A stretch of DNA of 64,000 nucleotides, taken from assembly GCA_017510525.1 (NCBI GenBank), contig JAFWNC010000008.1, positions 11,119 to 75,118 of the forward strand, given 5' to 3'. This stretch comes from Clostridia bacterium. GTDB taxonomy: Bacteria; Bacillota; Clostridia; TANB77; CAG-508. The notes under the pieces were generated by a model. The model was not told where the DNA came from and did not search any database. It saw nothing but the letters and a program-made list of their open reading frames with translations. The translations under genes and the position numbers were made by a program. Shown one piece after another: positions 1-64,000 of the stretch (positions are counted from its first letter, which is position 1; the number at the start of each line of letters is the position of its first letter).

Positions 1-1102
1 CATAAACTGGTGCACCATATAAAAATTCTACACCATCAAAAACTGCTTGTTGGCCAGATGATGTTATTTTTGCACCCATTTTATTTAATTCTTCAGTATA
101 TTGAAAACGTGAATTCCATATACTCTCATTTATTATACTTGTTCCACTTGAAATTGCTAAACAAACTCCCATTTGAGGTTGAAGGTCTGTTGGAAATCCA
201 GGGTATGGTAATGTCTTGATATTGGCCTTTGTAGTTCTTTTACTCCACCATACATGAACATTTTCTTCATCAGCTTCAACATTGCCACCAATTTCAAGTA
301 TCTTTGCTATTACAGGTTCTAAGTGTTTTGTAATACAGTTTTTTACTAAAATATCACCTTTTGAAGCAATAGCTGATAACATGAATGTTCCAGCTTCAAT
401 TTGATCAGGAACAACTGAATAAGTAGCATTTCCCTTTAATTCTTTAACACCATTTATTCTTATAATATCTGTTCCAGCTCCTCTAATATCAGCACCCATT
501 GTATTTAAAAAGTTTGCTAAATCAACAACATGAGGTTCTTTAGCTGCATTATCAATTGTAGTAGTTCCTTCTGCTAAAACACTAGCTATCATTATATTCA
601 TAGTAGCTCCAACAGAAACAATATCTAAATATATTGAGTTAGCTTTTAATTTATCACAAGTTGCTGTTATACTTCCACCACCAACTTTTACTTTTGCTCC
701 AAGGGCTTCAAATCCTTTTATATGTTGGTCAATAGGTCTTGGACCTAAATTACATCCTCCTGGTGATCCAACTTCAGCTCTACCACATCTTCCCAATAAT
801 GCTCCAATTAAGTAATAAGAAGCTCTGAATTTTCTTGTTATATCTAAAGGTGCAGTTGTTGAATGTATATTTCTAGAATCAATTTCAACAGTATTTTTAC
901 CAATCCATTTAACTTTAGCACCTAAATGTTCTAATATTTCACAATATAATTTTACATCACTAATATGAGGTAAGTTTTCTATCGTACAAACTCCATTTAT
1001 AAGAATTGTAGCAGGAATTATTGCTACAGCAGCATTTTTTGCTCCACTTATTTCAACTTCACCTTTTAAAGGTGTAGGTCCTGATATTACTAGCTTTTCC
1101 AA
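1..1102 (-). CDS. murA: UDP-N-acetylglucosamine 1-carboxyvinyltransferase (MurA), N-terminal ~367 aa; the C-terminus runs off the window start
   Basis: Reverse-complement translation begins (TTG)EKLVISGPTPLKGEVEISGAKNAAVAIIPATIL... and continues as a typical MurA to position 1. TTG start at 1100-1102 lies 8 nt downstream of GGAGG (complement of 1111-1115). Confidence 0.9.
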   Translation of the reverse strand, partial: MEKLVISGPTPLKGEVEISGAKNAAVAIIPATILINGVCTIENLPHISDVKLYCEILEHLGAKVKWIGKNTVEIDSRNIHSTTAPLDITRKFRASYYLIGALLGRCGRAEVGSPGGCNLGPRPIDQHIKGFEALGAKVKVGGGSITATCDKLKANSIYLDIVSVGATMNIMIASVLAEGTTTIDNAAKEPHVVDLANFLNTMGADIRGAGTDIIRINGVKELKGNATYSVVPDQIEAGTFMLSAIASKGDILVKNCITKHLEPVIAKILEIGGNVEADEENVHVWWSKRTTKANIKTLPYPGFPTDLQPQMGVCLAISSGTSIINESIWNSRFQYTEELNKMGAKITSSGQQAVFDGVEFLYGAPVY

Positions 1103-1178
1103 AATATATCCCTCCAAATTATTAATATACTAATTAATTCCCAAAGAATATATCATAAAATTGAATGTTTTACAAGTA

Positions 1179-1799
1179 TTAATTAAATAGTTCTATAATT
1201 TTAAATTTTAATTTAATATCAAAACTATTTTCTGAAATTATAGATAGTTCCTCTTCAGAGAGATTATTTTTAAGTATATTTATTGATTTTTCTTCCATTT
1301 TACAGGTTGTGTTGTCTAATAGACAAAGAGGTGGAAACATTACACACCACCAGTTTTGACCTTCTGCTTTACCAATTTTAATTTTTATACCATCGTAATT
1401 TCCTGATGGGAAAGAAATGTTTTCATATTCTTTTTTTGGAAAATAGAAATTTCCAATTTCAACTGAAACGGGGTAGTTATATCCTTCTTCTTTAATTCTA
1501 TTTTCTGCAACTTTTGTTATTTTATCAATATGATAATTTGCAAATTCTATAAATTCTTCTTTTGTATTAATATTTGATGTGTGCGAATTAATATATTCTA
1601 AAACGGAATCTCTTACTTTCAGTTTTAATTCTTGGTCTCCTTCTGTGTCGCTATTTGCTATTACATGTAATCTAAAGATGGAACTCGAAATATCTGAGAA
1701 CACAGCGTTTGAGTAGTTAATTGCTGAAATTGTTACGAAAAAGATGAAGAGTAATATAAGAATTATGTGATATTGATATTTTTTAATAAAATTTAACAT
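1179..1799 (-). CDS. spoIIR: stage II sporulation protein R (SpoIIR)
   Basis: ORF track 1179..1853. Internal Met MLNFIKKY... is preceded by GGAGAAATAC. N-terminal membrane-spanning (TM) segment, then HVIANSDTEGDQELKLKVRDSVLEYI, a typical SpoIIR signature. Confidence 0.8.
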   Translation of the reverse strand: MLNFIKKYQYHIILILLFIFFVTISAINYSNAVFSDISSSIFRLHVIANSDTEGDQELKLKVRDSVLEYINSHTSNINTKEEFIEFANYHIDKITKVAENRIKEEGYNYPVSVEIGNFYFPKKEYENISFPSGNYDGIKIKIGKAEGQNWWCVMFPPLCLLDNTTCKMEEKSINILKNNLSEEELSIISENSFDIKLKFKIIELFN

Positions 1800-1914
1800 G
1801 GTATTTCTCCTTATAGGGTTATTTCTTCGAAGATGGAAATGTTCGATTCCCACAGTTCAATTATTGACATGTTTGTGATTATTATACATGTCGAATTTAG
1901 GCGTACGAATGTTG

Positions 1915-1943
1915 TTGACATTTTTGTAACACAATGGTAATAT
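1915..1943 (+). promoter_or_regulatory. sigma-A-type promoter TTGACA-17-TAATAT
   Basis: ttgaca at 1915-1920, 17-nt spacer, taatat at 1938-1943. It sits about 35 nt upstream of the 1976 ORF. Confidence 0.4.
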
Positions 1944-1975
1944 TTACCAGTAAGAAATTCTAGGAGGTTTTATAT

Positions 1976-2455
1976 ATGTTTGAAAATAAGAAAACGGAGA
2001 GGATTTGTAGTTTATATGTAAATGAAATGCATCTTGTAGTTATGTTGATTCCATATATAGAAAAAAATCTAGAAAGAAACGTTAAAATAGTAACTATATT
2101 AGAAAAAGATTTAAACAATGAATTGGATGTTTTATTAGAAAGAACTAATCTAAATGAGAGTAAAAAGAAAAAAATTAGAGAAATAAATTGGGATAGTAAG
2201 AAATTAGATGAAATTGAAAAACTAAATTTAAAAAATGGAATTGTAATTATAAATGGTAGCAGAGAGTTTGTAGAAAGAGTTAATTTTCTAATTGAAAATA
2301 AAGCTGAAAAAATTATTAATTGTATAAAATTAGAAGATTTTGAGAAAAGAGCTAGTAGTGTTTTAGAAAAACATGACAAAATTTTAAATACTTTGGGTGA
2401 ACGTGAAATATCTGAGGTTTTTCATATAGATTTAAGGAATAATGTTAGGTTATAA
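1976..2455 (+). CDS. hypothetical protein, 159 aa, Lys/Glu-rich
   Basis: ATG preceded by TAGGAGG. No family recognised. Confidence 0.6.
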   Translation: MFENKKTERICSLYVNEMHLVVMLIPYIEKNLERNVKIVTILEKDLNNELDVLLERTNLNESKKKKIREINWDSKKLDEIEKLNLKNGIVIINGSREFVERVNFLIENKAEKIINCIKLEDFEKRASSVLEKHDKILNTLGEREISEVFHIDLRNNVRL

Positions 2456-2495
2456 ATATTTGAATTTTTTAAAAAAAGCGTACCAAATCATATTT

Positions 2496-2524
2496 GGGGC
2501 GGGCATGGAAACCCGCCCCTACAG
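2496..2524. repeat. GC-rich REP-like palindromic element (family 1)
   Basis: ggggcgggcatggaaacccgcccctacag. 8-bp GC stem. Nearly identical copy at 28994-29022. Confidence 0.7.
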
Positions 2525-2564
2525 TTGTTAATTTGGTGTTCGCTTAAAAATAAATGTTTTCATC

Positions 2565-2593
2565 TTGACTTATAGACTTTAAAGATATATTAT
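2565..2593 (+). promoter_or_regulatory. sigma-A-type promoter TTGACT-17-TATTAT
   Basis: ttgact 2565-2570, 17-nt spacer, tattat 2588-2593. Upstream of the 2629 start. Confidence 0.45.
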
Positions 2594-2628
2594 ATGTGTA
2601 CACTGTAATATATAAAGGAGGTACCTAT

Positions 2629-5592
2629 ATGGCTGATGACTATTCAAAAGCAAAAGAGATTCTAAAGAAATATAATCAGGAACATTTATTACTTAAATAT
2701 GATGAGCTTAGTAAGTCAAAGCAAAAAGAATTATTAAGTCAAATATTATCTATTAATTTTGATTTAATGAAAGAACTATATGAAAATGCTAATAAAAAGG
2801 TTGATTATAAAAAATCAAATATTGAACCTATTGAATATATTGATAAATCAAAACTAACTGTATCTGAGAGAAAAAGATATGAAGAAAAAGGTATAGAAGC
2901 CATTAAGCTAAATAAATTTGCAGTAGTAACTATGGCTGGTGGACAAGGCACTAGACTTGGTCATAATGGTCCAAAAGGAACTTTTGATATGGGTCTAGAT
3001 TCTCATAAATCTTTATTTGAGCTTTTATGCGAGACTCTTAAAAGAGCTAGAAGCGAATATGGTGTTGTTATTCCTTGGTATATTATGACAAGTAGAGAGA
3101 ATAATGAAGAAACAGTTAGGTTTTTTGAAAATAATAAATATTTTGGATATCCTAAAAATGCGGTTCATTTCTTTATTCAAGGTGAATTACCTATGCTTGA
3201 TTTAGAAGGTAAAATATTACTTGATGAAAATGGATTAGTAAAACAAGCTGCTGATGGACATGGTGGTACATTAAAAGCACTTGGTAAAAATAAAATACTT
3301 GATGAATGGAAAGAAAATGGAATTGAGTGGATTTTCGTAAGTGGTGTTGACAATGTTCTAGTAAAATCTGTTGATCCATTATTAATAGGAATGTCAATTG
3401 AAAATAAGGTATTAGGTGCTGTTAAAACAATAGAAAAAACTGATCCAGAGGAAAAGGTTGGTGTTTTCTGTAGAAAGAATAAAAAAGTTGCAGTAATGGA
3501 ATACACTGAGATCTCTCATGAAATGGCAAATATGAGAGATAAATATGGTGCATTGGTTTATGGTGATGCAAATGCTGTTTTCCATTTATACAATATCAAA
3601 GGCTTAGAGAGAGTAAGTAATATGAGATTACCTTATCATACTGCTGTTAAAAAAGCTAAATATATTGATAAAAAAGGAAAATTGATTATACCTGAAAAAC
3701 CAAATGCTTATAAATTTGAATTATTTATATTTGATTCATATGAGATGCTAGATGATGTAGTTGTTTTAAGAGTAAAAAGAGAAGAAGAATTTGCTCCAAT
3801 AAAAAATGCTGAAGGTGTCGACAGTCCGGAGACAGCTAGAAAATTGTATACGGATTACTGGAATAAAGTTGCTTATATGAAGAAATTTGAAGAATGGTGT
3901 ACAAATCCTTTAATTGATAGTGATACAAAAGAGGAGCTTTTAGATATTAGAGGAAATGATGAAGAAATAAAAGATAGATTTTATAAGGATCTAGATTTTG
4001 GAACAGCTGGACTAAGAGGAGTTATTGGAGCAGGAACAAATAGAATGAATAAATATACTGTTTCAAAGGCAACTCAAGGATTAGCAAATTATATTATAAA
4101 ACAAGGTACAGAGAGAAAAGGTGTTGTAATTGCATATGATTCTAGAAACATGTCTAGAGAGTTTAGTGAATATGCAGCGCTTTGTTTAAATGCTAATGGA
4201 ATTAAAACATTTATTTTTGATGAATTAAGACCTGTTCCAGAGTTATCATTTGCTGTTAGAGAATTAGGTGCTACAGCTGGTGTAATGATTACAGCAAGCC
4301 ATAATCCACCACAATATAATGGATATAAAGTATATTGGGATGATGGTGCACAAATTGTTGCTCCAAGAGATAGAGAGATAATTGATGAAGTAAATAAAGT
4401 TACTGATTATTCAATGGTTAAAACTATTTCAAGAGAAGAAGCAGGAAAAAGATGTTTATATCATACTATTGGAAAATCAATAGATGACATGTATAATAGA
4501 ACACTTAAGAATTTATCAATAAATCCTGATATTATTAAAGAAGTTGAAAAAGACATAAAAATTGTTTATACACCTCTTCATGGTGCTGGAAATAAAGCTG
4601 TTCAAAGAGTTCTTTCTGATCTTGGATTTACTAATGTATATGTTGTTCCAGAACAAGAATTACCTGATGGAAATTTCCCAACTGTTAGTTATCCAAACCC
4701 TGAAGAACCTAAAGCCTATGAATTAGCTTTAAAACTAGCTAAAAAGGTTGATGCTGATATTATTTTAGCTACAGACCCTGATTCTGATAGATTAGGTATT
4801 TTTGTTAAAAATGTTAAAACTGGTGAATATATTTTATATACAGGAAACATGACAGCATTATTAATTGCTGAATATATTCTTTCTCAAAGAAAAGAAAAAG
4901 GAACTCTTCCTAAAAATGGTGCTATTATAAAGACAATAGTTTCTTCAAATTTAACTGACGATATAGCTGATTTTTACAAAATGAAATTAATTGAAGTGTT
5001 AACTGGATTTAAATATATTGGAGAGCAAATAAGAGGATTTGAGAAAAATCATAAGCATGAATATGTTTTTGGTTTTGAAGAAAGTTTTGGTTGCTTAGTT
5101 GGAACACATGCAAGAGATAAAGACGGAATTGTTGCTGTAATGATGCTAGCTGAAGCGGCAGCTTTTTATAAAAAGCAAGGATTAACGTTATGGGATCAAA
5201 TGCTTAATATTTATGAGAAATATGGTTATTATAAAGAAGCTCAAACTTCAATTGTTCTAAGTGGAGCTGAAGGAGCTGAAAAGATTAAGGAACTTATGAA
5301 TAATTTAAGAAACAATCCTCCAAAAAAATTTGGAAAGTTCAAAATTGTAGCTATTAGGGATTATGATAAAGGTGTTCGAATTGAGCTTGAAACTGGAAAA
5401 GAGGAAAAGATTACTCTTCCTAAATCTAATGTTCTTTATTATGAGCTTGAAAATAATGAATGGTGTTGTGCAAGACCTTCTGGAACAGAGCCTAAAGTTA
5501 AGTTCTATATGGGGGTTAAGGGCAAAAACATGGAAGACGCTGAAGAAAGATTAGCAAATTTAAAAAGTGAAGTTTTAAATATAGTTGAATAA
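2629..5592 (+). CDS. bifunctional fusion: N-terminal UDP-sugar (UDP-GlcNAc/UDP-Glc) pyrophosphorylase (UDPGP/UAP family) joined to C-terminal alpha-D-phosphohexomutase (phosphoglucomutase/phosphomannomutase)
   Basis: Start MADDYSK follows AAAGGAGG. N-terminal half carries MAGGQGTRLG, WYIMTS and DGHGG (UDPGP family). C-terminal half carries GTAGLRG, TASHNPPQYNGYKVY, DPDSDR, GEESFG and RPSGTEPKVKFY (PGM family). A single uninterrupted frame; the internal MKKFEEW has no RBS. Confidence 0.8.
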   Translation: MADDYSKAKEILKKYNQEHLLLKYDELSKSKQKELLSQILSINFDLMKELYENANKKVDYKKSNIEPIEYIDKSKLTVSERKRYEEKGIEAIKLNKFAVVTMAGGQGTRLGHNGPKGTFDMGLDSHKSLFELLCETLKRARSEYGVVIPWYIMTSRENNEETVRFFENNKYFGYPKNAVHFFIQGELPMLDLEGKILLDENGLVKQAADGHGGTLKALGKNKILDEWKENGIEWIFVSGVDNVLVKSVDPLLIGMSIENKVLGAVKTIEKTDPEEKVGVFCRKNKKVAVMEYTEISHEMANMRDKYGALVYGDANAVFHLYNIKGLERVSNMRLPYHTAVKKAKYIDKKGKLIIPEKPNAYKFELFIFDSYEMLDDVVVLRVKREEEFAPIKNAEGVDSPETARKLYTDYWNKVAYMKKFEEWCTNPLIDSDTKEELLDIRGNDEEIKDRFYKDLDFGTAGLRGVIGAGTNRMNKYTVSKATQGLANYIIKQGTERKGVVIAYDSRNMSREFSEYAALCLNANGIKTFIFDELRPVPELSFAVRELGATAGVMITASHNPPQYNGYKVYWDDGAQIVAPRDREIIDEVNKVTDYSMVKTISREEAGKRCLYHTIGKSIDDMYNRTLKNLSINPDIIKEVEKDIKIVYTPLHGAGNKAVQRVLSDLGFTNVYVVPEQELPDGNFPTVSYPNPEEPKAYELALKLAKKVDADIILATDPDSDRLGIFVKNVKTGEYILYTGNMTALLIAEYILSQRKEKGTLPKNGAIIKTIVSSNLTDDIADFYKMKLIEVLTGFKYIGEQIRGFEKNHKHEYVFGFEESFGCLVGTHARDKDGIVAVMMLAEAAAFYKKQGLTLWDQMLNIYEKYGYYKEAQTSIVLSGAEGAEKIKELMNNLRNNPPKKFGKFKIVAIRDYDKGVRIELETGKEEKITLPKSNVLYYELENNEWCCARPSGTEPKVKFYMGVKGKNMEDAEERLANLKSEVLNIVE

Positions 5593-5596
5593 ACGT

Positions 5597-5630
5597 AAAA
5601 TTGGGCGGGGTTTCATCCCTGCCCAATTTT
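5597..5630 (+). terminator. GC-rich hairpin plus T-run; REP-like family 1 variant that also serves as terminator
   Basis: aaaattgggcggggtttcatccctgcccaatttt immediately after the stop codon. Confidence 0.6.
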
Positions 5631-5827
5631 ATCTTATATAAGCTCATTATTTTTTAATATAATATTGCTTTTTTTTAAAACATATAATAAAATAAGGACA
5701 CTATTTAGGGCTTTTACAAGTAATATATCACAAAAAGTAAAAAACTTTTTCTTGATTTTAATATAAAGTGACAATATTTTTAATAATTATAGTGTTTAAT
5801 TATAAGAAAAAGTAAGAGGTGGTAAGG

Positions 5828-8266
5828 ATGTTTCAAAATTTAGCGGAAGAAATTATGCAAAAAAAAGAGGATGTTAAATTTAATAAAATAAAGACTAATT
5901 TAATTGGCAGAGTTTTTAAAATTCAAAATATAATCGTTTATATTTTATCTTTTTTAATATCTACAGTTAAGGTAGATGATTCAATTGCTCCTTTTGGAAT
6001 GGCTATGTTTGCAGCAGCCTGTGGAAGTAAGATTCCTGCAGGAGTTGTTTTAGCAAGTACTATGGCTGCTACGCTAATAAGTTTTGGTGTTAATGAATTA
6101 TTAACTTATTCTTTGACTGTTCTTGTTTTTGTTTTATCAGTAATCGTTTTAAAACCCAGAATTGAAGATGATAGAAATGAAAGAGGAAAACTTGGAAAAA
6201 ATGTTATTTTTTCTATTTTAGTTGTACAAGCTATCAGAATTTTTACAGGTACTGTATTGGTTTATGATATAGTGTTTGTAGTTGTTACAGCAATTATGAC
6301 TTATATCTTTTATAAAATTTTTGTAAATAGTTTAAATGTTATTGAAGAGATTAAAACAAAAAGAGCATTTACAATTGAAGAAATAATTGGTGCTACTGTT
6401 TTTATTTCAATAGCAGCTGTATCTCTTTCAGAATTTAGAATCTATGGACTTTCTGTATCAAATATTATAGCTATATTCCTAATATTAGTATTAGGATGGA
6501 GAAATGGAATATTGGTTGGTTCAACAGCTGGTGTTTCAATTGGAATGGTTCTAGGTGTTATAGGAGTTGTTACACCTTTACAAATCCTTTCTTTTGCGAT
6601 TTCAGGATTAATTTCAGGTGCTCTAAGTAGATTTGGAAAATTTGGTGTTGCTTTCGGATTTTTAATCGGAAATACTGTTTTGTCTTATATTTCAACAGGC
6701 ACAACAATACAGATATTGCAATTTCAAGAGATACTTATAGCTTCTGTTGGTTTAATTTTTGTTCCTAAATATGTTGAAATAAATATTGAAAGTATAATTG
6801 GCACTACTAAGTTGTTAGCACCACCAATTGATAATGGATTATCAGAGAAAAGAGACTTAAGTTTTAAACTAAAGAATATTTCGTCAACGATAACCGAAAT
6901 GATTAAAAGTTACGGGATTACAGAAGAGGATAAAATTATAGAGGAGCTTGAGGGAATTAATACTAGTAGAGAAATGTTTGTAGAAGATTTTTTAAATAAT
7001 ATAGATGCTTTCCCTAATAATTTTCTATATGAAGATCTTGTGGATGTTCAGAATGGCTTAATTGAGGATATATATGTAACTATAGTTAAACAAGGAGAAA
7101 TATCGGAAAACGATTTAATTAAAATATTTGAAAAGAGAAATAATTTTATTATAGATGATCAAGATAATGACTTAATAAGAATGGATGTAGAGCAAATAGT
7201 AAGAATAGCAAATCGAACATATAAGGTTAATGAATTAAACTTCTCATGGAAAAAGAAGTTACAAGAAAACAAGACGACTATTTCTAAAGCTATGAAAGGT
7301 GTTTCAAAAGCTATAACTGATATAGCTGAAGATATATCTAAACCTAAAGAGACAGAGTTTAAAGAAAAAGAAAAGATAATAACACAAACGCTTTCACAAA
7401 AGGGTATTAGTATTATTGATATAAAAATGAGACAAAATAGAGTTGGCAAGTATTTTATTGATCTATTTTTGGAAAATGATATTACTAAAGATGAAATTAG
7501 ATTTATTGAAAATATTTTTACAAAAGTATGTAATGAAAGAATAATTTTTAGAAAAGACTCTAAGCATTTAGATTTAGAAAACTATATGCAAAAGTATTCT
7601 TCAGAAGATAAATATACTGTTCAAATTGGTGTTTCTAAAGTAGCTAAATCAGGTAATAATATTTCAGGTGATAGTGATATTCAAATTAAACTTGATGATG
7701 ATAAATATTTATTATCTATTTCTGATGGAATGGGTTCAGGTCAAGAAGCTAGAAAGAGTAGCCAAATTGTTGTTAGAATGCTTAAAAAACTATTATCAGC
7801 AGGATTTGAGAAGAATGATTCTTTGGAATTAATAAATTCTACAATAAAACTTTCTAATGAAGAAATATATGCAACTATGGATACAGCTATATTAGATTTA
7901 TATTCTGGACAAGTTGAATTTATTAAGAATGGTGCTGTTAATACATTCATCAAAAATGATAAAAATATTGATGAAGTGATTTCAAATTCTTTACCTTTAG
8001 GTATTCTGAATAGTGTTGATTTCACAGCTTGTGATAAAGAAATAAAAGATGGTGACATTATTGTTATGTGCAGTGATGGAATCATTGATTCAAATCAAGA
8101 GTCAGATGATGATAAATGGTTTGTTAAATTACTTAAAAATGTTCATACAAATAATGTTCAGAGAATGGCTGATATTATTCTAAATGAAGCAATTGATAAT
8201 AATTATGGAATAGCAAAAGATGACATGACTGTTATTGTTGCTAAAATTGGACTTAAGAAAAATTAA
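5828..8266 (+). CDS. spoIIE: stage II sporulation protein E (SpoIIE), membrane-bound PP2C phosphatase
   Basis: About 10 N-terminal TM helices. C-terminal PP2C motifs ISGDSD...LSISDGMGSGQEA. AAGAGG sits 8 nt upstream of the ATG at 5828. Confidence 0.9.
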   Translation: MFQNLAEEIMQKKEDVKFNKIKTNLIGRVFKIQNIIVYILSFLISTVKVDDSIAPFGMAMFAAACGSKIPAGVVLASTMAATLISFGVNELLTYSLTVLVFVLSVIVLKPRIEDDRNERGKLGKNVIFSILVVQAIRIFTGTVLVYDIVFVVVTAIMTYIFYKIFVNSLNVIEEIKTKRAFTIEEIIGATVFISIAAVSLSEFRIYGLSVSNIIAIFLILVLGWRNGILVGSTAGVSIGMVLGVIGVVTPLQILSFAISGLISGALSRFGKFGVAFGFLIGNTVLSYISTGTTIQILQFQEILIASVGLIFVPKYVEINIESIIGTTKLLAPPIDNGLSEKRDLSFKLKNISSTITEMIKSYGITEEDKIIEELEGINTSREMFVEDFLNNIDAFPNNFLYEDLVDVQNGLIEDIYVTIVKQGEISENDLIKIFEKRNNFIIDDQDNDLIRMDVEQIVRIANRTYKVNELNFSWKKKLQENKTTISKAMKGVSKAITDIAEDISKPKETEFKEKEKIITQTLSQKGISIIDIKMRQNRVGKYFIDLFLENDITKDEIRFIENIFTKVCNERIIFRKDSKHLDLENYMQKYSSEDKYTVQIGVSKVAKSGNNISGDSDIQIKLDDDKYLLSISDGMGSGQEARKSSQIVVRMLKKLLSAGFEKNDSLELINSTIKLSNEEIYATMDTAILDLYSGQVEFIKNGAVNTFIKNDKNIDEVISNSLPLGILNSVDFTACDKEIKDGDIIVMCSDGIIDSNQESDDDKWFVKLLKNVHTNNVQRMADIILNEAIDNNYGIAKDDMTVIVAKIGLKKN

Positions 8267-8273
8267 AAAAGTA

Positions 8274-8302
8274 TTGACAAATTTTTTTTATGAACTTATA
8301 AT
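8274..8302 (+). promoter_or_regulatory. consensus sigma-A promoter TTGACA-17-TATAAT driving the metK leader
   Basis: ttgaca 8274-8279, tataat 8297-8302. Confidence 0.6.
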
Positions 8303-8311
8303 ACCTTTAAT

Positions 8312-8440
8312 ATATGTTATCGAGAGTGGACGAGAGAATCGGCTTTATGACTCCACAGCAACCTATTAATTTAGGTGCTAATACCGACAAAGTTACTTTT
8401 ATAGTGCTTTGGATGATGATTTATTAGATAGTATAGATTG
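8312..8440 (+). ncRNA. SAM-I (S-box) riboswitch leader of metK
   Basis: gttatcgagagtggacgagagaatcggctttatgactccacagcaacc...ggtgctaataccgac resembles the S-box core (YTTATCAAGAG...GCAACC...GGTGCTAAT). It sits 5' of metK and is followed by an intrinsic terminator. Confidence 0.55.
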
Positions 8441-8445
8441 TTAGA

Positions 8446-8478
8446 CCTTTGTGCTATTTAAGGCACAAGGGTTTTTTT
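8446..8478 (+). terminator. riboswitch expression-platform terminator
   Basis: cctttgtgctatttaaggcacaaggg followed by T7. Confidence 0.6.
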
Positions 8479-8488
8479 AAAACCTAAA

Positions 8489-8516
8489 CTGTAGGGGCGG
8501 GTTCCTATGCCCGCTA
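8489..8516. repeat. REP-like element, family 1
   Basis: ctgtaggggcgggttcctatgcccgcta. Confidence 0.6.
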
Positions 8517-8563
8517 AAGAATAACATATATGTAATAATAAATGTTGAAAGGAATGAAGTATT

Positions 8564-9706
8564 ATGAGAAAACTATTTACGTCAGAAAGTGTTACAGAAG
8601 GACATCCAGATAAATTGTGTGATTATATTTCAGATAGTGTTTTGGATAGTTTTTTTGCAGAAGATGAGAATTCAAGAGTTGCTTGTGAGACAGTAGCAGG
8701 AAAAGGAGTTGTTTTTATTACAGGAGAGATAAGTTCCAATGCTAATGTTGATATTGAGAAGGTTGCTAGAAATGCAATAAAAGAAGTTGGATATTTTGGA
8801 GAGAATTATGATATTGATTATAATACATGCAAAATTGTTGTTAATGTGTCTAAACAATCCCCAGATATTGCGCAAGGTGTGGATAATTCTTTAGAAGATA
8901 AAGAAGGAGAAGCGGTTAATTCAGAGGGAGCTGGAGATCAAGGATTAATGTTTGGATTTGCTTGTGATGAAACAGAGGAGTTAATGCCTCTTCCAATTTC
9001 ATTGGCTCATAAGCTTTCTAAGAAATTAACTGATGTTAGAAAAGAAGGAATAATTGACTATATAGGAGCTGATGGAAAAGTACAGGTTACTGTAGAATAT
9101 GAAGATTCAAATCCTGTAAGAATTGATACAATCGTTGTTTCAGTTCAACATAGAGAAGATGTTTCGTTAGATCAGCTTAAGAGAGATATTAAAGAAAAGG
9201 TAATTAAAGAAGTTGTACCACCAGAATTATTAGATGACAATACTAGATTTTTTATAAATCCAACAGGTAGATTTGTAATTGGCGGACCTTTAGGGGATAG
9301 CGGACTTACTGGAAGAAAAATTATTGTTGATACATATGGTGGATATAGTCGTCATGGTGGTGGCGCTTTTTCAGGAAAAGATCCAACAAAGGTTGATAGA
9401 TCTGCTGCTTATATGGCAAGACATGTTGCAAAAAATGTTGTTGCAAATGGATATGCTAAAAGGTGTGAAATCCAGTTCGCTTATAGTATTGGTGTAGCTA
9501 AACCGGTTTCAATTTATATTGATACCTTTGGAACTAATAGTATTCCTGAAAGTGAAATATTAGATAAGATTAATAAAAAATTTGATTTAACACCAAGAGG
9601 TATTATTAATTATTTAGAACTAAGAAAACCTATTTATAGAAAGACAACCAATTATGGCCATTTTGGAAGGGAAGGACTTCCATGGGAAGAAGTTATAGAA
9701 TTATAA
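8564..9706 (+). CDS. metK: S-adenosylmethionine synthetase
   Basis: [20 protein letters not shown]..., [12 protein letters not shown], full length 380 aa. Confidence 0.95.
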
Positions 9707-9715
9707 AAAAGTTTG

Positions 9716-9740
9716 TAGCGGAGAACTTGAGTTCTCCATA
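9716..9740. repeat. family-2 palindromic element TAGCGGAGAACT-NN-AGTTCTCCATA
   Basis: tagcggagaacttgagttctccata. It contains GAAC-N4-GTTC. Other copies at 14858, 22736, 29045 and 35436. Confidence 0.6.
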
Positions 9741-9741
9741 A

Positions 9742-9762
9742 GTGGCGAAGCCACTTTTTTTT
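9742..9762 (+). terminator. intrinsic terminator of metK
   Basis: gtggcgaagccac followed by T8. Confidence 0.7.
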
Positions 9763-9842
9763 ATTATTTCTATTGAAATTTAGGTGGCGTTTGTGATATA
9801 GTTAGTTTGTAAAATTATAACTGTATAATTCAAGGAGGATGT

Positions 9843-11411
9843 ATGAGTAGAAATAGAGGTAGAAGATTTGATGCCCAGCCTAGGATTAATATGAAAAAGG
9901 TTATAGCTACTATAATTGCTTTTCTAGTTATCATAATGGTTGTAGCATCAATAATAATTCTAATCAAAAGAAGTAAAAATCAAAATACAACAGCTGAAGA
10001 TATAAAATATTTTGCTTATTATTCAAGTAATTCAAATAATGAGAAAGTAAAATATGGAGAAGAAGAGATTAATCCGCCTAGTTTAGGAGTTATAAATAGT
10101 AATGGAGAAGTTGTTATACCTGCTAAGTATGATTTAGTAATAGTACCAGACAAAACAAAAGGATTATTTATTACTACTTTAACAGGTGAAAATGACAATG
10201 TAACAGTTAAAGTTTTTAATGAAAACAATGAAGAAATACTAGATGATTTTTCTAATATAGATGCAATTAGTAATTCTTTAAATGGAGAAATATGGTTTGA
10301 AGAAAATGTATTAAAATATCAAGAGAATGGTAAATATGGATTGATAGATTTTGATGGAAATGTTCTTCTTTCTCCAGAATATGAATATATTGGAGCTTTA
10401 AATGGAATTGAAAGAAGTTTGCTTTTAATCAAAGATGGAAAAACTGGTTTATATAATAATGTTTCTAAAGATATTATTATAGAACCAAAGTACAAATCTA
10501 TTGAAGCTTTAGGAAAAACTTATAATGATGGATATATTGTTAAAGACGAAAATGATAAATATGGTATTATAGGACCTGATAAAAAAGTAATTTTAGAAAC
10601 AAAATATGATGAGATTTCTAAAATTAATGGAAATGGAATGTATAATGTTAAAAGTGAAGGTGACAATATAGTAATAAACACTGAGAATATAGTAGTTTTA
10701 TCAACTGGATTCGATGAAGTAAAATCTATTGATGGAGACAATATAATTATAAGAAATGGAGACAAATATGGAATACTAAACAGTAAAAGTGAAACTGTTA
10801 TAGAGCCTAAATATGAAGATTTATCTTATTGTTATACTGATACTTATATAGCAAAACAAGAAGGAAAATATGGTGTTATAAATACTTTAGGTGATGTAAA
10901 AATTGATTTTAAATATTCAAATATAGAATTTAGAAAAGATGTAAACATTTTCGTATGTGATAATTCTGATTATACATCTGATTTATATAGTAGAGAGCTT
11001 GAATATAAGGTAACAGGAATAATATCAAGAGCAGACTCTGAAAAAGGCTATATAATGGTTAAAATCAATAATGAAGTAAAATATTATAATCTAAAATTTG
11101 AAGAAAAAACTGAGAAAGATATTTTCCCAGATAATACATTGTTCTTAGTAAAAGAAAATAACAAATATGGATATGAGAACAAAGATGGAGAAAGAATAGT
11201 TGATTGCATTTATGATGATGCAATGCCTCAGAATGAGTATGGTTTCTGTAGTGTTAATAAAGGAGGAAAATGGGGTGCATTAAAATCAGATGGTAATGTA
11301 ATTGTTGAACCTAAACTTGAAATAAATGAAAGTGTATTAATAATTAATTTCATTGGAAAATATCATCGTACAGAGTTATTTGACGGATTAGAAGTATATA
11401 CAGACGAGTAA
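9843..11411 (+). CDS. membrane-anchored protein with about 10 WG-containing (KYG/KWG...E/DPKY) repeats
   Basis: N-terminal TM segment. Recurring KYGLIDFDGNVLLSPEYEYI, KYGIIGPDKKVILETKYDEI and KWGALKSDGNVIVEPKLE units. RBS AAGGAGG. Confidence 0.7.
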   Translation: MSRNRGRRFDAQPRINMKKVIATIIAFLVIIMVVASIIILIKRSKNQNTTAEDIKYFAYYSSNSNNEKVKYGEEEINPPSLGVINSNGEVVIPAKYDLVIVPDKTKGLFITTLTGENDNVTVKVFNENNEEILDDFSNIDAISNSLNGEIWFEENVLKYQENGKYGLIDFDGNVLLSPEYEYIGALNGIERSLLLIKDGKTGLYNNVSKDIIIEPKYKSIEALGKTYNDGYIVKDENDKYGIIGPDKKVILETKYDEISKINGNGMYNVKSEGDNIVINTENIVVLSTGFDEVKSIDGDNIIIRNGDKYGILNSKSETVIEPKYEDLSYCYTDTYIAKQEGKYGVINTLGDVKIDFKYSNIEFRKDVNIFVCDNSDYTSDLYSRELEYKVTGIISRADSEKGYIMVKINNEVKYYNLKFEEKTEKDIFPDNTLFLVKENNKYGYENKDGERIVDCIYDDAMPQNEYGFCSVNKGGKWGALKSDGNVIVEPKLEINESVLIINFIGKYHRTELFDGLEVYTDE

Positions 11412-11443
11412 AAAATAAAATTACAAAAGAGGAGAGATATATC

Positions 11444-12682
11444 TTGGAATTGAATGTTAAATATCAATATTCATATTTCTTATATCCTTATGTTGTTGAA
11501 GAAGATAAATATGAACGATATATTATAAGGTTATTAAAAGATAAGAATTGTGAATTAAAAATATTTGAAAAAGAAAAAGACTTGGATTTATATAATTATT
11601 TTCATCCTAATATTAGAGATAATTATTTTCCAACATTTGAACTTAGAAATGAGAAATTAAAAGAATTTAATGACATGTCTGTTGAGAAAAAAGCTAGATC
11701 TATATCAGGATATTCTTGTGTTTCTTTTAATTATAATATGGCTGAAGATATACAAGGAAAAATGGGAAATGAAAATGGAATTTTCTTTAATATTCCTAAA
11801 ATAGAGATAATATGCTTTAAAACGGGAATATGTTTTCTAAGTATAAAAACACATATGGAAGAATCAGAAAAGTTTGCTGATTTATTAAATTTTAATTATA
11901 AATTTAAGGAAATAAATTCTGAATTTAGTGATTTAAAGAAATTTGAAAATATTAATATTCAAACAGGAATTTATAAAGATTCTAAAAAAATAACTGATGT
12001 AATAAGTGAGATAACAGGAGATAGTAAAAGAACAGATTTAGTAAATAATAAGTTTTATACATTTTCATATGCATGTATTCCTTCAGACTATTGGAATGAG
12101 AGAAATGATTTTGAGAATCTTGAAAGTGAGTTTCTGAAATATGCTAATACTTTTCCAAGCAATTATATTGTAGGTCTAAATAAAAACAATGATGAACAGA
12201 ATTTGAGTGTAATTTCAAAGATGAAGTATTCTAGAACAGGAATAACAAATATGAACTGTAATCTATTATGTTCAACAGCTGATATGTATAATTATACAAA
12301 GCTTCCTTATGAATATGAAACTATGATTTATTATACTTATATTTTAAGATTATATCAAAAATTATTCTTAAATTATATTAATTCAGAATTTAAAAATTAT
12401 GAGAGAATAATTAAAATAAGACGAAAATTTATTGATTTTACAAATACTTTATGGGCTAAAGATATTACTAATGATGATACAGGAAGTTTATATTATAAAA
12501 TGTTAAATGAAACATTAGAAATTGAGGAACTATTTGAGCAAATAGGGAAAAAATACGAAATTATTTATAAAGATTTAAACATAGAAAAGAATAATAGAGA
12601 TAATATAATTGTTGTAATGCTTCTAATTACTTCACTTGTATTAAATACTATTACTATAATTTCATATTTATATCTGAAATAA
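11444..12682 (+). CDS. hypothetical protein, 412 aa, with a single C-terminal TM helix
   Basis: TTG start 9 nt after GAGGAG. No family recognised. Tyr/Asn-rich. Confidence 0.5.
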   Translation: MELNVKYQYSYFLYPYVVEEDKYERYIIRLLKDKNCELKIFEKEKDLDLYNYFHPNIRDNYFPTFELRNEKLKEFNDMSVEKKARSISGYSCVSFNYNMAEDIQGKMGNENGIFFNIPKIEIICFKTGICFLSIKTHMEESEKFADLLNFNYKFKEINSEFSDLKKFENINIQTGIYKDSKKITDVISEITGDSKRTDLVNNKFYTFSYACIPSDYWNERNDFENLESEFLKYANTFPSNYIVGLNKNNDEQNLSVISKMKYSRTGITNMNCNLLCSTADMYNYTKLPYEYETMIYYTYILRLYQKLFLNYINSEFKNYERIIKIRRKFIDFTNTLWAKDITNDDTGSLYYKMLNETLEIEELFEQIGKKYEIIYKDLNIEKNNRDNIIVVMLLITSLVLNTITIISYLYLK

Positions 12683-12685
12683 TAA

Positions 12686-12723
12686 GGTTGAAAAATAATT
12701 TTATTTTTCAACCAGATTTTTTT
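12686..12723 (+). terminator. intrinsic terminator
   Basis: ggttgaaaaataattttatttttcaacc followed by a T-run. Confidence 0.6.
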
Positions 12724-12743
12724 AAAAGGGGAATAATTAAAAA

Positions 12744-13103
12744 ATGATAAGATGTGGAACAGATATTATCGAAATAGATAGAGTTAGAAAATCTATTGAT
12801 AATATAGGCGAAAAATTCATAAATACTATTTTTACAGAAAATGAAAAAAGGTATTGTGAATCTCATAATAAAATGAAATATCAACATTATGCTGCAAGGT
12901 TTGCTGCTAAAGAGGCTATATATAAGGCTTTTAGCGGAAAAAAAGAGCTATCTTGGAAAGATGTTGAAATTATTAATAATGAAAGTGGAAGGCCTAAAGT
13001 AGTTTTTTTGAGAGATATGGGAGAAGATGAAATAAGTGTAGACATATCTATTTCTCATTGTAAAGATTATGCTACTGCAAGTGTTGTAGTGTATTTTGCA
13101 TAA
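12744..13103 (+). CDS. acpS: holo-[acyl-carrier-protein] synthase
   Basis: MIRCGTDIIEIDRV...; 119 aa, typical AcpS. Confidence 0.85.
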   Translation: MIRCGTDIIEIDRVRKSIDNIGEKFINTIFTENEKRYCESHNKMKYQHYAARFAAKEAIYKAFSGKKELSWKDVEIINNESGRPKVVFLRDMGEDEISVDISISHCKDYATASVVVYFA

Positions 13104-13145
13104 ATTAATCATCTTAACATATATTTAAGTATAATATATGTTGAG

Positions 13146-13865
13146 GTGATTTTTTTGTATGTTATTGATAAAAGAAGAATTTTAGTTATTGTTAGTAGTA
13201 TTGTTTTTTCAATTTTTTTTGTAGCAGTTAGCGTTAAAAAAGTTGAGAAAACTGTTATGACTGCGACTTCTCCTGTTTGCGATAGGGTAGTAATTTTAGA
13301 TGCTGGTCATGGTTTGCCTGATGAAGGAGCTGAAAGTTCAAATGGAACAACAGAAAGCCAGATTAATTTAAATATTGTTTTAAAGGTACAAAAATTATTA
13401 GAACAAAGTGGGTGTAGTGTTGTTTTAACACGTTCTGATGAAAATGGAATTTATGATATTGAGAGTAATTCAATTAGAGAAAAAAAGGTTTCTGATATAA
13501 AAAATAGGGTAAAGATCGGGAATGAGAGTAGTGGAGACATATTCGTATCTATTCATCTTAATAAAATACCTCAGAGTCAGTATTATGGCTGGCAGACGTT
13601 TTATAATAAGAGGTCAGAAGAAGGAAAAAAGCTAGCGGAGTGTTTACAAAATGGATTAAATGATAGTATTGATAAGGATAATAATAGAGTTCCTCTAAGT
13701 ATTTCTGGAAAGTATATTGTTGATAATGTTGAGATTCCAATGTCTATAGTTGAGTGCGGTTTTTTATCAAATCCTGAGGAAGAAAAGTTACTACAAACAG
13801 ATGAATATCAGAGTAGGATTGCATGGGGGATTTATTTAGGAATTCAGGATTATTTTGAACAGTGA
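13146..13865 (+). CDS. cwlD: N-acetylmuramoyl-L-alanine amidase (amidase_3; CwlD-like germination amidase)
   Basis: VVILDAGHG...DIFVSIHLN...VECGFLSN. N-terminal TM segment. Start is GTG at 13146 or the in-frame TTG at 13155 after GAGGTGA. Confidence 0.7.
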   Translation: MIFLYVIDKRRILVIVSSIVFSIFFVAVSVKKVEKTVMTATSPVCDRVVILDAGHGLPDEGAESSNGTTESQINLNIVLKVQKLLEQSGCSVVLTRSDENGIYDIESNSIREKKVSDIKNRVKIGNESSGDIFVSIHLNKIPQSQYYGWQTFYNKRSEEGKKLAECLQNGLNDSIDKDNNRVPLSISGKYIVDNVEIPMSIVECGFLSNPEEEKLLQTDEYQSRIAWGIYLGIQDYFEQ

Positions 13866-13866
13866 A

Positions 13867-13889
13867 AGAGGTGAGCATTGCTCACCTCT
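13867..13889. terminator. putative bidirectional hairpin between convergent cwlD and the HD-GYP gene
   Basis: agaggtgagcattgctcacctct, with no strong T-run. Confidence 0.35.
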
Positions 13890-13894
13890 TGTAA

Positions 13895-14833
13895 CTAAAC
13901 TCTTAATTTTTTAATCTGTTTTAATTCTCCTTTTAGTCTATTTATAATCTCCATTCTTTCTTTTAAAGAAATTCGATATTCTTCTAAAACAAATTTAAAG
14001 TTTTCGATTGATTCATTTGGAGCTTTTAAATACATTTCAACTCCTGCTTTGTAATACTCTTTATTTTTTTCAGATTTTGCTTTTTCATATCCTTTATAAT
14101 ATTTTTCAGCATTTTCTAATCTCTGAATTTCTTTTTTAACATAGTCTAAATAGGTGTATCTTTCATAAATTTCATATTCAGTATCATCTGCTATTACTTT
14201 AAATAATGCTTTTAGTATTTTTTTATCGATTTTACCTACTTTTGCATCTTTTACAAGCATTTTAAGGCCATCTTGTTGCTTAACGGGTTCAGAGTTTTCT
14301 ATTAAAATGTTTAAGGTATCTATAATTCCAATATGAGTTTTATATTGCCTTTTAGCACTTATTGCCTCAAATTCATCAGCTACTCTAATAATTTGAGCTT
14401 CATAAGGTATGTCTTTTTTAGTTAGTCCTTGAGGATAACCAGATCCATTTAAAGCTTCGTGGTGATATAATGCACCAGCAGCATAAGGCCTAAGTTTCAA
14501 GTCTTTCATACACATATTATATCCAATTGTTGTATGTGTTTTCATTACTTCAAATTCTTCATCAGTTAATTTTGAAGTTTTTTGAAGAATACTTGGTGGG
14601 ATAAACATTTTACCTAAGTCATGTAAATAAGCACATACAGTTGTATAAATTGTAAATCCTTCATCTAAATGTAGATATTCACATAATCTACATGTTATAT
14701 TGGCGACATTTTCACAATGTTTTCTAGTGTATACATCTAGACTATCTAGCATAGCTAATTGATATCTCATCGTTTTATCAAGATTGTATGATTTTATTGC
14801 GGTTCTACTATAAAAATCAAATTCTTCTTTCAT
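13895..14833 (-). CDS. HD-GYP domain protein (predicted c-di-GMP phosphodiesterase)
   Basis: HD...HDLGK...HHEALNGSGYPQGL motifs. Full 312-aa ORF. Confidence 0.75.
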   Translation of the reverse strand: MKEEFDFYSRTAIKSYNLDKTMRYQLAMLDSLDVYTRKHCENVANITCRLCEYLHLDEGFTIYTTVCAYLHDLGKMFIPPSILQKTSKLTDEEFEVMKTHTTIGYNMCMKDLKLRPYAAGALYHHEALNGSGYPQGLTKKDIPYEAQIIRVADEFEAISAKRQYKTHIGIIDTLNILIENSEPVKQQDGLKMLVKDAKVGKIDKKILKALFKVIADDTEYEIYERYTYLDYVKKEIQRLENAEKYYKGYEKAKSEKNKEYYKAGVEMYLKAPNESIENFKFVLEEYRISLKERMEIINRLKGELKQIKKLRV

Positions 14834-14857
14834 ATCTTATTTTCCTTTGTTTTTTTT

Positions 14858-14879
14858 ATGGAGAACTTAAGTGCTCCAT
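14858..14879. repeat. family-2 palindromic element (degenerate)
   Basis: atggagaacttaagtgctccat in the divergent intergenic region between the HD-GYP gene and smc. Confidence 0.5.
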
Positions 14880-15005
14880 TTACACTATTATAATTGTATA
14901 TCCTAATTTTTTATTGGTCAAGGGGTTGATAATTTTTTTTGTTTAGGATATGATAATTGTGCACAAAAAGTGTAAAATATGGAGTTAGAAAAGGACTAGG
15001 GAAAT

Positions 15006-18000
15006 ATGTATTTGAAGAGATTGGAATTGCAAGGATTTAAGTCATTTGCTGATAAAACAGTTTTAGATTTTATGCCAGGAATAACTACTGTTATAGGACC
15101 TAATGGATCAGGAAAAAGTAATATTTCTGATGCCATTAGGTGGGTTTTAGGTGAGCAGAGTATGAAATCACTAAGAGGGTCTAAAACAGAAGATGTTATT
15201 TTTGCTGGAACACAGGCAAGAAAATCTTTAGGATTTGCTGAGGTTTCTATTATTTTTGATAATCAGGATGGAAAGCTACCTATTGAATTTAGTGAAGTTA
15301 CAGTAACTAGAAGAATTTATAGAAGTGGTGAGTCTGGTTATTTTATTAATAAAACACCTTGTAGATTAAAGGATATTTTAGAACTTTTAATGGATACAGG
15401 TATTGGTAAAGACGGATATTCAATTATTGGACAAGGAAAAATTGACGAAATTCTAAGCAATAAATCTGAAGAAAGAAGACATATTTTTGAGGAAGCTGCT
15501 GGAATTGTTAAATACAGAACAAGAAAAGTTGAATCTGAGAAAAAGTTAGAGCAAACAAAGCTTAATTTACTTAGAATAAATGATATATTATCAGAAATCG
15601 AATCAAATATTGAACCTTTAAAAATACAATCTGAAAAAGCAAAGAAATTCCTAGACTTGCGTGAAGAGCTAAAGAGCATAGAAATAGGTCTATTTATACA
15701 TAATATTGAGCAATATAAGCTTAAAATAGATGAGATTATTAAAGAAGAAGATATTTTTTCTACTCAAAGTGTTAGAGAAGAAGAAAGATTATCTAATATT
15801 CAAGAACAAAAGGAAAATCTAAAAAAAGCAATTGATGATATAACAACTAAAATAGAGGAAATGCAGGCATTAAGCTTTGAAAGTGAGAAAAAGAAAGAAC
15901 AGTTTAATTCTGAGATTCAGATAAACCAAGAAAGAATTGTTAATAATAAAGAGAATTATGATAGATTTGCAGTTGAAATTGAAGAATCAAAGAAAATGAT
16001 TGAAGAACTTGAAGAAGAGAAGAATCAGAAAGAGAGTAAAAAATCAAATTTGTTTGAAAATAAAAAGAAATTTGCTGATGAACTAGAGGAGAAAGAAAAA
16101 CAGCTTAAAGAAATTACAGAAAAACTATCTAATGAAGAGATTGAAATTGAAGGGAAAAAACAGCAAGTTGATAAAAATATTGATGACAAGTTTGAAATGG
16201 GAAATACAATCAGTACTTTGGTTGCAAATATTGAAAATGCTGATAAAAGAATAGTTGCAATAAATCAAGAAATTTCAAATTATGTTTCAGAATTAGATAG
16301 CTCTAGGATTAAAAAGAGTGAGATAGATTCAGGATTTTATGAAATTGAAGCTAAGAGAAATCAAATAAAGAATAATTTATTAGAAATTGATGAGAAGCGT
16401 AAGAACTATGAAGCAAAACTAAAAGGATTTGTTGATAATATTAATAATATCGAATCACAAATTAGATTTAAAGATTCTAGATTGCATTTCTTAGAAGAAA
16501 CAGAAAAAGAAAAAGAGGGTTATGTTAGAAGTGTAAAAGCAATACTTACTGATTGTGAGAAAAATATTAGCTTGAAGAAGGGAGTTCATGGGGTTTTAGC
16601 AAATCTTATTTCTGTTCCTAAAGAATACGAAACAGCGATAGAGATGACTTTAGGACAAGCAATGCAAAACATTGTTACAGATACAGAGCAAGATGCTAAA
16701 AAATTAGTTGAACATTTAAGAGTTAATAAACTTGGAAGAGCTTCGTTTTTGCCAATTTCGTCAGTTAAAGGTAAAAAACTTGATAAAATTAGTAAAACCG
16801 GCGGAGTAATTGGAATTGCTTCTGACCTAATCAAATATGATAAAAAATATGATGGTATTGTTCAGAATCTATTAGGTAGAACTGTAATTGTTGATACAAT
16901 GGATAATGCTATTTTCCTAGCAAAACAGTTTAAATATAGTTTTAAGATTGTAACATTAGAAGGAGATGTTATAAACCCATCTGGAATGATTTCTGGTGGT
17001 AGTGTTGCCCAGAAAACTGTAAATATTTTAGGTCGTTCTAGAGAAATAGAAGATTTGAAGAAAGAAATCAAAAATTTAAAAGCGAAATTAGAAAAAACAA
17101 TCAAAGAAAAAGAAGACTATGAAACAGAAATGGAAGATACAATTGAGCTTGTTGCTTCTTTCGAAAAAGAAATGCAAGATAGTGAGATTGTTTATGCTAC
17201 TGAAAAACAGAAGGTTATTTCTATTGAAAATGAGATTTCTAAAATTGAGGAAAGACTTGAAAGAGTAAAGAAAGAAAAGGAAGACCTTGAAAGTCAGAAA
17301 AAAGACAATTTAAAAATTCAAGATGATTTGAAAGAAAGAATTAAAGAAATTGAAACTCAAAATGAAGAGTTGAATAAGGAAATTACTGAATTTGCAGTAA
17401 GAAATAAAGATAAACAAAAAGATATAGATGACTTAAATTTTGATATTACAAACTTAAAAATCTCAGTTTCTTCTTTTGATGAAAGTGAAGTATCTATTAA
17501 AGAAATGATTGAGAGAATTGATAGTGATATTGAAAAAACTAATGTAGTTATTGAAAATAAGACAAAGCAAAGAGAAAAGATTTTAGAGGATAATAAGGCT
17601 TTAGAAGAAAAAATTGAAGAGCTTAAATTAGAAATTGAGAAATTAAAAGATGATGTTGAAAATGGAAATACAAAAGTAACAGACTTAAAAGAAGAAAGAG
17701 TAAATAAAAACAAAAAATTAGAGGAGACAGAAGAGGAGATAACTTCTCAGATTGAAAAGATTGATGGATTAAAAGACCAAATATCTAAATGTGAGGTTCG
17801 TAAATCTAAAAATGAATATGAATTAGAACAAGTTATAACTAAAATGTGGGAAGAATATGAAATTACTCCTCTTGATCCTGGAGAATATACTAAACCTGAG
17901 AATGTTAAAGAAGTTGAGAAAAAAGTTTCTTCTATTAGAGGAGAAATTAAAGAACTTGGAAGTATTAATATAGACGCAATTGAGGAATATAAACAATTAA

Positions 18001-18548
18001 AAGAAAGATATGACTTTATGTCTGAGCAGAGATTAGACTTAGAAAACACTGTTGCAAAACTTAAGAAGGTTATTACTGAAATGGTAGACATAATGAAAGA
18101 CCAATTTGACAAAAAGTTCAAAACAATTAACAAATATTTTGGAGAAGTATTTGTTCAATTGTTTGGTGGTGGCAAGGCTGAGCTAAAACTTACTGATGAA
18201 GCTAATATTTTAGAAAGTGGAATTGAGATTGAGGTTCAACCACCTGGAAAGAAACTTCAAAATATGTCTCTTTTATCTGGTGGTGAAAGAGCATTTACTG
18301 CTATTGCTTTATTGTTTGCAATTTTAAAGATAAATCCTGCTCCATTCTGCGTATTAGATGAGATTGAAGCTGCTTTAGATGATGTTAATGTTTATAGATT
18401 TGCTGATTATTTAAAGAAATATACAGATAGCACACAATTCTTAGTAATAACACATAGAAAAGGAACAATGGAGGCTGCAAATACAGTTTATGGAATCACA
18501 ATGGAGGAAAATGGTATTTCAAAATTGTTATCATTAAGCTTAAAATAA
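15006..18548 (+). CDS. smc: chromosome segregation protein SMC
   Basis: 1180 aa. N-terminal Walker A GPNGSGKSN. Long coiled coils. C-terminal LSGGE...DE signature. Confidence 0.95.
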   Translation: MYLKRLELQGFKSFADKTVLDFMPGITTVIGPNGSGKSNISDAIRWVLGEQSMKSLRGSKTEDVIFAGTQARKSLGFAEVSIIFDNQDGKLPIEFSEVTVTRRIYRSGESGYFINKTPCRLKDILELLMDTGIGKDGYSIIGQGKIDEILSNKSEERRHIFEEAAGIVKYRTRKVESEKKLEQTKLNLLRINDILSEIESNIEPLKIQSEKAKKFLDLREELKSIEIGLFIHNIEQYKLKIDEIIKEEDIFSTQSVREEERLSNIQEQKENLKKAIDDITTKIEEMQALSFESEKKKEQFNSEIQINQERIVNNKENYDRFAVEIEESKKMIEELEEEKNQKESKKSNLFENKKKFADELEEKEKQLKEITEKLSNEEIEIEGKKQQVDKNIDDKFEMGNTISTLVANIENADKRIVAINQEISNYVSELDSSRIKKSEIDSGFYEIEAKRNQIKNNLLEIDEKRKNYEAKLKGFVDNINNIESQIRFKDSRLHFLEETEKEKEGYVRSVKAILTDCEKNISLKKGVHGVLANLISVPKEYETAIEMTLGQAMQNIVTDTEQDAKKLVEHLRVNKLGRASFLPISSVKGKKLDKISKTGGVIGIASDLIKYDKKYDGIVQNLLGRTVIVDTMDNAIFLAKQFKYSFKIVTLEGDVINPSGMISGGSVAQKTVNILGRSREIEDLKKEIKNLKAKLEKTIKEKEDYETEMEDTIELVASFEKEMQDSEIVYATEKQKVISIENEISKIEERLERVKKEKEDLESQKKDNLKIQDDLKERIKEIETQNEELNKEITEFAVRNKDKQKDIDDLNFDITNLKISVSSFDESEVSIKEMIERIDSDIEKTNVVIENKTKQREKILEDNKALEEKIEELKLEIEKLKDDVENGNTKVTDLKEERVNKNKKLEETEEEITSQIEKIDGLKDQISKCEVRKSKNEYELEQVITKMWEEYEITPLDPGEYTKPENVKEVEKKVSSIRGEIKELGSINIDAIEEYKQLKERYDFMSEQRLDLENTVAKLKKVITEMVDIMKDQFDKKFKTINKYFGEVFVQLFGGGKAELKLTDEANILESGIEIEVQPPGKKLQNMSLLSGGERAFTAIALLFAILKINPAPFCVLDEIEAALDDVNVYRFADYLKKYTDSTQFLVITHRKGTMEAANTVYGITMEENGISKLLSLSLK

Positions 18549-18551
18549 ATT

Positions 18552-18734
18552 AAATTTGCAATTTATGGTTTTATTTGCCCTCGACAGGGTAGTTCTATTA
18601 TTTTTTTGCTTCGGTTTCCCCAATGGAGGCTGTAACTCGCTATTGCTCGAACAGCCCTCATCGGTCCCCACAACACCTCGCTGAAAAATAATAGAACTAC
18701 CCGCACGGGCTTTAATGTTTGTAATTGCAAATTT
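18552..18734. ncRNA. candidate structured RNA or palindromic element (6S-RNA-like architecture); strand unknown
   Basis: Outer inverted repeat (IR) aaatttgcaatt/aattgcaaattt. Perfect 19-bp IR gggtagttctattattttt (18587-18605) / aaaaataatagaactaccc (18684-18702). The GC-rich 78-nt centre holds the gaggctgt...acagccctc hairpin flanked by two unpaired stretches. Confidence 0.3.
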
Positions 18735-18771
18735 GCTATAAAGCAAACAATTTTGAAAATAGGAGGGCAAT

Positions 18772-19533
18772 ATGGATTTTTTTGATTCTCATGCTCATTA
18801 TAATGATGAGAGGTTTTTGGAGAATAGAGATGATTTAATAAAAAGAATGTATAAAAATGAAATAACTGGAATTATTTGTGCTGGTTATAATTTAGATTCT
18901 TCTATTGATGGTATTAATTTTGCTAAAAGTTTTCCACATATGTATGCAACTTGTGGAATTTCACCTAATGATATTGATGAAAATGTGGATAATAACATTA
19001 AAAAAATTGAAAGTGTTGCGAGTGATGAAAAGGTTGTAGCTATTGGCGAAATTGGACTTGATTACTATTGGAATAAAGATAATAAGGAAAAGCAGAAAGA
19101 GGTTTTTATAAAACAGATTGAGATTGCAGATAAATTAGACTTGCCAATAGTTATACATACTCGTGATGCAACTATTGATACTATTAATATTTTGAAAGAG
19201 CATTGTCCTAAGAAAAAGGGTGTTTTTCATTGTTGTCCATTGAATCAGGAACTTATTAAAGAGGGGTTAAAACTTGGGTTTTATATATCTTTTAGTGGAA
19301 ATATAACATTTAAAAATGCTAAAGCTGAGCCTTGTGTTGAATTGGTACCTATGGATAAGATTTTGATTGAAACTGATAGTCCTTATTTGGCACCAGAGCC
19401 ATTAAGAGGTACAACAAATATTTCAGAAAATGTGAAATTAGTGGCAAAGAAAATTGCTGAGATTAAAGAAATATCAATTGACGAAATTGCAAAGATTACA
19501 TTTGATAATACAAAGAGAATATTTAGATTATAA
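18772..19533 (+). CDS. tatD: TatD-family metal-dependent hydrolase
   Basis: MDFFDSHAHYND..., 253 aa. Confidence 0.8.
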   Translation: MDFFDSHAHYNDERFLENRDDLIKRMYKNEITGIICAGYNLDSSIDGINFAKSFPHMYATCGISPNDIDENVDNNIKKIESVASDEKVVAIGEIGLDYYWNKDNKEKQKEVFIKQIEIADKLDLPIVIHTRDATIDTINILKEHCPKKKGVFHCCPLNQELIKEGLKLGFYISFSGNITFKNAKAEPCVELVPMDKILIETDSPYLAPEPLRGTTNISENVKLVAKKIAEIKEISIDEIAKITFDNTKRIFRL

Positions 19534-19538
19534 TCATA

Positions 19539-19563
19539 AGGGCGGGGATGGAACCCCGCCCAC
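19539..19563. repeat. REP-like element, family 1
   Basis: aagggcggggatggaaccccgcccac. Confidence 0.6.
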
Positions 19564-19650
19564 TTTAATTATAAAACTATTGTAATTAAACCAAATTTGT
19601 AGTATAATTATTGGAGCTTTATTGAAAATATAAAAAAGGAGAGATTTGGT

Positions 19651-20712
19651 ATGTTTCAAAAGTTAGAAGCTGTTGAGAAACGTTATGATGAGCTTACAAA
19701 ACTTATAAGTGATCCAGATGTTATTTCTAGACAATCAGAGTGGCAAAAATACATGAAAGAACATAGTGAGATTGCTGAAATTGTTGAAAAATATAGAGAG
19801 TATAAAAAGGTTAAAGAAGCAATGGATGAGGCTCGTGAAATGCTTGGAGATAAAGATTTAAAAGAGCTTGCTGAAATTCAAATTGAGGAGTCTAAAGAAA
19901 AGCTTCCAAAGATTGAAGAAGAATTAAAAATGCTTTTAATTCCTAAAGATAAGGATGATGAAAGAAACATTATCTGCGAAATCAGAGGTGGAGCTGGTGG
20001 TGAAGAGGCTGCTTTATTTGCTGGAACTTTATTTAGAATGTACTCAATGTATGCTGAGAGAAAGCATTGGAAACTAGATATTTTAAATGAAAATTCAACT
20101 GGACTTGGTGGTTATAAAGAAGTTTCTTTTATGATCACTGGTAAAGGAGTTTACAGTAGATTAAAATTTGAGAGTGGTGTTCATAGAGTTCAAAGGGTTC
20201 CTGAAACTGAAAGTAGTGGTAGAATTCATACTTCAACAGCAACTGTAGCTGTTCTTCCTGTTGTTGAAGATGTTGAAATTGAAATAAATCCAGCTGATAT
20301 TAGAATGGAAGTTTATAGAGCCTCTGGTGCAGGTGGACAACACGTTAACAAAACTTCATCAGCTGTAAGATTAATTCACGAACCAACTGGAATTGTCGCA
20401 GAATGTCAAACTGAACGTTCTCAGGTTCAAAATAGAGAATATGCAATGAGACTTCTTCGTTCTAGATTATATGAAATGGAGAAGGAAAAGCAAGATGCTG
20501 AGCTAGCAAATGAGAGAAAATCTCAAGTTGGTAGTGGTGATAGAAGTGAGAAGATTCGTACTTATAATTATCCTCAAGGTCGTATAACTGATCATAGAAT
20601 TGGTTTAAGTATTTATCAAATGGAAGATTTCTTAAACGGAAATCTTGATGAAATGATTGATAGTTTAACAGCAGCAGATAGAGCAGAAAAATTAAAAGGT
20701 GGAGAAGAATAA
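19651..20712 (+). CDS. prfA: peptide chain release factor 1
   Basis: GGQ motif ([11 protein letters not shown]). [10 protein letters not shown] tripeptide region. 353 aa. Confidence 0.9.
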
Positions 20713-20722
20713 AATTTTATGT

Positions 20723-20752
20723 ATCGGGCGGGGACAAGCCCCGCCCCTACAG
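20723..20752. repeat. REP-like element, family 1
   Basis: atcgggcggggacaagccccgcccctacag. Confidence 0.65.
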
Positions 20753-20774
20753 ATACAACGTAATATATATAATT

Positions 20775-20803
20775 GTAGGGGGTGGGGTTTGTCCCCACCC
20801 GAT
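20775..20803. repeat. REP-like element, family 1, inverted orientation (G>A variant)
   Basis: gtagggggtggggtttgtccccacccgatg. It pairs convergently with the copy at 20723. Confidence 0.6.
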
Positions 20804-20840
20804 GTGTACAAATTATTAAAATATAGGAGTGGATGAATAA

Positions 20841-22733
20841 ATGGGAAGAGACAATAAAATGCTTGATTATTTCAAGAAATTGCCAAAGTTTAAATTTAAA
20901 AAGATTAAAATGGAAGACTTAGATGATATTGAAGAGCTTAAAGAAGGATATTCAAGTTCTGAAACTGAAAAAAGAGAAAAACCTAAAAAAGGTGAGCATT
21001 ATCCAGAAACACATTATGAAACAATTAAAGAAGTATATTTAGATTCAATGAAAAAGTTTAGTGACAGAGTTTTTATTTTAGATAAAAATGATCCAAAGGA
21101 AGAAAAGTTTAGAGAATATACATACAAAGAATTTGGAGATGATGTTGAAGCTCTAGGAACTGCACTAACAAAGAAATATAATGTTCAAGGTGAAAAAATT
21201 GTTATTATTGGTGAAAATCAATATGACTGGTATGTATCATATATTTCTGTTTTATTAGGAGCTGGTTTAGCTGTTCCTGTTGATAAGGAACTTCCAGAGA
21301 ATGAGATAGAGAATGTTGTAAATAGATCAAAGGCTTCTGTTGTTATTTATTCGCCTCATATAAAAGACAGAATTAATAATATAATGGGAAATTTACCAAC
21401 TGTTAAGTATTTTATAGAAATGAAAAGTAATTCTAAGTTAGAAGGAAAAGTGGTTGGTTTTGATAAGGTAGTTTCTGAAGGTAAAGAACTTATTAAAAAA
21501 GGTGATGATTCTTTCTTGAAGATTAAGATTGATCCTGATGAGTTTAAAGCATTATTCTTCACATCAGGAACAACAGCTAACAGTAAAGGTGTAATGGTTA
21601 ATAATAGACAACTGGCTAACAATGTTAATGCGGTTTCTGCATATGTTAAAATAGATGAAGAAGACAGGTTCTTCTCGGTATTACCTTTACATCATACATA
21701 TGAATCAAGTATTGGTTTCTTAATTCCTTTGGCAAATGGATCATCAATAGCTGTATGTCAAGGGTTGAGATATATTTCTGAGAATTTAAAAGAAACTAAG
21801 CCTAGTGTTTTAATAGCTGTTCCTCTTTTGATTGAAAACTTATATAAAAACATTATGAAAAATATTAAGAAGAGTAAAAAAGAAATAATGGTTTCATCTA
21901 TGATGCAGCTTACTAATGTTTTAAAAGGTGTTGGAATAGATGTTAAAAGAAAAGTGTTTAAAGAGATATATGAAGGTGTTGGTGGAAACCTAGAGTTTAT
22001 AGTTTCTGCTGCAGCTCCAATTGATAAGAAAGTTGGAAAATGGTTTACTGATTTAGGTGTTATTTTCCTTCAAGGATATGGATTAACTGAGACTTCGCCA
22101 ATTTCAGCGGTTACACCTGACTATGATACTAGAGTAGGTTCTGCTGGTAAAACTATTATTAATGGAAAAGTAAAGGTTGATAATCCTGATGAAAATGGAG
22201 AAGGTGAATTAGTTATTTCAACTGGTACTTTGATGATGGGATATTATGAAGATCAAGATGCAACTGATGAAGTTATAGAATATGATGAAGAAGGAAGAAG
22301 ATGGTTCCATTCTGGTGATATTGGATATATAGATAAAGATGACTTTATTTATATAACTGGAAGAATAAAGAATGTTATTGTTACTCAAAATGGTAAAAAT
22401 ATTTTCCCTGAGGAGTTAGAGCTTTTATTAGCTGGAGTTGAAGAAATTGAAGAGTGCATGGTTTATGGAAAAGAGGTTGAAGACCAAAAAGAATTAATCG
22501 TAACATGTAGAGCTATTCCAAATTATGATAGAATTAAAGAGCTTTATGGTGAAAAGACTGAGAAAGAGATTTATGATATTATTTGGAATAAGATTAAGTT
22601 GATGAATAAAAAGGTTACAACTTATAAGGCTATAAAGGGTCTAGAAATCAAAGATGGCGAGTTTATAAAAACAACAACAAAGAAAATTAAGAGATTTGTT
22701 GAGATTAAAGAAGGAAAAATAAAAGAGATATAA
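20841..22733 (+). CDS. long-chain fatty-acid-CoA ligase / AMP-dependent synthetase
   Basis: AMP-binding signature FFTSGTTANSKGVMV. YGLTETS and GDIG motifs. 630 aa. Confidence 0.8.
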   Translation: MGRDNKMLDYFKKLPKFKFKKIKMEDLDDIEELKEGYSSSETEKREKPKKGEHYPETHYETIKEVYLDSMKKFSDRVFILDKNDPKEEKFREYTYKEFGDDVEALGTALTKKYNVQGEKIVIIGENQYDWYVSYISVLLGAGLAVPVDKELPENEIENVVNRSKASVVIYSPHIKDRINNIMGNLPTVKYFIEMKSNSKLEGKVVGFDKVVSEGKELIKKGDDSFLKIKIDPDEFKALFFTSGTTANSKGVMVNNRQLANNVNAVSAYVKIDEEDRFFSVLPLHHTYESSIGFLIPLANGSSIAVCQGLRYISENLKETKPSVLIAVPLLIENLYKNIMKNIKKSKKEIMVSSMMQLTNVLKGVGIDVKRKVFKEIYEGVGGNLEFIVSAAAPIDKKVGKWFTDLGVIFLQGYGLTETSPISAVTPDYDTRVGSAGKTIINGKVKVDNPDENGEGELVISTGTLMMGYYEDQDATDEVIEYDEEGRRWFHSGDIGYIDKDDFIYITGRIKNVIVTQNGKNIFPEELELLLAGVEEIEECMVYGKEVEDQKELIVTCRAIPNYDRIKELYGEKTEKEIYDIIWNKIKLMNKKVTTYKAIKGLEIKDGEFIKTTTKKIKRFVEIKEGKIKEI

Positions 22734-22735
22734 AG

Positions 22736-22760
22736 ATGGAGAACTCTAGTTATCCGCTAC
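22736..22760. repeat. family-2 palindromic element (reverse orientation, degenerate)
   Basis: atggagaactctagttatccgctac. Confidence 0.5.
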
Positions 22761-22856
22761 GAATTATGAATAAATGAATAAAAGGGACGGTTTTCTTTAT
22801 GCATAATTTTAAAGCTCCTAAAATATATTGTAATAAATATATTTCGGGAGTTTTTT

Positions 22857-23588
22857 ATGTATGAGATTGTAAAGACAACTTTTGCTGGTTTGTTTTTTGG
22901 TATGTTTGGAACTACAATTGGTGGATTTTTAGGGAGTTCGTTTGATTTTAAATCTAATAAAACTATTAGTTTTATTTTAGAATTTGCTGCTGGACTTATG
23001 CTTTCTATTATTTGTTTTGAGCTTATTCCAGAATCGCTTAAAATAACTGATATTTCTATTTCTCTTTTAGGAATAATGGTTGGCGTGATTGGTATGATTT
23101 TTTGCGAGAATAGGGTTAAAAAGCTTGAGAGATATAAAACTAAGGGTAATAGTTTATTAACAACAGGAATTGTTATTGGTATTGGTCTAGCTATTCATAA
23201 TTTCCCTGAGGGAATTGCTATTGGAAGCGGATTTGAATCATCAATGAAGCTGGGCTTGTCTGTTGCTATTGCTATTTTAATTCATGACATACCAGAAGGT
23301 ATTTCTATAGCAGTTCCTTTGAAACAAGGTGGAATGAGTAGAAAATCTGCGATTTTTTATACAGCTTTATCTGGAGTAAGCACTGGAATAGGTGCATTTT
23401 TTGGCTGTGTTTTAGGAAATATTTCTGAGAGTTTTGTTAGTTTTTCTTTAGCTTTTGCAGCTGGAGCAATGCTTTATATTGTTTCGGGGGAGCTCATACC
23501 AGAGTCAAAGAAGATGTATAAGGGTAGGTTTCCGGTTATTGGGAATATAATAGGTTTTTTATTGGGGTTGGTCGCTATGCATGTGTGA
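22857..23588 (+). CDS. ZIP-family divalent metal transporter (ZupT-like)
   Basis: HNFPEGIAIG and HDIPEGISIA motifs. 8 TM segments. 243 aa. Confidence 0.8.
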   Translation: MYEIVKTTFAGLFFGMFGTTIGGFLGSSFDFKSNKTISFILEFAAGLMLSIICFELIPESLKITDISISLLGIMVGVIGMIFCENRVKKLERYKTKGNSLLTTGIVIGIGLAIHNFPEGIAIGSGFESSMKLGLSVAIAILIHDIPEGISIAVPLKQGGMSRKSAIFYTALSGVSTGIGAFFGCVLGNISESFVSFSLAFAAGAMLYIVSGELIPESKKMYKGRFPVIGNIIGFLLGLVAMHV

Positions 23589-23597
23589 GAGATATAT

Positions 23598-23652
23598 GTA
23601 GGGGCACATTGCAATGTGCCCCTACGGTTTGTTGAACATAGTTCAACAAACG
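23598..23652. repeat. REP-like element (gtaggggcacattgcaatgtgcccctac) followed by an AT hairpin
   Basis: Perfect GTAGGGGC...GCCCCTAC termini, then ggtttgttgaacatagttcaacaaacg. Confidence 0.65.
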
Positions 23653-23735
23653 TCAATTTATTTAATTTCTGTATTGACAAAACAGAATAAAAAAATATAT
23701 AATACAAACATAAATTCGCAAATAAGGAGCAGAAG

Positions 23736-26027
23736 ATGATTGATATAATTGATGAACTAAATGATAAACAAAGAGAAGCGGTTTTAGCTACGGAGGGACC
23801 TTGTTTAGTTATTGCTGGTGCTGGTTCTGGAAAAACTAAGGTTCTTACTCATAAAATCGCTTATTTAATGCATGAAAAGGGTGTTAAACCTTGGAATATT
23901 TTGGCTATTACTTTTACTAATAAGGCTGCTAATGAGATGAAAGAAAGGGTTGAAAAGTTGGTTGGTGAAGTGGCTCAAGATATGTGGATTGGTACTTTTC
24001 ACTCAATTTGTGTTAAAATTTTAAGAAGATATATTGATAGAATTGGTTTTACTTCTTCTTTCATTATTTTTGATAGTTCTGATCAAAGAACTCTTGTTAA
24101 GCAATGTTTAAAACAGCTTAATATTGATGATAAGTTGTTTACAGATAGATCTGTTCTTTCTGAAATTAGCAATGCTAAAAATGAAATGCTAGAGCCTGAT
24201 ATGTATTCAGCTAGAACTAATGGAGAGTTTAGAAAACAAACAATAGCTGAAGTTTATAAACTTTATCAAAAGAAACTAAGAGAAAACAATGCGATAGATT
24301 TTGATGATATTATTAATTATACAATTAAGATATTATCTGAAAATCCAGATGTTTTAGAGTATTATTCAAATAAATTTGAATATGTTTTAGTTGATGAGTA
24401 TCAAGATACTAATAAGGCTCAATTTACTTTGGTTTCTATCTTGGCAGCTAGATATGGAAATATAACTGTTGTTGGTGATAATGATCAAGGAATATATTCT
24501 TTTAGAGGTGCTGATATTACTAATATTTTGAATTTTGAAAAGGATTTTCCAGGAACAAAGATTATCAAATTAGAGCAAAATTATAGATGTACACAAAACA
24601 TTCTAGATGCTGCAAATGCTGTTATTAAAAATAATGAAACTAAATATGAGAAAAAGCTATGGACTGAAAATGGTAAGGGAAGTAGTATAAATATTTACAG
24701 GGGAACTGATGAATATGATGAGTCTAATTATATTGTAGAACAAATAAATAGGCTTAGAAGAGAAGAATATATGACTTATCAAGACTTTGCAGTTCTTTAT
24801 AGAATGAATAGTCAATCTCGTAGTATTGAAGACATTTTAAGAAGAGAGAATATTCCTTATAGAATTGTTGGTGGTCTTAAGTTCTATGAGAGAAAAGAAA
24901 TCAAAGATATTATTGCTTATTTAAGGTTGATACAAAACACGTCTGATAATTTAAGTTTAACTAGAATTATTAATGAACCAAAAAGAGGAATTGGAAAAAC
25001 TAGTCTTGATAAGGTTGAGATATTAGCTGGTCAAAATGAAATCTCTATGTATGAAGTTATCAAGAGAGCTGATGAATTTGGCCTTGGAAGAGTATTTTTA
25101 AATTCTAGAGATTTTATTTCTCAAATTGAGGAGCTTAGAGGTTTAAAAGATACAATATTAATTTCTGAACTTATTAAACAGACTTTACAAAAAACAGGTT
25201 ATACAAAGGCTTTGGAAGATGAAAATACGACAGAAGCGGAGACAAGATTGGAAAATTTAGATGAATTTTTAACTGTTGCTATGGAATTTGAAGAAGAGAT
25301 GGCTGATAATTCTTTAGAGGAATTTTTAGAGGGAATTACTCTTTCAAGTGATATAGATAATTCAGATGATTCAGAAGATCAGGTTACACTTATGACATTA
25401 CACAGCGCCAAGGGTTTAGAGTTTCCAGTTGTCTTTTTGGTTGGTATGGAAGAAGGAGTTTTTCCAGGATATAAATCAATAGGAGAGCCTAAAGAACTAG
25501 AAGAAGAAAGACGTTTGGCTTATGTTGGAATTACAAGAGCAAAATTTCATTTATTTGTTACATGTGCTCGCCAAAGAACAATATTTGGATCTACAAGTTG
25601 TAATAAAATTTCTAGATTTTTAAAAGAAATACCAAAAGAATTGTTAGAAGGTTATGAAGAAGCGTTTGGCGAAATGGAAGAAACAAAATCTTATGGTGAT
25701 TATAGATATGAGTGGAAATATGGCCAAAGTGTTGCCTCAGTTAATTCTTACAAAATTGGTGATACAAGTTCTGTTGTCAAGAAAAAACCAGAATATGCTT
25801 TTAGAACAGCAGAGAGCTTTTTAAGTAATTTAAATAAAACTAAAAATGAGAATGTTGATGTTTCAATATATAGAGCTGGACAGAGAGTGTTTCATAAAAA
25901 GTTTGGTGAAGGTAAGATTAATTATGTTGAACAAGAGGGTGATGACATGAAGGTTGATATTACTTTTGATAAAATTGGACATAAGAGGTTAATGGCGAAG
26001 TTTGCAGGATTAGAGATAATTGATTAG
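23736..26027 (+). CDS. pcrA: ATP-dependent DNA helicase PcrA (UvrD family)
   Basis: AGAGSGKT Walker A, DEYQDTN, conserved C-terminal domain. 763 aa. Confidence 0.9.
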   Translation: MIDIIDELNDKQREAVLATEGPCLVIAGAGSGKTKVLTHKIAYLMHEKGVKPWNILAITFTNKAANEMKERVEKLVGEVAQDMWIGTFHSICVKILRRYIDRIGFTSSFIIFDSSDQRTLVKQCLKQLNIDDKLFTDRSVLSEISNAKNEMLEPDMYSARTNGEFRKQTIAEVYKLYQKKLRENNAIDFDDIINYTIKILSENPDVLEYYSNKFEYVLVDEYQDTNKAQFTLVSILAARYGNITVVGDNDQGIYSFRGADITNILNFEKDFPGTKIIKLEQNYRCTQNILDAANAVIKNNETKYEKKLWTENGKGSSINIYRGTDEYDESNYIVEQINRLRREEYMTYQDFAVLYRMNSQSRSIEDILRRENIPYRIVGGLKFYERKEIKDIIAYLRLIQNTSDNLSLTRIINEPKRGIGKTSLDKVEILAGQNEISMYEVIKRADEFGLGRVFLNSRDFISQIEELRGLKDTILISELIKQTLQKTGYTKALEDENTTEAETRLENLDEFLTVAMEFEEEMADNSLEEFLEGITLSSDIDNSDDSEDQVTLMTLHSAKGLEFPVVFLVGMEEGVFPGYKSIGEPKELEEERRLAYVGITRAKFHLFVTCARQRTIFGSTSCNKISRFLKEIPKELLEGYEEAFGEMEETKSYGDYRYEWKYGQSVASVNSYKIGDTSSVVKKKPEYAFRTAESFLSNLNKTKNENVDVSIYRAGQRVFHKKFGEGKINYVEQEGDDMKVDITFDKIGHKRLMAKFAGLEIID

Positions 26028-26042
26028 ATTTGTAGGGGCGAC

Positions 26043-26093
26043 CATTGGTCGTCCGAGGGCTGGGACAAGCCCCGCCCCTACAATTTTATTGAT
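26043..26093. repeat. composite REP-like element (gtaggggcgaccattggtcgtccgagg + gggacaagccccgcccctaca)
   Basis: The same composite recurs at 49541, 60927 and 62052. Confidence 0.7.
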
Positions 26094-26117
26094 TTATTTA
26101 AAAAAATAATGTATAAT
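26090..26117 (+). promoter_or_regulatory. putative promoter TTGATT-16-TATAAT
   Basis: Upstream of the first small peptide gene. Confidence 0.35.
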
Positions 26118-26159
26118 ATATTATGTAACTTTTAATGACGGCCTAGGAGGTGACATCTT

Positions 26160-26255
26160 ATGAAATCTGTTGCGAAGTTTTTTGTAATAGGAGGTTTTCT
26201 TTTCACAATTGCTTATGTAGCTTGTGCAATAGCTCTGAGTGACTGGGATTATTAA
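26160..26255 (+). CDS. small hydrophobic peptide, 31 aa (MKSVAKFFVIGGFLFTIAYVACAIALSDWDY)
   Basis: Hand-translated. Preceded by CTAGGAGGTG. Single TM helix. Below the ORF-track length cutoff. Confidence 0.5.
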   Translation: MKSVAKFFVIGGFLFTIAYVACAIALSDWDY

Positions 26256-26278
26256 TTACTACAAAAGGAGGACATTTT

Positions 26279-26407
26279 ATGAAGACATTATTTAAGATTG
26301 TAGGAATTATGTTTGCTTTTATGGCTATAGGCCTTGCTGCTTTTACTGTACTTGTTGCAGCATCTTTAAATGATGACGAATATTTAAAACCGGGCGAATG
26401 TGATTAA
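26279..26407 (+). CDS. small hydrophobic peptide, 42 aa (MKTLFKIVGIMFAFMAIGLAAFTVLVAASLNDDEYLKPGECD)
   Basis: Hand-translated. Preceded by AAAAGGAGG. Single TM helix and an acidic tail. Likely a paralogue of the 26160 peptide. Confidence 0.5.
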   Translation: MKTLFKIVGIMFAFMAIGLAAFTVLVAASLNDDEYLKPGECD

Positions 26408-26412
26408 CATGA

Positions 26413-26443
26413 AAAATAGCACCATTGTAATGGTGCTATTTTT
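26413..26443. terminator. bidirectional hairpin terminator
   Basis: aaaatagcaccattgtaatggtgctatttt lies between the convergent peptide and coat genes. Confidence 0.6.
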
Positions 26444-26493
26444 ATATAATAGGAAAATGCTCCTCTACGAACCATATAGCGCAAGCCACTTCT

Positions 26494-26739
26494 TTAAGCC
26501 TGTACTTCTGTTTTTATTTGTGTTACTTCTTCTTGAGTGGCTTGAGAAGCAGGAGTATAATATCCTTTTAATTTTGCTACTTTAAATAAATCATATTGAA
26601 AAGTTTCACATGAATTTCTTAATTCTTGAAAAGTTTGTCTTAAGTTTGTGTTTTCAGTTTCTGTAATTGCTCCAGCGTAAGTTTTTAAGCTACTTTTTGT
26701 ACCTTCTAAAATATCGTTTACCATATATTTTTCGTCCAT
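26494..26739 (-). CDS. spore coat protein, Coat-F domain family
   Basis: 81 aa, Gln/Thr-rich helical protein. Adjacent to a second CotF-like gene. Confidence 0.5.
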   Translation of the reverse strand: MDEKYMVNDILEGTKSSLKTYAGAITETENTNLRQTFQELRNSCETFQYDLFKVAKLKGYYTPASQATQEEVTQIKTEVQA

Positions 26740-26756
26740 AATAAACCTCCTAAAAA

Positions 26757-26945
26757 TTATTCACACAAAAATGACATTAATTTTTGTTTTGTATTTAATG
26801 CATCTTGAGCTGATTTTGTAAACATTTGCTTAACTTGTGGGTCAACACATGTATTAGCATAGTTAGTTAATTTTTGATAATTAGTATCTTGACTACCAAT
26901 TAAATGTCTCAAATTTTGTAATTCAACTTGATTTAAATTTGGCAT
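26757..26945 (-). CDS. spore coat protein, Coat-F domain family
   Basis: 62 aa. KLTNYANTCVDPQVKQMF matches the clostridial small coat-F protein signature. Confidence 0.55.
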   Translation of the reverse strand: MPNLNQVELQNLRHLIGSQDTNYQKLTNYANTCVDPQVKQMFTKSAQDALNTKQKLMSFLCE

Positions 26946-27018
26946 AATTTTGCACCTCCTATATTTTAGAATTATTATGTACGTAATAAAAAAAAATATA
27001 CAAAAAAATGAAAAGTAA

Positions 27019-27047
27019 TTGAAATATTTCTGTAATAATTGTATAAT
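27019..27047 (+). promoter_or_regulatory. sigma-A-type promoter TTGAAA-17-TATAAT
   Basis: ttgaaa 27019-27024, tataat 27042-27047. Confidence 0.4.
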
Positions 27048-27073
27048 AATCTCCAGAAGGAGTGATCAAATAA

Positions 27074-28078
27074 ATGAAAAGTATTATAATTCATTTACGA
27101 AAATCAATAAGACTTCTATTACTAATTGGATTAGGTGCTTTTATAATAGCTGGTATATTATATTTTATTTATAAGCCAGTATATAAAGTAACTTTAAATG
27201 GTGAAGTTTTAGGATATATAGATGATAAATCAAAATTACAAGATAAAATAAATGAATATATAAGAAATGGTGATAGTGAAGATGTTGCTTTTGTTGAGTT
27301 TGATACACTACCTATGTATGAAACTTGCTTTTCTAGAAAAGACAATGAATTAGAAGATAGCAAAATCTTGGATGAAATTCTTGCAACAGGAACATCTTAT
27401 TATAAATATTATGCAATAATTGAAGATACAGAAGAAAAATACTATGTTAAAAATTATGATGAGGCAGAAGAAATAATAAATACATTAAAAGAAAAGAATA
27501 GTACAAATATAGATCAAATTAAATATGAAGTTAGATACAATACAGAGCAAAAAGAATTTACAGCAAAAGATGATATTGTTGCAGCATTATATGTTGAGCC
27601 AGTTGTTGTTAAGCCAACTGTTTCATATTCAACATCATCATATACAGCTTACTCATCTTCAGGTTCTGTAAATACTTCACAAACAGTATCTTATAGTTAT
27701 ACTCCAATTGGTGTTTCATTAATTAGACCTGTTGGAGGAACAATAACATCTGTATATGGGCCAAGAAGTAGAGGTGTTCATACAGGATTAGATATTGCAA
27801 CATCTAGTGGAACTCCAATTGGAGCAGCAGCCAGTGGAACAGTTAGTTATGCTGGATGGAAAGGTGGCTATGGTAATTTACTTGTTATTGATCATGCTGA
27901 TGGGGTTCAAACATATTATGCACATTGTAGTGCACTATATGTTTCTGCTGGGACAAGCGTAAGTCAAGGTGAGACTGTTGCAGCAATTGGGTCAACAGGT
28001 AATTCAACAGGACCGCATTTACATTTAGAAGTTAGAGTTGGAGGAATTTGCCAAAACCCACAAAATTATGTGTATTAA
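27074..28078 (+). CDS. membrane-anchored M23 (LytM) family metallopeptidase
   Basis: N-terminal TM segment. C-terminal HTGLDIA...GNLLVIDHADGVQTYYAH...GPHLHLEV motifs. 334 aa. Confidence 0.75.
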   Translation: MKSIIIHLRKSIRLLLLIGLGAFIIAGILYFIYKPVYKVTLNGEVLGYIDDKSKLQDKINEYIRNGDSEDVAFVEFDTLPMYETCFSRKDNELEDSKILDEILATGTSYYKYYAIIEDTEEKYYVKNYDEAEEIINTLKEKNSTNIDQIKYEVRYNTEQKEFTAKDDIVAALYVEPVVVKPTVSYSTSSYTAYSSSGSVNTSQTVSYSYTPIGVSLIRPVGGTITSVYGPRSRGVHTGLDIATSSGTPIGAAASGTVSYAGWKGGYGNLLVIDHADGVQTYYAHCSALYVSAGTSVSQGETVAAIGSTGNSTGPHLHLEVRVGGICQNPQNYVY

Positions 28079-28095
28079 TATAATGGAGAAATCTG

Positions 28096-28485
28096 TTATG
28101 TGAATTCTTCTAAAAGATAAAATATATTATTGTCAATATTAGGTGAAATGTTTATTTCACCTTTTTTTTCATCTAATAAGAAGTCATTTTTATATTTAGT
28201 TAATCTAATAAAATTACAAAAGTCTTGAAATTCTTTATTTGATTTAAAGTAGTAGTTTTTGTTTGTTGTAATGAAATATATGTAATAACTGTTTTTTATT
28301 ATATATGTGTATTTTTCTATTAGATTACCTGTTAAATTATATTTTTTTAAAATTGTATTTTTAATCTGATTAATAAAGATGATTAAATTGTTAGAGTTCA
28401 TCATAAATTCTTGTTTAGATATATTAGAATTATTAAAAGTTCCTTTTGCTAGGAATGTTTTGTTATCAATGTTTTCAAGTTCCAT
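28096..28485 (-). CDS. hypothetical protein, about 130 aa
   Basis: Start MELENIDNK follows AGGAGG. Its 3' end overlaps the + strand terminator hairpin at 28141-28170. The listed longer ORF upstream reads into a REP-like element. Confidence 0.45.
   Translation of the reverse strand: MELENIDNKTFLAKGTFNNSNISKQEFMMNSNNLIIFINQIKNTILKKYNLTGNLIEKYTYIIKNSYYIYFITTNKNYYFKSNKEFQDFCNFIRLTKYKNDFLLDEKKGEINISPNIDNNIFYLLEEFT
28141..28170 (+). terminator. intrinsic terminator of the M23 peptidase gene
   Basis: aggtgaaatgtttatttcacct followed by T8. Confidence 0.6.
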
Positions 28486-28512
28486 TTGAGGCCTCCTTAA
28501 TTGGTTGTGTAT

Positions 28513-28558
28513 AGGGTATTGCTTCGAAGAGCGGACGAGCAATGCTCGCCCATACATG
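28513..28558. repeat. REP-like element, sub-family ggacgagcaatgctcgcc
   Basis: agggtattgcttcgaagagcggacgagcaatgctcgcccatacatg. Related to the units at 34817-34862. Confidence 0.6.
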
Positions 28559-28716
28559 TATATATTAATTGTATCATGAGGGTGGTGGATTTTAAAAGAT
28601 AAGATTCTGGAAATAAAGGTAAATAATACTAAATTTTACTTGAAAAAATACTAATTACCATATATAATAATTATGTTAAAAAAGCAAATTTCCGTAGAAA
28701 AAAATGGAGGTAAAAA

Positions 28717-28974
28717 ATGTTATCAAAAGATAAAAATATTTGGGTACTATTGATTTTTATATTGGCTGGAATAGTAATAGGAGGATTATTAGCAACATAT
28801 GCTACAGAGGTAAGTTGGTTAAAATGGTTAGCTTATGGAGAAGATTTTGGATTACAAAATCCAGTTCAATTAGATTTAAAGGTTCTTAGTCTAACTTTAG
28901 GTTTTTGGATTAAGATTAATGTTGCAAGTATAATAGGAATTATTTTAGCAATATTTATTTATAGAAAAATTTAA
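28717..28974 (+). CDS. small membrane protein (DUF4321-like), 85 aa
   Basis: Two TM segments. It sits upstream of the radC-mreCD cluster, as is usual for DUF4321 proteins. Confidence 0.55.
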   Translation: MLSKDKNIWVLLIFILAGIVIGGLLATYATEVSWLKWLAYGEDFGLQNPVQLDLKVLSLTLGFWIKINVASIIGIILAIFIYRKI

Positions 28975-28993
28975 TGTGACGCCATTATTTTAT

Positions 28994-29022
28994 AAGGGGC
29001 GGGCATGGAAACCTGCCCCTAC
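28994..29022. repeat. REP-like element, family 1
   Basis: aaggggcgggcatggaaacctgcccctac. Near-identical to the copy at 2496. Confidence 0.7.
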
Positions 29023-29044
29023 GAATCATATGTCACAAGCGTTG

Positions 29045-29070
29045 TAGCGGAGAACTAGAGTTCTCCATAT
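29045..29070. repeat. family-2 palindromic element
   Basis: tagcggagaactagagttctccatat. Confidence 0.6.
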
Positions 29071-29101
29071 TAACTGGGGCTATACTTTGGAAGGAGTATA
29101 G

Positions 29102-29788
29102 ATGGCTTTAAAATTAAAAGAGCTCCCATTATCTGAAAGACCTTATGAAAAACTAATACTTTATGGAGCTGAAAATCTTACAAATGTAGAATTATTAGCA
29201 ATAATAATTGAAAGTGGAACAAAAGAAGAAACATCAATATCTTTAGCTCAAAAGATATTAAAATTAGCCGAAGATAATGATGAAAATAATCTGAGGTTCT
29301 TACAAAACTGTACAGTTGAAGAATTTATGAAAATAAAAGGAATAGGAAAAGTCAAGGCAATACGCTTAAAAGCAATATCAGAGTTAACTAAAAGAATGTC
29401 AAAGCCTATTAAAAACGAGATTTTTGTAAAATCTTCAAAAGATGTTGTTGATCTAATTATGGATGAAATGAGATATGAGAAAAATGAGGTTGTTAAAATA
29501 ATCTTGCTTAATTCCAAAAACAAGGTTTTAAGAATTAAAGATATATCAATTGGAACAACGAGTTATGCTGTTATTGATCCAAAAGATATATTATCAGAAG
29601 CTATAAAAATAAAGGCGAGAAAAATGATAATAACTCATAATCATCCAAGTGGTAACCCGACTCCAAGTAAAGATGACTATGAACTCACAAAAAGAATTGA
29701 TACATGTTGTAAACTGTTTGAAATCGAGCTTTTAGACCACATTGTAATTGGAGATGGTATTTATAAAAGAGTTGAATGGAGACATTAA
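29102..29788 (+). CDS. radC: RadC-family JAB-domain protein
   Basis: HNHPSGNPTPSKDD motif. 228 aa. Confidence 0.85.
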   Translation: MALKLKELPLSERPYEKLILYGAENLTNVELLAIIIESGTKEETSISLAQKILKLAEDNDENNLRFLQNCTVEEFMKIKGIGKVKAIRLKAISELTKRMSKPIKNEIFVKSSKDVVDLIMDEMRYEKNEVVKIILLNSKNKVLRIKDISIGTTSYAVIDPKDILSEAIKIKARKMIITHNHPSGNPTPSKDDYELTKRIDTCCKLFEIELLDHIVIGDGIYKRVEWRH

Positions 29789-29822
29789 GGAGACAGAATA
29801 AAAATAAAGGAGGCCATTTAGT

Positions 29823-30638
29823 ATGTTTGGAAAAAAGCATTCTAATGTTATTGGAACTATAATTACAATTATTATATTAATTTTACTTGTCATCTTGACA
29901 AATATAGATATAAAAAACTTGTCATATGCAGAAAGTTTAACTAGTTCAATTATTAGACCAGTACAAAATGGCTTTGCTATGTTGAAAAATAAAGTTACTG
30001 GAAATAAACAATTTTTTACAGATTTGGATACTTTAAGAAAAGAAAATGAAGAGCTAACAAAAGAAAATAGTGAACTTGAAACAAAGCTTAGAGAGCTAGA
30101 AATAATAAAAGCAGAAAATACAACATTACAAGAATATATGAGTTTAACTGATAAATACAAAGATTTTAAAACAATACCAGCAAATGTTATAGATAGAGAT
30201 GTTAGTAATTATAGTAGTACACTATTATTAAATGTTGGTAAAGATGATGGGGTTAAAGAGAATATGACTGTTATTGCTGATAAAGGTTTAGTTGGTCATG
30301 TTATTTCTGTTACAAATAATACAGCAAAGGTTCAAGTAATTGTTGATAGTAGTAGTAGTGTAAGTGCTCTAATAAGCACAAGTAATGAAAGCATTATATG
30401 TAAGGGTTCTGTTGAAAATGATTCAACATTAAAAGCAACTTATATAGATACGTCAGCTGAGCTTCTAACAGGTGATAGTGTTGTAACATCTGGATTAGGT
30501 GGTATTTATCCAAAAGGAATTACAATTGGAACAATAAAACAAGTTGTTGATAAATCAAATATAACTGATAGATATGCAATTGTTGAAACATCAGTTGATT
30601 TTTCAAAATTATATACAGTATTAGTAATTAATAATTAA
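29823..30638 (+). CDS. mreC: rod shape-determining protein MreC
   Basis: N-terminal TM segment, coiled-coil LRKENEELTKENSELE, C-terminal beta domains. 271 aa. Confidence 0.85.
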   Translation: MFGKKHSNVIGTIITIIILILLVILTNIDIKNLSYAESLTSSIIRPVQNGFAMLKNKVTGNKQFFTDLDTLRKENEELTKENSELETKLRELEIIKAENTTLQEYMSLTDKYKDFKTIPANVIDRDVSNYSSTLLLNVGKDDGVKENMTVIADKGLVGHVISVTNNTAKVQVIVDSSSSVSALISTSNESIICKGSVENDSTLKATYIDTSAELLTGDSVVTSGLGGIYPKGITIGTIKQVVDKSNITDRYAIVETSVDFSKLYTVLVINN

Positions 30639-30663
30639 TATTGTAATTTGAAAGGATTATTGA

Positions 30664-31197
30664 ATGAAAAAATTATTGATTGGAATAATTACATATTTGG
30701 TTTTCTTGCTATTATATTTCATACAAGCAGACTTTTTTAGCTGGTTTACAATCGCCAAAGTGTCGCCAAATTTATTCGTTATGCTTATATTATTTTTGGG
30801 CCTATTTGCTAGTGGGCCATTTGCTATGATTATGGGACTAATAACAGGCTTGTCACTTGATTTAATAATAGGAAAAACAATTGGTGTTTGTGCAATAATG
30901 CTATGTTTAGTTGGTATAATTGCAGGATATATAGACAAAAACTTTTCAAAAAACAGTAAGCTTACAATACTAATAATGGTAGCTGTTGTAACTTTTATTT
31001 ATGAAGTAGGATTATATTTGTTTAATGTAATAATTTTTGAAATGCCTATAGAATTAAAACCATTTTTTAAAATATTAATTATTGAAATTATCTATAATTC
31101 AATAATTACAATCATTTTCTATAAATTAATAACTAAGGTAGGATATAAAATAGAAAGTTATTTCAAGCAAAAAAATATTTTAACAAGATATTTTTAA
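30664..31197 (+). CDS. mreD: rod shape-determining protein MreD
   Basis: 177 aa polytopic membrane protein immediately after mreC. Confidence 0.75.
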   Translation: MKKLLIGIITYLVFLLLYFIQADFFSWFTIAKVSPNLFVMLILFLGLFASGPFAMIMGLITGLSLDLIIGKTIGVCAIMLCLVGIIAGYIDKNFSKNSKLTILIMVAVVTFIYEVGLYLFNVIIFEMPIELKPFFKILIIEIIYNSIITIIFYKLITKVGYKIESYFKQKNILTRYF

Positions 31198-31213
31198 GAG
31201 AGAAGGTGAATAA

Positions 31214-33307
31214 TTGGCTAAGAAAACAGAAGTTGAGAGAACGAATTTTAGATTTAATTTAATAACGACATTTGTTTATATAGTTGGTGCTATATTAATT
31301 ATTCAATTATTCAATCTTCAGATAGTTCATGGAAAAGAATATAGAGAAACATCAAATGTTAGGCTATCAAAAGAAGCAACTATAGAAGCAGCAAGAGGGA
31401 AAATCCTTGATAGAACTGGGAAAATATTAGCAGACACTCAAATGGGATTTAATGTTGATTTATATAAAACAAAAGCTTCAGAAGATGATATTAATAATGC
31501 TTTATTAATAGTAGCGCAAACTTTAGAAAGTAATGGGGATAAGTATATTGATGATTTTCCGATTTCGATAGATCCTTTTAATTTTGAGTTTGACTCAGAG
31601 GAAAAATTAGATAAATGGAGATATGAATATAGTATATCTGAAAAAGCTACTCCTGAAGAGGCTTTTTACAAGTTTAAAGATAAATATGGAATAAGCGAAA
31701 TAGAAGATGTTGGTGACCTAAGAAAGGTTATTGGTTTAAGGTATACGATTGAGAAAACTGGATACACTTCAACGACACCTATTCAATTAGCTCAGAATGT
31801 TTCTAGAAGCAGTATGCTTCAAATTAGTGAAAGAGGAAATGAGCTTCCAGGAATTAATATTGAGGTTGAATCAAATCGTGTATATTCTCAAGGAGAACTT
31901 GCATCACATATAATAGGCTATATTTCAAGGATAAATGAAGAAGAATATTCAAACAATAAAGATAAATATGAAGCAGATGATTATATTGGAAAAACTGGAA
32001 TTGAGTATTTATTTGAAGATTACCTAAGAGGTGAAAATGGTTTAAAACAAATAGATATGACAGTTGATGGAACATCGAGTGGTGAATATACTACTAAAGA
32101 TGCAATTGGAGGAGCTAATGTTGTTTTAACAATAGATGCGAATTTACAAGCTATAACAGAAGCGGCATTAGAAAACAATATTAATAAAATTAGATCAGGT
32201 GGATTTGACAAAGCGTATGATGCTCAAGGTGGAGCAGCAGTTGTAATAAATATTAAAACTGGCGAAATACTAGCTATGGCAAGTTTTCCAGATTATGAAC
32301 CAGGACAATTTTTAAATGGAATTTCAACTGATAAATGGAATGAATATCAAAACAATTCAGCAATATTAAATAGAGCAATTCAAGGAACTTATGCCCCAGG
32401 ATCAATATTTAAGATGGCTACAGCTATTGCAGGACTTGAATCAGGGGTAATTACAACAGATGAATATATTAATGATACTGGTGTTTATCCAAGAGCTCAC
32501 CATCCTGAATGTTGGTATTATACGAGTTATCATGTAGGACATGGATATTTAAATGTTTCTGGAGCAATACAACATTCATGTAACTATTTCTTTTATGAAA
32601 CAGCTGAAAGAATGGGAATAGATAAACTTTCAGCATATGCTAGTTATTTTGGATTAGGTAGAAAAACAGGAATTGAGCTTCCAAATGAAAGCTCAGGATC
32701 ACTTGCATCTGTTGAAACAGCTCAAAGAAAAGGTGAAGAATGGACAGAAGGTGGAACTTTATCTGCAGCTATTGGTCAAAGTTATAATGATTTTACACCA
32801 TTACAAGTTGCTAAATATATTGCAATGGTTGCTAATAGAGGTCAAGTAGTTAAGCCTACAATTATTCAAAATGTTGTAAATTCTGAAGGAAATCAAATTC
32901 CTAAAGAAGAAGTTAATGAGTTTGTTAGTAAAAAGCTTGGATTAGATGATGATTTTACTGAAAGTATAAACATGAGTGAAGAAAATATAAATGCTGTTTT
33001 AGAGGGAATGAGATCTGTTACAGATGATGTTGGAGGAACAGCGTATAGTACTTTTAAAGATTTCGATATAACTGTTGGAGGTAAAACAGGTTCAACAGAG
33101 GCTGGAAATTACACAAATGCTTGGTTCGCAGGATTTGCTCCTTTTGATAATCCTGAAATAGCAGTTGTTGTTTTAGTTGAAAATGGTGGACATGGTTCTT
33201 ATACAGCTGAGGTTGTTAGAGATATAATTGGCGAGTATTTTGGAATGAACATGGAGGAGATACGAGAAAATATGTCTGCGACATACGAAACAGAAAGCAT
33301 CAGATAA
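31214..33307 (+). CDS. mrdA: penicillin-binding protein 2 (class B transpeptidase)
   Basis: SIFK (SxxK), SCN (SxN) and KTGS (KTG) motifs. N-terminal TM segment. TTG start at 31214. Confidence 0.85.
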   Translation: MAKKTEVERTNFRFNLITTFVYIVGAILIIQLFNLQIVHGKEYRETSNVRLSKEATIEAARGKILDRTGKILADTQMGFNVDLYKTKASEDDINNALLIVAQTLESNGDKYIDDFPISIDPFNFEFDSEEKLDKWRYEYSISEKATPEEAFYKFKDKYGISEIEDVGDLRKVIGLRYTIEKTGYTSTTPIQLAQNVSRSSMLQISERGNELPGINIEVESNRVYSQGELASHIIGYISRINEEEYSNNKDKYEADDYIGKTGIEYLFEDYLRGENGLKQIDMTVDGTSSGEYTTKDAIGGANVVLTIDANLQAITEAALENNINKIRSGGFDKAYDAQGGAAVVINIKTGEILAMASFPDYEPGQFLNGISTDKWNEYQNNSAILNRAIQGTYAPGSIFKMATAIAGLESGVITTDEYINDTGVYPRAHHPECWYYTSYHVGHGYLNVSGAIQHSCNYFFYETAERMGIDKLSAYASYFGLGRKTGIELPNESSGSLASVETAQRKGEEWTEGGTLSAAIGQSYNDFTPLQVAKYIAMVANRGQVVKPTIIQNVVNSEGNQIPKEEVNEFVSKKLGLDDDFTESINMSEENINAVLEGMRSVTDDVGGTAYSTFKDFDITVGGKTGSTEAGNYTNAWFAGFAPFDNPEIAVVVLVENGGHGSYTAEVVRDIIGEYFGMNMEEIRENMSATYETESIR

Positions 33308-33365
33308 AATGAGCTATAAATTATATATTTTCTGTATAAAAATAAAAGAAAGGAAGTCTAATAAT

Positions 33366-33974
33366 ATGAGAAGTGTAATCAGAATTACAGCTACAAAAGA
33401 AGAAATAAAAATTACAATAAATGTTGAAGGTGAAATGCCACAGATTTTGGAAGAGTTAGAAGCAAAGATGCCAAGACTAAAGAAATATTATAATAAAGAA
33501 AAAACACCAATTCATATTATTGGAAAAGTTTTAAAAGAAAAAGAAAAAGATGAAATAAGAAAATTAATAGCAAAATCAATAGATGTAAGAGTTTCTTTCG
33601 GAGAAACATCTGAATTGCTTGGTTTACATGCAATCAAAAAGACATATGAAAGTGAAATTGATACATCAGAAACAAAATTCATTCAAGGCTCTCTTCGTTC
33701 AGGGCAAAGAGAAGAATTTACTGGAAGCATAGTAATCCTAGGAGATTTGAATTATGGAGCAGAAGTAATAGCAGGAGAAAATATTGTTGTTTTAGGAACA
33801 CTAAGAGGATTAGCACATGCAGGAGCAAATGGGAATAAGAAAGCTATAATTTCAGCAAATTCAATAGATTGTATACAAGTAAGAATTGCAAACATAGTAA
33901 AAGAAATAGAACCAACAGAAGTGAAATTCCCTTTTATTTACTTAAATGAAAATGATAATATAGTAGTTGAATAA
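33366..33974 (+). CDS. minC: septum site-determining protein MinC
   Basis: C-terminal beta-helix repeats (IVILGDLNYGAEVIAGENIVVLGTLRGLAHAG). Start MRSVIRI follows AAAGGAAG. No minD or minE follows. Confidence 0.8.
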   Translation: MRSVIRITATKEEIKITINVEGEMPQILEELEAKMPRLKKYYNKEKTPIHIIGKVLKEKEKDEIRKLIAKSIDVRVSFGETSELLGLHAIKKTYESEIDTSETKFIQGSLRSGQREEFTGSIVILGDLNYGAEVIAGENIVVLGTLRGLAHAGANGNKKAIISANSIDCIQVRIANIVKEIEPTEVKFPFIYLNENDNIVVE

Positions 33975-33980
33975 AAAAAT

Positions 33981-34013
33981 GTAGGGGCGACGTTAGCGTT
34001 GCCCGATTTTTTT
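33981..34013 (+). terminator. REP-like GC hairpin plus T7 (terminator of minC)
   Basis: gtaggggcgacgttagcgttgcccgattttttt. Confidence 0.6.
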
Positions 34014-34115
34014 GACTTTTGGGGACGCGGGTGGAAATGGGGACGGTTCTCTTTTCCAAGGAAAACTTGGAAAAGAGAACCGTCCCCATTTCCACCCGCG
34101 TCCCCAAAAGTCAAA
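34011..34115. repeat. perfect 105-bp hairpin palindrome (50-bp arms, 5-nt loop)
   Basis: tttgacttttggggacgcgggtggaaatggggacggttctcttttccaag | gaaaa | exact reverse complement. Verified base by base. Confidence 0.9.
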
Positions 34116-34117
34116 AG

Positions 34118-34465
34118 TCATAGGTCTATTAGGTTTGTTAGGTCTAGGTCTAGGAGGATTAGGATTATTGCTATGTATAAATACCAATCTGTGCAGTTTT
34201 CGAAGAATAGGAATAGTAGTATTCCGTAGAGGATTAGGTCGTCGAGTTGTAGGGGAATGTTGAAATGCGACATTATGGTGTTTAGTGTGGTGTTGCGGGA
34301 ATCGGGGGTTTCAATTTGATTTTCGCCAATTTGGGGTTGTAGGGGCATATTGCTAATAGTGCCCCCTACGGTATTGGGTGGGATGTTTTTGGGTTGTGGT
34401 GGCCATGGGTTATTGGTTCTGTATTCATATGGGCTATAGGGCGGGTATATTGTGTTGTATGGCAT
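34118..34465 (-). CDS. small Pro/Tyr-rich protein (MPYNTIYPPYSPYEYRTNNPWPPQP...), possible spore-coat-like; doubtful gene
   Basis: ATG overlaps the stop of the upstream gene (TAATG). A REP-like element (34339-34369) is translated in-frame. Confidence 0.35.
   Translation of the reverse strand: MPYNTIYPPYSPYEYRTNNPWPPQPKNIPPNTVGGTISNMPLQPQIGENQIETPDSRNTTLNTIMSHFNIPLQLDDLILYGILLFLFFENCTDWYLYIAIILILLDLDLTNLIDL
34339..34369. repeat. REP-like element
   Basis: gtaggggcatattgctaatagtgccccctac. Confidence 0.65.
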
Positions 34466-34800
34466 TATTTATCACCGCCTTGTTTTTGTAGTGTTTTGAA
34501 TATTTTTATGTATCTTAAGATTTGAGAGTATTGGTCTATTTTGTTTCTTCTGCTTTCGCGCATGTATGGTTTTAGTGCTTGGAGTAGGTTTGAGTTGTTT
34601 TCGCTTGTATTGTTTGAATCTAGAATTGTTTTTATTTTCATTATTGTGTTTATGTCTATGTTGTCAAAGATATTGTTGGAGCTTGTATTTGTTTCGGTTG
34701 TTTGGGTTGAGGAATCTGGTTTATTGCCGAATAGTGTGGTTGGGTCGATGTTTTTTTCTTTTAAGATTTCTGAGAATTTGTTTAATAAGTCGTCGTTCAT
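34465..34800 (-). CDS. hypothetical small protein, 111 aa (MNDDLLNKFSEILKEKNIDPTTLFG...)
   Basis: GGAGGAAT RBS. Hydrophilic and Asn/Ser-rich. The +strand ORFs covering the same DNA are hydrophobic read-throughs. Confidence 0.5.
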   Translation of the reverse strand: MNDDLLNKFSEILKEKNIDPTTLFGNKPDSSTQTTETNTSSNNIFDNIDINTIMKIKTILDSNNTSENNSNLLQALKPYMRESRRNKIDQYSQILRYIKIFKTLQKQGGDK

Positions 34801-34816
34801 GGATTCCTCCTTTTTT

Positions 34817-34914
34817 ATTGGGTATGCTTTCGTAGAATGGACGAGCAATGCTCGCCCCTACAATATTGGGTATGGCGTTGTAGAATGGGTACATTGCTAA
34901 TAGTGCCCTACTAT
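34817..34914. repeat. tandem pair of REP-like units
   Basis: ttgggtatgctttcgtagaatgg-ACGAGCAATGCTCG-cccctaca, then ttgggtatggcgttgtagaatgg-GTACATTGCTAATAGTGC-cctacta. Confidence 0.6.
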
Positions 34915-35061
34915 TTATGGTTTGTTTTTTAGGTCTTTGAGGATGTTTTCGGGGTTTTGGTTGTTTAATACTTGCTTGGCTTTGTTGATTCCTTGTTCTA
35001 GTTCTTGTTTATCCATTTTAGATAACATATCAAGCAGGGTATTTATATCTTTATTATTCAT
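34915..35061 (-). CDS. small protein, 48 aa (MNNKDINTLLDMLSKMDKQELEQGINKAKQVLNNQNPENILKDLKNKP)
   Basis: Hand-translated. AAAGGAG RBS. Below the ORF-track cutoff. Confidence 0.4.
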   Translation of the reverse strand: MNNKDINTLLDMLSKMDKQELEQGINKAKQVLNNQNPENILKDLKNKP

Positions 35062-35357
35062 TTGGTTTCATCTCCTTTGTTTTAGTATATGATTTGAGTT
35101 ATTTTATATGCGTGTCTAAAAAATTATAATTAAAAGTATTGATATTTTAATATCTCATAAAAAAAATTGTCTATATGTTTTTACAATTTGTCTTTTTGGG
35201 TAAACAATATTCTATATTATGTAACTTTAAAATAGATTTTTAAAATTATTCTACAAAAAATTTAATCTAAATGTAATATTCGACAAAATTCAGTATTTTC
35301 CGTAAAATCAGAGATTACAAGGAAAACTAAAAATTACTTATATAAAAAAAAGTGACA

Positions 35358-35385
35358 TTGACAGGTTTTTAAAAGTATTTAAAAT
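35358..35385 (+). promoter_or_regulatory. putative promoter TTGACA-16-TAAAAT for the first giant operon
   Basis: ttgaca 35358-35363. Confidence 0.35.
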
Positions 35386-35435
35386 AAAAATTAAAATAAA
35401 GGCAGAATATTTTTATTGTGAGAATGTTCAAAGAA

Positions 35436-35457
35436 ATGGAGTACTTAAGTTCTCCAT
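35436..35457. repeat. family-2 palindromic element
   Basis: atggagtacttaagttctccat, sited between the putative promoter and the RBS of the 35483 gene (operator-like position). Confidence 0.55.
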
Positions 35458-35482
35458 ATTAAGAAATTTTGGAGGTAGAGAA

Positions 35483-38400
35483 ATGCAAAAGAATAGGAGT
35501 ATAAGAGAGAAAATCACAGCTAGTGTTTTAGTTATATGTTTGCTTATGTCATATTTGGCTACATTTAGTAGTATCTATGTAACTTATGCTAGTGATGAAA
35601 AAGCTGAAGTTGTTTTCAAGGCTGAAATTGTTGATTTGAATAGTGAAAATTCAAATGAACAATCTGAAAATAATGAAAACACTGAAGAAACAGAGAATAA
35701 TGAAGAGCTGGAGAATCAGGTTGAAACTGAAGAACAAGATGAAAATAGTTCAAATCAAGAAGCTGAGGTTAACCTACAAACTAACACCCCTGAATCAGAA
35801 GAAAAACCTGGAAGTAGGTTTGTTCTTAAGATTAAGGTTGGTGTTAAAAATAATGGTTATTTGAAAAACGGCAAGATTGAAATCTCTGATCTTGAAAACC
35901 AAATTTTCTCTATTTCTGAATTCTCTAATCCTATAGTTCAATCTATCTCTGATGGAGTTATAAAACTTAAAACAATAGATGCAAAAGAAGAATATGAAAT
36001 CGAAATACCTCTTGAATTAAAGAAAAATGCTGATGTTTCAGCAAATTCTATAGAAAACGGAACAAAGATAAAACTAACTGGAATATATGTTGACGAACAA
36101 GCTGTTGAAGAAAAAGTTGAAAGGGAACAAACTGTTTTCGTTGAGGTTGAAAACGAAAGAAAAATCGAAATAGGAAGCAACATTGAAAAATTTATTAAAT
36201 ATACTCAAGATAGTAAAGAATATGCGTTAATCCAAGTAAAGGTTGAAATTCAAGATACAGCTGAAAACCTTATATTACCTGTTAAATCAACTGATTTAGC
36301 AATCAAACTTCCTGAAATAACTGTTGAGGAAGGTAAGGAAAAGCCAGAGATTGAAAAAGTTTTAGTTGTTGCAAAAAATACTGGTTTCACAAATGGTAAA
36401 TTAGGTTCAGATGTTAAGTTTACTGAGGATAATTATAGTGTAAACAATGATGGAAAACTTAATATACATGTTGAAAATAAGGCTGAAGATGGAAAATACA
36501 AACAAACAAATGGAAAAGATGAATATTTAATAGAGCTAACTTATAATAATGCAGAAAATATTCAAACACAGTCTGCAAAAGGCAAAATTGAAGCTACTAT
36601 TAGTTTATTTGACAAGAAATCTACAAAAGATGTAAATAGTGTTTTAGAACAAGAATACAAATTTGATGAAGCTTCTACAAATAAGGTTACATATGATGTT
36701 CGAACTCTTACAGAAAAAATAAGTAAAGGAAATATATATGCTAACATAAACAAAGAAGATAACTACTATGAAACAGAATATAAAAATGAGGTTTCATTTA
36801 ATATTTCAAGAGCCAATAGTATAAAAACAATTGAAATTAGAGAATATGATGAAAGTTATTATATTGAAGATGGTAGTAAATATTCTACAAAAACTGATGT
36901 TGGGCTAGATACTTATTACAAAACATCAACCTTTAATAAAGAAAACTTAGTTAATATAATTGGCGAAAACGGTAGTTTAGAAATACTAAACGAGGAGGGA
37001 GATAGCTTAATTACTATTAATAAAGATACACAAGCTAATGAAGAAGGAAATATTGTTTATCCTTATAATAACAAAATCGAAAAAATCGTTGTAAGGGTTA
37101 ATAATCCTGAAAAAGAGGGAATTTTAAATATTCAAAATACAAAAGCAATTGAAAAGAGTAATTATACTAAAGAATCTTTAGTTCAATTTAAAGGAATTGC
37201 TAATTCATATAATGCAGCTGCTTTATATGATGAGGATATCAAGTCTGAGCTTGGTATTAAAGAAATTAAAACAGAAATGGTTGGAACAAAAACTAGAGCA
37301 GACATGGAGATTTCAAGGGGAACTTTAAGTACTATTGTTAAAAATGAAGATGTTGAGTTTGATATTTGTTTAAACAATTCAAAAGATTCAAGCGATATGT
37401 ATATTAATCCTGAATTTGAAATTACTCTTCCAGCTGGTGTTACAACGGCTACTATTAAAGATATCAACGTTTTATACGGAAATAATGAGCTTATAAAGTC
37501 AGAAGAGTCAAGAACTGGTTTGAATGATAACAATCAAGTTGTAATTTATGTAAAACTTGATGGTGTTCAAAAGAATTATAGTATTGGTGATACTGAAAGA
37601 GGAACAACTATTGTTGTTAAAACTGATATTGAATTAGATAGATATTTATCTAATAGAGAAGCTCCAGTTGAACTTAGATATAGAAATGAAAATGCTACAG
37701 AATATGGTTCTGAGGTTGTTGACGGTGTTGCAAAAGAAACACTAAATTTCAAATTTCAGGGCGGATTTGGTGTTGTAGCAAGCCAAAGAATAAGCGGATA
37801 TAATGCTGATAATTATGTAATGTCTATGAACCAAGGTGAGCAAATAGCTTCTATTTCTGATGTTGAAACTTCAAAACAAGCTGAAATGGAGATTGCTTTA
37901 ATTAATAATAATGAAGAGATTATGGAAAACCCTATTATATTAGGAAGAATTCCTTTTGATGGTGTTACTTCAATTAGTAGTTCAGAGAGCTTGGGAGCAA
38001 ATGTAAATACAAAAATGACTAGCGGAATAGAGAAAATTGTTGGAAAAGATGTTAAAGTATATTATTCAGAAAATGGTGAAGCAACAAAAGAATTAGATAA
38101 AGCTGAAAATGGATGGAGAGAAGATATTGGCGATTTACAAAAGGTTAAATCATATTTAATAGTTGTTGATGGAAATATTGAGATTGGTGAAAGTTTAGCT
38201 TTAAAATATGGTTTTGAAATTCCTGAAAACTTAGGAAAAAATGCTAGTATTTTCGGAACTTTTGGAGTTTACTATGATACTGAAATTGGAACAAAATTAG
38301 TTGAGGCTAATAAAGTTGGTCTTGAAACTGAAAAGGAAGAAATTCAAGAATCAGAGGAAACAGTATCTTTATTTAGTGTTAGAGCAGTACGTTACGGAAC

Positions 38401-40351
38401 AAATATAGCAGGAAATGGGGCTTCATCAGGAACAGAAAATAATGAATCATCAGATGAAATAACAAATATATTAGAAGATGTTATTTATGAAAGACCAAGA
38501 TATGAAGCACCAATTGATGCAGATCCAATACAAATACAATTTGAAAACGAAAGTGAAAGCTCGGTAATAATTAAAGGTGGAACAATTGAATATAATGTTT
38601 CAGTTAGAAATATGAAAACAAATCCAATAGAAGATGTTGGTGTAACAATAACTCTTCCACAGGGTTTAACATATATTGACTCAAATTCTAAAAATGAAAA
38701 TGATATAAATACAAATGGAAGTTATAATACATCAAACAGAACAGTAAGTTTCAATTTTAATTCAATAGATAAATATGAATATATAACATTGAAATTTAGT
38801 GTAGATAGTGAAATATCTGCAAATGAAGTTCAGATAACAACAAATGTACAATCTGATGATATTGATAAAGAATATAATAATACTAAACAATATACTGTTA
38901 AACAAGGAGAATTTGAAGCAAGTTATAGTAATTTGTCAGGAAATAATTATATTAAATCAGGTGAAGAAATAAAATATAAATTAACTCTTGTAAATGTATC
39001 AGGTGAAACTGTATCAGATATTACAGTTGAATCAGACTTCCCAGACGAATTAAGCTTACAAAGCGTTGAATTTGTAAAAGGTGATTATAAAACAGAAGGA
39101 TATATAACAAATAATTCATTTGTTATATCACAATATTTATTACCTAATGAATCTTTTGAAATTATTATAACAGCTGAAGCTGGAAATATAAGTGCTTCAG
39201 AAAAACAAGTAAGTAATTATTTAACAGTTACAACAGATAAGAAAACATATAGAACAGAATCTGTTGAAACTATAATTCAACAATCATCTGAAACATCAAA
39301 TGGATCAGAAGGTGGTTCAGATTATAGAGAAAATAGTAATGGCGGTATTAATATAGATACAGCTGGAGAGTATAAAATAACAGGAACAGCTTGGATTGAC
39401 AAAAATATGAATGGTTCAAGAGATTCAAGTGAAAAAGGTTTAGAAGGGATAGTAGTAAAATTATTTAATGCAAATACAAATCAATTAGTAGATAAAACAA
39501 CAACAGATGGAGCTGGAGGCTATATCTTTACAGGTTTATCACAGGGTAATTATTATATTATATTTGAATATGATGGAGAAACATATTCTTTAACAGATTA
39601 CCAAAAATCTGGAGTATCTGGTGACAAAAATTCAGATGCAATTTTATCAAATGGAGAAACTAGAACAGATACTATAGTAATAAATGATAGAAGTATTAGT
39701 AATATTGATATAGGACTAATTCAAGGAAATGTATTTGATCTAACATTAGAAAAAACAGTATCTAAAATAACTGTTCAAAATGATAATGGAACAAAGGTTA
39801 TTGATGGTAATGATTCATCACTTGCAAAAGTTGAAATAAAAGCAAAAGATTTGGCATCTTCAACTGTATATATTGAATATAAAATAAAAGTTACAAATAA
39901 TGGACAAATTCCAGGAATAGTTCAAAAAATTGTTGATTATCTTCCTAAAGATACTAATTTAAATACTGAGATAAATCCAAATTGGTATATTGGAAATGAT
40001 GGATATGCTTATAATGAACAACTTTCAGGAACTGTAATTAATCCTAAAGAAACAAAGGAAATAAGTTTAATAATATCAAAAGATATAACCGAAAATAATA
40101 CTGGATTAACTTCAAATAAAGCTGAAATAGCATTAGCATCAAATGAGTTAGGAATACAAGATATAGATTCATCTCCAGGAAATTCAAATTCTACAGAAGA
40201 TGATATGGGACAAGCAGATGTAATCATCTCAATAAGCACTGGTGGAGGGCTAATAAGCGCTTCAATCCTTATTACGGTTCTGATTAATCTATTACTCATT
40301 GGCTATGTAATAAAAAGAAAAATTGATAGAGATAGAGAGGTGATATTATAA
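35483..40351 (+). CDS. giant secreted surface protein A (1622 aa)
   Basis: Signal peptide, acidic low-complexity stretch, DUF11-type repeats (TLVNVSGETVSDITVESDFPDELS), a CnaB/SdrD-B-like domain (ITGTAWIDKNMNGSRD...GNYYIIFEYDGETY). C-terminus ...DIDSSPGNSNSTEDDMGQADVIISISTGGG, then a TM segment, then KRKIDRDRE. Confidence 0.8.
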   Translation: MQKNRSIREKITASVLVICLLMSYLATFSSIYVTYASDEKAEVVFKAEIVDLNSENSNEQSENNENTEETENNEELENQVETEEQDENSSNQEAEVNLQTNTPESEEKPGSRFVLKIKVGVKNNGYLKNGKIEISDLENQIFSISEFSNPIVQSISDGVIKLKTIDAKEEYEIEIPLELKKNADVSANSIENGTKIKLTGIYVDEQAVEEKVEREQTVFVEVENERKIEIGSNIEKFIKYTQDSKEYALIQVKVEIQDTAENLILPVKSTDLAIKLPEITVEEGKEKPEIEKVLVVAKNTGFTNGKLGSDVKFTEDNYSVNNDGKLNIHVENKAEDGKYKQTNGKDEYLIELTYNNAENIQTQSAKGKIEATISLFDKKSTKDVNSVLEQEYKFDEASTNKVTYDVRTLTEKISKGNIYANINKEDNYYETEYKNEVSFNISRANSIKTIEIREYDESYYIEDGSKYSTKTDVGLDTYYKTSTFNKENLVNIIGENGSLEILNEEGDSLITINKDTQANEEGNIVYPYNNKIEKIVVRVNNPEKEGILNIQNTKAIEKSNYTKESLVQFKGIANSYNAAALYDEDIKSELGIKEIKTEMVGTKTRADMEISRGTLSTIVKNEDVEFDICLNNSKDSSDMYINPEFEITLPAGVTTATIKDINVLYGNNELIKSEESRTGLNDNNQVVIYVKLDGVQKNYSIGDTERGTTIVVKTDIELDRYLSNREAPVELRYRNENATEYGSEVVDGVAKETLNFKFQGGFGVVASQRISGYNADNYVMSMNQGEQIASISDVETSKQAEMEIALINNNEEIMENPIILGRIPFDGVTSISSSESLGANVNTKMTSGIEKIVGKDVKVYYSENGEATKELDKAENGWREDIGDLQKVKSYLIVVDGNIEIGESLALKYGFEIPENLGKNASIFGTFGVYYDTEIGTKLVEANKVGLETEKEEIQESEETVSLFSVRAVRYGTNIAGNGASSGTENNESSDEITNILEDVIYERPRYEAPIDADPIQIQFENESESSVIIKGGTIEYNVSVRNMKTNPIEDVGVTITLPQGLTYIDSNSKNENDINTNGSYNTSNRTVSFNFNSIDKYEYITLKFSVDSEISANEVQITTNVQSDDIDKEYNNTKQYTVKQGEFEASYSNLSGNNYIKSGEEIKYKLTLVNVSGETVSDITVESDFPDELSLQSVEFVKGDYKTEGYITNNSFVISQYLLPNESFEIIITAEAGNISASEKQVSNYLTVTTDKKTYRTESVETIIQQSSETSNGSEGGSDYRENSNGGINIDTAGEYKITGTAWIDKNMNGSRDSSEKGLEGIVVKLFNANTNQLVDKTTTDGAGGYIFTGLSQGNYYIIFEYDGETYSLTDYQKSGVSGDKNSDAILSNGETRTDTIVINDRSISNIDIGLIQGNVFDLTLEKTVSKITVQNDNGTKVIDGNDSSLAKVEIKAKDLASSTVYIEYKIKVTNNGQIPGIVQKIVDYLPKDTNLNTEINPNWYIGNDGYAYNEQLSGTVINPKETKEISLIISKDITENNTGLTSNKAEIALASNELGIQDIDSSPGNSNSTEDDMGQADVIISISTGGGLISASILITVLINLLLIGYVIKRKIDRDREVIL

Positions 40352-43300
40352 TGAATAGTAAAAGAATTGCAAGTTTATTAATCATAATAATCTTATTCAT
40401 GTTAATGTTACCTGAAATAACTATCGCAGCTGAAAATACAGGAAGTTGGGTTGATTTGATAGATGATGATGATAATGAAACAGTATATAGTTTTATAGAT
40501 TATTCAAAATCATGTGGATTTAGAGCATATGATACATATAATGGTAATACTTCGTTTTATAATTTTATACCAAATTATGTTCCAGCTGGTGTATACAGTG
40601 ATAATAGTTATAAGCCATTTTATAGACTTTTATCTTCTTCTAAGATAGGTACTAATGGAAGACCTTTTAGCAGAAAAACATATGTAAAAAATGATAGTGT
40701 AAATAAACCAAGTTTTACAGAAAGGTATATTATTTATAAAGCAAATGAAAGTAAAAATGAAAGCGGTGAAAAAAATAGGAGAACTAGCTATTTAGCTGCG
40801 CAAAATGCATGGTTTAAACTAAAAGGTAATAAAATAAAATTAGATGATGAAGCACAGGATATTTTAGATGAAGCTTTTGAGTATAATACATGGGCTAAAT
40901 CTGTTGAAAGTGAATTAAAAGCTACAACTGGAAAAACAATAGATAATGCAACTGATGAAGAATTAAATGAAGCTTTAGGTGACGATTTTTATTTTGATGC
41001 ATCAAATAGTACTATATCTGTTGTGAATGATGATGATGGAAAAGGAGATTATATTCTCGTATCAAACATAAAAACAAATGGAAGAGATTCGTTTACACAT
41101 AAATCAAAGAAAAATGATCCTGATGATTGTACATTTAGTTTAAGTCCTAGAATTACTAATATAAAAATAACATTTTATAAGAATAATAATAAGAATGATA
41201 CTATGTCTCCTATAGAAGGAAAATATAAGAAAGGAGCTACAAAGTGTAGTTCTGATGGAGAAGTAACAGGTCTATTCTATGAAGGAGGTACAGATACAGG
41301 TATTACTTTAGAATTTCAAGAAATAGAAGACCATATAAGTAAATCTCAGACACGTTGTCAAACAACTTCAACTGCAATTTGTGAAATAAGTGGAAAAAAC
41401 CATTTCATTTTACAAGAAGATTCAAATGATAAGGGACCAGGTTATTATCCTTTTCCATTTGCAAAAGAGAAATTCAATTTAAAAATACCAGCTGATTTTA
41501 TAAAAGAGAATAATATTACTGGAATAAGTGAAATTAATATTGGAGTAAAAACGGAAAAAAGAGAAGTTGGATTGTTAAAGGTAAAATATGATGAAATAGT
41601 TTTAGATGATAAAAATAGTAGCATTAACAATAAAAATGATGGAACTGGTCTAAAAAGAAGTCAATTAGACGATTATACATTTATTTCACAAATTACAACA
41701 AATTCAGCTCTTGGGCTAGAAACGGAAACACCAAATGTAATAACAACAAATACATTGCTTGCAATGCCTGAAAAAACGTTAGATGAATATGAACAAATTG
41801 CAAAAATAGACCAACCAATTTTATTAGCAGATGCTTCAAATACATCATCACAAACTTCAGAAACAGAAGTTGAAGAAGAAGAATATAAAGTTAAAAAATA
41901 TAACTCAACAAGTTATCGTTTCTTAGAAACTGTAGCTGATCCTGTAGGAACAAATGATATACAAGTATCTAAGTTAAAAACAGAAGATGGATATAAATAT
42001 TACCAATTTACAAAAGGTGATAGCATAGTATATGGAAAACTAGAGGAATCAAGTAAAACAATAAACTTCTATACAAATAACTTAAGATATGGAAGTTCAA
42101 TAGATATAGGAACTTGTTTTGGAATAGGTGCAGGTCAAATGAAACTTACTGGTGATTCAACTTCAACAACACAAACAATACAAGCAACAGAAGGTGTAAA
42201 AGCTGTTACAAATGCTTCAACCAATATACAATTAAGAGTAACAGATTTAAAATTAACAGCAAATAAAAACAAAACAATAATAACAGCTGAATTAGGTGGA
42301 AATGATAAATATTTAGAGATATTTGGAAATAAAGTAACATGGGGCTCTAAAACATATACAGCAACAGTAAGTGGTAAGAAAATGACTATAGAAGTTAATA
42401 CAGAAGATATATTATCATCATCTGATATGAGGCTTGAAGTTGAATATGGAATAATAGATGGAACGCTTAGAAATCAAGGATTCAGGTTTACAGAATATCA
42501 GAAAACAGGACTAAAAAAATACATAACATTATCAGTACCAAATGAATTAGCAAATACACTAGAAAAGAAATTTGCTGCAACCGTAAATGATGATATAGAA
42601 ACAACAATGAGTAAAAGCGTAAATGGAATAAATTATCTAGTTAGAACAAAAGGAAATCAATTAGCATTTTTAAAACCTAGAGAGATTGCTGAAGAAACTG
42701 AATTGAGAACAAGTGAAGATGGAAGTGGTACATCATATATTGCTCAAACAGGAAATGTTTTATTTGGTTTAAGATTTAGTGATTCATCAAGTGGATATTA
42801 TATTTCATCAACAGATTCAATTACTGCAAATAAAAGTTTATCTGTTTTTGAAACAATTAAATTTGAAAACAAAGGATATAATTTAAAATTATCATCTCAG
42901 GATTTAACTCAAAACCCTGTTCTTGACATTGAATTAAGGTATACTGTAAAAGATTCAAACGATTCATCAGTATCAGCAAATATAGTTCAATATATACGAA
43001 TAGAAACAACAGGAAAATACACTGAAGTTCCAACAGAAGAGAGCGTTTTAGGAAAAGGAACAATTGCCGGAAACTTACAAACTTTAGTAGATGGTTCACT
43101 AACATATAAAGAAGTATTAGAAGAATCATTATTATTAAATACTCAATTAACATCATTATTTACTGGATGGGCAAATTTAATTAATAGTTCAGATTATCAA
43201 GAATATACACAAGAAAATTCAGTAAGAACAAATACAATAAACAGTGAAGAAGATGGAAATCCTGCTTTAAAAGTATTTACAACAGATGGACTTTTAACAG

Positions 43301-46300
43301 GTGGAATTAGACCTGAAGTTGCTGGTGTAGAGTGGGATGGTAATGATTTAGTAGTAACAATGAAATCAACAACTGCAAGTATTTCAAGTATACACTTAGC
43401 TTCTTATAATTATAAAGAAGGTTGGATACAAGATAATGTTTCTAGTGGAAAAGCACCAACTATCTATTATCAACAATCACAATTAAGCGTATCAAACAAT
43501 AGAATAACTATACCAAATGCAAAAAATCTATTAGATAATATATATACTAATTTTTATATATTAGTAAGAGATACTGCTGGGGAAAATGCTGTTTTAAATA
43601 TACAAGCTATACGTAATGATAATGGAAAAACATATGTTGTAGAAGATAATTATTATAGAATATTAGGTACAACACATTTTGCAGATGACAAAATTAATTT
43701 TACAAATGAAAAATTCTATACAGAATATAATGATGGAAGTAAAGATAAAATTACATTTAATATTCCATTTACATTTAGAAATGGGTCAAGTGATTATTGT
43801 TTAGATTTTTATGATGACAATAAAGCTAAAGAAGCAACTGGTTCTGTAATAGATAATAATGTTGCTAAAATAACATTTGATAAAAGATTGATACAATCAT
43901 TAGGAGAAGGTCGCTCGCTACAAATAAATGCAACTGTAAAAGATGACCATAATAATGATGTAACAGTTACAATAGAATTAAAAATAATGTATAAGGGACA
44001 AATACTAACACAAGGAAATAATTATAAAGATGTTATTGGAAATTATATTGTAACAGTAGAAAGTCCAGTATATGACCTAGATATATCTATTGACAAATCT
44101 GCATTTTTCGTTGATAAAACAAGAAAAGACCATAGTGTTGAAGGTTCTGTTAATGCAAATACTTATCATGATTTTCAATTATTAGTTCAAAATATACCAG
44201 AAGGATATACTTTAGATAGCGTTAATTCAGGAGCTTATGGTGATTTATTTGGTACGCCTAATTATGATATTTATGATAAAGATTTAGTTGTTACCCAATA
44301 TGAATCAAAGATACTTGATGCAGTTGCAGGATTTACTCAAAAATATTTTGGAGATTTCCAATTTGAAGAAAGAGTAAATAAGAAAGTCTTAGAAGTACAA
44401 AATGGTTTGCCTAAATATGGATTAGTTCAAGATAATGCATCAGTTAGACATTATATTCTTTTCAAAAATGCGAGTGGAGATGTAATTACTTTAACTGTTA
44501 AAATTGAGAAAATTGCAAGTGTTGTTGTTAATAGAACATTAGAAAAAGGCGTAAATGTAAATAATTTATATATAGAAGGACCTTATGATGATAATATGAG
44601 TTCTCTTAAAGATGCAGTAATAAATGCAAAAAATAACAATGATAGTATACAAATTACTGAAACAGCAGATACATATAATAATAAAGATATGGAAGTATAT
44701 TTCAATACAGGAGAGAATGTAAATCAGAAAGATGCTTGGACCTTACAATATGAATTGTTAAATGATTATCAAGATGGTGGAGATATATCTTTAAATAATG
44801 AGTCTATTCAGGTAATTAGAGTAGAACAAAGAGGCTATTTAAATCAAGGATATAATCATTATGCAAATATAGAACTTTATTTTGAAGATGCTATCAGTTA
44901 TGAAATAAACTATAGATATAGAATTAATGAAAGTGGTTATGGTGGAGATGGATATGCTGGGCAAATGCTTTCAATTGTAGGCGATGCTGATGAAAACGGA
45001 ATTATATATACATCAAATCTTGGTAACTCAGCTAATAATGAATATATAGAAGGTAATAAAGCAATTTTCAGAGTAAATAGAAATGGATTTTCATGTATAA
45101 CAGTAAGATTTAGTGACTATTCAATACAAAACATATTTGTTTATGCACCTACATTGTTTATAGGAGAAGTTTTAAACAAAGCAGGAGAAAATCTAATCGA
45201 AGATTTACCTTCAATAAGAGACGAAGGACTATTAAATAGAGGTGCTCAGTTCTATGTAGACTTAGAAAAAGGTGATGATAAAACATTAGTATTTTATAAT
45301 ATAACTGGTGAGGTTGGCTTAGGAGATACACTTGGAGTTCCAGCTATAAAAAATGGAGCGAGAACAGTTGCATGGTATGGAGAAAGTCAAACTAATGATG
45401 GATTAGAATGGATTACAACAAAGGATATGTGGGAAAATTATGGAGCAAATTCAACACTTATAAGAAAAGAATCGAATGGAAGCGGAAAAGAAACATATAC
45501 AGTTGATTTAGGAGATATAGAAGGATTTGCTTTAGACCCTGATAATATAAAAGAATATTCAGATGAATCTGAAAATAATCCTAATATTATACCTTCAAAT
45601 TACTATTATAATGTTGATACAGATACTTATGAATTACGTTGGTCTTTTAGATCAACTGACTTACATCATGATGGAAAAGCTATAAATAAATTTGATACAA
45701 CCCTATTTACAATAATATTTAGAGGAAATCCTTCACCAACACCAGGTGAAGATCCAGAACTTGTATATGCAAAAGAAATTCAAGAATTTAGAAAAAATGA
45801 TGAAGATACACCAGATTCTAGAAAAGTAACACCTCCAGAAGAAGGTTGGGACTTTACAATGGAAGTTGGAGGAGAAGTTTGGGTAGATAGTCCAGACACA
45901 GATAAAGGTGTAAATACTAAATATGGATTAAGGGATGAAAATGATAGCAGAATAACTCAAGATATGACTGTACACTTAGAGGAATATGAAGGAACGAGAT
46001 TAATTAATACGATAGATAAAACAATAAAAGCAGGGGAAAGTAGCTATATTTTTGAAGGGATATTACCTCCACTTGCATCAGCGGGACAAGATAGACATTA
46101 TTATAATATAAGATTTGAATATGATGGTCAAAAATATGAACCAACAGAGTTTTTATCAACATCAAGTGTTGACATAGATAATGGTATTGATAGTACAAAT
46201 GGAAATGTTAATAGTATAAAACAATATAGAATTAATGATATGATTAATAACTTGTCAAAATATAAAGAAAATACATGTTCATGGGTAACAGAAAGTGAGA

Positions 46301-49300
46301 CAACAAGAAAAGATTTTGATAGTAGATTATCTACAATAGATAATAAAAATGGACAAGTTGATTATAAGAATAATCCAAATTATGACGAAAAAATCAGTGC
46401 TTCAACGCTTGATGCAGGGTATACAATACCAGTTGGACTTGAAGATTATCATCTAAAAAATAGAGATACATCAATTCAAGTAAAAAGAACAAAAATACAG
46501 CCAGATACACACTACACAATAAAAGGATATAGTAAATCTATAAACTTAGGTTTAGTCGAAAGAGATGAGTCAGATATAGCTGTAATTCAAGACTTGTATT
46601 ATGCTAAAACAGTTGTAAAACACTATGAACAAACATATAAATATAATGCATTTAAAGTTAATAATCAAGATATTAATTACACAGTAAAAGGCCAGGATTA
46701 TAAACTTGGATTATATTCATCAGACTTTATTTATAATTCAGGAATTTATGAAGATACAGCAGTTGATACATTCATGAGTGCTACAGAACTTAGACTATTC
46801 TTAACATATAGAATTAATGTAATTAATGAGTCTCCAAATGTAACAACAGTAGTAGGACAATTGGCTGATTACTATGATGATTCATTTACATTAATTACGG
46901 ATGAAGTAAAACCTGGAATTATAGAAGAGGGTGTAGCTAATAATACAATAAATAATAATAAAGTAGTTGCTTATCCAAGTTTCTATAGAAAAATAGATTC
47001 AGGACAAAACGGAGTATATAATTTTGATGCTGTTGCAGATGGATATGGAAATAATAATAGTGTTACATGGACAGATACAGCTGAAAAAGGTAAGAAGATA
47101 TGTAATATTAATCAATCTATGGAACCAGGTGAAAAAATAGAGCTATTTGTAACATTCGAAGTTGACCAAGAAACAGCTCAAAATGCTATACGTGAAAGCA
47201 TGAAAACAGCATATGAAAACCTAGGAGATGATGCAACACAAGATGAATATGTTAAAGCTGTTGCAAATGAAGTTAGAACAAAGCTTATGGGTGAACAACA
47301 TAACTATATAGAATTAAACAATTATTCAACAAAATATAGAAGAAGAATGAATAATACTTCTGCATATTCTGTAGATTCAAATTCAGGAAAAATAGATAGA
47401 GACTCATGCCCAGGAAATATGGTAATTGGTTCTCTAAAAGAAGATGATGAATGTCAAGCACCAACACTAAATGTATTTGTAGAAGGAAGTCATATAAGAG
47501 AAATATCAGGTGTAGTTTGGGATGACTCAGATAAAGATAAAACAGATGGTCAATATATAGATGGAGAAACAAGTATTTCAAATATTCCAGTATCATTAAT
47601 AGAAAAGATAAAAGATCCTGATAATGGTATTGAATATGAATTTGTACATAAAGGAAAATATGATGGAGATACAGATACATTCAATATTAAAGCAGGTACA
47701 AATCAAGGTGATTCATATACATTATCATCAGAAGATGGCTATAAAATAAAAGGAATGGCACCAGGTATTTATTCATTAAGATTTGAATATGGTGCAAATG
47801 ATGATATGATTAATAATTCAAAGTTCACAGATATTAATTATAAATATAATGGACAAGATTATAAAAATACAAAAGTAAGTCAAAACTTAGATGAAGAGTG
47901 GATGGATGTATCTGAGAATTCTTCTAATAGACTTTCAGATGCAGTAGACTATATTCCAGCAAGATTAAGAAATATAGCATATTCAAGAACAATATCAGCT
48001 GAAAATGGCTCAGTTTTAGCTTCAAAATCGCAAGAAAAATTACAAAACACATACATGAGAGCTGATTCATATAAAATGAAATTAATACCAGAAATCAAAG
48101 AAACTGAAGAAGGAACTCTTGAATATACATTGCCTTACGATGTTAAAGATGTTGATTTTGGTTTAGAGAAAAGACCAGAAACGAAACTATATCTTGACAA
48201 GAAATTAACTGAAATTACTCTAACAAAATCAGATGGAACTGAAGCTATATTTAACGCAAAATTTGACTATGAATATGATACAGAAAATAATAAATATAAA
48301 TTAACAGGAATGGATATTGAAAATGGAATTAATCTCGATAAATTAACATCAGTTGTTGAGGATGGTAACCAACAAGGATTCCGCTATATTCAAATGGAAG
48401 ATAGTTATTTATCAAATTTAAGTATTAACTTAAAATATGATATCTATGTAACAAACATTTCTGAAGAAGATTATATAAGAAATACTGTTGCAGATATGAA
48501 AACACCAGATGCGTTATATAGAGCTGCAAGTGAATTAGAACAAAGTGGTTCATATCAAAGAGGTTATTTATGTGATGAAAACAATATTCTAGGAGGATAT
48601 TACTTTAAACATGAACGTTTTGGTTGGGATGATCCTGTTACTACAACAGTAGACCAAGTAGTTGATTATATTGATAATGATATAGGTCTAGATATTGAAG
48701 AAAATACAAATGTTGAAAACCATGCATGGAAATTTGCAGAAATATATGATGGAAAAACAGTTAAAAATAGCTTAGCAGGATTAATTACAAATGATTCATA
48801 TAATGGAGAAGAATTAACAGACAATGGATCAGGAAATTCAGGAAAAGGTGTAAGCTATTTTGGAACAGGTAAATCAAATATTGCATTATCTGTAAACAGC
48901 AATATAAAAACAAGTCAATCTGGAGACGAGCCAGAAAAAGAAACATACTATTCACATATGAAGAGAACAGATGCTAAAGTCAAAGATGATAAAATATATG
49001 ATGAAGGGCAAATAACTCTATCTGCAACTCAAGCAAGATATAAGGGAAATGATACACAAGATAAGTATAATCCAGATTTAACTAAAGAATTAAAACCAAA
49101 TGATACAGCAAAGATTGGAATTTCAACATCGAAAACAATAAGTAGTGGAACAGATTCAGACAACTTGAAATTTGATAACTTAGCTGAAATATTAGTATAT
49201 TCAAATACTGTAGGTAGAAAAGATATGGATGCTATTCCAGGAAATGCAAATAAGATTGCAAAATCAAGTGGTGCATGGGCAGCTGGACGTTCAGGAGGAG

Positions 49301-49500
49301 GAGAAAGAGACTCAGACTCACCAGAATATATTACAATAACTCCACCTACAGGATTAAGCGAAAAAATGGAAACAAGTAATAACATGTTAATAGTAACGAT
49401 TGTTGCAACTGCAACTGCGTTTATAGCATCAATTACAGTTCCAATAATAACAATCCTATATGACAAAAGTAGAAAAACAGTAAAAGAGGATGATCAATAA
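40351..49500 (+). CDS. giant secreted surface protein B (3049 aa)
   Basis: ATG overlaps the A stop (TAATG). Signal peptide. N-terminal domain with SKSCGF and AAQNAWF, resembling thioester-domain Cys and Gln motifs. CnaB-like GVVWDDSDKDKTDGQYIDGE...GIYSLRFEYGANDD. C-terminus ...ITITPPTGLS, then 10 polar residues, a TM segment, and KSRKTVKEDDQ. Confidence 0.8.
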   Translation: MNSKRIASLLIIIILFMLMLPEITIAAENTGSWVDLIDDDDNETVYSFIDYSKSCGFRAYDTYNGNTSFYNFIPNYVPAGVYSDNSYKPFYRLLSSSKIGTNGRPFSRKTYVKNDSVNKPSFTERYIIYKANESKNESGEKNRRTSYLAAQNAWFKLKGNKIKLDDEAQDILDEAFEYNTWAKSVESELKATTGKTIDNATDEELNEALGDDFYFDASNSTISVVNDDDGKGDYILVSNIKTNGRDSFTHKSKKNDPDDCTFSLSPRITNIKITFYKNNNKNDTMSPIEGKYKKGATKCSSDGEVTGLFYEGGTDTGITLEFQEIEDHISKSQTRCQTTSTAICEISGKNHFILQEDSNDKGPGYYPFPFAKEKFNLKIPADFIKENNITGISEINIGVKTEKREVGLLKVKYDEIVLDDKNSSINNKNDGTGLKRSQLDDYTFISQITTNSALGLETETPNVITTNTLLAMPEKTLDEYEQIAKIDQPILLADASNTSSQTSETEVEEEEYKVKKYNSTSYRFLETVADPVGTNDIQVSKLKTEDGYKYYQFTKGDSIVYGKLEESSKTINFYTNNLRYGSSIDIGTCFGIGAGQMKLTGDSTSTTQTIQATEGVKAVTNASTNIQLRVTDLKLTANKNKTIITAELGGNDKYLEIFGNKVTWGSKTYTATVSGKKMTIEVNTEDILSSSDMRLEVEYGIIDGTLRNQGFRFTEYQKTGLKKYITLSVPNELANTLEKKFAATVNDDIETTMSKSVNGINYLVRTKGNQLAFLKPREIAEETELRTSEDGSGTSYIAQTGNVLFGLRFSDSSSGYYISSTDSITANKSLSVFETIKFENKGYNLKLSSQDLTQNPVLDIELRYTVKDSNDSSVSANIVQYIRIETTGKYTEVPTEESVLGKGTIAGNLQTLVDGSLTYKEVLEESLLLNTQLTSLFTGWANLINSSDYQEYTQENSVRTNTINSEEDGNPALKVFTTDGLLTGGIRPEVAGVEWDGNDLVVTMKSTTASISSIHLASYNYKEGWIQDNVSSGKAPTIYYQQSQLSVSNNRITIPNAKNLLDNIYTNFYILVRDTAGENAVLNIQAIRNDNGKTYVVEDNYYRILGTTHFADDKINFTNEKFYTEYNDGSKDKITFNIPFTFRNGSSDYCLDFYDDNKAKEATGSVIDNNVAKITFDKRLIQSLGEGRSLQINATVKDDHNNDVTVTIELKIMYKGQILTQGNNYKDVIGNYIVTVESPVYDLDISIDKSAFFVDKTRKDHSVEGSVNANTYHDFQLLVQNIPEGYTLDSVNSGAYGDLFGTPNYDIYDKDLVVTQYESKILDAVAGFTQKYFGDFQFEERVNKKVLEVQNGLPKYGLVQDNASVRHYILFKNASGDVITLTVKIEKIASVVVNRTLEKGVNVNNLYIEGPYDDNMSSLKDAVINAKNNNDSIQITETADTYNNKDMEVYFNTGENVNQKDAWTLQYELLNDYQDGGDISLNNESIQVIRVEQRGYLNQGYNHYANIELYFEDAISYEINYRYRINESGYGGDGYAGQMLSIVGDADENGIIYTSNLGNSANNEYIEGNKAIFRVNRNGFSCITVRFSDYSIQNIFVYAPTLFIGEVLNKAGENLIEDLPSIRDEGLLNRGAQFYVDLEKGDDKTLVFYNITGEVGLGDTLGVPAIKNGARTVAWYGESQTNDGLEWITTKDMWENYGANSTLIRKESNGSGKETYTVDLGDIEGFALDPDNIKEYSDESENNPNIIPSNYYYNVDTDTYELRWSFRSTDLHHDGKAINKFDTTLFTIIFRGNPSPTPGEDPELVYAKEIQEFRKNDEDTPDSRKVTPPEEGWDFTMEVGGEVWVDSPDTDKGVNTKYGLRDENDSRITQDMTVHLEEYEGTRLINTIDKTIKAGESSYIFEGILPPLASAGQDRHYYNIRFEYDGQKYEPTEFLSTSSVDIDNGIDSTNGNVNSIKQYRINDMINNLSKYKENTCSWVTESETTRKDFDSRLSTIDNKNGQVDYKNNPNYDEKISASTLDAGYTIPVGLEDYHLKNRDTSIQVKRTKIQPDTHYTIKGYSKSINLGLVERDESDIAVIQDLYYAKTVVKHYEQTYKYNAFKVNNQDINYTVKGQDYKLGLYSSDFIYNSGIYEDTAVDTFMSATELRLFLTYRINVINESPNVTTVVGQLADYYDDSFTLITDEVKPGIIEEGVANNTINNNKVVAYPSFYRKIDSGQNGVYNFDAVADGYGNNNSVTWTDTAEKGKKICNINQSMEPGEKIELFVTFEVDQETAQNAIRESMKTAYENLGDDATQDEYVKAVANEVRTKLMGEQHNYIELNNYSTKYRRRMNNTSAYSVDSNSGKIDRDSCPGNMVIGSLKEDDECQAPTLNVFVEGSHIREISGVVWDDSDKDKTDGQYIDGETSISNIPVSLIEKIKDPDNGIEYEFVHKGKYDGDTDTFNIKAGTNQGDSYTLSSEDGYKIKGMAPGIYSLRFEYGANDDMINNSKFTDINYKYNGQDYKNTKVSQNLDEEWMDVSENSSNRLSDAVDYIPARLRNIAYSRTISAENGSVLASKSQEKLQNTYMRADSYKMKLIPEIKETEEGTLEYTLPYDVKDVDFGLEKRPETKLYLDKKLTEITLTKSDGTEAIFNAKFDYEYDTENNKYKLTGMDIENGINLDKLTSVVEDGNQQGFRYIQMEDSYLSNLSINLKYDIYVTNISEEDYIRNTVADMKTPDALYRAASELEQSGSYQRGYLCDENNILGGYYFKHERFGWDDPVTTTVDQVVDYIDNDIGLDIEENTNVENHAWKFAEIYDGKTVKNSLAGLITNDSYNGEELTDNGSGNSGKGVSYFGTGKSNIALSVNSNIKTSQSGDEPEKETYYSHMKRTDAKVKDDKIYDEGQITLSATQARYKGNDTQDKYNPDLTKELKPNDTAKIGISTSKTISSGTDSDNLKFDNLAEILVYSNTVGRKDMDAIPGNANKIAKSSGAWAAGRSGGGERDSDSPEYITITPPTGLSEKMETSNNMLIVTIVATATAFIASITVPIITILYDKSRKTVKEDDQ

Positions 49501-49504
49501 GAAT

Positions 49505-49535
49505 AAGGCAAAGGGACTGACCCTTTGCCTTTTCG
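49505..49535 (+). terminator. intrinsic terminator of the A-B operon
   Basis: aaggcaaagggactgaccctttgcctt followed by ttcgg. Confidence 0.6.
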
Positions 49536-49540
49536 GCTTG

Positions 49541-49592
49541 GTAGGGGCGACCATTGGTCGTCCGAGGACGGGGGTGGAACCCCGCCCCTACA
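49541..49592. repeat. composite REP-like element
   Basis: gtaggggcgaccattggtcgtccgaggacgggggtggaaccccgcccctaca. Confidence 0.7.
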
Positions 49593-49602
49593 ATTAAAAA
49601 AA

Positions 49603-49651
49603 TGGGGACGCGCACCAAATCAAACATTGGGCGGGGACAAGCCCAACCCCA
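49603..49651. repeat. REP-like element (degenerate)
   Basis: ggggacgcgcaccaaatcaaacattgggcggggacaagcccaacccc. Confidence 0.5.
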
Positions 49652-49740
49652 AATTTAATGTTAAAGTATACATAAAACATCAAAAACGCCAAAAATGTTA
49701 AAAAAAAGTAAAAAAAATGTAATATATTTGTAATAAAATA

Positions 49741-49769
49741 TTGAAAATTTCCAAATAAAGGTGTATAAT
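49741..49769 (+). promoter_or_regulatory. putative promoter TTGAAA-17-(TG)TATAAT for the second giant operon
   Basis: ttgaaa 49741-49746, tgtataat 49762-49769. Confidence 0.4.
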
Positions 49770-49904
49770 ATTATTGTATGATTGGGTAAAAAGGCGAATT
49801 TCACCTATTAAATAATGGAAATATTGCTTAATAGTTGAAAATGCTTTTGTACTCGAAAAAATAAAAAAAAAATAAATCAATATATATTATAGGAGGATGT
49901 TGAT

Positions 49905-52900
49905 ATGTTAAAGAATAGGAGAAGTACTAAGAAAGTATTAGCCTTATTTCTAGTATTTACTATTATGTTTGCTAATATGTTCACAGTTGTTGAATATGCT
50001 GCTTCAAATCTAGGTAAATTAGATTCCAGCGATATTCATGAAAACGTAGAATATGATGCAAAACTTGTAGTAAATGAAGAAGAAAAAGGTTATGAAAACG
50101 CTTTCGATATGAATGAAGAAAACGCAGGTATTAAGCTAGAACTTAATGTAGAAGATAGCGGATACCTTAAAAATGCAAGTATCTCATTTGAATCAGAAAA
50201 CGGATTGAATTTTGAGATTGGAAAAATCGCTGAAAATGATTTAGTTCAAAATTTAGAAAATAACAAATTAAAACTAAATCAAATAAACGAAGGTGATAGT
50301 TTAGAAATCACAGTTCCAATTAAATTCAAAAACACAGATTCAATAGACAATTTAAGCAAAGTTGTATCTGCTAAGTTGTCTGGAATATATGTTGACAATT
50401 CTGGTAAAGAGAACAAAATATCAGAAACAGTAAACTTAAAAGTTACTTGGAATGTTAATACAGAATTAACTGTTTCATCAGAAATAACAAAATATATTCC
50501 TTATAGCTCTAGCAACGGTTCAGGAGTAATTGTTCAAACAAATGTAAAAATGAACATGGGTCAAAAAGCTGAACTAGTTGGAAAAGAGAAATTAGAAATT
50601 GAAGCTTTAAAAATACAAGGTCTAAAACTAGACAAAGTAACAGTTATAAGAAACAATGAAGCTGATTTCTCAGAAAAAGATTGGAAACAAAGTGATGATA
50701 AGATCACAATCGATATTAAGAATGATAACTCTAAAGAGTTTGTTAAAGAAGAATTCTTAATTACTTATATTTTCACTGGAACAGACACTAATGTTTTACC
50801 ATTATCTTTAAATAGTAAAATATTAGCTACAGTTGAAATGTTTGGAAGTAATGAGAAAATAGAAACAGAAAAAGAAGAGTTATACACAGTTTCTGAAAAG
50901 ATTGGGGAAATCGTTTCTATATCTTCTGAATTATCTGAAGAAGTTTTAAATAAAGGAAATATTATAGCTGATAAATATAATGAAGCTAAGGCTTATACAA
51001 CTAACTATGAAATAAACCATAGAATAAATATTTCTTCAACAGATTTAGTTGAAAAGATTTCTATTACTGATATTGATGAAAACTTTAAAGCTGGAGAAAA
51101 TAGTTATTCTACAGTAAATAGCTCATTATATAAGAAAGTTAAAGTTTCTAAAGATGAATTTGAAAAGATCTTAGGAACTGATGGTAAGATTTCTGTTATG
51201 AGCAGAGGAGAAGAAATAGCTACAATTACTAAAGATTCTAAAGTAGAAGATGGTAGTTATGTAGCTGAAATAGCTAAAGAAGTAAGTAGAGTAACAGTTA
51301 ATACTACTGCTCCAAAAACAGAAGGAAACTTAAATATTAAATTAAGTAAAGAAATAAAAGATACAGAATATGAATTAAGCGATATTAAAGCTTGGGATTT
51401 AATGGAATATACTGCACAAGGAAGTATTACTTTAACAGGTGATACACAAAACAAAGTTGCAGATATGCAAAAATCTATTAAATTAGAAAATACTAAAACA
51501 GATACTAATATTTCTTTAAATAAAACATCATTAGGTACAATAGTAAATAATGAAAATGTTGAAATAAAAGTAAGTTTAAATAATGATAAAATAGGAACAG
51601 ACTTTTATAAAAATCCTAAATTTGAAATTACTTTACCTGAATATATTCAAGAAGTAGATTTCAAAGATGTAGGTATTGCTAACGGTGGAGAAGATTTCAA
51701 AATTTCTAAAGCAGAAGCTAATGTTGAAGACGGTAGAGTTGTTATTAGAATTGAACTTGAGGGAACTCAAAAATCATATCCACTAAATAATGTAACAGAT
51801 GGTACAAATATAATTATCAACACAAACATGAGATTAAAATTATTAACACCTTCTAAAGAAGATATAATTACATTAAAATATATAAATGAAGATGCTACAG
51901 AATATTTAGATAACGGATATGAAGAAGTTAAAATATCATATGTAGCACCTACAGGAGTTATAAGTGTTAACTCTACATCAAATTATAATGGAGATAACTC
52001 AAAAGTAATTTCTGTAAATCAAGGTACAAAAACAGATAAGATTGAAATATTTGATAATGCTAAAACAGCAACAATGGATATCTTAGTTATGAACAATAAC
52101 GAAAATACAACTAAAGATGTTAAAATCTTAGGTAGAATTCCTTTCAAAGGAGTTAAAGATGTTAGAACAGGTGAAGAATTAGGAACAACAGTTGATACAA
52201 CAATGACTTCACAAATCATAGCTAACCAAGAAAACAATGCAAATGTTATAATTTATTATTCAGAAAATGGAGAAGCTACAGCTGATCTAACTGATATGAA
52301 TAATGGTTGGAGAACAGATATTACTGATTTTTCAAAGGTTAAATCATACTTAATAGTAACTGACAATTATGAAATGAATAAAGGTGATATATTAAGATTT
52401 TTTTATGAATATACAATTCCTGAAAATCTAGAACATAACAATTATATCTATGGTACATTTGGAACAATTTATAAAGATGTATCAGAAATAGCTGAAAATC
52501 AAGAAATATCTACACCAGACTTAGTTGGACTTACAACAGGTAAAGGACCAAATATTTCAGTTACTACAAAATTAAGTACTGGTAAAGATTCAATTAAAGA
52601 ATCTGAAAAAGTTAAATATACAGCTGAAGTTAAAAACACTGGTGAAGAAGATGCTAGAGATGTAGTAGTAAAAACAGAACTTCCAGAAGGAACAACATTT
52701 GTTGAATATCAAAAACAAGGTTCAATATATGAAGCAAAAGGCTGGAAGTATATTGATGGAAGAGAAAGCATAGAGAAATTTGATACAATTAAACCAGGAG
52801 AAACAAAAGTTATTGAATTTACTGTTGAAGCAAATTCAGTATCTAATGAAATTACTACTGTTGATTGGAAAACAGAGATTACAGCTAAGGACTTAGCTAA

Positions 52901-54803
52901 AACATTAGAATCTGAAGTTATAACAACAACTATTGAAAAAGGTGAGATTATAACTGAAGAATTTACAGAGACTATAGCTGATATAGTACAAGAAAACGAT
53001 GATATTATTTACAAAATAGCTGTAAAGAATACATCTGATAAAGATATTTCAAATATTAAAGTCGAAAAAGACTTACCAGATTTATTAAAATATAGTGAAA
53101 GCTATGTTCAAGATTTTGATGAAGAATTAAACTTAATAGAAAATACAGCTGATAGTAACTATGATATGGATAATAGAAAAGTAACATGGACTATTGATAA
53201 TATTAAAGCTGGAACAACAAGATATGTTGTATTAAAAGCAGTAGCTGGAGAATTAACTGGTGATGTTTATGAAGATACAATTACTACAAATTCAAAAGTA
53301 ACAGCAAATTCAAATACATACTATACAGCTGATGTAAATGAGAAAATTGCTAGACCTAAATTAGTTGTAGAGCAAATTTCTAATAAAAATGGTGAATTTA
53401 TTGGTGAAGGTGAAATAGTTGAATATACAATAAAAGTTAAAAATGAAGGTATTGTTCAAGCTGAACAAGTTGAAGTAACTGATAATTTACCTAATGAATT
53501 AAAAGTTAGATCTTTAAAATATAAAGTTGATGGAACTGAATTGTCAAGAACAGTATCTAAAAATGAAGACGCTGTTGTGTATACAAGTTTAGCTCCACAA
53601 AGTGAAGTAGTAATTAACTTATCTGCTGTTGCTAATACAATAGATCAAACTCAAAAATCTGTATCTAATGTTGCTACAATAGATACGGCAAATGCAAATA
53701 GTGCAACAACAAATAAAGTAAATAATACTATTGAAAGAACAATAGAAGCTCAAACAGCTGGTAATAACGAATCAGAAAATATTTATAAAATAACTGGTCT
53801 AGCATTTGTTGATACAAATCAAAATGGACAAAAAGATGAAAATGAAGCTGGATTAGAAGGAATTGAAGCAGTTTTGGTTGATGTAAACAGCTTAAACAAG
53901 ATTCAAACAGTTGCTACAGGTGCAAATGGAGAATATTCATTTAGTAATTTATCAAACGGAAATTATTATGTAATATTCTACCATAATTCAACAAGATATG
54001 ATTTAGCAACATATAGAAAAGAAAATGTACCTGAAAATCTAAATTCAAATGTTATTTCTGCTGAAATAGAAGAAAATGGAGAAAAGAGAACAGTTGCTGT
54101 TACAGATGCATTAACTATTTCAAATGGAAGTATTTCAAATATTAATATAGGTTTAACAGATACAAAGATATTTGATTTATCACTAGAAAAAACTATTTCA
54201 AGTATCACAGTTCAAAATGAAAATGGAACAAAGAAAAATGAATATAATAACTTAGGCTTAGCCAAAGTTGAAATTGCACCTAAAGATTTAGCTGATACTA
54301 AAGTATATGTTGAATATAAGATAACAGTTAAAAATGAAGGTGATGTTGAAGGATATGCTAAGAAAATAGTAGATTACTTACCAGCTGGAATGGAATTTAG
54401 TACAGAACTTAATAAAAACTGGTATCAAGGAACAGACGGAAAACTATATAGTGAAGAATTAGCTAATACAGTAATAGAAAAAGGACAATCTGCTACAATT
54501 ACATTAATTCTTTCAAAACAAATGACTGAAGAAAATACAGGTATTGTAACAAATACAGCTGAAATAGTAGAAAGTTATAATAAATTAGGATTAGCTGATA
54601 AAGATTCAAGTCCAAATAATAAAGCTCAAAATGAGGATGACTTAGGAAGAGCTGATGCTATCCTATCAATCAATACAGGTAGTACATTAATTTATATAAC
54701 AGCAATTGTTACTACAATAATGATGGCGATCATATTATTTATAGTAATAAGGATGAATAGGTACAAGATAAAATGGTACTTACAAAAAAAGGAGGTGAAT
54801 TAA
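49905..54803 (+). CDS. giant secreted surface protein C (1632 aa), paralogue of A
   Basis: Signal peptide, DUF11-type repeats, CnaB-like ITGLAFVDTNQNGQKDENEAGLEGIEAVLVD...GNYYVIFYHNSTRYD. C-terminal region aligns with A. Ends ...DKDSSPNNKAQNEDDLGRADAILSINTGST, then a TM segment, then RMNRYKIKWYLQKK. Confidence 0.8.
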   Translation: MLKNRRSTKKVLALFLVFTIMFANMFTVVEYAASNLGKLDSSDIHENVEYDAKLVVNEEEKGYENAFDMNEENAGIKLELNVEDSGYLKNASISFESENGLNFEIGKIAENDLVQNLENNKLKLNQINEGDSLEITVPIKFKNTDSIDNLSKVVSAKLSGIYVDNSGKENKISETVNLKVTWNVNTELTVSSEITKYIPYSSSNGSGVIVQTNVKMNMGQKAELVGKEKLEIEALKIQGLKLDKVTVIRNNEADFSEKDWKQSDDKITIDIKNDNSKEFVKEEFLITYIFTGTDTNVLPLSLNSKILATVEMFGSNEKIETEKEELYTVSEKIGEIVSISSELSEEVLNKGNIIADKYNEAKAYTTNYEINHRINISSTDLVEKISITDIDENFKAGENSYSTVNSSLYKKVKVSKDEFEKILGTDGKISVMSRGEEIATITKDSKVEDGSYVAEIAKEVSRVTVNTTAPKTEGNLNIKLSKEIKDTEYELSDIKAWDLMEYTAQGSITLTGDTQNKVADMQKSIKLENTKTDTNISLNKTSLGTIVNNENVEIKVSLNNDKIGTDFYKNPKFEITLPEYIQEVDFKDVGIANGGEDFKISKAEANVEDGRVVIRIELEGTQKSYPLNNVTDGTNIIINTNMRLKLLTPSKEDIITLKYINEDATEYLDNGYEEVKISYVAPTGVISVNSTSNYNGDNSKVISVNQGTKTDKIEIFDNAKTATMDILVMNNNENTTKDVKILGRIPFKGVKDVRTGEELGTTVDTTMTSQIIANQENNANVIIYYSENGEATADLTDMNNGWRTDITDFSKVKSYLIVTDNYEMNKGDILRFFYEYTIPENLEHNNYIYGTFGTIYKDVSEIAENQEISTPDLVGLTTGKGPNISVTTKLSTGKDSIKESEKVKYTAEVKNTGEEDARDVVVKTELPEGTTFVEYQKQGSIYEAKGWKYIDGRESIEKFDTIKPGETKVIEFTVEANSVSNEITTVDWKTEITAKDLAKTLESEVITTTIEKGEIITEEFTETIADIVQENDDIIYKIAVKNTSDKDISNIKVEKDLPDLLKYSESYVQDFDEELNLIENTADSNYDMDNRKVTWTIDNIKAGTTRYVVLKAVAGELTGDVYEDTITTNSKVTANSNTYYTADVNEKIARPKLVVEQISNKNGEFIGEGEIVEYTIKVKNEGIVQAEQVEVTDNLPNELKVRSLKYKVDGTELSRTVSKNEDAVVYTSLAPQSEVVINLSAVANTIDQTQKSVSNVATIDTANANSATTNKVNNTIERTIEAQTAGNNESENIYKITGLAFVDTNQNGQKDENEAGLEGIEAVLVDVNSLNKIQTVATGANGEYSFSNLSNGNYYVIFYHNSTRYDLATYRKENVPENLNSNVISAEIEENGEKRTVAVTDALTISNGSISNINIGLTDTKIFDLSLEKTISSITVQNENGTKKNEYNNLGLAKVEIAPKDLADTKVYVEYKITVKNEGDVEGYAKKIVDYLPAGMEFSTELNKNWYQGTDGKLYSEELANTVIEKGQSATITLILSKQMTEENTGIVTNTAEIVESYNKLGLADKDSSPNNKAQNEDDLGRADAILSINTGSTLIYITAIVTTIMMAIILFIVIRMNRYKIKWYLQKKEVN

Positions 54804-54804
54804 T

Positions 54805-57800
54805 ATGAATCGTAAAAAAATCTTTATAGAAATTTTAATATTTATATTAATTACCGCCTTAGCAGCTATTGGGTATAACGTAACTGCTGCAATAACAACA
54901 GAAATGGCTTCAAAGGGAATTGGATACCCTTCAGGATATCCAACAATAACATTAAGTGATTTAATTAATAATTATAATTTACTATGTTCTGAAGAAGGTA
55001 GAGCTCTTCCAGGAAGTTCAGCAACTACGGTTGTATCTGGAAAAAGATCAAAAGACATACCTTATCCAAGTTATGGACAAGTTGCATTTACTACAGGTGA
55101 AACAAAAAGTTCAAGAAATCCTTTTTCATACGCAGAAAGTGAAACATTAAGTAGATATAAAACAAGTGGACCTGTTACAGCAGTTCCAGAAGAAGCATAC
55201 ATTTTATCTGAAATGACTGAAAACACAAATGGAAATACAGGAGTATTCTATAATGTAACAGATGTAAGATATGAAGGTGAAATTATTGATTCTTATGCAA
55301 TACCAGTAAGAGATGAATCAGATTATATCTATGGTGTTGATTTAGATTCAAATGGAGAACCTACAGCTTATGTTGTAAAAGAAGAAAGTGATTATTATTA
55401 TGTTGATATTAATCAAGTAGGAAGTGATTATTTCCCATACACATATGTACAACAAGCTTGGTGGAGCAGTCCTGCTGGAAGTACAGGTAATCCAGTTACA
55501 CAAAACGATTTCTCAGTTGAAGCAAAAGAATTTGATAAATATATTAAGAGTGTAAGAAAAGGAACTGATACAGTTGATAAAACTGTAACAGTTAATGGAA
55601 CAACAGTAACAGTTCCAGCTCCAATAATTGATTACCAAGTTACATCAACAATGAACAATGCAACAGTAAACTATAATGAAGAAACAAGAAAATACTTAAT
55701 TGGACCATTTACACTTAATTTCCCAGAATGGGTAACAACATCTACAGATAGAGGAGAAGTAAGATTTGCTGGAATTTCTAATATGGATTTAAAAGGAATT
55801 CAAGTAAATGGATCTAGTTCTCAAGAGATTACAATAGATCATTCAAATTGGGATATACAATATTCAAATGTTAGAGAGGAATCAGGTGCATTATCTGAAT
55901 ATCCTCATGATGGAGAAGAATTCTATATTGTATTAGATTATATTGAAGGCGTTACAAAAATTAGTGATATTAAAGTAGATTTTAAATATATGAATGCAGG
56001 TGCTACTTATGAGAATTTAACTGGTAAATATAACATTGTATCATGGACACCAAAAACAGAAGTAGTATCAGATGGAGAATGGCCAATATATATTCATACA
56101 TTAGAATGTACAGCCATTGATAGTAAAACTTCACAAAAATTAGCATTAGGTGTTGAGGCTGCTAGATGGTATGAACATGCGGATTATTCATTATTTAATG
56201 GCGATTTGGTTGTTAAAGATGAACCAATACCAACACCAACACCAGTAATTACACCAAACCCTATTACACCAACACCAGGACGTACAATTCCACCATATAC
56301 AGCAGATGATGACGACGATGATGATTATAGTAGAAAGAAGAAAAAAGTAATAGAACTTACAATTCCTATTGAAGGTGAAGTTTGGATTGATACAAAACAA
56401 GATAAAGCTAATGGAAATGTAACTGAAGGTAAACGTGATGACGGTGAAAAAGGTTACAAAAATGCGGAAGTTTATGTATATAAAGTATATAAAAACAATG
56501 GAACAGAAGTAAAAAGGGAACTTGCTAAGATATATGAAAAAGATAATGATAAAGAATTATCATTCCCAATTTACACAGATGAGAATGGTAAATATACAAT
56601 TCCTAAAATCTTAGTTCCTGGTACTGAGGATAAGAATAATAAATATGATATCGAATATGATGTAGTATTTAAATTTGATGGTCAAACATATACAGCTTCA
56701 AATCCATTACCAACAGCTAATGGCGATGCTAAAACTTATATAAATGCTAGCAGAGCAGAAAAAGATAGTAAATATGCAAGCGATTCTCTAGCTAGTGAAA
56801 ATGCAACAGAAAGAGATACTTATAATAAGAAATTCGAAACTATCACTGGTGATAAGGCAATGGATGATAGTGGTAATACAGAAGGAAAAGCTGGAAACTT
56901 AAAATTAGATTATACATCTGAAGCAGTTACATATAAAGATAATACAAAGAGAAGATCTAAATTAACTACTTTAGATTCAAATGGACATATAATAGAACAA
57001 TATAAGATGATAGCTTCTACAGCTAATACTGGAATTTATGTTCCTGTAAATCATGAAATTACTAAGGATAATGCTGATAGTGTAACATCAACAGTTGATA
57101 AACATGGTAATAAAACAACTACAACATATCATACAATCTATAATTACATGAAACACATTAACTTAGCTGTTAAAGAAAGAGAAGAATCTGATTTAGGTGT
57201 ACTTAAAGATCTATATAAAGCTAAAATAGTTGTTAATGAAAAAGAAATTACTAAGAAATTCAATACTTTAGTAGATTTTGAAGACGCTAAATATGCTGAA
57301 TTCTTAAATATTCAATTAGAGAATGCTCAAACAAAATCTTATAAATTAGGATTATATAATTCAGATTATGAATATAGATCAACAGTTTATGAGAAAGAAG
57401 TTGACCAAGTTAAAGCTGTTAAAACTGGTGAAACTGGATCACTTACAGATACAAACTTACGTGTATTCTTAACATATAAGATTGCAGTATTTAACGAAGG
57501 TTCTTATGATATGGTTATTAATGATTTAAATGATTACTATGATAAGACATTTACATTAGTAACAGAAGAACAAAAAGCAAATATTGTAGATGGAGATACA
57601 AGAACAGCCAAAGTTGTTGCAGAACCTTCTTACTATAGAGTTATAGGATCTACTGAAAGTCCAAAATATGATTATACTTCAAATGGAATGACTAGATTTG
57701 ATTGGGCTTCATCAGAGGCTACAGCAAATGATAGTTACAAGAAAGGTAACATCACATCATTCAGTGGATTAAAATTACATCCAGGTGAGCAATTACAATT

Positions 57801-59880
57801 ATTCGTAACTTATGAAGTTGATAAAGGTGGAGCAGAAAATCCAACAAGAAACTTATTAGGTGAAAAGAATAATGTAGCTGAAATTGCAAGTTACTCAAGT
57901 TATAACTTAGATGGAAGTGTAGCTGGTAAAATCGATAGAGATTCAGCTCCAAATAATATTAAGTTAGATAAAGTAACTGATAAAGCTTGGTATGAAGATG
58001 ATACAGAATCTGCACCAGCTATTAAGATTGAACTTACAGACTTTGTAAACAGAGAAATAAATGGTGTTGTTTGGGAAGATAAAGAAACTAATACAATTAA
58101 GTTTGACCAAAAAGTAGCTAATGGTTACTTAGATGATGATGAAACTAGAATTCCAGATGTTGATGTAGAATTAGTTGAAAAGATTACAGTTGACGGAAAA
58201 GAATATGAACACATTTGGAAAAATGAAGATATTAAGAATTTCAAAGATGTAAATCCTGAAAATTATGAATTAGATGTAACTACAAATGATGATGGTGAAT
58301 ATACATTCAAAGGTGTTCTTGCTGGTAACTATGTAGTAAGATTTAAATATGGTAATAAAGATTCACTTGCTAAATATAATGGACAAGATTACAAAAATAC
58401 AGCTTATGAAGCAGGATTAACAGATTTAAATCAAGAATGGCAAGATATTAAATCAGATGCAGAAGTAAATAATAGAGATAGAAGAGTATCAGATGCTAGA
58501 GATTATGAACCACAAAGAATGAGAGTTATAGCATATTCTAAGACAATTGATAATAACAAGGGTACAATATTAGAAAGTGCTGATAATGGAGCAGATCATA
58601 GTGAATTAATTAAGAATACTCAAATGGTTGCTAATACAGCTAAATTAAACTTAGAGATTGAACATCCTGATTATATTACAGAGAACAAATTAACTGATGG
58701 TACTGTTGAAAGAAAATATGTTGTAAACGGAATTGACTTCGGTTTAGAGCAAAGATCTGAAACAGCTATTGAGTTAAGCAAGAATATTTCTAAGATTACA
58801 TTAATGAAGAATGACGGAATAGATACAATCATGGAAGTAATTATTAATGAAGATGGATCAATTGATTTTGAAAAATCAATTCAAGGTGATAAACTAATCA
58901 ATATAGCTCAAGTTGGAAATACTCAGGGTATTAGATTTGCTAATATTGAAAAATCATACTTAAATAATATGTCAATTAGTTTAGAGTATACAATTAAAGC
59001 TAAAAATACTTCTGAAGTTGACTGGACAGGTGATATTGCTGATTTAGCAACAAGTGAAATCTCAGCAAAAGCTGATGAATTAGCAGATACTTATGATATC
59101 CCTGGTGGAGTTACTTATGGTAGATATGTAGGTAATAACTACTATACAAATACAAATAATAATTCTGATAGAATTGTTAAGACAAATGTAAATCAAATAA
59201 TTGATTACATTGATAATGATATTGGAATGGACGTTAAAGCAAACCAAAATGTTGAAAACCATGCTTGGAAAAATGTTAAAGCAGATGAATTAAGAAGAGT
59301 TCTAGCTGATAGCGTATATAATACAGAAGGTAAGATCGTTGACAATAAAGGAATATCTTTCGAAGGAAATGGTAAATCTAATATAGTTGTAACAGAAGAC
59401 GGAAACTATAATCCAGATGTAGTTGCTGAGTTAGTTCCTACAAGTGCAGCAAGTGAAGGAAAAACAACAGGAAGAATTAAGATTACAACATCTAAGACAA
59501 CATCATCAGATGCTGATTCAAGTGATTTGAACTTCAACAATATGGTTGAAATCTTAAGTTACTCTAATACAGTAGGTAGAAGAGATATGAATGCAGTTCC
59601 TGGTAACGCAGAAATTTCTAGAGGTGCTTATGAAGCAGCAACAGGATATAAGAACAATACTCTAATTGCTGACTATGAAGGTGCTAAAGAAATAAACGGA
59701 CAACATCTAAACGGTGAGAGAGATACAGCTGCTGCAGACTTATTAACATTCACTGAACCTACAGGTTTAGATGTACAAGAAGAAACTACAACAAATTATA
59801 TGGTTGCAATTCTAAGTGCTTCAATAGTAATTGCTGCAGGAATAATGGTTACAATGTTATTTGTATTCAAAAGAAAATAA
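54805..59880 (+). CDS. giant secreted surface protein D (1691 aa), paralogue of B
   Basis: Starts 1 nt after the C stop. Signal peptide. N-terminal domain with LLCSEEG and YVQQAWW (matches the thioester Gln motif hydrophobic-Q-[DENQ]-hydrophobic-hydrophobic-W). PT-rich linker plus DDDDDDD. CnaB-like GVVWEDKETN...GNYVVRFKYGNKD. C-terminus ...LTFTEPTGLD, then 12 polar residues, a TM segment, and KRK. Confidence 0.8.
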   Translation: MNRKKIFIEILIFILITALAAIGYNVTAAITTEMASKGIGYPSGYPTITLSDLINNYNLLCSEEGRALPGSSATTVVSGKRSKDIPYPSYGQVAFTTGETKSSRNPFSYAESETLSRYKTSGPVTAVPEEAYILSEMTENTNGNTGVFYNVTDVRYEGEIIDSYAIPVRDESDYIYGVDLDSNGEPTAYVVKEESDYYYVDINQVGSDYFPYTYVQQAWWSSPAGSTGNPVTQNDFSVEAKEFDKYIKSVRKGTDTVDKTVTVNGTTVTVPAPIIDYQVTSTMNNATVNYNEETRKYLIGPFTLNFPEWVTTSTDRGEVRFAGISNMDLKGIQVNGSSSQEITIDHSNWDIQYSNVREESGALSEYPHDGEEFYIVLDYIEGVTKISDIKVDFKYMNAGATYENLTGKYNIVSWTPKTEVVSDGEWPIYIHTLECTAIDSKTSQKLALGVEAARWYEHADYSLFNGDLVVKDEPIPTPTPVITPNPITPTPGRTIPPYTADDDDDDDYSRKKKKVIELTIPIEGEVWIDTKQDKANGNVTEGKRDDGEKGYKNAEVYVYKVYKNNGTEVKRELAKIYEKDNDKELSFPIYTDENGKYTIPKILVPGTEDKNNKYDIEYDVVFKFDGQTYTASNPLPTANGDAKTYINASRAEKDSKYASDSLASENATERDTYNKKFETITGDKAMDDSGNTEGKAGNLKLDYTSEAVTYKDNTKRRSKLTTLDSNGHIIEQYKMIASTANTGIYVPVNHEITKDNADSVTSTVDKHGNKTTTTYHTIYNYMKHINLAVKEREESDLGVLKDLYKAKIVVNEKEITKKFNTLVDFEDAKYAEFLNIQLENAQTKSYKLGLYNSDYEYRSTVYEKEVDQVKAVKTGETGSLTDTNLRVFLTYKIAVFNEGSYDMVINDLNDYYDKTFTLVTEEQKANIVDGDTRTAKVVAEPSYYRVIGSTESPKYDYTSNGMTRFDWASSEATANDSYKKGNITSFSGLKLHPGEQLQLFVTYEVDKGGAENPTRNLLGEKNNVAEIASYSSYNLDGSVAGKIDRDSAPNNIKLDKVTDKAWYEDDTESAPAIKIELTDFVNREINGVVWEDKETNTIKFDQKVANGYLDDDETRIPDVDVELVEKITVDGKEYEHIWKNEDIKNFKDVNPENYELDVTTNDDGEYTFKGVLAGNYVVRFKYGNKDSLAKYNGQDYKNTAYEAGLTDLNQEWQDIKSDAEVNNRDRRVSDARDYEPQRMRVIAYSKTIDNNKGTILESADNGADHSELIKNTQMVANTAKLNLEIEHPDYITENKLTDGTVERKYVVNGIDFGLEQRSETAIELSKNISKITLMKNDGIDTIMEVIINEDGSIDFEKSIQGDKLINIAQVGNTQGIRFANIEKSYLNNMSISLEYTIKAKNTSEVDWTGDIADLATSEISAKADELADTYDIPGGVTYGRYVGNNYYTNTNNNSDRIVKTNVNQIIDYIDNDIGMDVKANQNVENHAWKNVKADELRRVLADSVYNTEGKIVDNKGISFEGNGKSNIVVTEDGNYNPDVVAELVPTSAASEGKTTGRIKITTSKTTSSDADSSDLNFNNMVEILSYSNTVGRRDMNAVPGNAEISRGAYEAATGYKNNTLIADYEGAKEINGQHLNGERDTAAADLLTFTEPTGLDVQEETTTNYMVAILSASIVIAAGIMVTMLFVFKRK

Positions 59881-59892
59881 CAATCCTATAAT

Positions 59893-59943
59893 ATAGAAAA
59901 GAAAAGGCGCACGTCAATATGCCAGACGAGCGTCTTTTCTTTT
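59893..59943. terminator. putative A/T-flanked hairpin after the C-D operon
   Basis: gaaaagaaaaggcgcacgtcaatatgccagacgagcgtcttttctttt. Confidence 0.35.
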
Positions 59944-59970
59944 AAATTAATAAATGGAATAGAGAAATCT

Positions 59971-60000
59971 GTAGGGGCCGGGTTCCATCCCCGCCCTATT
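59971..60000. repeat. REP-like element, family 1
   Basis: gtaggggccgggttccatccccgccctatt. Confidence 0.6.
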
Positions 60001-60060
60001 GAAAAACAAACATTTTTCTTGTATAATATATAAAAATTAAAAATAAGGGGAATATTTTAA

Positions 60061-60930
60061 ATGGATAGATTGATTAGATGTTTAGCGTATGGAGGAAAGG
60101 TTAGTGTTACTTTGATTTCTTCTAGTGAATTGGTTGAAAAGGCGAGAGTGACTCATGATTTAACTCCTACAACTACAGCAGCTCTTGGACGTTTATTAAC
60201 AATTGGTGAGTTAATTGGAGCTGGACTTAAAAATGATAAAGAGAGTTTTACAATTCAGGTAAAAGGCGATGGTCCTATTGGAAATTGTGTTTGTGTTGTA
60301 AATTATGGATTAAAAATTAAGGGATATGTTCAAAATCCTTTAGTAGAACTTCCTTTAAAGGAAAACGGAAAAATTGACGTTGGTGGAGCTGTTGGTAGAA
60401 ATGGATTTATTAATGTTATTAAAGATATGGGAATGAAAGAGCCTTATGTTGGTGTTACTCCAATTGTAACAGGTGAAATTGCTGAGGATTTTGTTAGATT
60501 TTTTGCTGAGTCTGAGCAACAGCCTTCTGTTGTTTCGTTAGGCGTTTTAGTTGATAAAGATGGTGTTAAATCAAGTGGAGGGTATTTAGTTACATTAATG
60601 CCTGATGCTGATGAAGATGTTATTTCTAGGTTGGAAGAGAACCTTAATAAGGTTCCACCAATTAGTAGTATGCTTGAAAAAAATGCAAGTTTGGAAGAGA
60701 TTGCAGAAATTGTTACCGGTGATTCAAATATTTTTGTTCTAGAGGGAGAAGATGTTCCTAAATTTGTTTGCGATTGTAATAGAGAAAGGTTTGAAAGAGG
60801 ATTGATTTCTCTTGGAAAAGAGGAATTAAAGAATGTTTTGAAAACCGATAATAAGATTGAAACAGTTTGTAATTTTTGTGGAAAAAAATATGTGTTTAAT
60901 AAAGATGATATAGAAAAATTGATGATGTAG
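60061..60930 (+). CDS. hslO: Hsp33 redox-regulated chaperone
   Basis: 289 aa. C-terminal zinc centre CDCNRERF...CNFCGKKY. Confidence 0.85.
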   Translation: MDRLIRCLAYGGKVSVTLISSSELVEKARVTHDLTPTTTAALGRLLTIGELIGAGLKNDKESFTIQVKGDGPIGNCVCVVNYGLKIKGYVQNPLVELPLKENGKIDVGGAVGRNGFINVIKDMGMKEPYVGVTPIVTGEIAEDFVRFFAESEQQPSVVSLGVLVDKDGVKSSGGYLVTLMPDADEDVISRLEENLNKVPPISSMLEKNASLEEIAEIVTGDSNIFVLEGEDVPKFVCDCNRERFERGLISLGKEELKNVLKTDNKIETVCNFCGKKYVFNKDDIEKLMM

Positions 60931-60970
60931 GGGCGACCATTAGTCGTCCGTGGACGTGGTTTACCACGCC
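60927..60970. repeat. composite REP-like element
   Basis: gtaggggcgaccattagtcgtccgtggacgtggtttaccacgcc. Confidence 0.6.
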
Positions 60971-61014
60971 AATATAAATAAAAACAAAAAATAAAATAAA
61001 TGGAGGTGCTTTTT

Positions 61015-61263
61015 ATGGAGTTTTCATATCAACCGAAGGGAGTTTGTTCATATAATATGAAATTTGTAGTTGATGGAGATATTATAAAAGAAGTGGTAAT
61101 TGAAGGTGGTTGTATGGGAAATACAGCTGGTATTTCAAAGCTTCTTATTGGAATGAAGGTTGAAGATGCAATTAAAAGATTAAAGGGGATTGACTGTAGA
61201 GGTAGAGGGACTTCTTGCCCAGATCAAATTGCAAAAGCTTTAGAAAAGTATATGGAAGGGTAG
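61015..61263 (+). CDS. TSCPD-domain protein (TIGR03905-like)
   Basis: CRGRGTSCPDQIAKAL. Start MEFSYQPKG follows GGAGGTG. Confidence 0.7.
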   Translation: MEFSYQPKGVCSYNMKFVVDGDIIKEVVIEGGCMGNTAGISKLLIGMKVEDAIKRLKGIDCRGRGTSCPDQIAKALEKYMEG

Positions 61264-61327
61264 GGGCGAATCCCTTATTTCCCAGGAAATCGACTGAAAA
61301 TGTAACAAAAATGTAATATAAAAAACA

Positions 61328-61355
61328 TTGACAAAAGTGTTTTCTAACGTATAAT
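61328..61355 (+). promoter_or_regulatory. consensus sigma-A promoter TTGACA-16-TATAAT
   Basis: ttgaca 61328-61333, tataat 61350-61355. About 35 nt upstream of the 61388 gene. Confidence 0.55.
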
Positions 61356-61387
61356 GAGTTGGTCTTTAGATCGAAAAAAGGAGATTT

Positions 61388-62047
61388 TTGTCGGAAATGG
61401 AAAATATAATTGTTAATGTTGAAAATGAATTTATGAAATTAAACTCAAAAACTATTAATGAGTATTCTAGCGTTATAGGGGATTTAGACTTTAATAATAT
61501 AAAAATATTGAATTTTGAAGATGAGAATAAGACTGTAAATTTCTTGTTCTATGGTTCTGATTTCTTCGCATATAATAGAGTTAATTTTAAGAATGATTAT
61601 GAGTATAATAAAGGCAAAGATTATATTGAAATTAGCGAAAACTTAAATACTAAAATTCAAAAGATTCCAAATGTTGCTAAAACAAGAGGAATTTTGAAGA
61701 TTGATGATATTGAAGCTAGAATATATGATATGGGTGAATACATTTTATTATTAACAAGAGATGAAACAAGAATATTAAAGGTTAAAGCTGAAGGTGACAT
61801 TAGTGATATTACGTATACTAAACCTGAAGTACAAATTGACAAAATTAAAGAAAATATCGACTTGCTAATATTAGAAGAAGAGGCTAGATTAAAGGAAGAA
61901 AGAAGTTTTAAGAATAAAATCAAAAGAATTAAAATTAAAATTACAAATTATGTATCAGAGCCAATTAGATTTATAAGACAAAAATTATTTAAAACTAGTG
62001 AAATTAAGATGTTAAGTGAAGGAAAACATAGTATATTTGATAAATAA
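61388..62047 (+). CDS. hypothetical protein, 219 aa
   Basis: TTG start at 61388 (or ATG at 61397) after AAAAGGAG. No family recognised. Confidence 0.5.
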   Translation: MSEMENIIVNVENEFMKLNSKTINEYSSVIGDLDFNNIKILNFEDENKTVNFLFYGSDFFAYNRVNFKNDYEYNKGKDYIEISENLNTKIQKIPNVAKTRGILKIDDIEARIYDMGEYILLLTRDETRILKVKAEGDISDITYTKPEVQIDKIKENIDLLILEEEARLKEERSFKNKIKRIKIKITNYVSEPIRFIRQKLFKTSEIKMLSEGKHSIFDK

Positions 62048-62051
62048 TTGT

Positions 62052-62095
62052 ATGGGCGACCATTGGTCGTCCGAGGGTGGGGCTTGTCCCCACCA
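62052..62095. repeat. composite REP-like element
   Basis: gggcgaccattggtcgtccgagggtggggcttgtccccacc. Confidence 0.65.
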
Positions 62096-62117
62096 AATAA
62101 TTTAAAAATATCTTTAA

Positions 62118-62146
62118 AAACAACCTTGTAAGGGTTGTTTTTTTTA
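62118..62146 (+). terminator. intrinsic terminator
   Basis: aaacaaccttgtaagggttgttt followed by T7. Confidence 0.6.
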
Positions 62147-62193
62147 GGTTTTTATTATATAATTTTATCCGTTATGAAGGGAGAGTAGAGATT

Positions 62194-62496
62194 ATGGAAA
62201 ATGAGAAAGTTCAGATTTCTGATGAAGAGATTCTTCATATTGCTAAGCTTGCTAGAATTAAGCTTGGTGATAATGAGATTCAGGATTATAAAAAGAATTT
62301 GGAAGAGATTTTAGATTTTGCTAATATTGTTAATTCTGTTGATACTGAGAATATTGGTGAAACAATTGGTGTTAATGAGAATTATAATCGTTTTAGAGCT
62401 GATGTTGTTACTAATAAAGAGATGAGAGATAAATTGTTACAGAATGCGCCTAGTCAAGATGAGGGAATGTTTAGAATTCCAAAGGTTATTTCGTAG
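62194..62496 (+). CDS. gatC: Asp-tRNA(Asn)/Glu-tRNA(Gln) amidotransferase subunit C
   Basis: 100 aa. ILHIAKLARIKL...EILDFANIVNSVDTENI. Confidence 0.85.
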   Translation: MENEKVQISDEEILHIAKLARIKLGDNEIQDYKKNLEEILDFANIVNSVDTENIGETIGVNENYNRFRADVVTNKEMRDKLLQNAPSQDEGMFRIPKVIS

Positions 62497-62539
62497 AAAA
62501 ATATATTGAGATTATATATTATTTTTTTTTACCCCTTGC

Positions 62540-62680
62540 TGTCACAGCCCGTATCCTACAAATTTTCAATAAATTGAAAATTTGAGTATTTCATCTGATA
62601 GGGCTGCTTCAATCGCACTCGATTCTTACGAATCTCGTTTGGTCGCTGCGCGGGGATTTCAAAAAATAATATATAATCTC
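62540..62680. other. structured GC-containing spacer between gatC and gatA
   Basis: Nested IRs cagccc...caaattttcaat aa attgaaaatttg...gggctg and cgattcttacgaatctcg. Unusual for the normally compact gatCAB operon. Confidence 0.3.
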
Positions 62681-62709
62681 ATGATATAATAAAGAAAGAG
62701 AGGTTTTTT

Positions 62710-64000
62710 ATGAATATTACTGATTTGACTGTGCATGAGCTTATCGATTTGCTTGATAAGAAGGAGATTACTTCTCAAGAGATTGTTAAGGCTTATGCTG
62801 ATAGAATTGATGAGAAAGAGAAGGATGTACAGGCTTTTGTTACTGTTACAACTGATGATGCTAGTAAAATGGCTGAAAAAATTGATAGTGAAGGTAGAAA
62901 TGGTAAATTTTCAGGAATTCCTATTGGAATTAAGGATAATATTAATATTGATGGTGTGAAGACTACATGTAGCTCTAGAATGCTTGAGAATTTCGTCTCA
63001 CCTTATAATGCTACTGTAATAGACAAATTACACGCTGAGGGGTTAATTTCGCTAGGAAAGCTAAATATGGACGAATTTGCTATGGGTGGTTCTACAGAGC
63101 ACTCATATTTCCATAATACATGTAATCCATGGGATTTAAATAAGGTTCCAGGTGGCTCTTCAGGAGGAAGTGCTGCTGCTGTTGCTGCTAATTTAGTTCC
63201 TTGGGCTTTAGGAAGTGATACTGGTGGTTCTATTCGCCAACCTGCTTCATTTTGCGGTATAGTTGGTTTAAAACCTACATATGGATTAGTTTCTAGATAT
63301 GGTTTAGTTGCTTTTGCATCTTCACTTGATCAAATCGGTCCTTTAACAAAGGACGTAACTGATTCAGCAATGTTATTGAACTTGATTGCTGGTTATGATG
63401 AAAAAGATAGTACTTCTGTTAATATTGAGAAAAAAGATTATACTAAAGCTTTAGTAAAAGATGTTAAAGGTTTAAAAATTGCTGTTCCAAAGGAATTTTT
63501 AGCTGAGGGTGTTAATGAAGAAGTTAAAAATGCAATTTTAGAGGCTGCTGAAACATATAAAAAGCTTGGTGCTACTGTTGAAGAGTGCTCTTTAGATATT
63601 GGAAAAGAGGCATTAGCTGTTTATTATATTATTGCTTGTGCTGAAGCTAGTTCAAATTTAGGTAGATTTGATGGAATTAGATATGGTTATAGAGCTGAGA
63701 ATTTTGATAATTTAAGAGAAATCTATATTAATTCAAGAACAGAGGGATTTGGACCAGAGGTTAAGAGAAGAATTATTTTAGGTACTTATGTTTTATCTTC
63801 AGGTTATTATGATGCTTATTATAAAAAAGCTCAAAAGGTTAGAACTGTTATAAGAGATGAATATCAAAGATTATTTGAGAAATATGATATTATTTTAACT
63901 CCAACTTCTCCAACTGTTGCTTTTGGTATTGGTGAGAAATCTAATAATCCTTTAGAGATGTATTTGGCTGATATTTGTACAGTTCCTGTAAATATTGCTG
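62710..64000 (+). CDS. gatA: glutamyl-tRNA(Gln) amidotransferase subunit A, N-terminal 430 aa; continues past the window end
   Basis: [15 protein letters not shown]... Amidase signature [22 protein letters not shown]. No stop codon within the window. Confidence 0.85.

Follow-up and report, generated by a model that had tools for sequence, protein, structure and literature searches.

GC-rich hairpins with a GTAG foot between the genes of a gut Clostridia genome, very probably REP elements

The window analysed in this work is a 64,000-nucleotide stretch of a metagenome genome from a spore-forming gut member of the Clostridia, with a GC content of 29%. Twenty-two islands of at least 70% GC were identified in a surrounding backbone of 24-33% GC. 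The GC-rich hairpin units of the window (R1 to R23) are distributed over 16 intergenic sites. The sequence GTAGGGGC was observed 16 times against 0.22 expected, and GTAGGGG was observed 19 times where base composition predicts about 1.8; 19 of the 20 GTAGGG sites extend to GTAGGGG. The non-coding part, which is 12.4% of the window, holds at least 22 of the 23 units (binomial P = 2e-19). The window sequence also recurs at 99-100% identity in independently assembled contigs from other samples, so the repeats are not an assembly artefact. The hairpin family is confirmed to be real and well beyond chance, and the family of GC-rich palindromic intergenic repeats described by the initial annotation is borne out. 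The elements were however said to occupy almost every intergenic gap, and they occupy about half (16 of about 33).

The repeating unit consists of a single GTAG foot immediately 5' of a GC-rich hairpin of 8-9 bp, about 25 nt in total, and the base before GTAG is a pyrimidine. The units occur as singles, as inverted doublets that are BIME- or REPIN-like, or as "double-foot" palindromes. This unit of one foot and one hairpin replaces the one first proposed, an element bounded by GTAGGGGC and GCCCCTAC. Those two sequences are found at both ends only in the double-foot palindromes (23598-23625 and 34339-34369) and in two inverted doublets (26032-26081 and 49541-49591), and the search pattern built on them has just three matches in the window. 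Inspection of the flanking sequence of the double-foot and doublet copies detected no target-site duplications.

The units of the first half of the window are described here with their strand where one is assigned. R1 (2495..2522, minus) is of type A1, GTAG followed by GGGGCGGG-TTTCCATG-CCCGCCCC, and lies 40 nt past the stop codon of ORF 1976..2455. R2 (5603..5624) is a footless A1-like hairpin 11 nt past the stop codon of ORF 2596..5592. R3 (8491..8514, plus; type A1) is located in the metK leader, 3' of the SAM riboswitch and the riboswitch's own terminator. R4 (19540..19561) is a footless A1 hairpin 7 nt past the TatD stop codon and has borderline T-rich tails. R5 (20723..20750, minus), located past the RF1 stop codon, is of type A2, GTAG followed by GGGCGGGG-CTTGT-CCCCGCCC. 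It forms an inverted pair, with feet inward and a spacer of 24 bp, with R6 (20775..20800, plus), an A2 variant with GGGGGTGGGG-TTTGT-CCCCACCC. R7 (23598..23625) is the double-foot type E, a perfect palindrome of 28 nt (GTAGGGGCACATTGCAATGTGCCCCTAC). R8 (26032..26054, plus) is of type B (GTAGGGGCGACCATTGGTCGTCC), has a stem of 8 bp with one G-T pair and lies 5 nt past the UvrD/PcrA stop codon. It is the left half of a doublet of which the right half, with an outside foot, is R9 (26057..26081, minus; type A2). R10 (28533..28555, minus) is of type C with the foot mutated to GTAT and lies upstream of the AGGAGG and ATG start of a minus-strand gene. R11 (28996..29022, minus) is of type A1 with a single stem mismatch.

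A second GTAG-footed family of lower GC content, absent from the initial annotation, was also observed. S1 (9715..9737, plus) consists of GTAGC and GGAGAAC-TTGA-GTTCTCC, lies 9 nt past the stop codon of metK, and its end is just 5' of a real terminator (9740-9756). S2 (22738..22760, minus) has one mismatch and lies 5 nt past the stop codon of ORF 20841..22733. S3 (29044..29066, plus) adjoins R11.

In the remainder of the window, R12 (33981..34004, plus) is of type D, GTAG followed by GGGCGACG-TTAG-CGTTGCCC, and lies 7 nt past the MinC stop codon. R13 (34339..34369) is the double-foot type F and lies in frame within ORF 34118..34465 of the minus strand. R14 (34839..34861, minus) is of type C (GTAGGGGCGAGCATTGCTCGTCC), set apart from type B by a compensatory swap of C-G to G-C in the stem, and is in tandem with R15 (34886..34911, minus), a degenerate copy of type F. 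The second doublet consists of R16 (49541..49563, plus; type B), located 3' of a real terminator, as the left half and R17 (49566..49591, minus), a variant of type A1, as the right half. R18 (49629..49650) is a degenerate, footless A2 hairpin, and R19 (59971..59997, plus) is a variant of type A1. R20 (60927..60949, plus) is a type B variant with the loop ATTAGT, and the TAG of its foot doubles as the stop codon of Hsp33 (60061..60930). Its degenerate partner R21 (60951..60970) is a footless GGACGTGG-TTTA-CCACGCC. R22 (62050..62072, plus), of type B with a GTAT foot, lies 3 nt past the stop codon of ORF 61388..62047 and pairs with the footless A2-like R23 (62077..62094), past which a real terminator is located (within about 62115-62145). 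ORF 61000..61263, which has a TSCPD domain, terminates with the TAG of a foot-only remnant that has no REP hairpin (GTAGGGGCGAA; 61260..61270, plus). The composite variant reported previously does recur, and two of its start positions are corrected from 26043 to 26032 and from 62052 to 62050; the copies at 60927 and 62050 are degenerate.

Every type folds as single-stranded DNA into a hairpin with an unpaired foot, with z-scores from -3.2 to -6.5. One stem position is occupied by a G-T pair in each of types B, C, and D, and these types are distinguished by compensatory swaps. All fetched loci together contain 602 GTAGGGG sites, of which 442 continue into a stem of 7 bp or longer, compared with 8% in shuffled sequences, and those sites have 107 different stem arms. 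The hairpin is conserved rather than the sequence.

The exact 23-mer GTAGGGGCGA(C/G)CATTG(C/G)TCGTCC was identified in at least 85 other genomes of gut Clostridia species with GC contents of 26-62%. R8 and R14 are both exact instances of 23-mers that are present in other genomes, and for R8 these are at least 85. The enrichment anticipated beyond the window is found both in the window flanks and in these species. The flanks of the 131 copies in other genomes are unrelated, which gives the element sharp edges. The position before the 23-mer is a pyrimidine in 126 of these copies, and 121 of them have G at position +23. The orthologous spacers of relatives whose RF1 is 96%, 94%, and 89% identical carry other REPs or none. 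The R4 site likewise carries other REPs or no REP in relatives, and R7 has no counterpart in the orthologous Zip-UvrD spacer of one of them (L134). The elements thus turn over by insertion, since the same intergenic sites of close relatives carry different REPs or none.

When E. coli RayT was used as the query, ORFs of 160-170 aa that encode HUH/Y1 proteins were identified in loci with the 23-mer. These ORFs match NCBIfam REP_Tyr_transpos (E about 1e-17) with 63-65 bits, under the 80-bit cut-off of that family, and two of three are slightly below the threshold of Pfam Y1_Tnp. The only PDB relative is E. coli TnpA-REP (4ER8; E = 4e-12). The alignment with E. coli RayT shows no variation at the HUH, WQ, and Y...N residues (H90, H92, Q132, Y152, and N156), and members of the family are labelled 'REP element-mobilizing transposase RayT' by JGI. 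Judged from their sequences, these RAYT homologues are divergent, putative transposases.

The RAYT genes of the genomes with the 23-mer have REP copies beside the gene and two in-frame cognate REP copies inside it. One locus (L028) is organised as a REPtron, with two REPs inside the gene and four flanking it. REPs located outside a RAYT gene share the type of its internal REP in 41% of cases, compared with 5.4% for other loci. Of 80 metagenomic RAYT loci, only about 30 contain REPs outside the gene at a distance of up to 1 kb. Three window types match such internal REPs. Type A1 matches that of the RAYT gene of locus L092, from which R1 differs only in the final base, and types B and C match those of the major RAYT clade. 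The sites of R1 and R14 are matched by RAYT P0070 and RAYT P0305, respectively, in tblastn. The RAYT gene flanked by these repeats that the initial annotation suggested looking for is thus present in other genomes with the identical 23-nt REP, but the 82 kb of this genome that were covered (the window and 8-kb extensions on both sides) yielded no RAYT gene.

The window has all sequence features that define a REP, namely a 5' GTAG adjoining a hairpin of 7-9 bp, many copies that are extragenic, inverted doublets, and the lack of target-site duplications. We consider it very probable that the hairpins belong to the repetitive extragenic palindromes (REP elements), short pieces of mobile but non-autonomous DNA that a RAYT transposase copies. 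This REP/RAYT reading, already put forward in the initial annotation, is supported by the GTAG-hairpin anatomy and by the RAYT homologues in other genomes that are flanked by and contain the identical REP. REP elements as a kind are well known from E. coli and Pseudomonas, and no description of this family in Clostridia was found in the literature.

E. coli TnpA-REP depends on an imperfect hairpin and on GTAG at its 5' side, and its cleavage takes place at CT dinucleotides (PMC3479197). By analogy, a RAYT/TnpA-REP enzyme (HUH/Y1, IS200/IS605 superfamily) would recognise the units as single-stranded DNA hairpins, bind the hairpin and read the GTAG foot base by base. Cleavage would follow at a pyrimidine-T dinucleotide close by, through a 5'-phosphotyrosine link, and the enzyme would transfer the strand to a new single-stranded site without target duplication. 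Selection would leave copies mostly in the harmless few nucleotides past stop codons. The RAYT is presumably encoded, now or formerly, elsewhere in this genome, and the REPs may affect mRNA stability as a side effect.

Usual intrinsic terminators or hairpins that stabilise RNA 3' ends, with an incidental GTAG, are a very unlikely explanation, even though most units lie 3-14 nt past the stop codons of co-directional genes. A clear T-run (GATTTTTTTG) is found in R12 alone, R2 and R4 are borderline, and R4 was flagged in the terminator scan; the claim that some elements carry T-runs and act as terminators therefore holds for at most one to three of the 23 units, and the other 20 have no T-run on either strand. 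The relative L133 does have a footless C-type-like hairpin with a T-run at the site of the window's doublet. However, separate AT-richer hairpins with T-runs adjoin the REPs (8444-8480, 9740-9756, 49507-49533, and about 62115-62145), and the feet are oriented 8 plus and 8 minus against a single direction of transcription. GTAG and its preceding pyrimidine are also kept among the 131 copies with unrelated flanks from 85 genomes, and the elements are missing from orthologous sites of relatives. Even less credible are MITEs of a DDE-type insertion sequence with GTAGGGGC and GCCCCTAC as terminal inverted repeats. The few copies with the motif on both ends (23598-23625, 26032-26081, and 49541-49591) fit such an origin, but most units have a single foot, the doublet halves are different hairpin types, and target-site duplications are lacking. 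No recurrent DDE transposase was found among 119 loci with the 23-mer, where the Y1 RAYT is the sole recurrent element-linked gene.

An origin as REPs followed by loss of RAYT in the lineage, which would leave decaying relics or features adopted by the host such as mRNA 3' stabilisers, is improbable but deserves more weight. Five units are footless (R2, R4, R18, R21, and R23) and two have GTAT (R10 and R22). Because the foot or hairpin is lost or mutated in 8 of the 23 units, besides the foot-only remnant, the family may be inactive, in part or as a whole, in this lineage. No RAYT was detected in the 82 kb of this genome or in the 21-kb loci of three relatives (63 kb), and the close relative L135 has no copies (0 GTAGGGG in 21 kb). 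However, RAYT is usually a single-copy gene, so missing it in 82 kb of the genome is expected. Against such decay, R8 and R16 have the same 23 nt, both R8 and R14 equal the cross-species consensus, and several hairpins are perfect. REP content also differs even between relatives with 94-96% identical RF1, which indicates recent gain as well as loss.

REP elements mobilised by RAYT are the preferred reading, and the system resembles the REP/BIME and TnpA-REP system of E. coli (RayT, b0228; 4ER8). In both, an imperfect hairpin carries a 5' GTAG foot at its base, the copies are extragenic and often directly follow genes, the inverted doublets join two unlike hairpin types (compare the Y and Z REPs of BIMEs), and the cognate protein is of the HUH/Y1 kind, with catalytic residues that align. 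The Clostridial hairpins are however shorter (8-bp stem and 3-8 nt loop) than the bulged E. coli REPs of about 35 nt. With E. coli RayT the proteins share only about 28% identity, and its long C-terminal tail is missing from them. Further differences are the low-GC Firmicute host and the presence of REPs within the RAYT reading frame. The subterminal hairpins of IS200/IS605 (IS608 and ISDra2) are similar in that a Y1 HUH enzyme recognises a single-stranded DNA hairpin with a guide tetranucleotide on its 5' side, and the target is not duplicated. Unlike them, the Clostridial REPs are non-autonomous elements of about 25 nt and do not form a single IS unit around a transposase gene.

At least 85 species have one and the same 23-nt REP; proteobacterial REPs, in contrast, are to our knowledge largely species-specific. 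The REP sequence itself presumably resembles Pseudomonas REPs. The REPIN-RAYT system of Pseudomonas (Bertels & Rainey, 2011; PMC3116915) shares the GTAG-type foot, the short GC-rich hairpin, and inverted doublets as the likely replicating unit. In both systems the base composition of RAYT tracks that of the host, which is consistent with long residence. In contrast to REPINs, the window doublets consist of two different hairpin types with a spacer of 2-4 nt, and most units are singlets.

RAYT subclass 2.4 corresponds to Bertels group 4, and REPs in frame inside the tnpA-REP gene have already been reported for it (Quentin et al., 2018; PMC6006769). The motifs NH[IFV]H, WQ, and YIxNNP of that subclass are matched by PNHIH, IWQ, and YI(x)(E/N)NP of the Clostridial proteins, and both have double-foot REPs and in-frame REPs within the RAYT gene. 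The members of subclass 2.4 are mainly from Cyanobacteria and Bacteroidetes with a median of 194 aa, whereas the proteins identified in this work are from gut Clostridia with 160-170 aa. The Clostridial RAYTs are provisionally assigned to subclass 2.4 by their motifs only.

Twenty-three GC-rich hairpin units (R1 to R23), spread over 16 intergenic sites, were identified in the window. Reading the sites in the orientation of the motif and folding them defined a unit of about 25 nt, which usually consists of a T, the tetranucleotide GTAG (the foot) and, directly after it, a GC-rich stem of 8-9 bp closed by a loop of 3-8 nt. In PMC6006769, a repetitive extragenic palindrome (REP) is recognised by GT[AG]G located 0-2 nt 5' of the foot of a hairpin. 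In the window, GTAG (or GTAT) stands 0 nt from the stem in 16 single-foot units and in two double-foot units, R7 and R13, that carry a foot at both ends. The stems measure 7-9 bp and the loops 3-8 nt, where a REP needs a basal stem of 7 bp or more and a short loop, and the folds as single-stranded DNA have z-scores of -3.2 to -6.5. REP copies should also be many, dispersed and extragenic, and at least 22 of the 23 units in these 64 kb lie within the non-coding 12.4% of the window (P = 2e-19). Four further units are found in the 16 kb of flanks beside it. GTAG-footed hairpins reach a density of about 0.3 per kb in the window. Five units have no foot, and GTAT replaces GTAG in two.

The motif is strongly enriched. 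GTAGGGGC occurs 16 times in the window against 0.22 expected from dinucleotide-preserving shuffles, and GTAGGGG 19 times, where composition predicts about 1.8; GTAGGG extends to GTAGGGG at 19 of its 20 sites. A sliding window of 20 bp yields 22 islands of at least 70% GC. The hairpins fall into types A1 (GGGGCGGG-TTTCCATG-CCCGCCCC), A2 (GGGCGGGG-CTTGT-CCCCGCCC), B (GGGGCGACC-ATT-GGTCGTCC), C (GGGGCGAGC-ATT-GCTCGTCC) and D (GGGCGACG-TTAG-CGTTGCCC), together with types E and F, which are longer palindromes containing AT. One common stem position holds a G-T pair in types B, C and D, and types B and C differ by a compensatory swap of C-G to G-C.

At least 12 units are singlets; the others include four tight doublets and one spaced pair, with halves of different types. 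A REPIN arrangement would have same-family inverted REPs with a short spacer as the predominant form, and clean single-type REPINs of about 90 bp are present in L216, a contig of another genome. The initial annotation had described GTAGGGGC at one end of the elements and GCCCCTAC at the other. This description fits R7, R13 and the doublets R8/R9 and R16/R17 and fails for all other units, and the search pattern offered with it returns only three matches in the window. Almost every intergenic gap had been said to carry an element; about half do.

Some units reach into coding sequence. The TAG of a foot at 60927-60930 is the stop codon of Hsp33 (60061..60930), and that of the foot at 61260-61263 is the stop codon of an ORF with a TSCPD domain (61000..61263), so the C-termini of both proteins are defined by REP insertion. 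A double-foot REP at 34339-34369 lies in frame within the predicted ORF 34118..34465 (-), where it encodes ...NTVGGTISNMPLQ..., and a decayed second GTAGGGG site at 34249 lies within the same ORF. The predicted product has 115 aa, is proline-rich with a hydrophobic tail and has no Pfam match.

The GC content of the window is 24-33% per 2-kb bin, the GC skew is positive throughout apart from the initial 2 kb, and nearly every gene is on the + strand. The gene content (SpoIIR, SpoIIE, metK, SMC, TatD, RF1, UvrD/PcrA, MinC, Hsp33 and GatCAB) shows a genome of spore-forming Clostridia, reconstructed from metagenomes of the ruminant gut. RF1 shares 88% identity with its counterpart in 'Candidatus Merdicola faecigallinarum', and synteny with L052, a locus from outside the window, ends upstream of gatC. 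Four consecutive very large ORFs of 1,622, 3,049, 1,632 and 1,691 aa, described as surface proteins, occupy 35483-59880; the third matches the repeat domains CLIPPER and SdrD_B, and REPs occupy both of the gaps among the four where the ORFs neither overlap nor adjoin. Independent assemblies of other samples yielded contigs of the same species that agree with the window at 99-100% identity wherever they overlap it, which shows that the hairpin features are not assembly artefacts; no REP indels separate these contigs.

Rho-independent termination was considered as the function of these hairpins and was rejected. A T-run is clear only at R12 and borderline at R2 and R4, so that the earlier remark that some elements double as terminators stands for R12 and fails for 20 of the 23 units. 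The feet point in the plus orientation eight times and in the minus orientation eight times, and transcription is almost all one-way. Separate canonical terminators, with an AT-richer stem and a T-run, adjoin REPs at four places: 8444-8480, 9740-9756 after metK, 49507-49533 before the doublet R16/R17, and about 62115-62145 after R22/R23. The terminator at 8444-8480 belongs to the SAM riboswitch that precedes metK (8314-8422; Rfam RF00162, 67.7 bits), and R3 follows it in the metK leader, ahead of the ribosome-binding site (region 8314-8514). This riboswitch is the sole match of the window to Rfam 15 at gathering score, and no family was found there for the hairpins.

The genes of the SMC-TatD-RF1-UvrD region are syntenic in the window and in three related loci, L133, L134 and L135 (RF1 96%, 94% and 89% identical), and the spacers differ. 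In the TatD-RF1 spacer, where the window has R4, L133 carries three different GTAG hairpins, L134 carries another one and L135 has none. The double-foot R7 of the window occupies the Zip-UvrD spacer; there L133 retains a decayed remnant and L134 has nothing. In place of the doublet R8/R9, L133 has a footless hairpin followed by a T-run, and GTAGGGG is absent from the 21 kb of L135. No target-site duplication was found at any copy. These spacer differences and the lack of target-site duplications are to be expected if the elements insert and decay, and not if they are conserved regulatory structures. The L133 hairpin opposite the window doublet (26032-26081, after uvrD) reads GGCGAGCGTTGCTCGC and then a T-run at 16371-16400. 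It is a terminator that resembles a footless type C REP, and it may be a REP that was taken over as a terminator.

A second family of hairpins with a GTAG foot, of about 50% GC (GTAGC-GGAGAAC-TnGA-GTTCTCC), was overlooked in the initial annotation because it is not GC-rich. Its three window copies, at 9715-9737 (+), 22738-22760 (-) and 29044-29066 (+), compare with 0 expected and again lie just after stop codons; a further copy lies at 1382-1399 of L130, one of the two 8-kb extensions of the window. A perfect 107-bp palindrome at 34010-34116, with 51-nt arms and a 5-nt centre and rich in GGGGACG motifs, sits between minC and the small ORFs on the minus strand. Related motifs are present at 49603 of the window and at 14145 of the other extension (L127), and similar GGGGACGG...CCGTCCCC palindromes occur in two spacers of L134. 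The palindrome was rejected as a REP, as it has no GTAG foot, and as a bidirectional terminator, as its flanks are the wrong way round.

The REPs of the window are shared with many other genomes. The exact 23-mer GTAGGGGCGA(C/G)CATTG(C/G)TCGTCC, scanned with one genome per species, was found in at least 119 stretches from at least 85 different assemblies. Among the matches listed, nearly all hosts are gut Clostridia (labelled Oscillospiraceae, Faecousia, Acutalibacteraceae, Ruminococcus or 'Eubacteriales'), the GC content of the loci ranges from 26 to 62%, and there is no contig of the window's own species. The 131 listed copies have unrelated flanks and sharp boundaries. Of these 131 copies, 126 have a pyrimidine at position -1, 98 have T or C at position -2 and 121 have G at position +23. 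The counts at the two variable stem positions are mirror images (C 75 / G 56 at one, G 75 / C 56 at the other). Across all fetched loci, a stem of at least 7 bp follows GTAGGGG at 442 of 602 sites (73%) against 8% in shuffled sequence. These sites exhibit 107 different stem arms; therefore the conserved feature is the foot with its hairpin and not a particular sequence.

When 1,313 ORFs of the 119 listed loci were clustered, one small element-linked family emerged and no other recurrent neighbour gene. In tblastn, E. coli RayT (b0228, from NC_000913) matches the ORFs of this family in L018, L028, L054, L057 and L109 with E = 1e-7 to 3e-10, which identifies them as homologues of the REP-associated tyrosine transposase (RAYT). 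The Clostridial homologues are 160-170 aa long and match Pfam Y1_Tnp weakly. Three of them score 62.9-65.3 bits (E about 1e-17) against the NCBIfam equivalog REP_Tyr_transpos (NF047646), below its curated cut-off of 80 bits, and are therefore homologues outside the curated equivalog. The sole PDB match is 4ER8, E. coli TnpA-REP (E = 4e-12). The alignment with E. coli RayT shows no change at H90, H92, Q132, Y152 and N156, which belong to the HUH, WQ and Y...N motifs; the Y1 HUH catalytic motifs are thus present in these proteins, all of other genomes. The family comprises at least 7,983 proteins at E <= 1e-10, some of which JGI names 'REP element-mobilizing transposase RayT'. The RAYT gene of L028, whose product has 163 aa, has four flanking REPs and two within, which is a REPtron layout.

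RAYT coding GC, with REPs masked, follows host GC (r = 0.86; 54 loci with at least 3 kb of flank) and averages about 10 points under it (44% against 54%), which fits long residence rather than constant transfer. An AT-rich amino-acid composition was rejected as a pointer to low-GC hosts, as P0114, P0305 and P0267 are encoded on contigs of 41-51% GC; RAYT genes are as a rule richer in AT than their hosts, which explains such cases. The gene of P0305 directly follows dnaA-dnaN-recF-gyrB-gyrA-RNase H, near the replication origin (L216-L218, contigs of 51% GC), and the clean REPINs of about 90 bp on its contig each pair two REPs of C/B type in inverted orientation across a spacer of about 45 nt.

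The RAYT genes themselves contain REPs. A metagenome scan with the RAYT alignment yielded 80 loci, and exactly one forward and one reverse in-frame REP lie inside the gene in 56 of them, 167-240 nt apart (mode 194-197) and flanking the HUH motif. The arms are nearly always of one type within a gene, and the types differ between genes. Of the REP-like hairpins that lie elsewhere in a locus, 41% match the internal type of that locus's own RAYT, allowing up to 3 mismatches in 16; the corresponding figure for other loci is 5.4%. In the dominant RAYT clade the two internal REPs are types B and C, which encode VGATIGRP or VGASIARP, and GRPMVAPT, in 94 of the top 120 proteins. Both occur together inside single RAYT genes of L126, L145 and L147-149, which matches their co-occurrence in the window. 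Type A1 of the window (R1) matches the internal REP of the L092 RAYT. The RAYT loci considered for the internal pair were L136-L215, L018, L028, L054, L126, L216 and L219.

The initial annotation had advised looking for a RAYT gene flanked by these repeats. Such genes accompany the identical REP in other genomes (L028, L018, L054, L109 and L216), and none lies within the reachable 82 kb here: E. coli RayT and eight Clostridial RAYTs, used as tblastn queries, matched only REP-encoded peptides in the window, both 8-kb extensions and the loci of the three relatives. This absence, together with eight hairpin units that have no proper foot or hairpin and one foot-only remnant, makes a REP family that is partly or wholly inactive in the lineage of the window an alternative worth considering, though an unlikely one. 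The reading of the window hairpins as REPs of the RAYT-associated kind is supported. Binding by E. coli TnpA-REP requires a 5' GTAG and an imperfect hairpin, and the enzyme cleaves at CT dinucleotides and can transfer strands (PMC3479197). In the window elements the GTAG is unpaired, the hairpin frequently includes one G-T pair, and positions -2/-1 are rich in pyrimidines. As these are the handles of the E. coli substrates, the same cut-and-transfer chemistry on single-stranded DNA would probably apply.

It is conceivable, and in our judgement rather doubtful, that the window hairpins are part of a REP-RAYT system spanning gut Clostridia in which the RAYT gene is the master or seed copy of the REP family, or is self-regulated through its internal hairpins. 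The bases for this proposal are the 23-nt REP that is letter-identical in at least 85 species of 26 to 62% GC and the REPIN-like internal inverted pair that straddles the HUH-coding segment, whose arms agree in type with each other and with the dispersed copies and vary from gene to gene. It would explain both the matching of REP and RAYT and the strong conservation of the REP.

The result for the window itself is ordinary, a known kind of element that the initial annotation had correctly identified. The setting is a REP/RAYT system of uncultured gut Clostridia with low-GC genomes, against which the elements appear as islands of 60-80% GC. For annotation, REP hairpins create spurious small ORFs, provide stop codons and can be in frame within genes. 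For metagenome assembly and binning, a 23-mer common to 85 or more species invites chimeric joins. For REP evolution, at least 7,983 RAYT proteins and a co-varying internal REP pair form a large natural dataset on the co-evolution of a transposase and its hairpin substrate. This pair and the letter-perfect REP across at least 85 species might be the parts worth specialist follow-up.

REP/RAYT systems, double-foot REPs and REPs inside a transposase gene are all already known, and to our knowledge REP/RAYT biology is based almost entirely on Proteobacteria. No description of REPs in Clostridia or Oscillospirales was found by full-text searches or in the supplements of two survey papers. Bertels et al. 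(2017) mention Clostridia only for RAYT group 1. In the accessible parts of Quentin et al. (2018, PMC6006769), REP insertions inside tnpA-REP genes, including genes of subclass 2.4, are reported, and a regular co-varying internal pair is not. The Clostridial system resembles the subclass 2.4 described there in its motifs, which compare by eye as PNHIH / IWQ / YIxENP against NH[IFV]H / WQ / YIxNNP, in its double-foot REPs (R7 and R13 of the window) and in the in-frame REPs within the gene.

Follow-up and report, generated by a model that had tools for sequence, protein, structure and literature searches.

An in-frame fusion of a UAP1/AGX1-like uridylyltransferase and a phosphoglucomutase in Clostridia, with a probable role in UDP-glucose supply

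In a 64,000-nucleotide stretch of clostridial chromosome (hereafter the window), a single gene encodes a UAP1/AGX1-like uridylyltransferase followed, in the same polypeptide, by a predicted PgcA/PGM2-type phosphoglucomutase (PGM). The fusion came from two adjacent genes, and its product is probably a bifunctional UDP-glucose enzyme, encoded by a constitutive housekeeping gene that serves envelope glycolipids and glycopolymers rather than by a sporulation gene.

The fused gene (2629..5592, + strand) starts with an ATG at 2629 and comprises 987 codons and a TAA stop codon (5590-5592); the 988 aa of the original prediction are in fact 987 aa plus the stop. Seven nucleotides upstream of the ATG lies a strong RBS, AAAGGAGG (2614..2621, +), as read directly from the sequence. 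In the NCBI records MBR3132851.1, MBR3152215.1, and MBR3152248.1, the sole name given is 'UTP--glucose-1-phosphate uridylyltransferase'. Pfam recognizes a UDPGP domain at residues 47-395 (1.6e-49, 169.1 bits vs. a cut-off of 22) and PGM_PMM_I, II, and III at residues 456-864 (2.7e-42, 1.5e-25, and 5.4e-22, respectively, above the cut-offs). Thus, the predicted fusion of a UDPGP-family nucleotidyltransferase and a phosphohexomutase is present in one uninterrupted open reading frame (ORF) with both Pfam domain sets. PGM_PMM_IV scores 17.2 bits, which is under its cut-off of 23.1; the region concerned has a high AF2 pLDDT and holds the phosphate loop, and homologue P0121 exceeds the Pfam cut-off. 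The C-half is a four-domain alpha-D-phosphohexomutase, with domain IV weak by Pfam, and the catalytic residues are intact in both halves.

The original prediction would have fallen if a sequencing error had hidden a stop or a start between the domains. This is excluded, as the exact 987-aa protein was called on 13 contigs, which come from separate ENA and Logan samples and from different assemblers, and as, among the 120 best-matching homologue clusters, 119 (70-87% identical) measure 980-1005 aa and contain both halves. In total, the same domain architecture was found in at least 119 full-length fused homologue clusters. Among the fused homologues, the N-halves have a mean identity of 74% and the C-halves one of 73%, and no catalytic motif is conserved to less than 95% (n = 119), which argues for an equal constraint on the two halves. 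A further fused lineage, with a protein of 1002 aa and 53% identity, has nine members on contigs of up to 458 kb.

The origin of the fusion can be read from the junction at residues 405-423 (KLYTDYWNKVAY-M417-KKFEEW; 3841..3897, +), which was compared with sister loci. The tail of the UAP-like half continues without a break into what was the start codon of the PGM gene (ATG, 3877-3879), and this read-through was found in four species-level genomes (L001, L002, L003, and L005). Twelve sister genomes have the same gene order, but with a stop, a spacer of 10-260 nt, an RBS, and an ATG between the two genes; the junction comparison took in 10 sister loci retaining these elements. Several of the spacers contain terminator-like hairpins and, therefore, the two sister genes may be transcribed separately. 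In one genome, they are 3.7 kb apart. The earlier statement that the two activities are normally encoded by separate genes holds in nearly all relatives. Since the sister species hold both genes separate and in the same order, the fusion arose by loss of the spacer, and the fused N-halves group together in an NJ tree. The unfused pairs (L004, L006, L007, L012-L014, L056, L064, and L074) share the upstream spoIIR gene and a 159-aa ORF with the window and have a His211-type pyrophosphorylase as well (see below), with 55-57% identity to the N-half and 61-65% to the C-half. However, they make two polypeptides, whereas the window gene makes one. In the AF2 model, residues 400-425 form a single continuous helix with moderate pLDDT.

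The position of the junction, exactly at the old PGM start codon, could also be explained if an error in sequencing or assembly had joined two genes, or if a separate PGM were still made from an internal start. Met417 is indeed retained in this species, and frameshifts do occur in MAG assemblies, with L005 and L008 being broken elsewhere in the N-half. However, the spacer, stop, and RBS of the sister species are wholly gone from the fused forms, and residue 417 is Met in 67 of the 119 fused homologues and replaced in the other 52 (44%). Moreover, as was already pointed out in the original prediction, this internal Met (3877-3879) is not preceded by an RBS: the preceding 25 nt, GGATTACTGGAATAAAGTTGCTTAT, are without a GGAGG-like site. 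The probability of an artefact is close to nil; the repeated independent contigs and the homologues of the same length effectively refute it.

The N-half (residues 1-416; 2629..3876, +) is a UAP1/AGX1-like UDPGP-family UTP:sugar-1-phosphate uridylyltransferase according to its Pfam, PDB, and Foldseek matches, and the description of this half as eukaryotic-type was apt. Among solved structures, human AGX1/AGX2 match it best (residues 9-405, E 2.8e-84). Solved UAPs are matched with E values from 1e-84 to 1e-48 vs. ~1e-15 to 1e-9 for UGPases (best 2.8e-15), and the top 47 Foldseek matches are all UAPs (38% identity, TMt 0.73-0.81). Judged by its whole sequence and its fold, this half resembles UAPs far more than UGPases or USPases. 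The eukaryotic C-terminal domain (AGX1 residues ~425-505) is absent, with the alignment ending at AGX1 residue 423; bacterial relatives with a gene of their own are 413-430 aa long. The nucleotide-binding loop MAGGQGTRLGHNGPKG (residues 102-117; 2932..2979, +), as aligned to AGX1, matches G110, G111, Q112, G113, R115, and K122, and is, save one position, at least 95% conserved in the 119 fused homologues. Among the UTP-binding and catalytic residues of AGX1, G110-G113, R115, K122, M165, Q196, G222, D253, N254, and K407 are kept and identical in all relatives aligned, and G290, E303, and Y304 are kept in the N-half as well.

The hexosamine is recognized by Asn223, Gly290, Glu303, and Asn327, which are the same in AGX1, AfUAP1, and both Arabidopsis enzymes (PMC3888555). 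Gly290, Glu303, and Asn327 are kept in the N-half, and so is the F381/F383 pair of AGX1 according to the alignment, but Asn223 is replaced by His211 (codon CAT, 3259..3261, +). A MAFFT alignment places His211 at AGX1 Asn223 and at the His of UGPs (TbUGP His192). Phmmer sets ADGHGG of the N-half on PPGHGD of human UGP2, a fragment verified against 4r7p/3r2w, and, thus, His211 on the His of the GHGD motif of UGP. In the UGP of T. brucei, this His binds both OH-2 of glucose and the beta-phosphate, and it keeps out 2-acetamido sugars by steric hindrance (PMC3270307). His211 is present in every aligned PGM-linked homologue and invariant in 54 aligned fused homologues; UDPGP paralogues of Lachnospiraceae that adjoin glmS retain Asn at this position. 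The role of His211 concerns one residue and is drawn from homology to a distant UGP.

The C-half (residues 417-987; 3877..5589, +) appears, from Pfam, homology, and Foldseek, to be a PgcA/PGM2-type alpha-phosphoglucomutase, an assignment that comes from homology and motifs. Over residues 413-987, it is 60-67% identical to stand-alone PGMs of Clostridia and Lachnospiraceae (e.g., of Roseburia yibonii, Anaerosporobacter mobilis DSM 15930, and Eubacterium xylanophilum ATCC 35991), which have the same length and motifs and are named phosphoglucomutase in the source records. Each of these PGMs has a gene to itself (565-580 aa), with an RBS and an ATG, whereas the mutase of the window is fused. L059 and L063 have an Asn-type UDPGP gene in an LCP/glmS cluster, 1.5-2 kb 3' of the stand-alone PGM gene. 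Foldseek matches the C-half to the Salmonella PGM (2fuv/3olp, TMt ~0.7). Enzymes of the PgcA/PGM2 type, with a length of ~570 aa, have a helical N-terminal extension ahead of GTAGLRG, as well as DPDxDR in the metal loop and EESxG in the sugar loop. All loops expected for the complete alpha-D-phosphohexomutase that was predicted are present, with domains I-III above the Pfam cut-offs: the phosphoserine loop TASHNPPQYNGYK (residues 555-567; 4291..4329, +), with TASHN and YNGYK conserved to at least 95% among the fused homologues; the metal-binding loop DPDSDR (residues 716-721; 4774..4791, +), which is conserved in the 119 homologues; the sugar-binding loop GFEESFG (residues 815-821; 5071..5091, +); and the phosphate-binding loop RPSGTEPK (residues 949-956; 5473..5496, +), again at least 95% conserved. 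The EES-type sugar loop is what we take to be the PGM-type signature of the superfamily. Of the motifs quoted previously, MAGGQGTRLG (residues 102-111), GTAGLRG (458-464), TASHNPPQY (555-563), DPDSDR, and RPSGTEPK are correct; 'GEESFG' should read GFEESFG. The whole protein does not reach the equivalog cut-off for the E. coli-type Pgm (TIGR01132, 91.8 vs. 778), nor those for GlmM (TIGR01455, 94.1 vs. 447.55; TIGR03990, 175.4 vs. 439).

The fused gene is located between spoIIR (1179-1853, -) and spoIIE (5819-8266, +), both of which were confirmed by Pfam and NCBIfam, and this position had led to the suggestion that it supplies UDP-sugars for the cortex, coat, or surface polysaccharide of the spore. 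Such a role dedicated to sporulation is very unlikely. It would fit with the presence of spoIIR and the 159-aa ORF upstream of the UAP-like gene across most of the clade, with spoIIE directly following the fused gene in this species, and with a spoIIE gene ~3 kb 3' of the stand-alone PGM gene in four Lachnospiraceae loci. However, spoIIR is on the opposite strand, and the adjacency to spoIIE is limited to this species: in a 72%-identical fused lineage, genes for a GT2 glycosyltransferase and an SDR are found at the place of spoIIE, and neither spoIIR nor spoIIE is nearby in the 53%-identical fused lineage. The 159-aa ORF (1976..2455, +) was found by tblastn with 28-39% identity in 14 loci, is among the called genes of L082 and L086, and is syntenic with the UAP-like gene throughout the clade, whether fused or unfused; it has no match in Pfam, NCBIfam, or PDB. 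The surrounding 64 kb are ordinary core chromosome, with metK, smc, prfA, pcrA, mreC, minC, and a PBP gene.

Also the signals flanking the gene argue against a link with sporulation. A putative sigma-A/sigma-70-like promoter, TTGACT and TATTAT with a 17-nt spacer (2565..2593, +), scored 10/12 in a scan, a score which alone is at background level (50 sites vs. 48.6 expected). Although the spacers 5' of the fused gene have otherwise diverged in L001, L002, L003, and L086, a TTGACT / (TG)nTATAA(G/T)AT pair is found there at the equivalent place, and it is conserved in five loci altogether. Downstream of the gene, a terminator-like GC-rich hairpin, AATTGGGCGGGG / CCCTGCCCAATT, is followed by a T-run (5599..5633, +), and a GC-rich hairpin of the same family, not assigned to a strand, lies between the 159-aa ORF and the promoter (2497..2518). 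This family has five copies in the window vs. 0 expected. From the conserved sigma-A-like promoter and the flanking hairpins, we infer a stand-alone gene.

The following model is suggested by these data. An upstream gene for a UAP1/AGX1-like uridylyltransferase became fused, in-frame, to the downstream gene for the organism's own PgcA/PGM2-type PGM in uncultured gut Clostridia of a spore-forming lineage. The C-half would interconvert glucose-6-P and glucose-1-P via its phosphoserine and Mg2+ site, and the N-half would convert glucose-1-P and UTP into UDP-glucose and PPi, which would place two consecutive steps of UDP-glucose supply on one polypeptide. As the equilibrium of the mutase disfavors glucose-1-P, a pyrophosphorylase alongside would help to capture it. 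The route from hexose-6-P via hexose-1-P to UDP-hexose that was proposed originally seems the natural reading of the two fused domains; as to the added option of the GlcNAc equivalents, glucose is favored because the mutase is PGM-type and His211 is present at the position of AGX1 Asn223. Taken alone, the identification of the sugar as glucose is moderately probable. Expression would most likely be constitutive, as for a housekeeping gene, with the UDP-glucose destined for envelope glycolipids and glycopolymers; the direction of the flux, channelling, and constitutive expression are features that we infer. With a pTM of 0.58 for the AF2 model of the whole fused protein, the relative placement of the two active sites, and with it any channelling, is tentative.

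Other substrates have to be considered. In the hexosamine branch, the mutase would convert GlcNAc-6-P (or GlcN-6-P) into the 1-phosphate and the UAP-like half would produce UDP-GlcNAc/UDP-GalNAc, thus bypassing or supplementing GlmM and GlmU, e.g., in the salvage of GlcNAc in the gut. The solved structures that the N-half matches best are, without exception, UDP-GlcNAc pyrophosphorylases (35-38% identity, E ~1e-84), and with G290, E303, N327, and F381/F383 kept, i.e., the Phe pair and three of the four residues that recognize the hexosamine, it may accept GlcNAc-1-P/GalNAc-1-P or have a broad specificity. Furthermore, a related UDPGP gene of Lachnospiraceae is found in a PGM - LCP - UDPGP - glmS cluster, the top NCBIfam match of the C-half is archaeal GlmM, albeit well under the cut-off, and murA, which encodes a consumer of UDP-GlcNAc, is located two genes upstream of the fused gene. 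However, murA is on the opposite strand, and its proximity to spoIIR looks like general synteny in Firmicutes. Also the UGP-type His211 in every PGM-linked homologue, where the glmS-linked paralogues retain Asn, the PGM-type loops of the C-half with its 60-67% identity to ordinary clostridial PGMs, and the low scores with the GlmM models (94 and 175 bits vs. cut-offs of 447 and 439) make this branch unlikely. That the fused enzyme and the entire His211-type clade constitute a eukaryote-style route from GlcNAc-6-P to UDP-GlcNAc/UDP-GalNAc is quite doubtful; if true, these gut Clostridia would turn amino sugars of the host or the diet back into precursors of the cell wall, with no need for GlmM and GlmU. 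In a milder alternative, the fused enzyme could be the sole route to UDP-glucose where GalU/GtaB has been lost, with the UAP scaffold converted into a UGPase by the Asn-to-His switch.

Both the pyrophosphorylase and the mutase reactions are freely reversible (reviewed in PMC6329318) and, therefore, the net flux could also run in the catabolic direction, i.e., from UDP-glucose (derived from UDP-galactose via GalE in an Isselbacher-type pathway) and PPi to glucose-1-P, glucose-6-P, and glycolysis. The C-half appears orthologous to the general-purpose PGM of related Clostridia, which serves catabolism as well, and the mixed UAP/UGP-like pocket could be promiscuous, like that of Arabidopsis GlcNAc1pUT-2. 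However, galK, galE, galT, or sugar-transport genes do not adjoin the gene in the three contexts examined, and the GT2 glycosyltransferase gene that follows the fused gene in one lineage suits an anabolic role. A function mainly in catabolism or salvage, or as a broad UDP-sugar pyrophosphorylase, is improbable, and the synthesis of UDP-glucose is the preferred reading.

The fused enzyme can be compared with several known systems. The N-half has the fold of UAP1/AGX1 (PDB 1jv1 and 1jvg; AfUAP1, 4bma; TMt 0.73-0.81) and is 35-38% identical to it over ~400 residues, but Asn223 and Cys251 of AGX1 are replaced by His211 and Gly, respectively, and a phosphoglucomutase is found in the place of the C-terminal domain. 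GlmU, the bacterial bifunctional GlcN-1-P acetyltransferase/GlcNAc-1-P uridylyltransferase (PMC3888555), likewise unites successive steps of nucleotide-sugar synthesis in one polypeptide. Its NTP_transferase and hexapeptide-repeat acetyltransferase domains are absent from the Pfam matches of the window protein. The folds and chemistry of GlmU, with an NTP_transferase domain and a left-handed beta-helix, are unrelated. A precedent is the UGP/PGM fusion of diatoms and oomycetes, which was described before (PMC2173943; PMC10356853), and the novelty of the architecture was, therefore, overstated in the original prediction. It is found in Phaeodactylum tricornutum, where protein 50444 (UGP1) is ~115 kDa and cytosolic, and in Thalassiosira and Phytophthora, and was interpreted to allow for faster conversion or better regulation (PMC2173943; PMC10356853). 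Also in these stramenopiles, a pyrophosphorylase and a phosphoglucomutase for consecutive steps to UDP-glucose are combined in one polypeptide. However, as compared by description, the stramenopile fusion is eukaryotic and UGP-type, whereas the N-half in the window is UAP1/AGX1-type with one UGP-like His and the mutase is of the clostridial PgcA/PGM2 type. Shared descent is not supported, given the UAP-type N-half and the separate, adjacent genes in sister Clostridia; as the bacterial fusion arose in Clostridia from adjacent genes, it appears to be convergent and not inherited from the stramenopile event. Thus, it is a tidy, if unsurprising, bacterial parallel to the fusion known in diatoms.

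The fused gene was read directly from the sequence as one open reading frame on the forward strand (window 2629-5592), which ends with a TAA codon at 5590-5592; AAAGGAGG is found upstream, and the ATG at 2629 comes 7 nt later. The single frame described in the original prediction stands, but its product has 987 amino acids rather than 988, since the stop codon had been counted. The domain reading was also correct: Pfam finds UDPGP at residues 47-395 (1.6e-49) and PGM_PMM domains I, II and III at 456-864, with a weak domain IV. All of the motifs quoted are present, except that the string given as GEESFG was inexact and reads GFEESFG. Given its length, the ~29% G+C content of the DNA and the Pfam E-values, the frame is far beyond what chance would produce.

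An artefact, i.e., an error hiding a stop or start codon between the domains, would be an alternative to a genuine fusion. However, 13 contigs, which come from different ENA and Logan samples, carry the identical 987-aa sequence. A word-indexed homologue search returned >7,800 relatives, and in 119 of the top-scoring 120 clusters (70-87% identity), the proteins have 980-1005 aa and both domain sets. Furthermore, a second fused lineage of 1002 aa, with 53% identity and nine members, occurs on contigs of up to 458 kb. These observations lead us to reject the artefact. Some fused homologue clusters are represented on 55-66 contigs, the longest being 753 kb, and the 987-aa protein itself is deposited under three NCBI accessions, where the records name it after only one of its two activities. 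The fused gene is real, conserved and cleanly explained.

The closest solved relatives of the N-terminal half (residues 1-416) are eukaryotic UDP-GlcNAc pyrophosphorylases, with human AGX1 matching residues 9-405 (E 2.8e-84); Foldseek gave 38% identity to these enzymes and TMt values of 0.73-0.81. Matches to UGPases are far weaker (1e-15 or worse). Residue mapping revealed that the UTP-binding and catalytic residues of AGX1 are all retained, whilst Asn223 of AGX1 is replaced by a histidine, His211. Since the alignment stops at AGX1 residue 423, the eukaryotic C-terminal domain is absent, and stand-alone bacterial relatives of the N-half also finish at 413-430 aa. No NCBIfam model matches the N-half, so the bacterial UAP1-like UDPGP proteins are without a curated family model, and no assay of any such protein was found in the literature.

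Four loops are found in the C-terminal half (residues 417-987): TASHNPPQYNGYK for the phosphoserine, DPDSDR for the metal, GFEESFG for the sugar and RPSGTEPK for the phosphate. Over its full length, it is 60-67% identical to stand-alone Lachnospiraceae PGM genes encoding 565-580 aa, including those of the cultured Roseburia yibonii, Anaerosporobacter mobilis and Eubacterium xylanophilum. Its structural match in Foldseek is the bacterial PGM 2fuv/3olp. The NCBIfam equivalogs matched, among them GlmM and E. coli-type Pgm, all score far under their cut-offs. Among fused homologues, mean identity is 74% in the N-half and 73% in the C-half, and the catalytic motifs are all at least 95% conserved. 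Since the halves are equally conserved and the motifs are maintained, both activities appear to be under selection.

How the fusion arose was traced by tblastn and reading-frame analysis across 80 species-level genome loci. In 12 sister genomes, the UAP-like gene and the PGM gene are two successive genes, the N-halves being 55-57% identical to that in the window. The UAP genes end with ...ARELYKKFYKLD*, followed by a spacer of 10-260 nt, a ribosome-binding site and the PGM start MNYLEEYKKWCE...; in five loci (L006, L007, L008, L012 and L074), the spacer contains a terminator-like hairpin. Locus L041 has 3.7 kb between the two genes, with genes for a VanW protein and an M14 peptidase in this interval. 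The junction is read through in L001, L002, L003 and L005, as in the window. There, the UAP tail meets the old start codon directly (...ARKLYTDYWNKVAY-M417-KKFEEWCT). As the original prediction had noted, Met417 is not preceded by a Shine-Dalgarno site; moreover, 52 of the 119 fused homologues carry Thr, Leu, His, Asn or Arg at this position. Hence, separate translation of the mutase is not a conserved feature. All stages of the fusion can be seen side by side in relatives, from a pair separated by 3.7 kb, through neighbors with a terminator and pairs that almost abut, to fused genes with a decaying start Met. In a neighbor-joining tree, which is crude, the fused N-halves, with that of the cluster of fused proteins P0121 among them, group together as sister to the unfused ones, which would be compatible with a single fusion event. 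In the tree of the C-halves, P0121 is on a long branch. An AlphaFold2 model (pLDDT 79, pTM 0.58) has one continuous helix spanning the junction (residues 400-425), with a pTM too low to fix the domain orientation or the geometry between the two active sites. In two loci, the N-half frame is broken 5' of the junction: only residues 194-410 are in the traced frame in L005 (8578-10968), and only residues 110-410 in L008 (8302-9255). These breaks could represent a frameshift, an assembly error or a pseudogene.

As to the sugar used, the original prediction had left a choice between hexose and GlcNAc. In a phmmer comparison with human UGP2, for which the fragment used was checked against PDB 4r7p/3r2w (885 bits), the residue aligned with His211 is the His in the GHGD motif of UGPases. 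By offset (3gue aligns from residue 82), this motif His is His192 of Trypanosoma brucei UGP, which contacts OH-2 of glucose and the beta-phosphate (PMC3270307). Asn223, in turn, is one of four hexosamine-recognition residues and is invariant in characterized UAPs (PMC3888555). All 54 aligned fused homologues and all adjacent-unfused relatives have His211, whereas Asn is kept in the more distant Lachnospiraceae UDPGP genes of L059 and L063, which are located in an LCP - PGM - LCP - UDPGP - glmS cluster. In L059 (4291-15896; uncultured Lachnospiraceae, CAMBLG010000004.1), the order is LCP, two ORFs, PGM, LCP, Asn-type UAP-like UDPGP, GlmS and HtrA. Here, the PGM and UDPGP families are linked a second time and in another order, in a setting of wall-glycopolymer and hexosamine genes; the PGM...UDPGP arrangement of L063 resembles it.

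The PGM-type mutase, the match of His211 to the UGPase His and the Asn in the UDPGPs of glmS clusters make it reasonably likely that the PGM-linked clade uses glucose-1-P, in which case the fused enzyme would catalyze Glc-6-P <-> Glc-1-P <-> UDP-Glc. The rest of the N-half pocket (G290, E303, N327, F381 and F383) is UAP-like, and the enzyme may therefore be promiscuous or use GlcNAc, although glucose is more likely than GlcNAc. For glucose, conserved adjacency to, and fusion with, a housekeeping phosphoglucomutase argue that the His211-type members among the bacterial UAP1-like UDPGP proteins make UDP-glucose.

The window represents core chromosome of even composition. The local gene order is murA (-), spoIIR (-), a 159-aa ORF (+), the fused gene (+), spoIIE (+) and a SAM riboswitch with metK (+), and smc, tatD, prfA, pcrA, radC, mreC, a PBP gene and minC are found farther along. 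The riboswitch (RF00162, 67.7 bits; 8314-8422, +) lies directly 5' of metK (8564-9706), and a perfect TTGACA-17-TATAAT promoter match is present at 8274-8302. The region downstream of metK (9843-12682, +) encodes a WG-repeat protein of 522 aa and a protein of 412 aa without a Pfam match, both conserved on this species' other contigs. Four giant genes in a row (35483-59880, +) encode products of 1622, 3049, 1632 and 1691 aa, three of which show only surface-adhesin domains of the SdrD_B, DUF11 or CarboxypepD_reg type, whilst the 3049-aa product has zero Pfam matches.

From the neighboring spoIIR and spoIIE, i.e., from synteny as its one line of support, a role of the fused enzyme in sporulation had been proposed. 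Clade-wide, spoIIR and the 159-aa ORF indeed travel with the UAP-like gene, fused or unfused, but spoIIR is divergently transcribed. The 72%-identical lineage (L086) shares the order murA - spoIIR - ORF - UAP; murA (UDP-GlcNAc 1-carboxyvinyltransferase; NF009470, 583 bits) lies just beyond spoIIR at 7212-8474 (-) of the locus L082 and extends into the window at 1-~1100 (-). The position of spoIIE directly 3' of the fused gene is restricted to this species. On that side, a gap of 1 kb and then a GT2 glycosyltransferase and an SDR gene are found in the 72%-identical lineage. In the fused lineage with 53% identity, the fused gene is preceded by PSP1 and TraX genes and followed by an Exo_endo_phos protein gene, and no sporulation genes lie around it. 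A promoter-like TTGACT-17-TATTAT precedes the fused gene, and four other fused loci have TTGACT / TGnTATAAGAT in the matching position. In addition, the gene is flanked on both sides by GC-rich palindromic hairpins (GGGCGGG..loop..CCCGCCC), a family with five intergenic sites after genes in the window (2497-2518, 5603-5624, 19540-19561, 20726-20746 and 28997-29018) against zero expected by chance in this ~29% G+C genome; they are probably terminators or REP-like elements. On this synteny and promoter evidence, the sporulation role is not supported. Since the adjacency of spoIIE is not conserved, spoIIR is divergent, the promoter-like site is matched and hairpins bracket the gene, it resembles a self-contained unit with vegetative expression. 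In 14 related loci, fused or unfused, the 159-aa ORF (1976-2455, +) is conserved at 28-39% identity directly upstream of the UAP-like gene; it has zero matches in Pfam, NCBIfam and the PDB, and could encode a partner or regulator.

The fused enzyme does not overturn current understanding; it is of value mainly for assigning a function to the UAP-like clade of bacteria and for the clarity of its fusion series. A natural single-chain catalyst from Glc-6-P to UDP-Glc could also serve one-pot nucleotide-sugar synthesis. Of the best 150 of 25,099 matches in a library of 1.84 billion cluster representatives, one cluster, P0121, has the UDPGP-PGM architecture. Other long matches have other architectures: P0124 (1888 aa; three UDPGP stretches with PH and ADH_N; probably eukaryotic), P0167 (1205 aa; alpha-amylase and PGM), P0153 (757 aa; VTT membrane domain and PGM) and P0235 (1030 aa; a 460-aa region without Pfam match and PGM). 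Foldseek found no PDB chain spanning both halves, and the literature yielded no description of a bacterial UDPGP-PGM fusion, only a stramenopile precedent. UGP/PGM fusions are described for the diatoms Phaeodactylum tricornutum (50444, i.e., UGP1; 115 kDa, cytosolic) and Thalassiosira pseudonana and for Phytophthora, and in vivo studies of the fusion have dealt with chrysolaminarin synthesis (PMC2173943, PMC10356853). The bacterial protein has the same logic, and its fusion series converges on the diatom/oomycete fusion. In contrast to the latter, however, its N-half is UAP-type rather than UGP-type, its mutase is of the clostridial PgcA type, and the fusion was formed locally out of neighboring genes. 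The bacterial protein is thus a new bacterial variant of a fusion type already known.

Follow-up and report, generated by a model that had tools for sequence, protein, structure and literature searches.

The two gene pairs that lie between minC and hslO in this stretch of DNA (the window, 64,000 nucleotides) are best explained, with a probability of roughly 0.6, as two copies of a conserved, coupled two-gene cassette for giant surface fibre or adhesin proteins. The four genes, here called A, B, C, and D, are present as open reading frames where the first-pass annotation had placed them (Table 1). They are flanked upstream by radC, mreC, mreD, PBP2, and minC and downstream by hslO, a TSCPD protein, and gatC, as identified with NCBIfam. 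At the A/B junction, TAATG, the stop codon TAA of A and the ATG of B share 1 nt, with GAGAGGTGA upstream, while at the C/D junction a 1-nt spacer separates the stop of C from the ATG of D, with AGGAGGTGA upstream; the Shine-Dalgarno sequences of the second genes sit within the 3' end of the first. This bears out, at both junctions, the earlier claim that each second gene begins on or 1 nt past the stop of the first, and supports translational coupling within A-B and C-D. BLASTP and phmmer confirm that A resembles C and B resembles D, and with DUF11/SdrD-B domains in the first protein the idea of a duplicated module, a DUF11 protein followed by a putative adhesin, is supported, as is that of an uncharacterised surface, fibre, or adhesion-like system. 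Signal peptides and C-terminal anchor-like tails are visible in all four translations.

Table 1. Features of the block between minC and hslO, in window coordinates
Feature	Position	Strand	Description
minC	33309-33974		last gene of the upstream flank
minC terminator	33985-34013	+	GGGCGACG-TTAG-CGTTGCCC, then a T run; ordinary intrinsic type
Palindrome	34010-34116	.	perfect, G+C-rich; arms 34010-34060 and 34066-34116
s115	34118-34465	-	last gene of the small-gene operon
s127	34465-34848	-	probable start 34800, giving 111 aa
s48	34915-35061	-	48 aa; first gene of the small-gene operon, divergent from A
A-B promoter candidate	35358-35385	+	TTGACA-16-TAAAAT; sigma-A-like at 11/12 positions, consensus match only
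A	35483-40351	+	1622 aa
B	40351-49500	+	3049 aa
Hairpin after B	49505-49531	.	symmetric, G+C-rich, immediately 3' of B
C-D promoter candidate	49741-49769	+	TTGAAA-17-TATAAT; sigma-A-like at 11/12 positions, consensus match only
C	49905-54803	+	1632 aa
D	54805-59880	+	1691 aa
hslO	60061-60930		first gene of the downstream flank

A and C are, as judged from their domains, stalk proteins with CLIPPER/DUF11 and SdrD-B domains. CLIPPER domains are of the CnaA-like kind and, in most cases, contain isopeptide cross-links. The C-terminal ~600 aa of A and C are 36% identical (BLASTP), and their N-terminal 1000 aa are likewise homologous (phmmer, E 5e-89). In A, a signal peptide and a ~1000-aa family-specific region are followed by CLIPPER/DUF11 repeats (1032-1253), an SdrD_B domain (1300-1412, both by Pfam), an Ig-like domain ending DIDSSPGN..EDD..AD, and then SISTG, a transmembrane (TM) helix, and a KRK tail. 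C, which contains no cysteine, has four CLIPPER/DUF11 stretches, SdrD_B at 1298-1387, and then SINTG, a TM helix, and a basic tail. TIGR01451 also matches in A/C, and PDB matches include the B-domains of SdrD and UafA. The N-terminal ~900-1000 aa have no Pfam match, and no adhesive tip domain was found in A/C by Pfam or PDB sequence search. CLIPPER (formerly DUF11) has been shown crystallographically to be an isopeptide stalk domain of fibrillar adhesins (PMC12617251).

B and D are 30% identical between residues 1794-3042 of B and 476-1691 of D, and their N-terminal heads are unrelated. B begins with a signal peptide and a fast-evolving N-terminal part of ~1790 aa without recognisable domains, and ends with the core (1794-3042), TPPTG, a TM helix, and a basic tail. 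The order in D is a signal peptide, a head (~30-470), a Pro/Asp-rich linker, the core (~520-1640), TEPTG, a TM helix, and KRK. The Pfam search proposed at first pass, which returned DUF11/CLIPPER and SdrD_B in A/C, gave nothing in B and only a weak CarboxypepD_reg match in D. An AF2 model of the ~1,200-aa core (pLDDT 77) has as its best Foldseek PDB matches the pilins BcpA, EbpB, RrgB, PilB, SpaD, and CppA (E 2e-8 to 1e-4), and by this model the shared core folds like Gram-positive pilins.

The head of D carries C61, 215-VQQAWW-220, and 443-SQKLA-447. Across the family, [LF]C[CS]xxGxxLP and a helix YxYVQxAWW are found in 81 of 87 members and SQxLAxxxxxARWYE in ~58 of the 87. These motifs match those published for thioester domains (TEDs), namely [YFL]C-Phi-zeta, TQxx-Phi-W, and Phi-Q-zeta-Phi-Phi (PMC6194298, PMC4450167). 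The AF2 model of the D head (pLDDT 79.6, pTM 0.74) places C61 on a strand, QQAWW within a helix, and Q444 at the end of a long hairpin, an arrangement like that of class II TEDs, and the best PDB fold match is the class II TED EfmTIE86-TED. Profile searches gave no such match: with the E threshold relaxed to 10, Pfam TED still matched no member of a set of 40 diverse heads, seven distant relatives with canonical-looking Cys motifs also had no Pfam TED match, and hhalign against an alignment of class II TEDs of the pLS20 type returned a probability of 4%. Since D and most of the family have a head with all three TED motifs, we infer thioester chemistry in D-type heads and predict that D binds its ligand covalently, by analogy with TIE proteins and the pilus-tip adhesin Cpa. 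The head of B has no similarity to that of D or of any other family member, and the B homologue in a relative with an 84% identical D shows no cysteine among the 200 N-terminal residues read; the thioester idea is therefore inapplicable to the A-B pair and was rejected for it. In distant relatives a VWA domain takes the place of the D-type head. VWA is the other classic adhesin module of pilus tips.

The tails of both families are tripartite, with a ..TG motif, then a hydrophobic helix, then basic residues, a layout that resembles clostridial sorting signals. Of 77 A/C tails, 75 have the motif [GST][VI][KQ]TG ahead of the helix and 75 have a basic residue behind it; for B/D, whose motif is [ST][PE]PTG, the counts are 79 and 78 of 82 tails, respectively. 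SPPTG, found in 10 distinct B/D tails, fits the motif (S/P)PXTG that C. difficile SrtB cuts between T and G (PMC4155245), while the window motifs TPPTG, TEPTG, SISTG, and SINTG fit it inexactly; TPPTG, SEPTG, and TEPTG are the commonest B/D variants. Such tripartite tails suggest that A-D are retained at the surface either by the helix itself or through T-G cleavage by a clostridial-type sortase encoded elsewhere.

In the mechanism that we propose, each cassette would yield a pair of giant Sec-exported cell-surface proteins. A/C would be the stalk, with its family-specific beta-rich region, CLIPPER/DUF11, calcium-type SdrD-B, and terminal Ig-like domain, and B/D the adhesin, with a variable head borne on the pilin-like CnaA/CnaB folds of the conserved ~1,200-residue core. 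The D-type head would bind its ligand covalently through the thioester, and the TM helix or a sortase acting at T-G from elsewhere in the genome would hold the proteins at the surface. The tight gene pairing suggests that the paired proteins may physically associate; they would be co-produced in equimolar amounts, and their role may be adhesion in the gut. Accessory adhesins are seldom conserved near-universally at one fixed position next to genes for cell shape and division, which speaks against the adhesin reading.

The tails and the pilin-like core would also fit a sortase-built pilus or wall fibre with B/D as tip adhesin and A/C as shaft or base, in which a sortase encoded elsewhere would cut both at T-G and join them to each other or to peptidoglycan. 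We consider this possible but unlikely. The B/D core does fold like major and basal pilins, the TED-like or VWA heads recall the tip adhesins Cpa and RrgA, and SPPTG and TPPTG are like the clostridial motif. However, a pilus operon usually includes a class C sortase gene of its own, and no open reading frame with the sortase TLxTC signature was found by a six-frame motif scan of the whole window or in 1.93 Mb of flanks around ~90 loci. The first-pass annotation had seen no sortase, pilus-assembly, or secretion gene in the block, and there is likewise none among the Pfam/NCBIfam-scanned ORFs outside it. Moreover, A-D are 4 to 8 times the length of a pilin, no pilin, anchor, or sorting-signal model of Pfam or NCBIfam matches any of them, and B/D do not conserve the first Pro of the motif (TEPTG, SEPTG), which A/C lack.

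The distribution of the cassette bears on whether the two proteins act together. The search gave 107 matching stretches, of which 77 loci from 59 species-representative assemblies were kept, placing the cassette in at least 59 such assemblies. All carriers are metagenome-assembled genomes of uncultured gut Clostridia (rabbit, human (Hadza), deer, sheep, and mouse), and some hold 2 to 3 loci or tandem pairs. A B/D-type gene directly follows an A/C-type gene in ~80 of 87 loci, starting -4 to +6 nt from its stop, with gaps of +1 nt in 33 loci, -4 in 15, +5 in 12, and +4 in 8. The cassette is an obligate bicistron that characterises an entire clade of uncultured gut Clostridia. A-B and C-D are two old subfamilies that occur at separate loci in other genomes, which excludes a recent tandem duplication. 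It is improbable that the pairs are two unrelated fibrillar adhesins that are just co-transcribed, each acting alone and paired by operon inheritance. Each protein does come complete with a signal peptide, stalk domains, and an anchor, and association is argued from gene pairing. Yet adjacency and the tight junction are kept over ~80 loci, two old subfamilies, and many contexts, and the junction survives even the replacement of the head by VWA; functionally uncoupled pairs are seldom so tight.

The three small minus-strand genes reported after minC are present, and gene order is kept among their homologues in relatives. s115, which going by locus-tag numbering is without annotation in the NCBI record, has a Pro/Tyr-rich N-terminus and a hydrophobic C-terminus, and its C-terminal part is 41% identical to a 104-aa gene at the equivalent place in locus L100. 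The stop of s127 overlaps the start of s115; s127 is a small soluble protein restricted to this lineage, with homologues adjoining minC at six loci (L008, L035, L069, L070, L076, and L086). s48 matches YlbD_coat weakly (E 0.015). Expression of these genes and the cassettes in sporulation, for a spore-surface structure such as an exosporium or appendage, is a decidedly unlikely explanation. The organism does sporulate, as SpoIIR and SpoIIE in the window show, other species have the pair placed between minC and spoIIE, and Pro/Tyr-rich s115 is like some coat proteins. Against this, the YlbD match falls well short of the Pfam threshold, the promoter-like sites of A and C fit sigma-A, which suggests vegetative expression of the cassettes, Sec signal peptides with membrane or wall anchors are typical of vegetative surface proteins, and C-D-type pairs occur elsewhere in unrelated contexts such as ksgA-[pair]-GH94. 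The hairpin after B is probably the terminator of the A-B operon; further hairpins of the GTAGGGGC type lie past it at 49541-49591, and the minC terminator opens with GTAGGGGC, a motif recurrent in the genome.

The palindrome lies between minC and the convergent small-gene operon. It is perfect, as first described, but spans 107 bp rather than 105, with 51 nt per arm, arms 100% complementary, a 5-nt loop, and a folding energy of -121.5 kcal/mol (z = -16). It is specific to this species: it is missing from the relative with an 84% identical D, although the genes there are the same, and from JGI metagenomes and IMG/VR, as well as from the 87 loci that were fetched first, among which no same-species locus spans the position. 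This palindrome and the small orphan genes at the left border, with minD, minE, and rodA not found after minC, might suggest a recent island that displaced minD/minE, a reading that the evidence leaves scarcely credible. Contrary to the first-pass suggestion of an acquired island, GC ranges over 0.27-0.31 within the block and 0.27-0.33 in the sequence around it, GC skew is similar, and synteny is conserved. Relatives with D 99%, 84%, and 67% identical have the same four genes upstream of hslO (B-C-D-hslO order is unchanged in the latter two), and at least 6 further species (MinC 50-66% identical) combine minC with the small genes and a pair of the A/B type. No integrase, transposase, tRNA flank, or direct-repeat border was noticed, and the Pfam-scanned ORFs include no mobility genes. 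The block is a long-resident feature of the lineage, and the absence of minD/minE after minC is a lineage trait and not an insertion scar. The first-pass annotation had held that the same genes at this position in relatives, with only generic Ig-like repeats as domains, would point to ordinary lineage-specific surface proteins. The first half is what we found; the domains are mostly generic Ig-like stalk folds, but not the conserved Cys/Gln-motif head of D or the unusual conserved C-terminal motifs.

Under the adhesin-cassette reading, the proteins share features with several known systems. Like sortase-assembled pili (a Cpa/RrgA/SpaC tip, a shaft pilin, and a class C sortase), the cassettes have a pilin-like core in B/D, TED-like or VWA head alternatives, and two co-transcribed structural genes, but they differ in the lack of a linked sortase, in subunits several-fold larger that match no pilin or sorting-signal model, in the order stalk then adhesin, and in a long stalk on each protein. 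C. difficile SrtB substrates with (S/P)PXTG (such as CD2831 and CD3392) and CbpA with NVQTG likewise have a non-LPXTG ..TG motif ahead of a hydrophobic helix and basic residues, and the A/C motif G[VI]QTG resembles NVQTG. NVQTG itself, however, was not cleaved by C. difficile SrtB in vitro. The commonest B/D variants and the window motifs are inexact for (S/P)PXTG, and cleavage of the cassette proteins is putative. CLIPPER (DUF11)/SdrD-type fibrillar adhesins such as S. aureus SdrD (PMC12617251) resemble A/C, which have 2-4 CLIPPER stretches and one SdrD_B and are long, acidic, Cys-poor, and beta-rich, with a signal peptide and a C-terminal anchor. Unlike them, A/C have no identified tip adhesive domain, a family-specific N-terminal region, xxxTG directly before the TM helix in place of LPXTG, and an obligate B/D partner gene. 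On our reading the cassette products are fibrillar, TIE-like adhesins. Compared with the TIE proteins (BaTIE, EfmTIE86, CpTIE, SfbI, and TIE-pLS20), the thioester-isopeptide-ester domain adhesins of Gram-positives, B/D differ in heads without a Pfam TED or profile-profile match, in a head of ~440 aa versus ~250-280 aa in class II TEDs, in a length of 1,700-3,500 aa, in a [ST][PE]PTG tail in place of LPXTG, in being always encoded right after a second giant protein, and, for B, in lacking the motifs. What they share is a CnaA/CnaB-type Ig-like stalk, a motif-hydrophobic-basic tail, the predicted role of a surface adhesin, and, in D, an N-terminal head in which the TQxx-Phi-W helix occurs along with the Cys and Gln motifs.

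The block between minC and hslO holds two tandem gene pairs, A-B and C-D, each with a gene for a giant stalk protein (A or C) followed by a gene for a giant putative adhesin (B or D), and our ORF calls agree exactly with the coordinates that the first-pass annotation had given for these four genes. All four products have a signal-peptide-like N-terminus and end in a hydrophobic helix and basic residues. The TAA of A and the ATG of B have 1 base in common, with the Shine-Dalgarno sequence GAGAGGTGA lying within A; 1 base separates the stop of C from the ATG of D, and here AGGAGGTGA lies within C. There is one sigma-A-like promoter candidate per pair (consensus match at 11/12 positions), and a G+C-rich hairpin lies directly 3' of B. 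Our best reading, to which we give a probability of roughly 60%, is that each cassette would yield equal quantities of a stalk protein and an adhesin, that the two would extend outward from the cell surface, probably working together, and that the heads (N-terminal parts) of D-type proteins are predicted to bind covalently.

Features of the block between minC and hslO and its borders (window coordinates, nt)
Feature	Position	Strand	Remark
radC, mreC, mreD, PBP2			5' of the block
minC	33309-33974		5' of the block
minC terminator	33985-34013		ordinary terminator
Palindrome, left arm	34010-34060		51 nt
Palindrome, right arm	34066-34116		51 nt
s115	34118-34465	-	small ORF
s127	34465-34848	-	small ORF
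s48	34915-35061	-	small ORF
Promoter candidate, first pair	35358-35385		sigma-A-like
A	35483-40351	+	1622 aa
B	40351-49500	+	3049 aa
Promoter candidate, second pair	49741-49769		sigma-A-like
C	49905-54803	+	1632 aa
D	54805-59880	+	1691 aa
hslO	60061-60930		3' of the block
TSCPD protein, 219-aa ORF without assignment, gatC			follow hslO in this order
Octamer GTAGGGGC	2515, 8491, 20743, 23598/23618, 26032/26074, 29015, 33981, 34339, 34854, 49541/49584, 59971, 60927, 61260		16 copies

A and C can be assigned by profile matches to the CLIPPER/DUF11 stalk proteins (CLIPPER being the new name of DUF11), and both carry an SdrD-type B domain. Pfam PF01345 (CLIPPER/DUF11) matched A at 39 bits and C at 91.9 bits (cut-off 24.6), TIGR01451 matched them at 39 and 87.9 bits (cut-off 24), and Pfam PF17210 (SdrD_B) at 63 and 52.2 bits (cut-off 29.7). 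In the PDB, C matched the SdrD chains 10ps_A (E 2.8e-12) and 4jdz (E 2.6e-8) as well as UafA B domains. The Lys-Asn isopeptide bond is missing from some DUF11 domains (PMC12617251). Homology between A and C runs from end to end, identity being 36% in the final ~600 aa and the phmmer E being 5e-89 for the first 1000 aa, and both contain a motif, DxDSxPxN..EDD..AD, that is related to a recurrent motif of the B/D core. A word-index homologue search with the N-terminal 880 aa of C was uninformative, returning 7 matches only and missing even close relatives.

B and D are 30% identical over their conserved C-terminal region, or core (B 1794-3042, D 476-1691), and their N-terminal parts are unrelated. 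B gave no Pfam match and D only sub-threshold ones to CarboxypepD_reg/SpaA, NCBIfam had no match in either protein, and the segments of B and D used as queries in a PDB sequence search matched no chain. D 501-1691, modelled with AF2 from a 24-sequence alignment, is nearly all beta (mean pLDDT 77), and its best PDB matches in Foldseek were BcpA (E 2.3e-8), EbpB, RrgB, PilB, T6, SpaD, SpaA and C. perfringens CppA; the low TM scores of these pilin matches are due to the many domains of the query. On these matches, the core is a chain of CnaA/CnaB-type pilin-like domains, within which the sequence motifs IDRDSxPxN...EDDxxxAP and NTxGRRDxxAxPGNA recur.

With a core of this kind, the proteins might instead belong to a sortase-built pilus-like fibre, which we consider unlikely. 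A tail motif stands ahead of the helix in 75/77 distinct A/C tails, with 1-5 residues between its G and the helix, the commonest forms being TVKTG, GVKTG, GIQTG and SVKTG (SISTG and SINTG in the window proteins). The same is true of 79/82 distinct B/D tails, where the distance is 9-13 residues and the commonest forms are TPPTG (23), SEPTG (16), TEPTG (13) and SPPTG (10). A basic residue follows the helix in 75/77 A/C tails and 78/82 B/D tails. To judge from their sequence, the tails are laid out like a cell-wall sorting signal. NCBIfam sorting-signal and Pfam anchor models gave no match in A-D, and the NVQTG of CbpA is a proposed motif without cleavage in vitro (PMC4155245). The absence of a sortase from the block, remarked on in the first-pass annotation, was borne out by a regex search for the sortase TLxTC signature, which found no such ORF in the whole window or in 1.93 Mb around related loci (plasmid reference loci left out). 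The proteins would either stay helix-anchored or be processed by a sortase encoded elsewhere. The tails also enter a wider proposal, that of a novel two-component heteromeric surface fibre, confined to a clade of uncultured gut Clostridia and built of equimolar stalk and thioester-type adhesin, in which [GST][VI][KQ]TG and [ST][PE]PTG would be a new pair of sorting signals with a dedicated processing or anchoring step, and the fixed place by mreCD-PBP2-minC would reflect insertion where the wall grows or the cell divides. Taken jointly, these propositions are distinctly unlikely.

D-type proteins are rare in a collection of 5.8 billion proteins and bear no functional name, only "hypothetical protein" as source name. 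A one-genome-per-species scan gave 107 matching stretches, from which 77 loci in 59 assemblies were kept. All carriers are MAGs of uncultured gut Clostridia, from rabbit, Hadza and other humans, deer, sheep and mouse, and three of the assemblies are labelled Candidatus Scatovivens. An A/C-type gene lies directly 5' of a B/D-type gene in ~80/87 loci, with stop-to-start distances of +1 nt (33 loci), -4 (15), +5 (12) and +4 (8). The contexts of the pair include rpsR-PBP-ksgA-[pair]-GH94 in human-gut species and tandem arrays of three or more pairs; in a distant form, the adhesin has a VWA domain. Since the direct pairing is found in so many loci and in several contexts, the pair is a conserved bicistronic module. 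Set beside the recurrent pairing, two independent adhesins that are merely co-transcribed are improbable, more so than the sortase-built fibre. In one contig of the relative with a 67% identical D (L007, 5035-9999), the C-type gene is split into ORFs of 365 and 1221 aa, owing to a frameshift, to decay into a pseudogene or to faulty assembly.

The covalent binding in our preferred reading concerns the head of D, where three motifs have the same order and predicted secondary structure as the published motifs of thioester domains (TEDs), namely [YFL]C-Phi-zeta on a strand, TQxx-Phi-W on a helix and Phi-Q-zeta-Phi-Phi on a strand (PMC4450167, PMC6194298). The first, 59-LLCSEE-64 (family motif [LF]C[CS]xxGxxLP), contains C61, which never varies among D-type proteins and is conserved at 90% or more across 40 diverse heads. 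The second, 215-VQQAWW-220 (family motif YxYVQxAWW), has V in place of the T that opens the TED motif, and its Q216, A218 and W219 are invariant in the 40 heads; both family motifs occur together in 81/87 members. The third, a candidate Gln motif, is 443-SQKLA-447 with Q444 (family motif SQxLAxxxxxARWYE); it is invariant in D-type proteins, present in ~58/87 members and mostly missing where the Cys head is missing. An AF2 model of D 1-500 (pLDDT 79.6, pTM 0.74) places C61 at the end of strand 59-61, QQAWW in helix 214-220, and Q444 at the tip of a long hairpin after a beta-sandwich, an arrangement like that described for class II TEDs. The TED fold in general consists of a beta-barrel and a helical bundle, to which class II adds an inserted beta-sandwich with a slipknot hairpin.

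All sequence tests for TED membership were negative. Pfam TED matched 0/40 diverse heads, 0/7 distant relatives and none of the four window proteins. In hhalign, the head alignment scored 4% probability against class II TEDs (an alignment of seven pLS20-type plasmid homologues) and was negative against TIE-pLS20 alone (TIE, thioester-isopeptide-ester domain adhesin), and PDB sequence and profile searches with the D head returned no match. The D head is therefore not assigned to the TED family, and we use the term TED-like; a real thioester in this head is predicted, and we hold it moderately probable. Among 1.84 billion proteins, an exhaustive profile search detected the D-type head in no more than 193 cluster representatives, and the distant matches had the sandwich/hairpin part alone in common, the other heads being papain-like plus lectin, or VWA. 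Where these distant matches have no Cys motif, the Gln motif is mostly missing too.

D has two cysteines, A has two, C has none, and residues 1-1790 of B have thirteen. TED motifs in B, for which SCGF and AAQNAWF were the candidates, were rejected: the head profile did not match B (E 2.6), phmmer with B residues 1-600 found B itself and no other family member, and the counterpart in the relative with an 84% identical D has no Cys within the first 200 residues read. Residues 1-1790 of B (window 40351-45720) had no Pfam or PDB sequence match and no internal repeats by BLASTP. The B head is only 28.5% identical to that of the same relative over 400 aligned aa, as against 84% for D, which marks it as a fast-evolving tip.

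The host is a sporulating one, with SpoIIR and SpoIIE encoded in the window. A sporulation or spore-surface structure would suit such a host, and we judge it very improbable. The three small ORFs between minC and A, which are divergent from A, have no Pfam family, the sole match being a faint YlbD_coat for s48. Their counterparts in the 84% relative are 49, 109 and 104 aa long and keep the order and the stop/start overlap; across the hydrophobic C-terminal part, s115 and the 104-aa protein share 41% identity. Homologues of s127 and s48 adjoin minC in six further species, and a homologue search with s127 (111 aa from the probable start at 34800) found lineage-specific hypothetical proteins only. 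The three ORFs are real.

That the block is an acquired island, as had been suggested as a possibility at first, is hardly tenable in view of composition and synteny: GC content and GC skew equal those of the flanks, there are no mobility genes among the Pfam-scanned ORFs, and the same site is occupied in relatives, with the order B-C-D-hslO-...-gatCAB kept in those with 99%, 84% and 67% identical D. In the 84% relative, radC-mreB-mreC-mreD-PBP2-minC and small genes precede A and B, and five more species have minC, then s127/s48 homologues, then a pair. Lapin-008 bin86 (L008) has mreC-mreD-PBP2-minC-(small gene)-A-like-B-like-spoIIE-WG-repeat-ACPS, so that the spoIIE...ACPS group (L008 18454-24205) is directly 3' of the pair; in the window, the spoIIE-(metK)-WG-repeat protein-412-aa protein-ACPS group (5819-13103) lies 25 kb 5' of minC. 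The neighbourhood was thus rearranged while the pair stayed with minC. A groups with a minC-linked subfamily (loci L009, L035, L069, L072 and others) and C with a ksgA/GH94-linked one (L002, L016 and others). These are different old subfamilies, and the nearest relatives lie at separate loci elsewhere, which excludes a recent tandem duplication of one pair; A-B and C-D are old paralogues juxtaposed in this lineage.

In this genome, as in seven related species (L008, L035, L069, L070, L076, L086 and the 84% relative, L100), neither minD nor minE follows minC. Since MinC normally requires MinD, either minD is encoded elsewhere or the clade uses MinC differently. Between radC and mreC (window 29788-29823), mreB is absent, as it is in L088, a second sample's assembly of the same species; L100 has a 340-aa mreB there (13222-14244). 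Two further observations concern the wider neighbourhood. Window 2596-5592 encodes a 998-aa fusion of a UTP-glucose-1-phosphate uridylyltransferase domain with a complete phosphoglucomutase/phosphomannomutase domain set. In L001, of the same species, another giant gene (9,562 aa) starts at 24519-25082, ~9.4 kb past the D stop and outside the window, 3' of gatCAB/LemA/G5-domain genes, so that this genome would encode several very large surface-type proteins.

Right after the minC terminator lies a perfect palindrome of 107 bp with a 5-nt loop (folding energy -121.5 kcal/mol, z = -16), which is identical in L088. Its 26-mer occurs once in the window, and the palindrome was not found in the first 87 related loci fetched (none of them this species at this position), in JGI metagenomes or in IMG/VR, on which grounds membership of a repeat family or mobile element is rejected. 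L100 has the same genes and lacks the palindrome, with only an 11-mer in common. Another contig of this species (L089, 1-92) begins inside the palindrome, with 53 nt of unrelated G+C-rich sequence fused to the right arm, which suggests that assemblers break or mis-join there. The unique flanks of the two arms differ, so the palindrome is not a simple assembly fold-back. It is probably a local inverted duplication peculiar to this species, lying between convergent genes and serving at most as a bidirectional terminator, and the border of nothing. The octamer GTAGGGGC is far more frequent than expected in the window (16 copies versus 0.18), nearly always just 3' of gene ends and often in inverted pairs, GTAGGGGCG...CGCCCCTAC. 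Many G+C-rich GTAGGGGC...GCCCCTAC hairpins lie 3' of genes, and these elements resemble a REP-like family of terminator hairpins, G+C-rich although the genome has 29% G+C (window ~29%). A decamer of the palindrome, TGGGGACGCG, recurs at 49603.

The cassettes occupy 24 kb here and are present in one to several copies per genome in at least 59 species of a clade of uncultured low-GC gut Clostridia, whose hosts are humans, rabbits, ruminants and mice. This recurrence and extent suggest that they are probably a main means of contact between these organisms and mucus, food particles or other cells. Neither a Pfam family nor a solved relative exists for the B/D core and head, and defining them would fill a gap in gut-metagenome annotation. 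If the thioester of D is real, covalent adhesion chemistry would extend to a divergent domain family missed by current models, a result that protein-ligation tools could profit from as well. The strictly paired architecture with its two conserved ..TG tails offers a concrete system in which to test the anchoring of giant adhesins in Clostridia without LPXTG-type signals.

A clostridial SrtB substrate carries (S/P)PXTG at a distance of 17-45 residues from its C-terminal end, then a hydrophobic domain and two or more basic residues. The hydrophobic and basic parts are present in all four window proteins, whereas the exact (S/P)PXTG occurs only in relatives with SPPTG (10/79), B of the window having TPPTG and D TEPTG. 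With sortase-assembled Gram-positive pili, the B/D core shares the CnaA/CnaB pilin-type fold, but neither B nor D has the LPXTG of those pili, and no linked class C sortase was found in the window or in the 1.93 Mb around related loci. The domains are of kinds already known, with stalks of CLIPPER plus SdrD-B, folds like those of pilins and a layout like that of TIE proteins. What is new is the strictly paired two-gene architecture, the core and head families of B/D without annotation, the paired non-LPXTG tails, and a cassette that is both restricted to and ubiquitous in one uncultured gut clade.

Follow-up and report, generated by a model that had tools for sequence, protein, structure and literature searches.

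The spacer 3' of minC in an uncultured ruminant-gut Clostridia bacterium carries a perfect DNA palindrome of about one hundred base pairs, and the question raised by this locus is what kind of element it represents and how it came to lie there. The palindrome was found in a stretch of 64,000 nucleotides from contig JAFWNC010000008.1 (assembly GCA_017510525.1), here called the window; positions refer to the window unless preceded by the handle of another contig. An initial annotation had placed it at the left boundary of a genomic island.

A repeat search of the window located two inverted arms of 51 nt each, the left at 34010-34060 (+) and the right, its exact reverse complement, at 34066-34116 (-). 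They are 100% complementary and enclose a 5-nt loop, GAAAA (34061-34065), giving a palindrome of 107 bp (34010-34116). The perfect arms reported initially are thus confirmed, and the palindrome is one base longer on each side than the 34011-34115 given at that time. Each arm contains a 28-nt unit, TGGAAAT-GGGGACGGTTCTC-TTTTCCA, which forms its inner part; a partial GGGGACG motif lies in the outer 22 nt (TTTTGACTTTTGGGGACGCGGG). A 31-mer taken from the arm occurs twice in the window, both times within the palindrome, with 0 occurrences expected in shuffled sequence. Folded as single-stranded DNA, the region forms one uninterrupted 51-bp stem at -77.3 kcal/mol (z = -17.8 against 200 shuffles), and one arm alone folds weakly (-3.7 kcal/mol), no better than shuffles. 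The mirror-image ORFs at 33993-34187 (-) and 33999-34229 (+), regarded as artefacts in the initial annotation, are both present in the ORF list and are a trivial by-product of the palindrome. Rfam gave nothing at this site at gathering thresholds. Matches to animal miRNA precursors at permissive thresholds were all below their own cutoffs and were rejected as generic, structure-only similarity to a long hairpin.

The left neighbour is minC (33366-33974, +; PF03775), which ends 35 nt upstream of the palindrome, in agreement with the description of the palindrome as lying directly after this gene. The minC terminator (33981-34013, +), identified from the terminator scan and the repeat list, consists of a REP of a GTAG-tagged family and a T run; its hairpin lies at 33985-34004, and the last four T's of the run are the first four bases of the left arm. 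We treat it as context, outside the element under study. To the right lies a small ORF of 115 aa (34118-34465, -), whose stop codon is 1 nt from the right arm. It aligns with orthologues in three related contigs (L027, L031 and L035), and its C-terminal half is conserved in the relatives. With minC on the plus strand to the left and this ORF on the minus strand to the right, the palindrome is placed between two convergent genes.

The source assembly has no gene call for the 115-aa ORF. None of the three small ORFs at this locus belongs to a significant Pfam family, and a 48-aa ORF gave a sub-threshold FIVAR match. An exact-protein look-up with the long minC ORF, the 115-aa ORF and a 127-aa ORF returned no match, and shorter start sites did match. 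Within the 115-aa ORF lies a pair of GTAG REPs (34339-34369), and the protein of the window has an extra stretch (..PPNTVGGTISNMPLQPQ..) that is absent from the L027 and L035 orthologues; judged from the alignment, this stretch looks like an in-frame intragenic REP insertion. Elsewhere in the window, a SAM riboswitch (8314-8422; RF00162, 67.7 bits) was the only Rfam match above the gathering score.

An intrinsic (rho-independent) terminator has a GC-rich stem with a U run directly after it. The palindrome is followed by GTCATAGG on the plus strand and by AAAAAAATCGGG on the minus strand; neither strand has a U run after the stem, so the palindrome does not qualify as a canonical intrinsic terminator, and the terminator scan lists only the hairpin at 33985-34004 for minC.

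That hairpin was described as REP-like in the initial annotation, and it does belong to a repeat family, separate from that of the arms and with about 20 copies in the 64 kb. Its members are GTAG-tagged, GC-rich palindromes (for example GTAGGGGCGACCATTGGTCGTCCG and GTAGGGGCGGGGCTTGTCCCCGCCC), often in inverted pairs, and were found at 2522, 8491, 20750/20775, 23598/23625, 26032/26081, 28555, 29022, 33981, 34339/34369, 34861, 49541/49591, 59971, 60927 and 62050. No RAYT for the GTAG family lies within the 64-kb window. Just past the GTAG pair at 49541/49591, the segment 49600-49650 (GGGGACGCGCACC..) has 10 nt (TGGGGACGCG) in common with the outer palindrome arm, an overlap that may be due to chance.

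Before a biological origin is considered, it has to be asked whether the palindrome exists in the genome at all, or whether an assembler entered a repeat and came back on the opposite strand. The window matches ENA scaffold XIEF21-1_SAMN15830025_METAG-scaffold_81 without a difference; this is a metagenome scaffold of 115 kb, so that the locus is judged from assemblies rather than from reads. Furthermore, most independent contigs end inside or before the palindrome, and one of them (L008) leaves the arm after 39 nt. In four other samples, nevertheless, contigs with this MinC continue into the left arm and stop within the palindrome, with full identity to the window save for the last three bases of L006. 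One contig from a sample of another study (L002, MEGAHIT k141) covers the left arm, the GAAAA loop and 30 nt of the right arm. In L006 the arm is followed by TTT, the loop in its opposite orientation, which is what a true palindrome should give in a de Bruijn graph. Two Logan contigs assembled at k=31 (L003 and L005) end at 34039, that is at 34009+30, presumably because the first k-mer wholly inside the repeat that starts at 34010 branches the graph exactly at this point. From the other side, the right flank is continuous with 39 nt of the arm in L008, and seven further contigs share genes of both sides, a comparison of gene content only. An independent NCBI MAG of another species (L035) has a near-perfect 78-nt palindrome at the same site. 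K-mers that span the loop must, moreover, exist in the reads. A foldback artefact, one of the possibilities named in the initial annotation, is accordingly very unlikely, since independent assemblies and a comparable palindrome found at this site in another species speak against it.

Two details of the contig ends were observed in addition. After the right flank and 39 arm nt, L008 (scaffold_258, SAMN15830016) continues at L008:3224-3276 with 53 nt of about 58% GC (TCGATCTCGGGAATGTGGTCAAG...), unlike the palindrome. This tail gave nothing in viral contigs or in any fetched locus, and arm plus tail together gave chance plasmid matches only; possible sources are chimerism at the scaffold end, a second allele and an insertion. 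Four independent contigs that approach from the right (L009, L012, L013 and L014) stop at 34144-34182, before the palindrome, in the repetitive sequence GGTCTAGGTCTAGGAGGATTAGGATTA, which encodes the C-terminal LLDLDL of the small ORF.

The first indication of the nature of the arms came from other genomes. A 20-mer of the arm was scanned against viral contigs, GTDB species genomes and JGI metagenomes. It had zero matches in the viral contigs. The one match among the GTDB species genomes falls within coding sequence of a Lachnospiraceae MAG rich in GC and was judged to be due to chance. In the JGI metagenomes it was found in five contigs with GC contents of 0.24-0.42, and four of the five carry further copies of GGAAATGGGGACNGTTC. 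In one of these contigs, L019, a gene for a protein of 259 aa lies between two inverted copies of the unit; in another, L020, the gene enclosed in this way is a degenerate version of it. Searches with the L019 protein gave matches to Pfam Y1_Tnp (PF01797) at 1.4e-13 and to the NCBIfam model NF047646, 'REP-associated tyrosine transposase' (RAYT), at 83 bits against a cutoff of 80. Its only PDB relative is TnpA_REP of E. coli (4ER8), with which the HxH (HaH/HmH) and Y..NPVK motifs align. The protein thus has both a Y1/HUH domain above the curated cutoff and the HUH and catalytic Tyr motifs by which a RAYT is recognized.

A protein search at E<=1e-10 gave 1684 homologues of this RAYT. Four further members (P0049, P0081, P0008 and P0058) were inspected, and all four are flanked on both sides by 1-3 inward-facing units. 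The locus of P0058, the closest homologue of P0049, is the orthologous ROK-RAYT-T2SSF arrangement of a relative and does not come from this genome. In total, six distinct RAYT loci have an inward-facing unit on both sides, with 1-3 copies per side: L019, L020, L021/22, L023/24, L025/26 and L037/38. Their full-length RAYT proteins share 53-87% mutual identity. The proteins are about 253 aa long and possess a C-terminal region that TnpA_REP of E. coli (165 aa) lacks; it has only a weak, sub-threshold HTH_6 match. Many of the homologues listed have no contig longer than 0.9-1.2 kb, about the size of the gene and its flanks; such contigs of about 1 kb fit assemblies that break at the flanking REPs.

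At the RAYT loci the unit has a 7-bp stem, TGGAAAT/ATTTCCA, and a loop of 13-15 nt with an invariant GGGACGGTTC. In 18 distinct copies, 94% of the stem cells of the alignment pair, and two of the seven pairs are changed on both sides. As a single unit folds only weakly, the small REP hairpin rests on conservation and modest covariation, not on energy. Copy number of the family looks low, with 0-3 copies beyond the RAYT flanks per related 20-kb locus. Three tandem REP units, 41 nt apart, were observed at L017:5428-5547, about 80 nt upstream of a tRNA gene (5629-5700).

For the assignment of the arms, a covariance model (R1) was built from 16 RAYT-flanking REP copies and no sequence of the window. 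The copies came from L021, L022, L023 and L025, all found by protein search; from L019 and L020 the second copy only was used, and not the one matching the pattern derived from the window. Searched against the window with filters off, R1 matched 34032-34059 (+) and 34067-34094 (-), each at 48 bits and an E-value of 3.7e-10, which is as high as the scores of training members; the next match had 20 bits. These two units, with a TGGAAA(T)/TTTCCA stem and the invariant GGGACGGTTC in the loop, are inverted copies of each other and face inward, like the copies around RAYT genes. The REPs beside the RAYTs of L021, L022 and L037 (TGGAAATTGGGACGGTTCTCTTTTCCAAA) are 94-97% identical to the inner arm across 29-33 nt, and this REP is the sole similarity between those RAYT loci and the window. 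The outer 22 nt of the arms were found in no other fetched locus. No RAYT was detected in the window by tblastn of RAYT against the 64 kb, and the doublet is the only copy in these 64 kb. One of the roles listed in the initial annotation, a nuclease or resolvase target, comes near to this result, because the arm family flanks genes for an HUH/Y1 transposase.

A paired unit also occurs at another locus. At L037:3297-3365, 3' of secA, lies a degenerate inward-facing doublet (..TCTCTTTTCCAAG-AAAAT-TGAAAAGA..) with the centre of the window palindrome, in which the GAAAA spacer separates the units in a CCAAG-AAAA-type arrangement. The L037 doublet, which reads ..GGACGGTTCTCTTTTCCAAG-AAAAT-TGAAAAGATAACCGCCCC.., aligns with the window over the central ~65 nt. 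At the orthologous spot, L022 has a single copy in the opposite orientation, so that doublets of this design are dispersed and turn over between close relatives.

Occupancy differs likewise at the minC site itself. The three related contigs L027, L031 and L035 share the gene order MreC-MreD-PBP2-MinC, followed by three small ORFs on the other strand and a giant SdrD_B protein. The minC 3' spacer holds one degenerate REP-like unit (13.6 bits) in L027, with a MinC identity of 93%, and GTAG-type repeats only, with no unit of the arm family, in L031 (90%). In L035 (85%; GCA_947628395.1, CANQZP010000001.1), a different, near-perfect palindrome of 78 nt lies directly 3' of minC at L035:3628-3705; it has a 27-nt perfect core, 37 pairs and one bulge, and its arms are unlike those of the window except for the common GGGGACGG. 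The right end of this palindrome is partly repeated 45 nt downstream, and contig L036 stops inside it.

The palindrome is, with a probability of roughly 0.7, a hairpin-forming pair of REPs and as such a non-autonomous element of REPIN-like type. This reading is based on the R1 matches, the inward-facing units at the six RAYT loci and the doublet in L037. It comprises the structural feature of a REPIN, two close inverted REPs within one predicted hairpin; its association with a RAYT, as the same REP unit flanks RAYT genes at six loci in related genomes; and signs of mobility, in the form of differing orthologous sites and the doublet with the same centre 3' of secA in L037. As the repeat flanks RAYT genes in related low-GC gut Clostridia, the palindrome is better understood as a small mobile repeat than as the boundary of an island.

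Mobilisation of the doublet would proceed as follows, by analogy with what is described for IS200/IS605 elements and REPINs (PMC3116915, PMC3479197). Acting in trans from another place in the genome, a RAYT would recognise the hairpin units on single-stranded DNA, and it would move the doublet as a folded single-stranded hairpin into the minC 3' spacer. The perfect arms point to a recent event, and the insertion would have been recent enough for them to stay identical. The doublet would now be passive in the 3' spacer of two convergent genes, where a minus-strand read-through transcript from the small-ORF cluster would fold into a 51-bp RNA stem. A role at the RNA level, for example of such a 51-bp stem at the 3' end of the minus-strand small-ORF transcript, is speculative.

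The palindrome might instead have arisen on the spot and not by transposition of a doublet: snap-back synthesis, template switching or repair directed by a hairpin would have copied a resident single REP into an exact inverted duplicate. The perfect identity of the 51-nt arms, including the 22 outer nt found nowhere else, would be in line with such an event, as would the single degenerate REP-like unit at the same site in L027, the closest relative, and the occurrence of one copy only in the window. Doublets recur, however: one with the same centre lies at a different locus of a related genome (L037), a palindrome of similar design occupies the same site in L035, and L025 has an inward-facing doublet of another GGGGACG hairpin type. 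Local origin is for this reason unlikely. The palindrome can also be read in terms of selection by the host for an RNA or DNA structure for which the REP served as raw material; such a structure might stabilise 3' ends, be cut by RNase III or act as a barrier to transcription of the convergent genes. In favour of this, two species have long, nearly perfect hairpins at this position, whose arms differ but have GGGGACGG in common, and the hairpin of the window is 1 nt past the stop codon of the minus-strand ORF. Yet L027 and L031, relatives of intermediate distance, are without a long hairpin there, and the U run of a canonical intrinsic terminator is absent after the stem on both strands. Selection of this kind, which is compatible with a REPIN-like doublet, is somewhat less likely still than local duplication.

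The island interpretation has the least in its favour. Four consecutive giant ORFs on the plus strand (1622, 3049, 1632 and 1691 aa; 35483-59880) begin within 1.4 kb of the palindrome, the local GC content rises to 0.40 in 34001-35000, and the palindrome could accordingly be taken as the boundary, integration junction or origin of a genomic island of giant surface-protein genes. The first giant ORF encodes a protein with SdrD_B and CLIPPER domains and a hydrophobic segment at the C-terminus, and its position is conserved in the relatives. Against an island, the same gene order, including this first giant SdrD_B gene, is kept in L027, L031 and L035 at MinC identities of 85-93%, and the GC content of the giant genes equals that of the rest of the window. 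GC is 0.25-0.33 throughout, 0.26-0.33 on both sides of the palindrome, and flat save for the REP-rich kilobase 34001-35000, where the rise is due to the GC-rich REPs. There is no tRNA in the window, and no direct repeat of the arm elsewhere in it. None of the marks of an island boundary or att site (a shift in composition, a tRNA or direct repeat, a block missing in relatives) was thus found at the palindrome. A left boundary or integration junction, as put forward in the initial annotation, is most improbable given the conserved synteny, the flat GC, the lack of a tRNA and of a second arm copy, and the replication or transfer origin proposed alongside is without support. Readings as a CRISPR repeat, a sequencing-adapter foldback, the terminal inverted repeats of a transposon, and a telomere of hairpin type or the site of a telomere resolvase were also considered. 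All were set aside, given that the copies are inverted and not direct, that this is a syntenic locus on the chromosome, and that its sequence corresponds to the RAYT-flanking REP.

Hairpins with the same loop motif and other stems were observed in the related contigs. Stems seen around GGGGACG(G) are TGGAAAT in the window and at the RAYT loci, CAGACA in L035, GGTTACA in L025 and GGTTCTTTTT in L022. In L025 (L025:16640-16750), GGTTACA..TGTAACC with a GGGGACG loop occurs as an inward-facing pair about 50 nt apart, and in L022 (L022:2620-2660) the hairpin GGTTCTTTTT-GGGGACGGAGG-AAAAAAGGAACC combines a GGGGACG loop with a different stem. These two hint at a wider family defined by its loop. That the arms belong to an undescribed Clostridia superfamily with an invariant GGGGACG(G) loop and interchangeable stems, and that palindromes have been built repeatedly at the minC 3' site, is a tentative and rather doubtful proposal. 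If true, it would imply a RAYT clade that reads the loop and not a tag at the hairpin foot, and that has produced long perfect palindromes 3' of minC more than once, in different species, owing to a site preference or to use of the hairpin by the host.

To our knowledge, REP/RAYT systems have been studied almost entirely in Proteobacteria. The data reported here supply a REP unit, its RAYT family and an apparently young perfect doublet in uncultured ruminant-gut Clostridia. In the literature searched, the only mention found was that 'Group 1' RAYTs occur in Clostridia (PMC5581495), and a limited text search gave no description of this repeat unit. In practical terms, such repeats break short-read assemblies, as most contigs here stop at the palindrome, and create mirror-image artefact ORFs.

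In IS200/IS605 elements, a Y1/HUH enzyme (TnpA) recognises DNA hairpins and acts by a single-strand mechanism. The present system likewise combines a Y1/HUH enzyme with hairpins, which makes a single-strand mechanism the likely mode. Unlike the ends of IS200/IS605 elements, the two hairpins of the window have no transposase gene between them, and the NCBIfam IS200 model gives the associated RAYT protein a score of 18.9 against a cutoff of 55. The system is also comparable to REP/BIME and TnpA_REP of E. coli (4ER8; PMC3479197), in which the transposase is of the same protein family and its gene is flanked by its REPs. The E. coli REPs, however, are GC-rich imperfect palindromes with a 5' GTAG tag (PMC3479197), whereas the Clostridia unit has an AT-rich stem and the invariant GGGACGGTTC in the loop, and the Clostridia RAYTs, at about 253 aa, have an extra C-terminal region compared with the 165 aa of TnpA_REP.

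REPs of the GTAG/CGTC superfamilies lie preferentially between convergent genes, near both 3' ends, and form dimers whose spacers can be very short, in some families 1-2 bp (Di Nocera et al. 2013, PMC3733652). The doublet of the window resembles them in lying within a few nt of two convergent 3' ends. In contrast to these REPs, its arms carry neither GTAG nor CGTC at an end; GTAG is absent from the whole arm, GACG/CGTC is confined to the loop motif, and as the conserved part sits in the loop the palindrome is not a GTAG- or CGTC-tagged REP. The GTAG family of the window is separate and far more abundant, and includes the adjoining minC terminator.

The closest parallel is formed by the REPINs, REP doublets that form hairpins and are mobilised by RAYTs, of P. 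fluorescens SBW25 and other Proteobacteria (Bertels & Rainey 2011, PMC3116915). As in SBW25, an inverted REP pair of about 100 nt forms one long hairpin in an extragenic position, and the unit is also present at the flanks of a RAYT gene. The spacers of published REPINs are longer and their stems imperfect, and in the GI REPINs of SBW25 the conserved 16-mers start 71 bp apart (PMC3116915), whereas the palindrome of the window has a 5-nt spacer and perfect 51-nt arms. It further differs from the SBW25 REPINs in being low-copy in appearance, in that the RAYT genes flanked by the unit lie in related genomes, with none in the 64 kb of the window, and in its host, an uncultured low-GC Clostridia bacterium.
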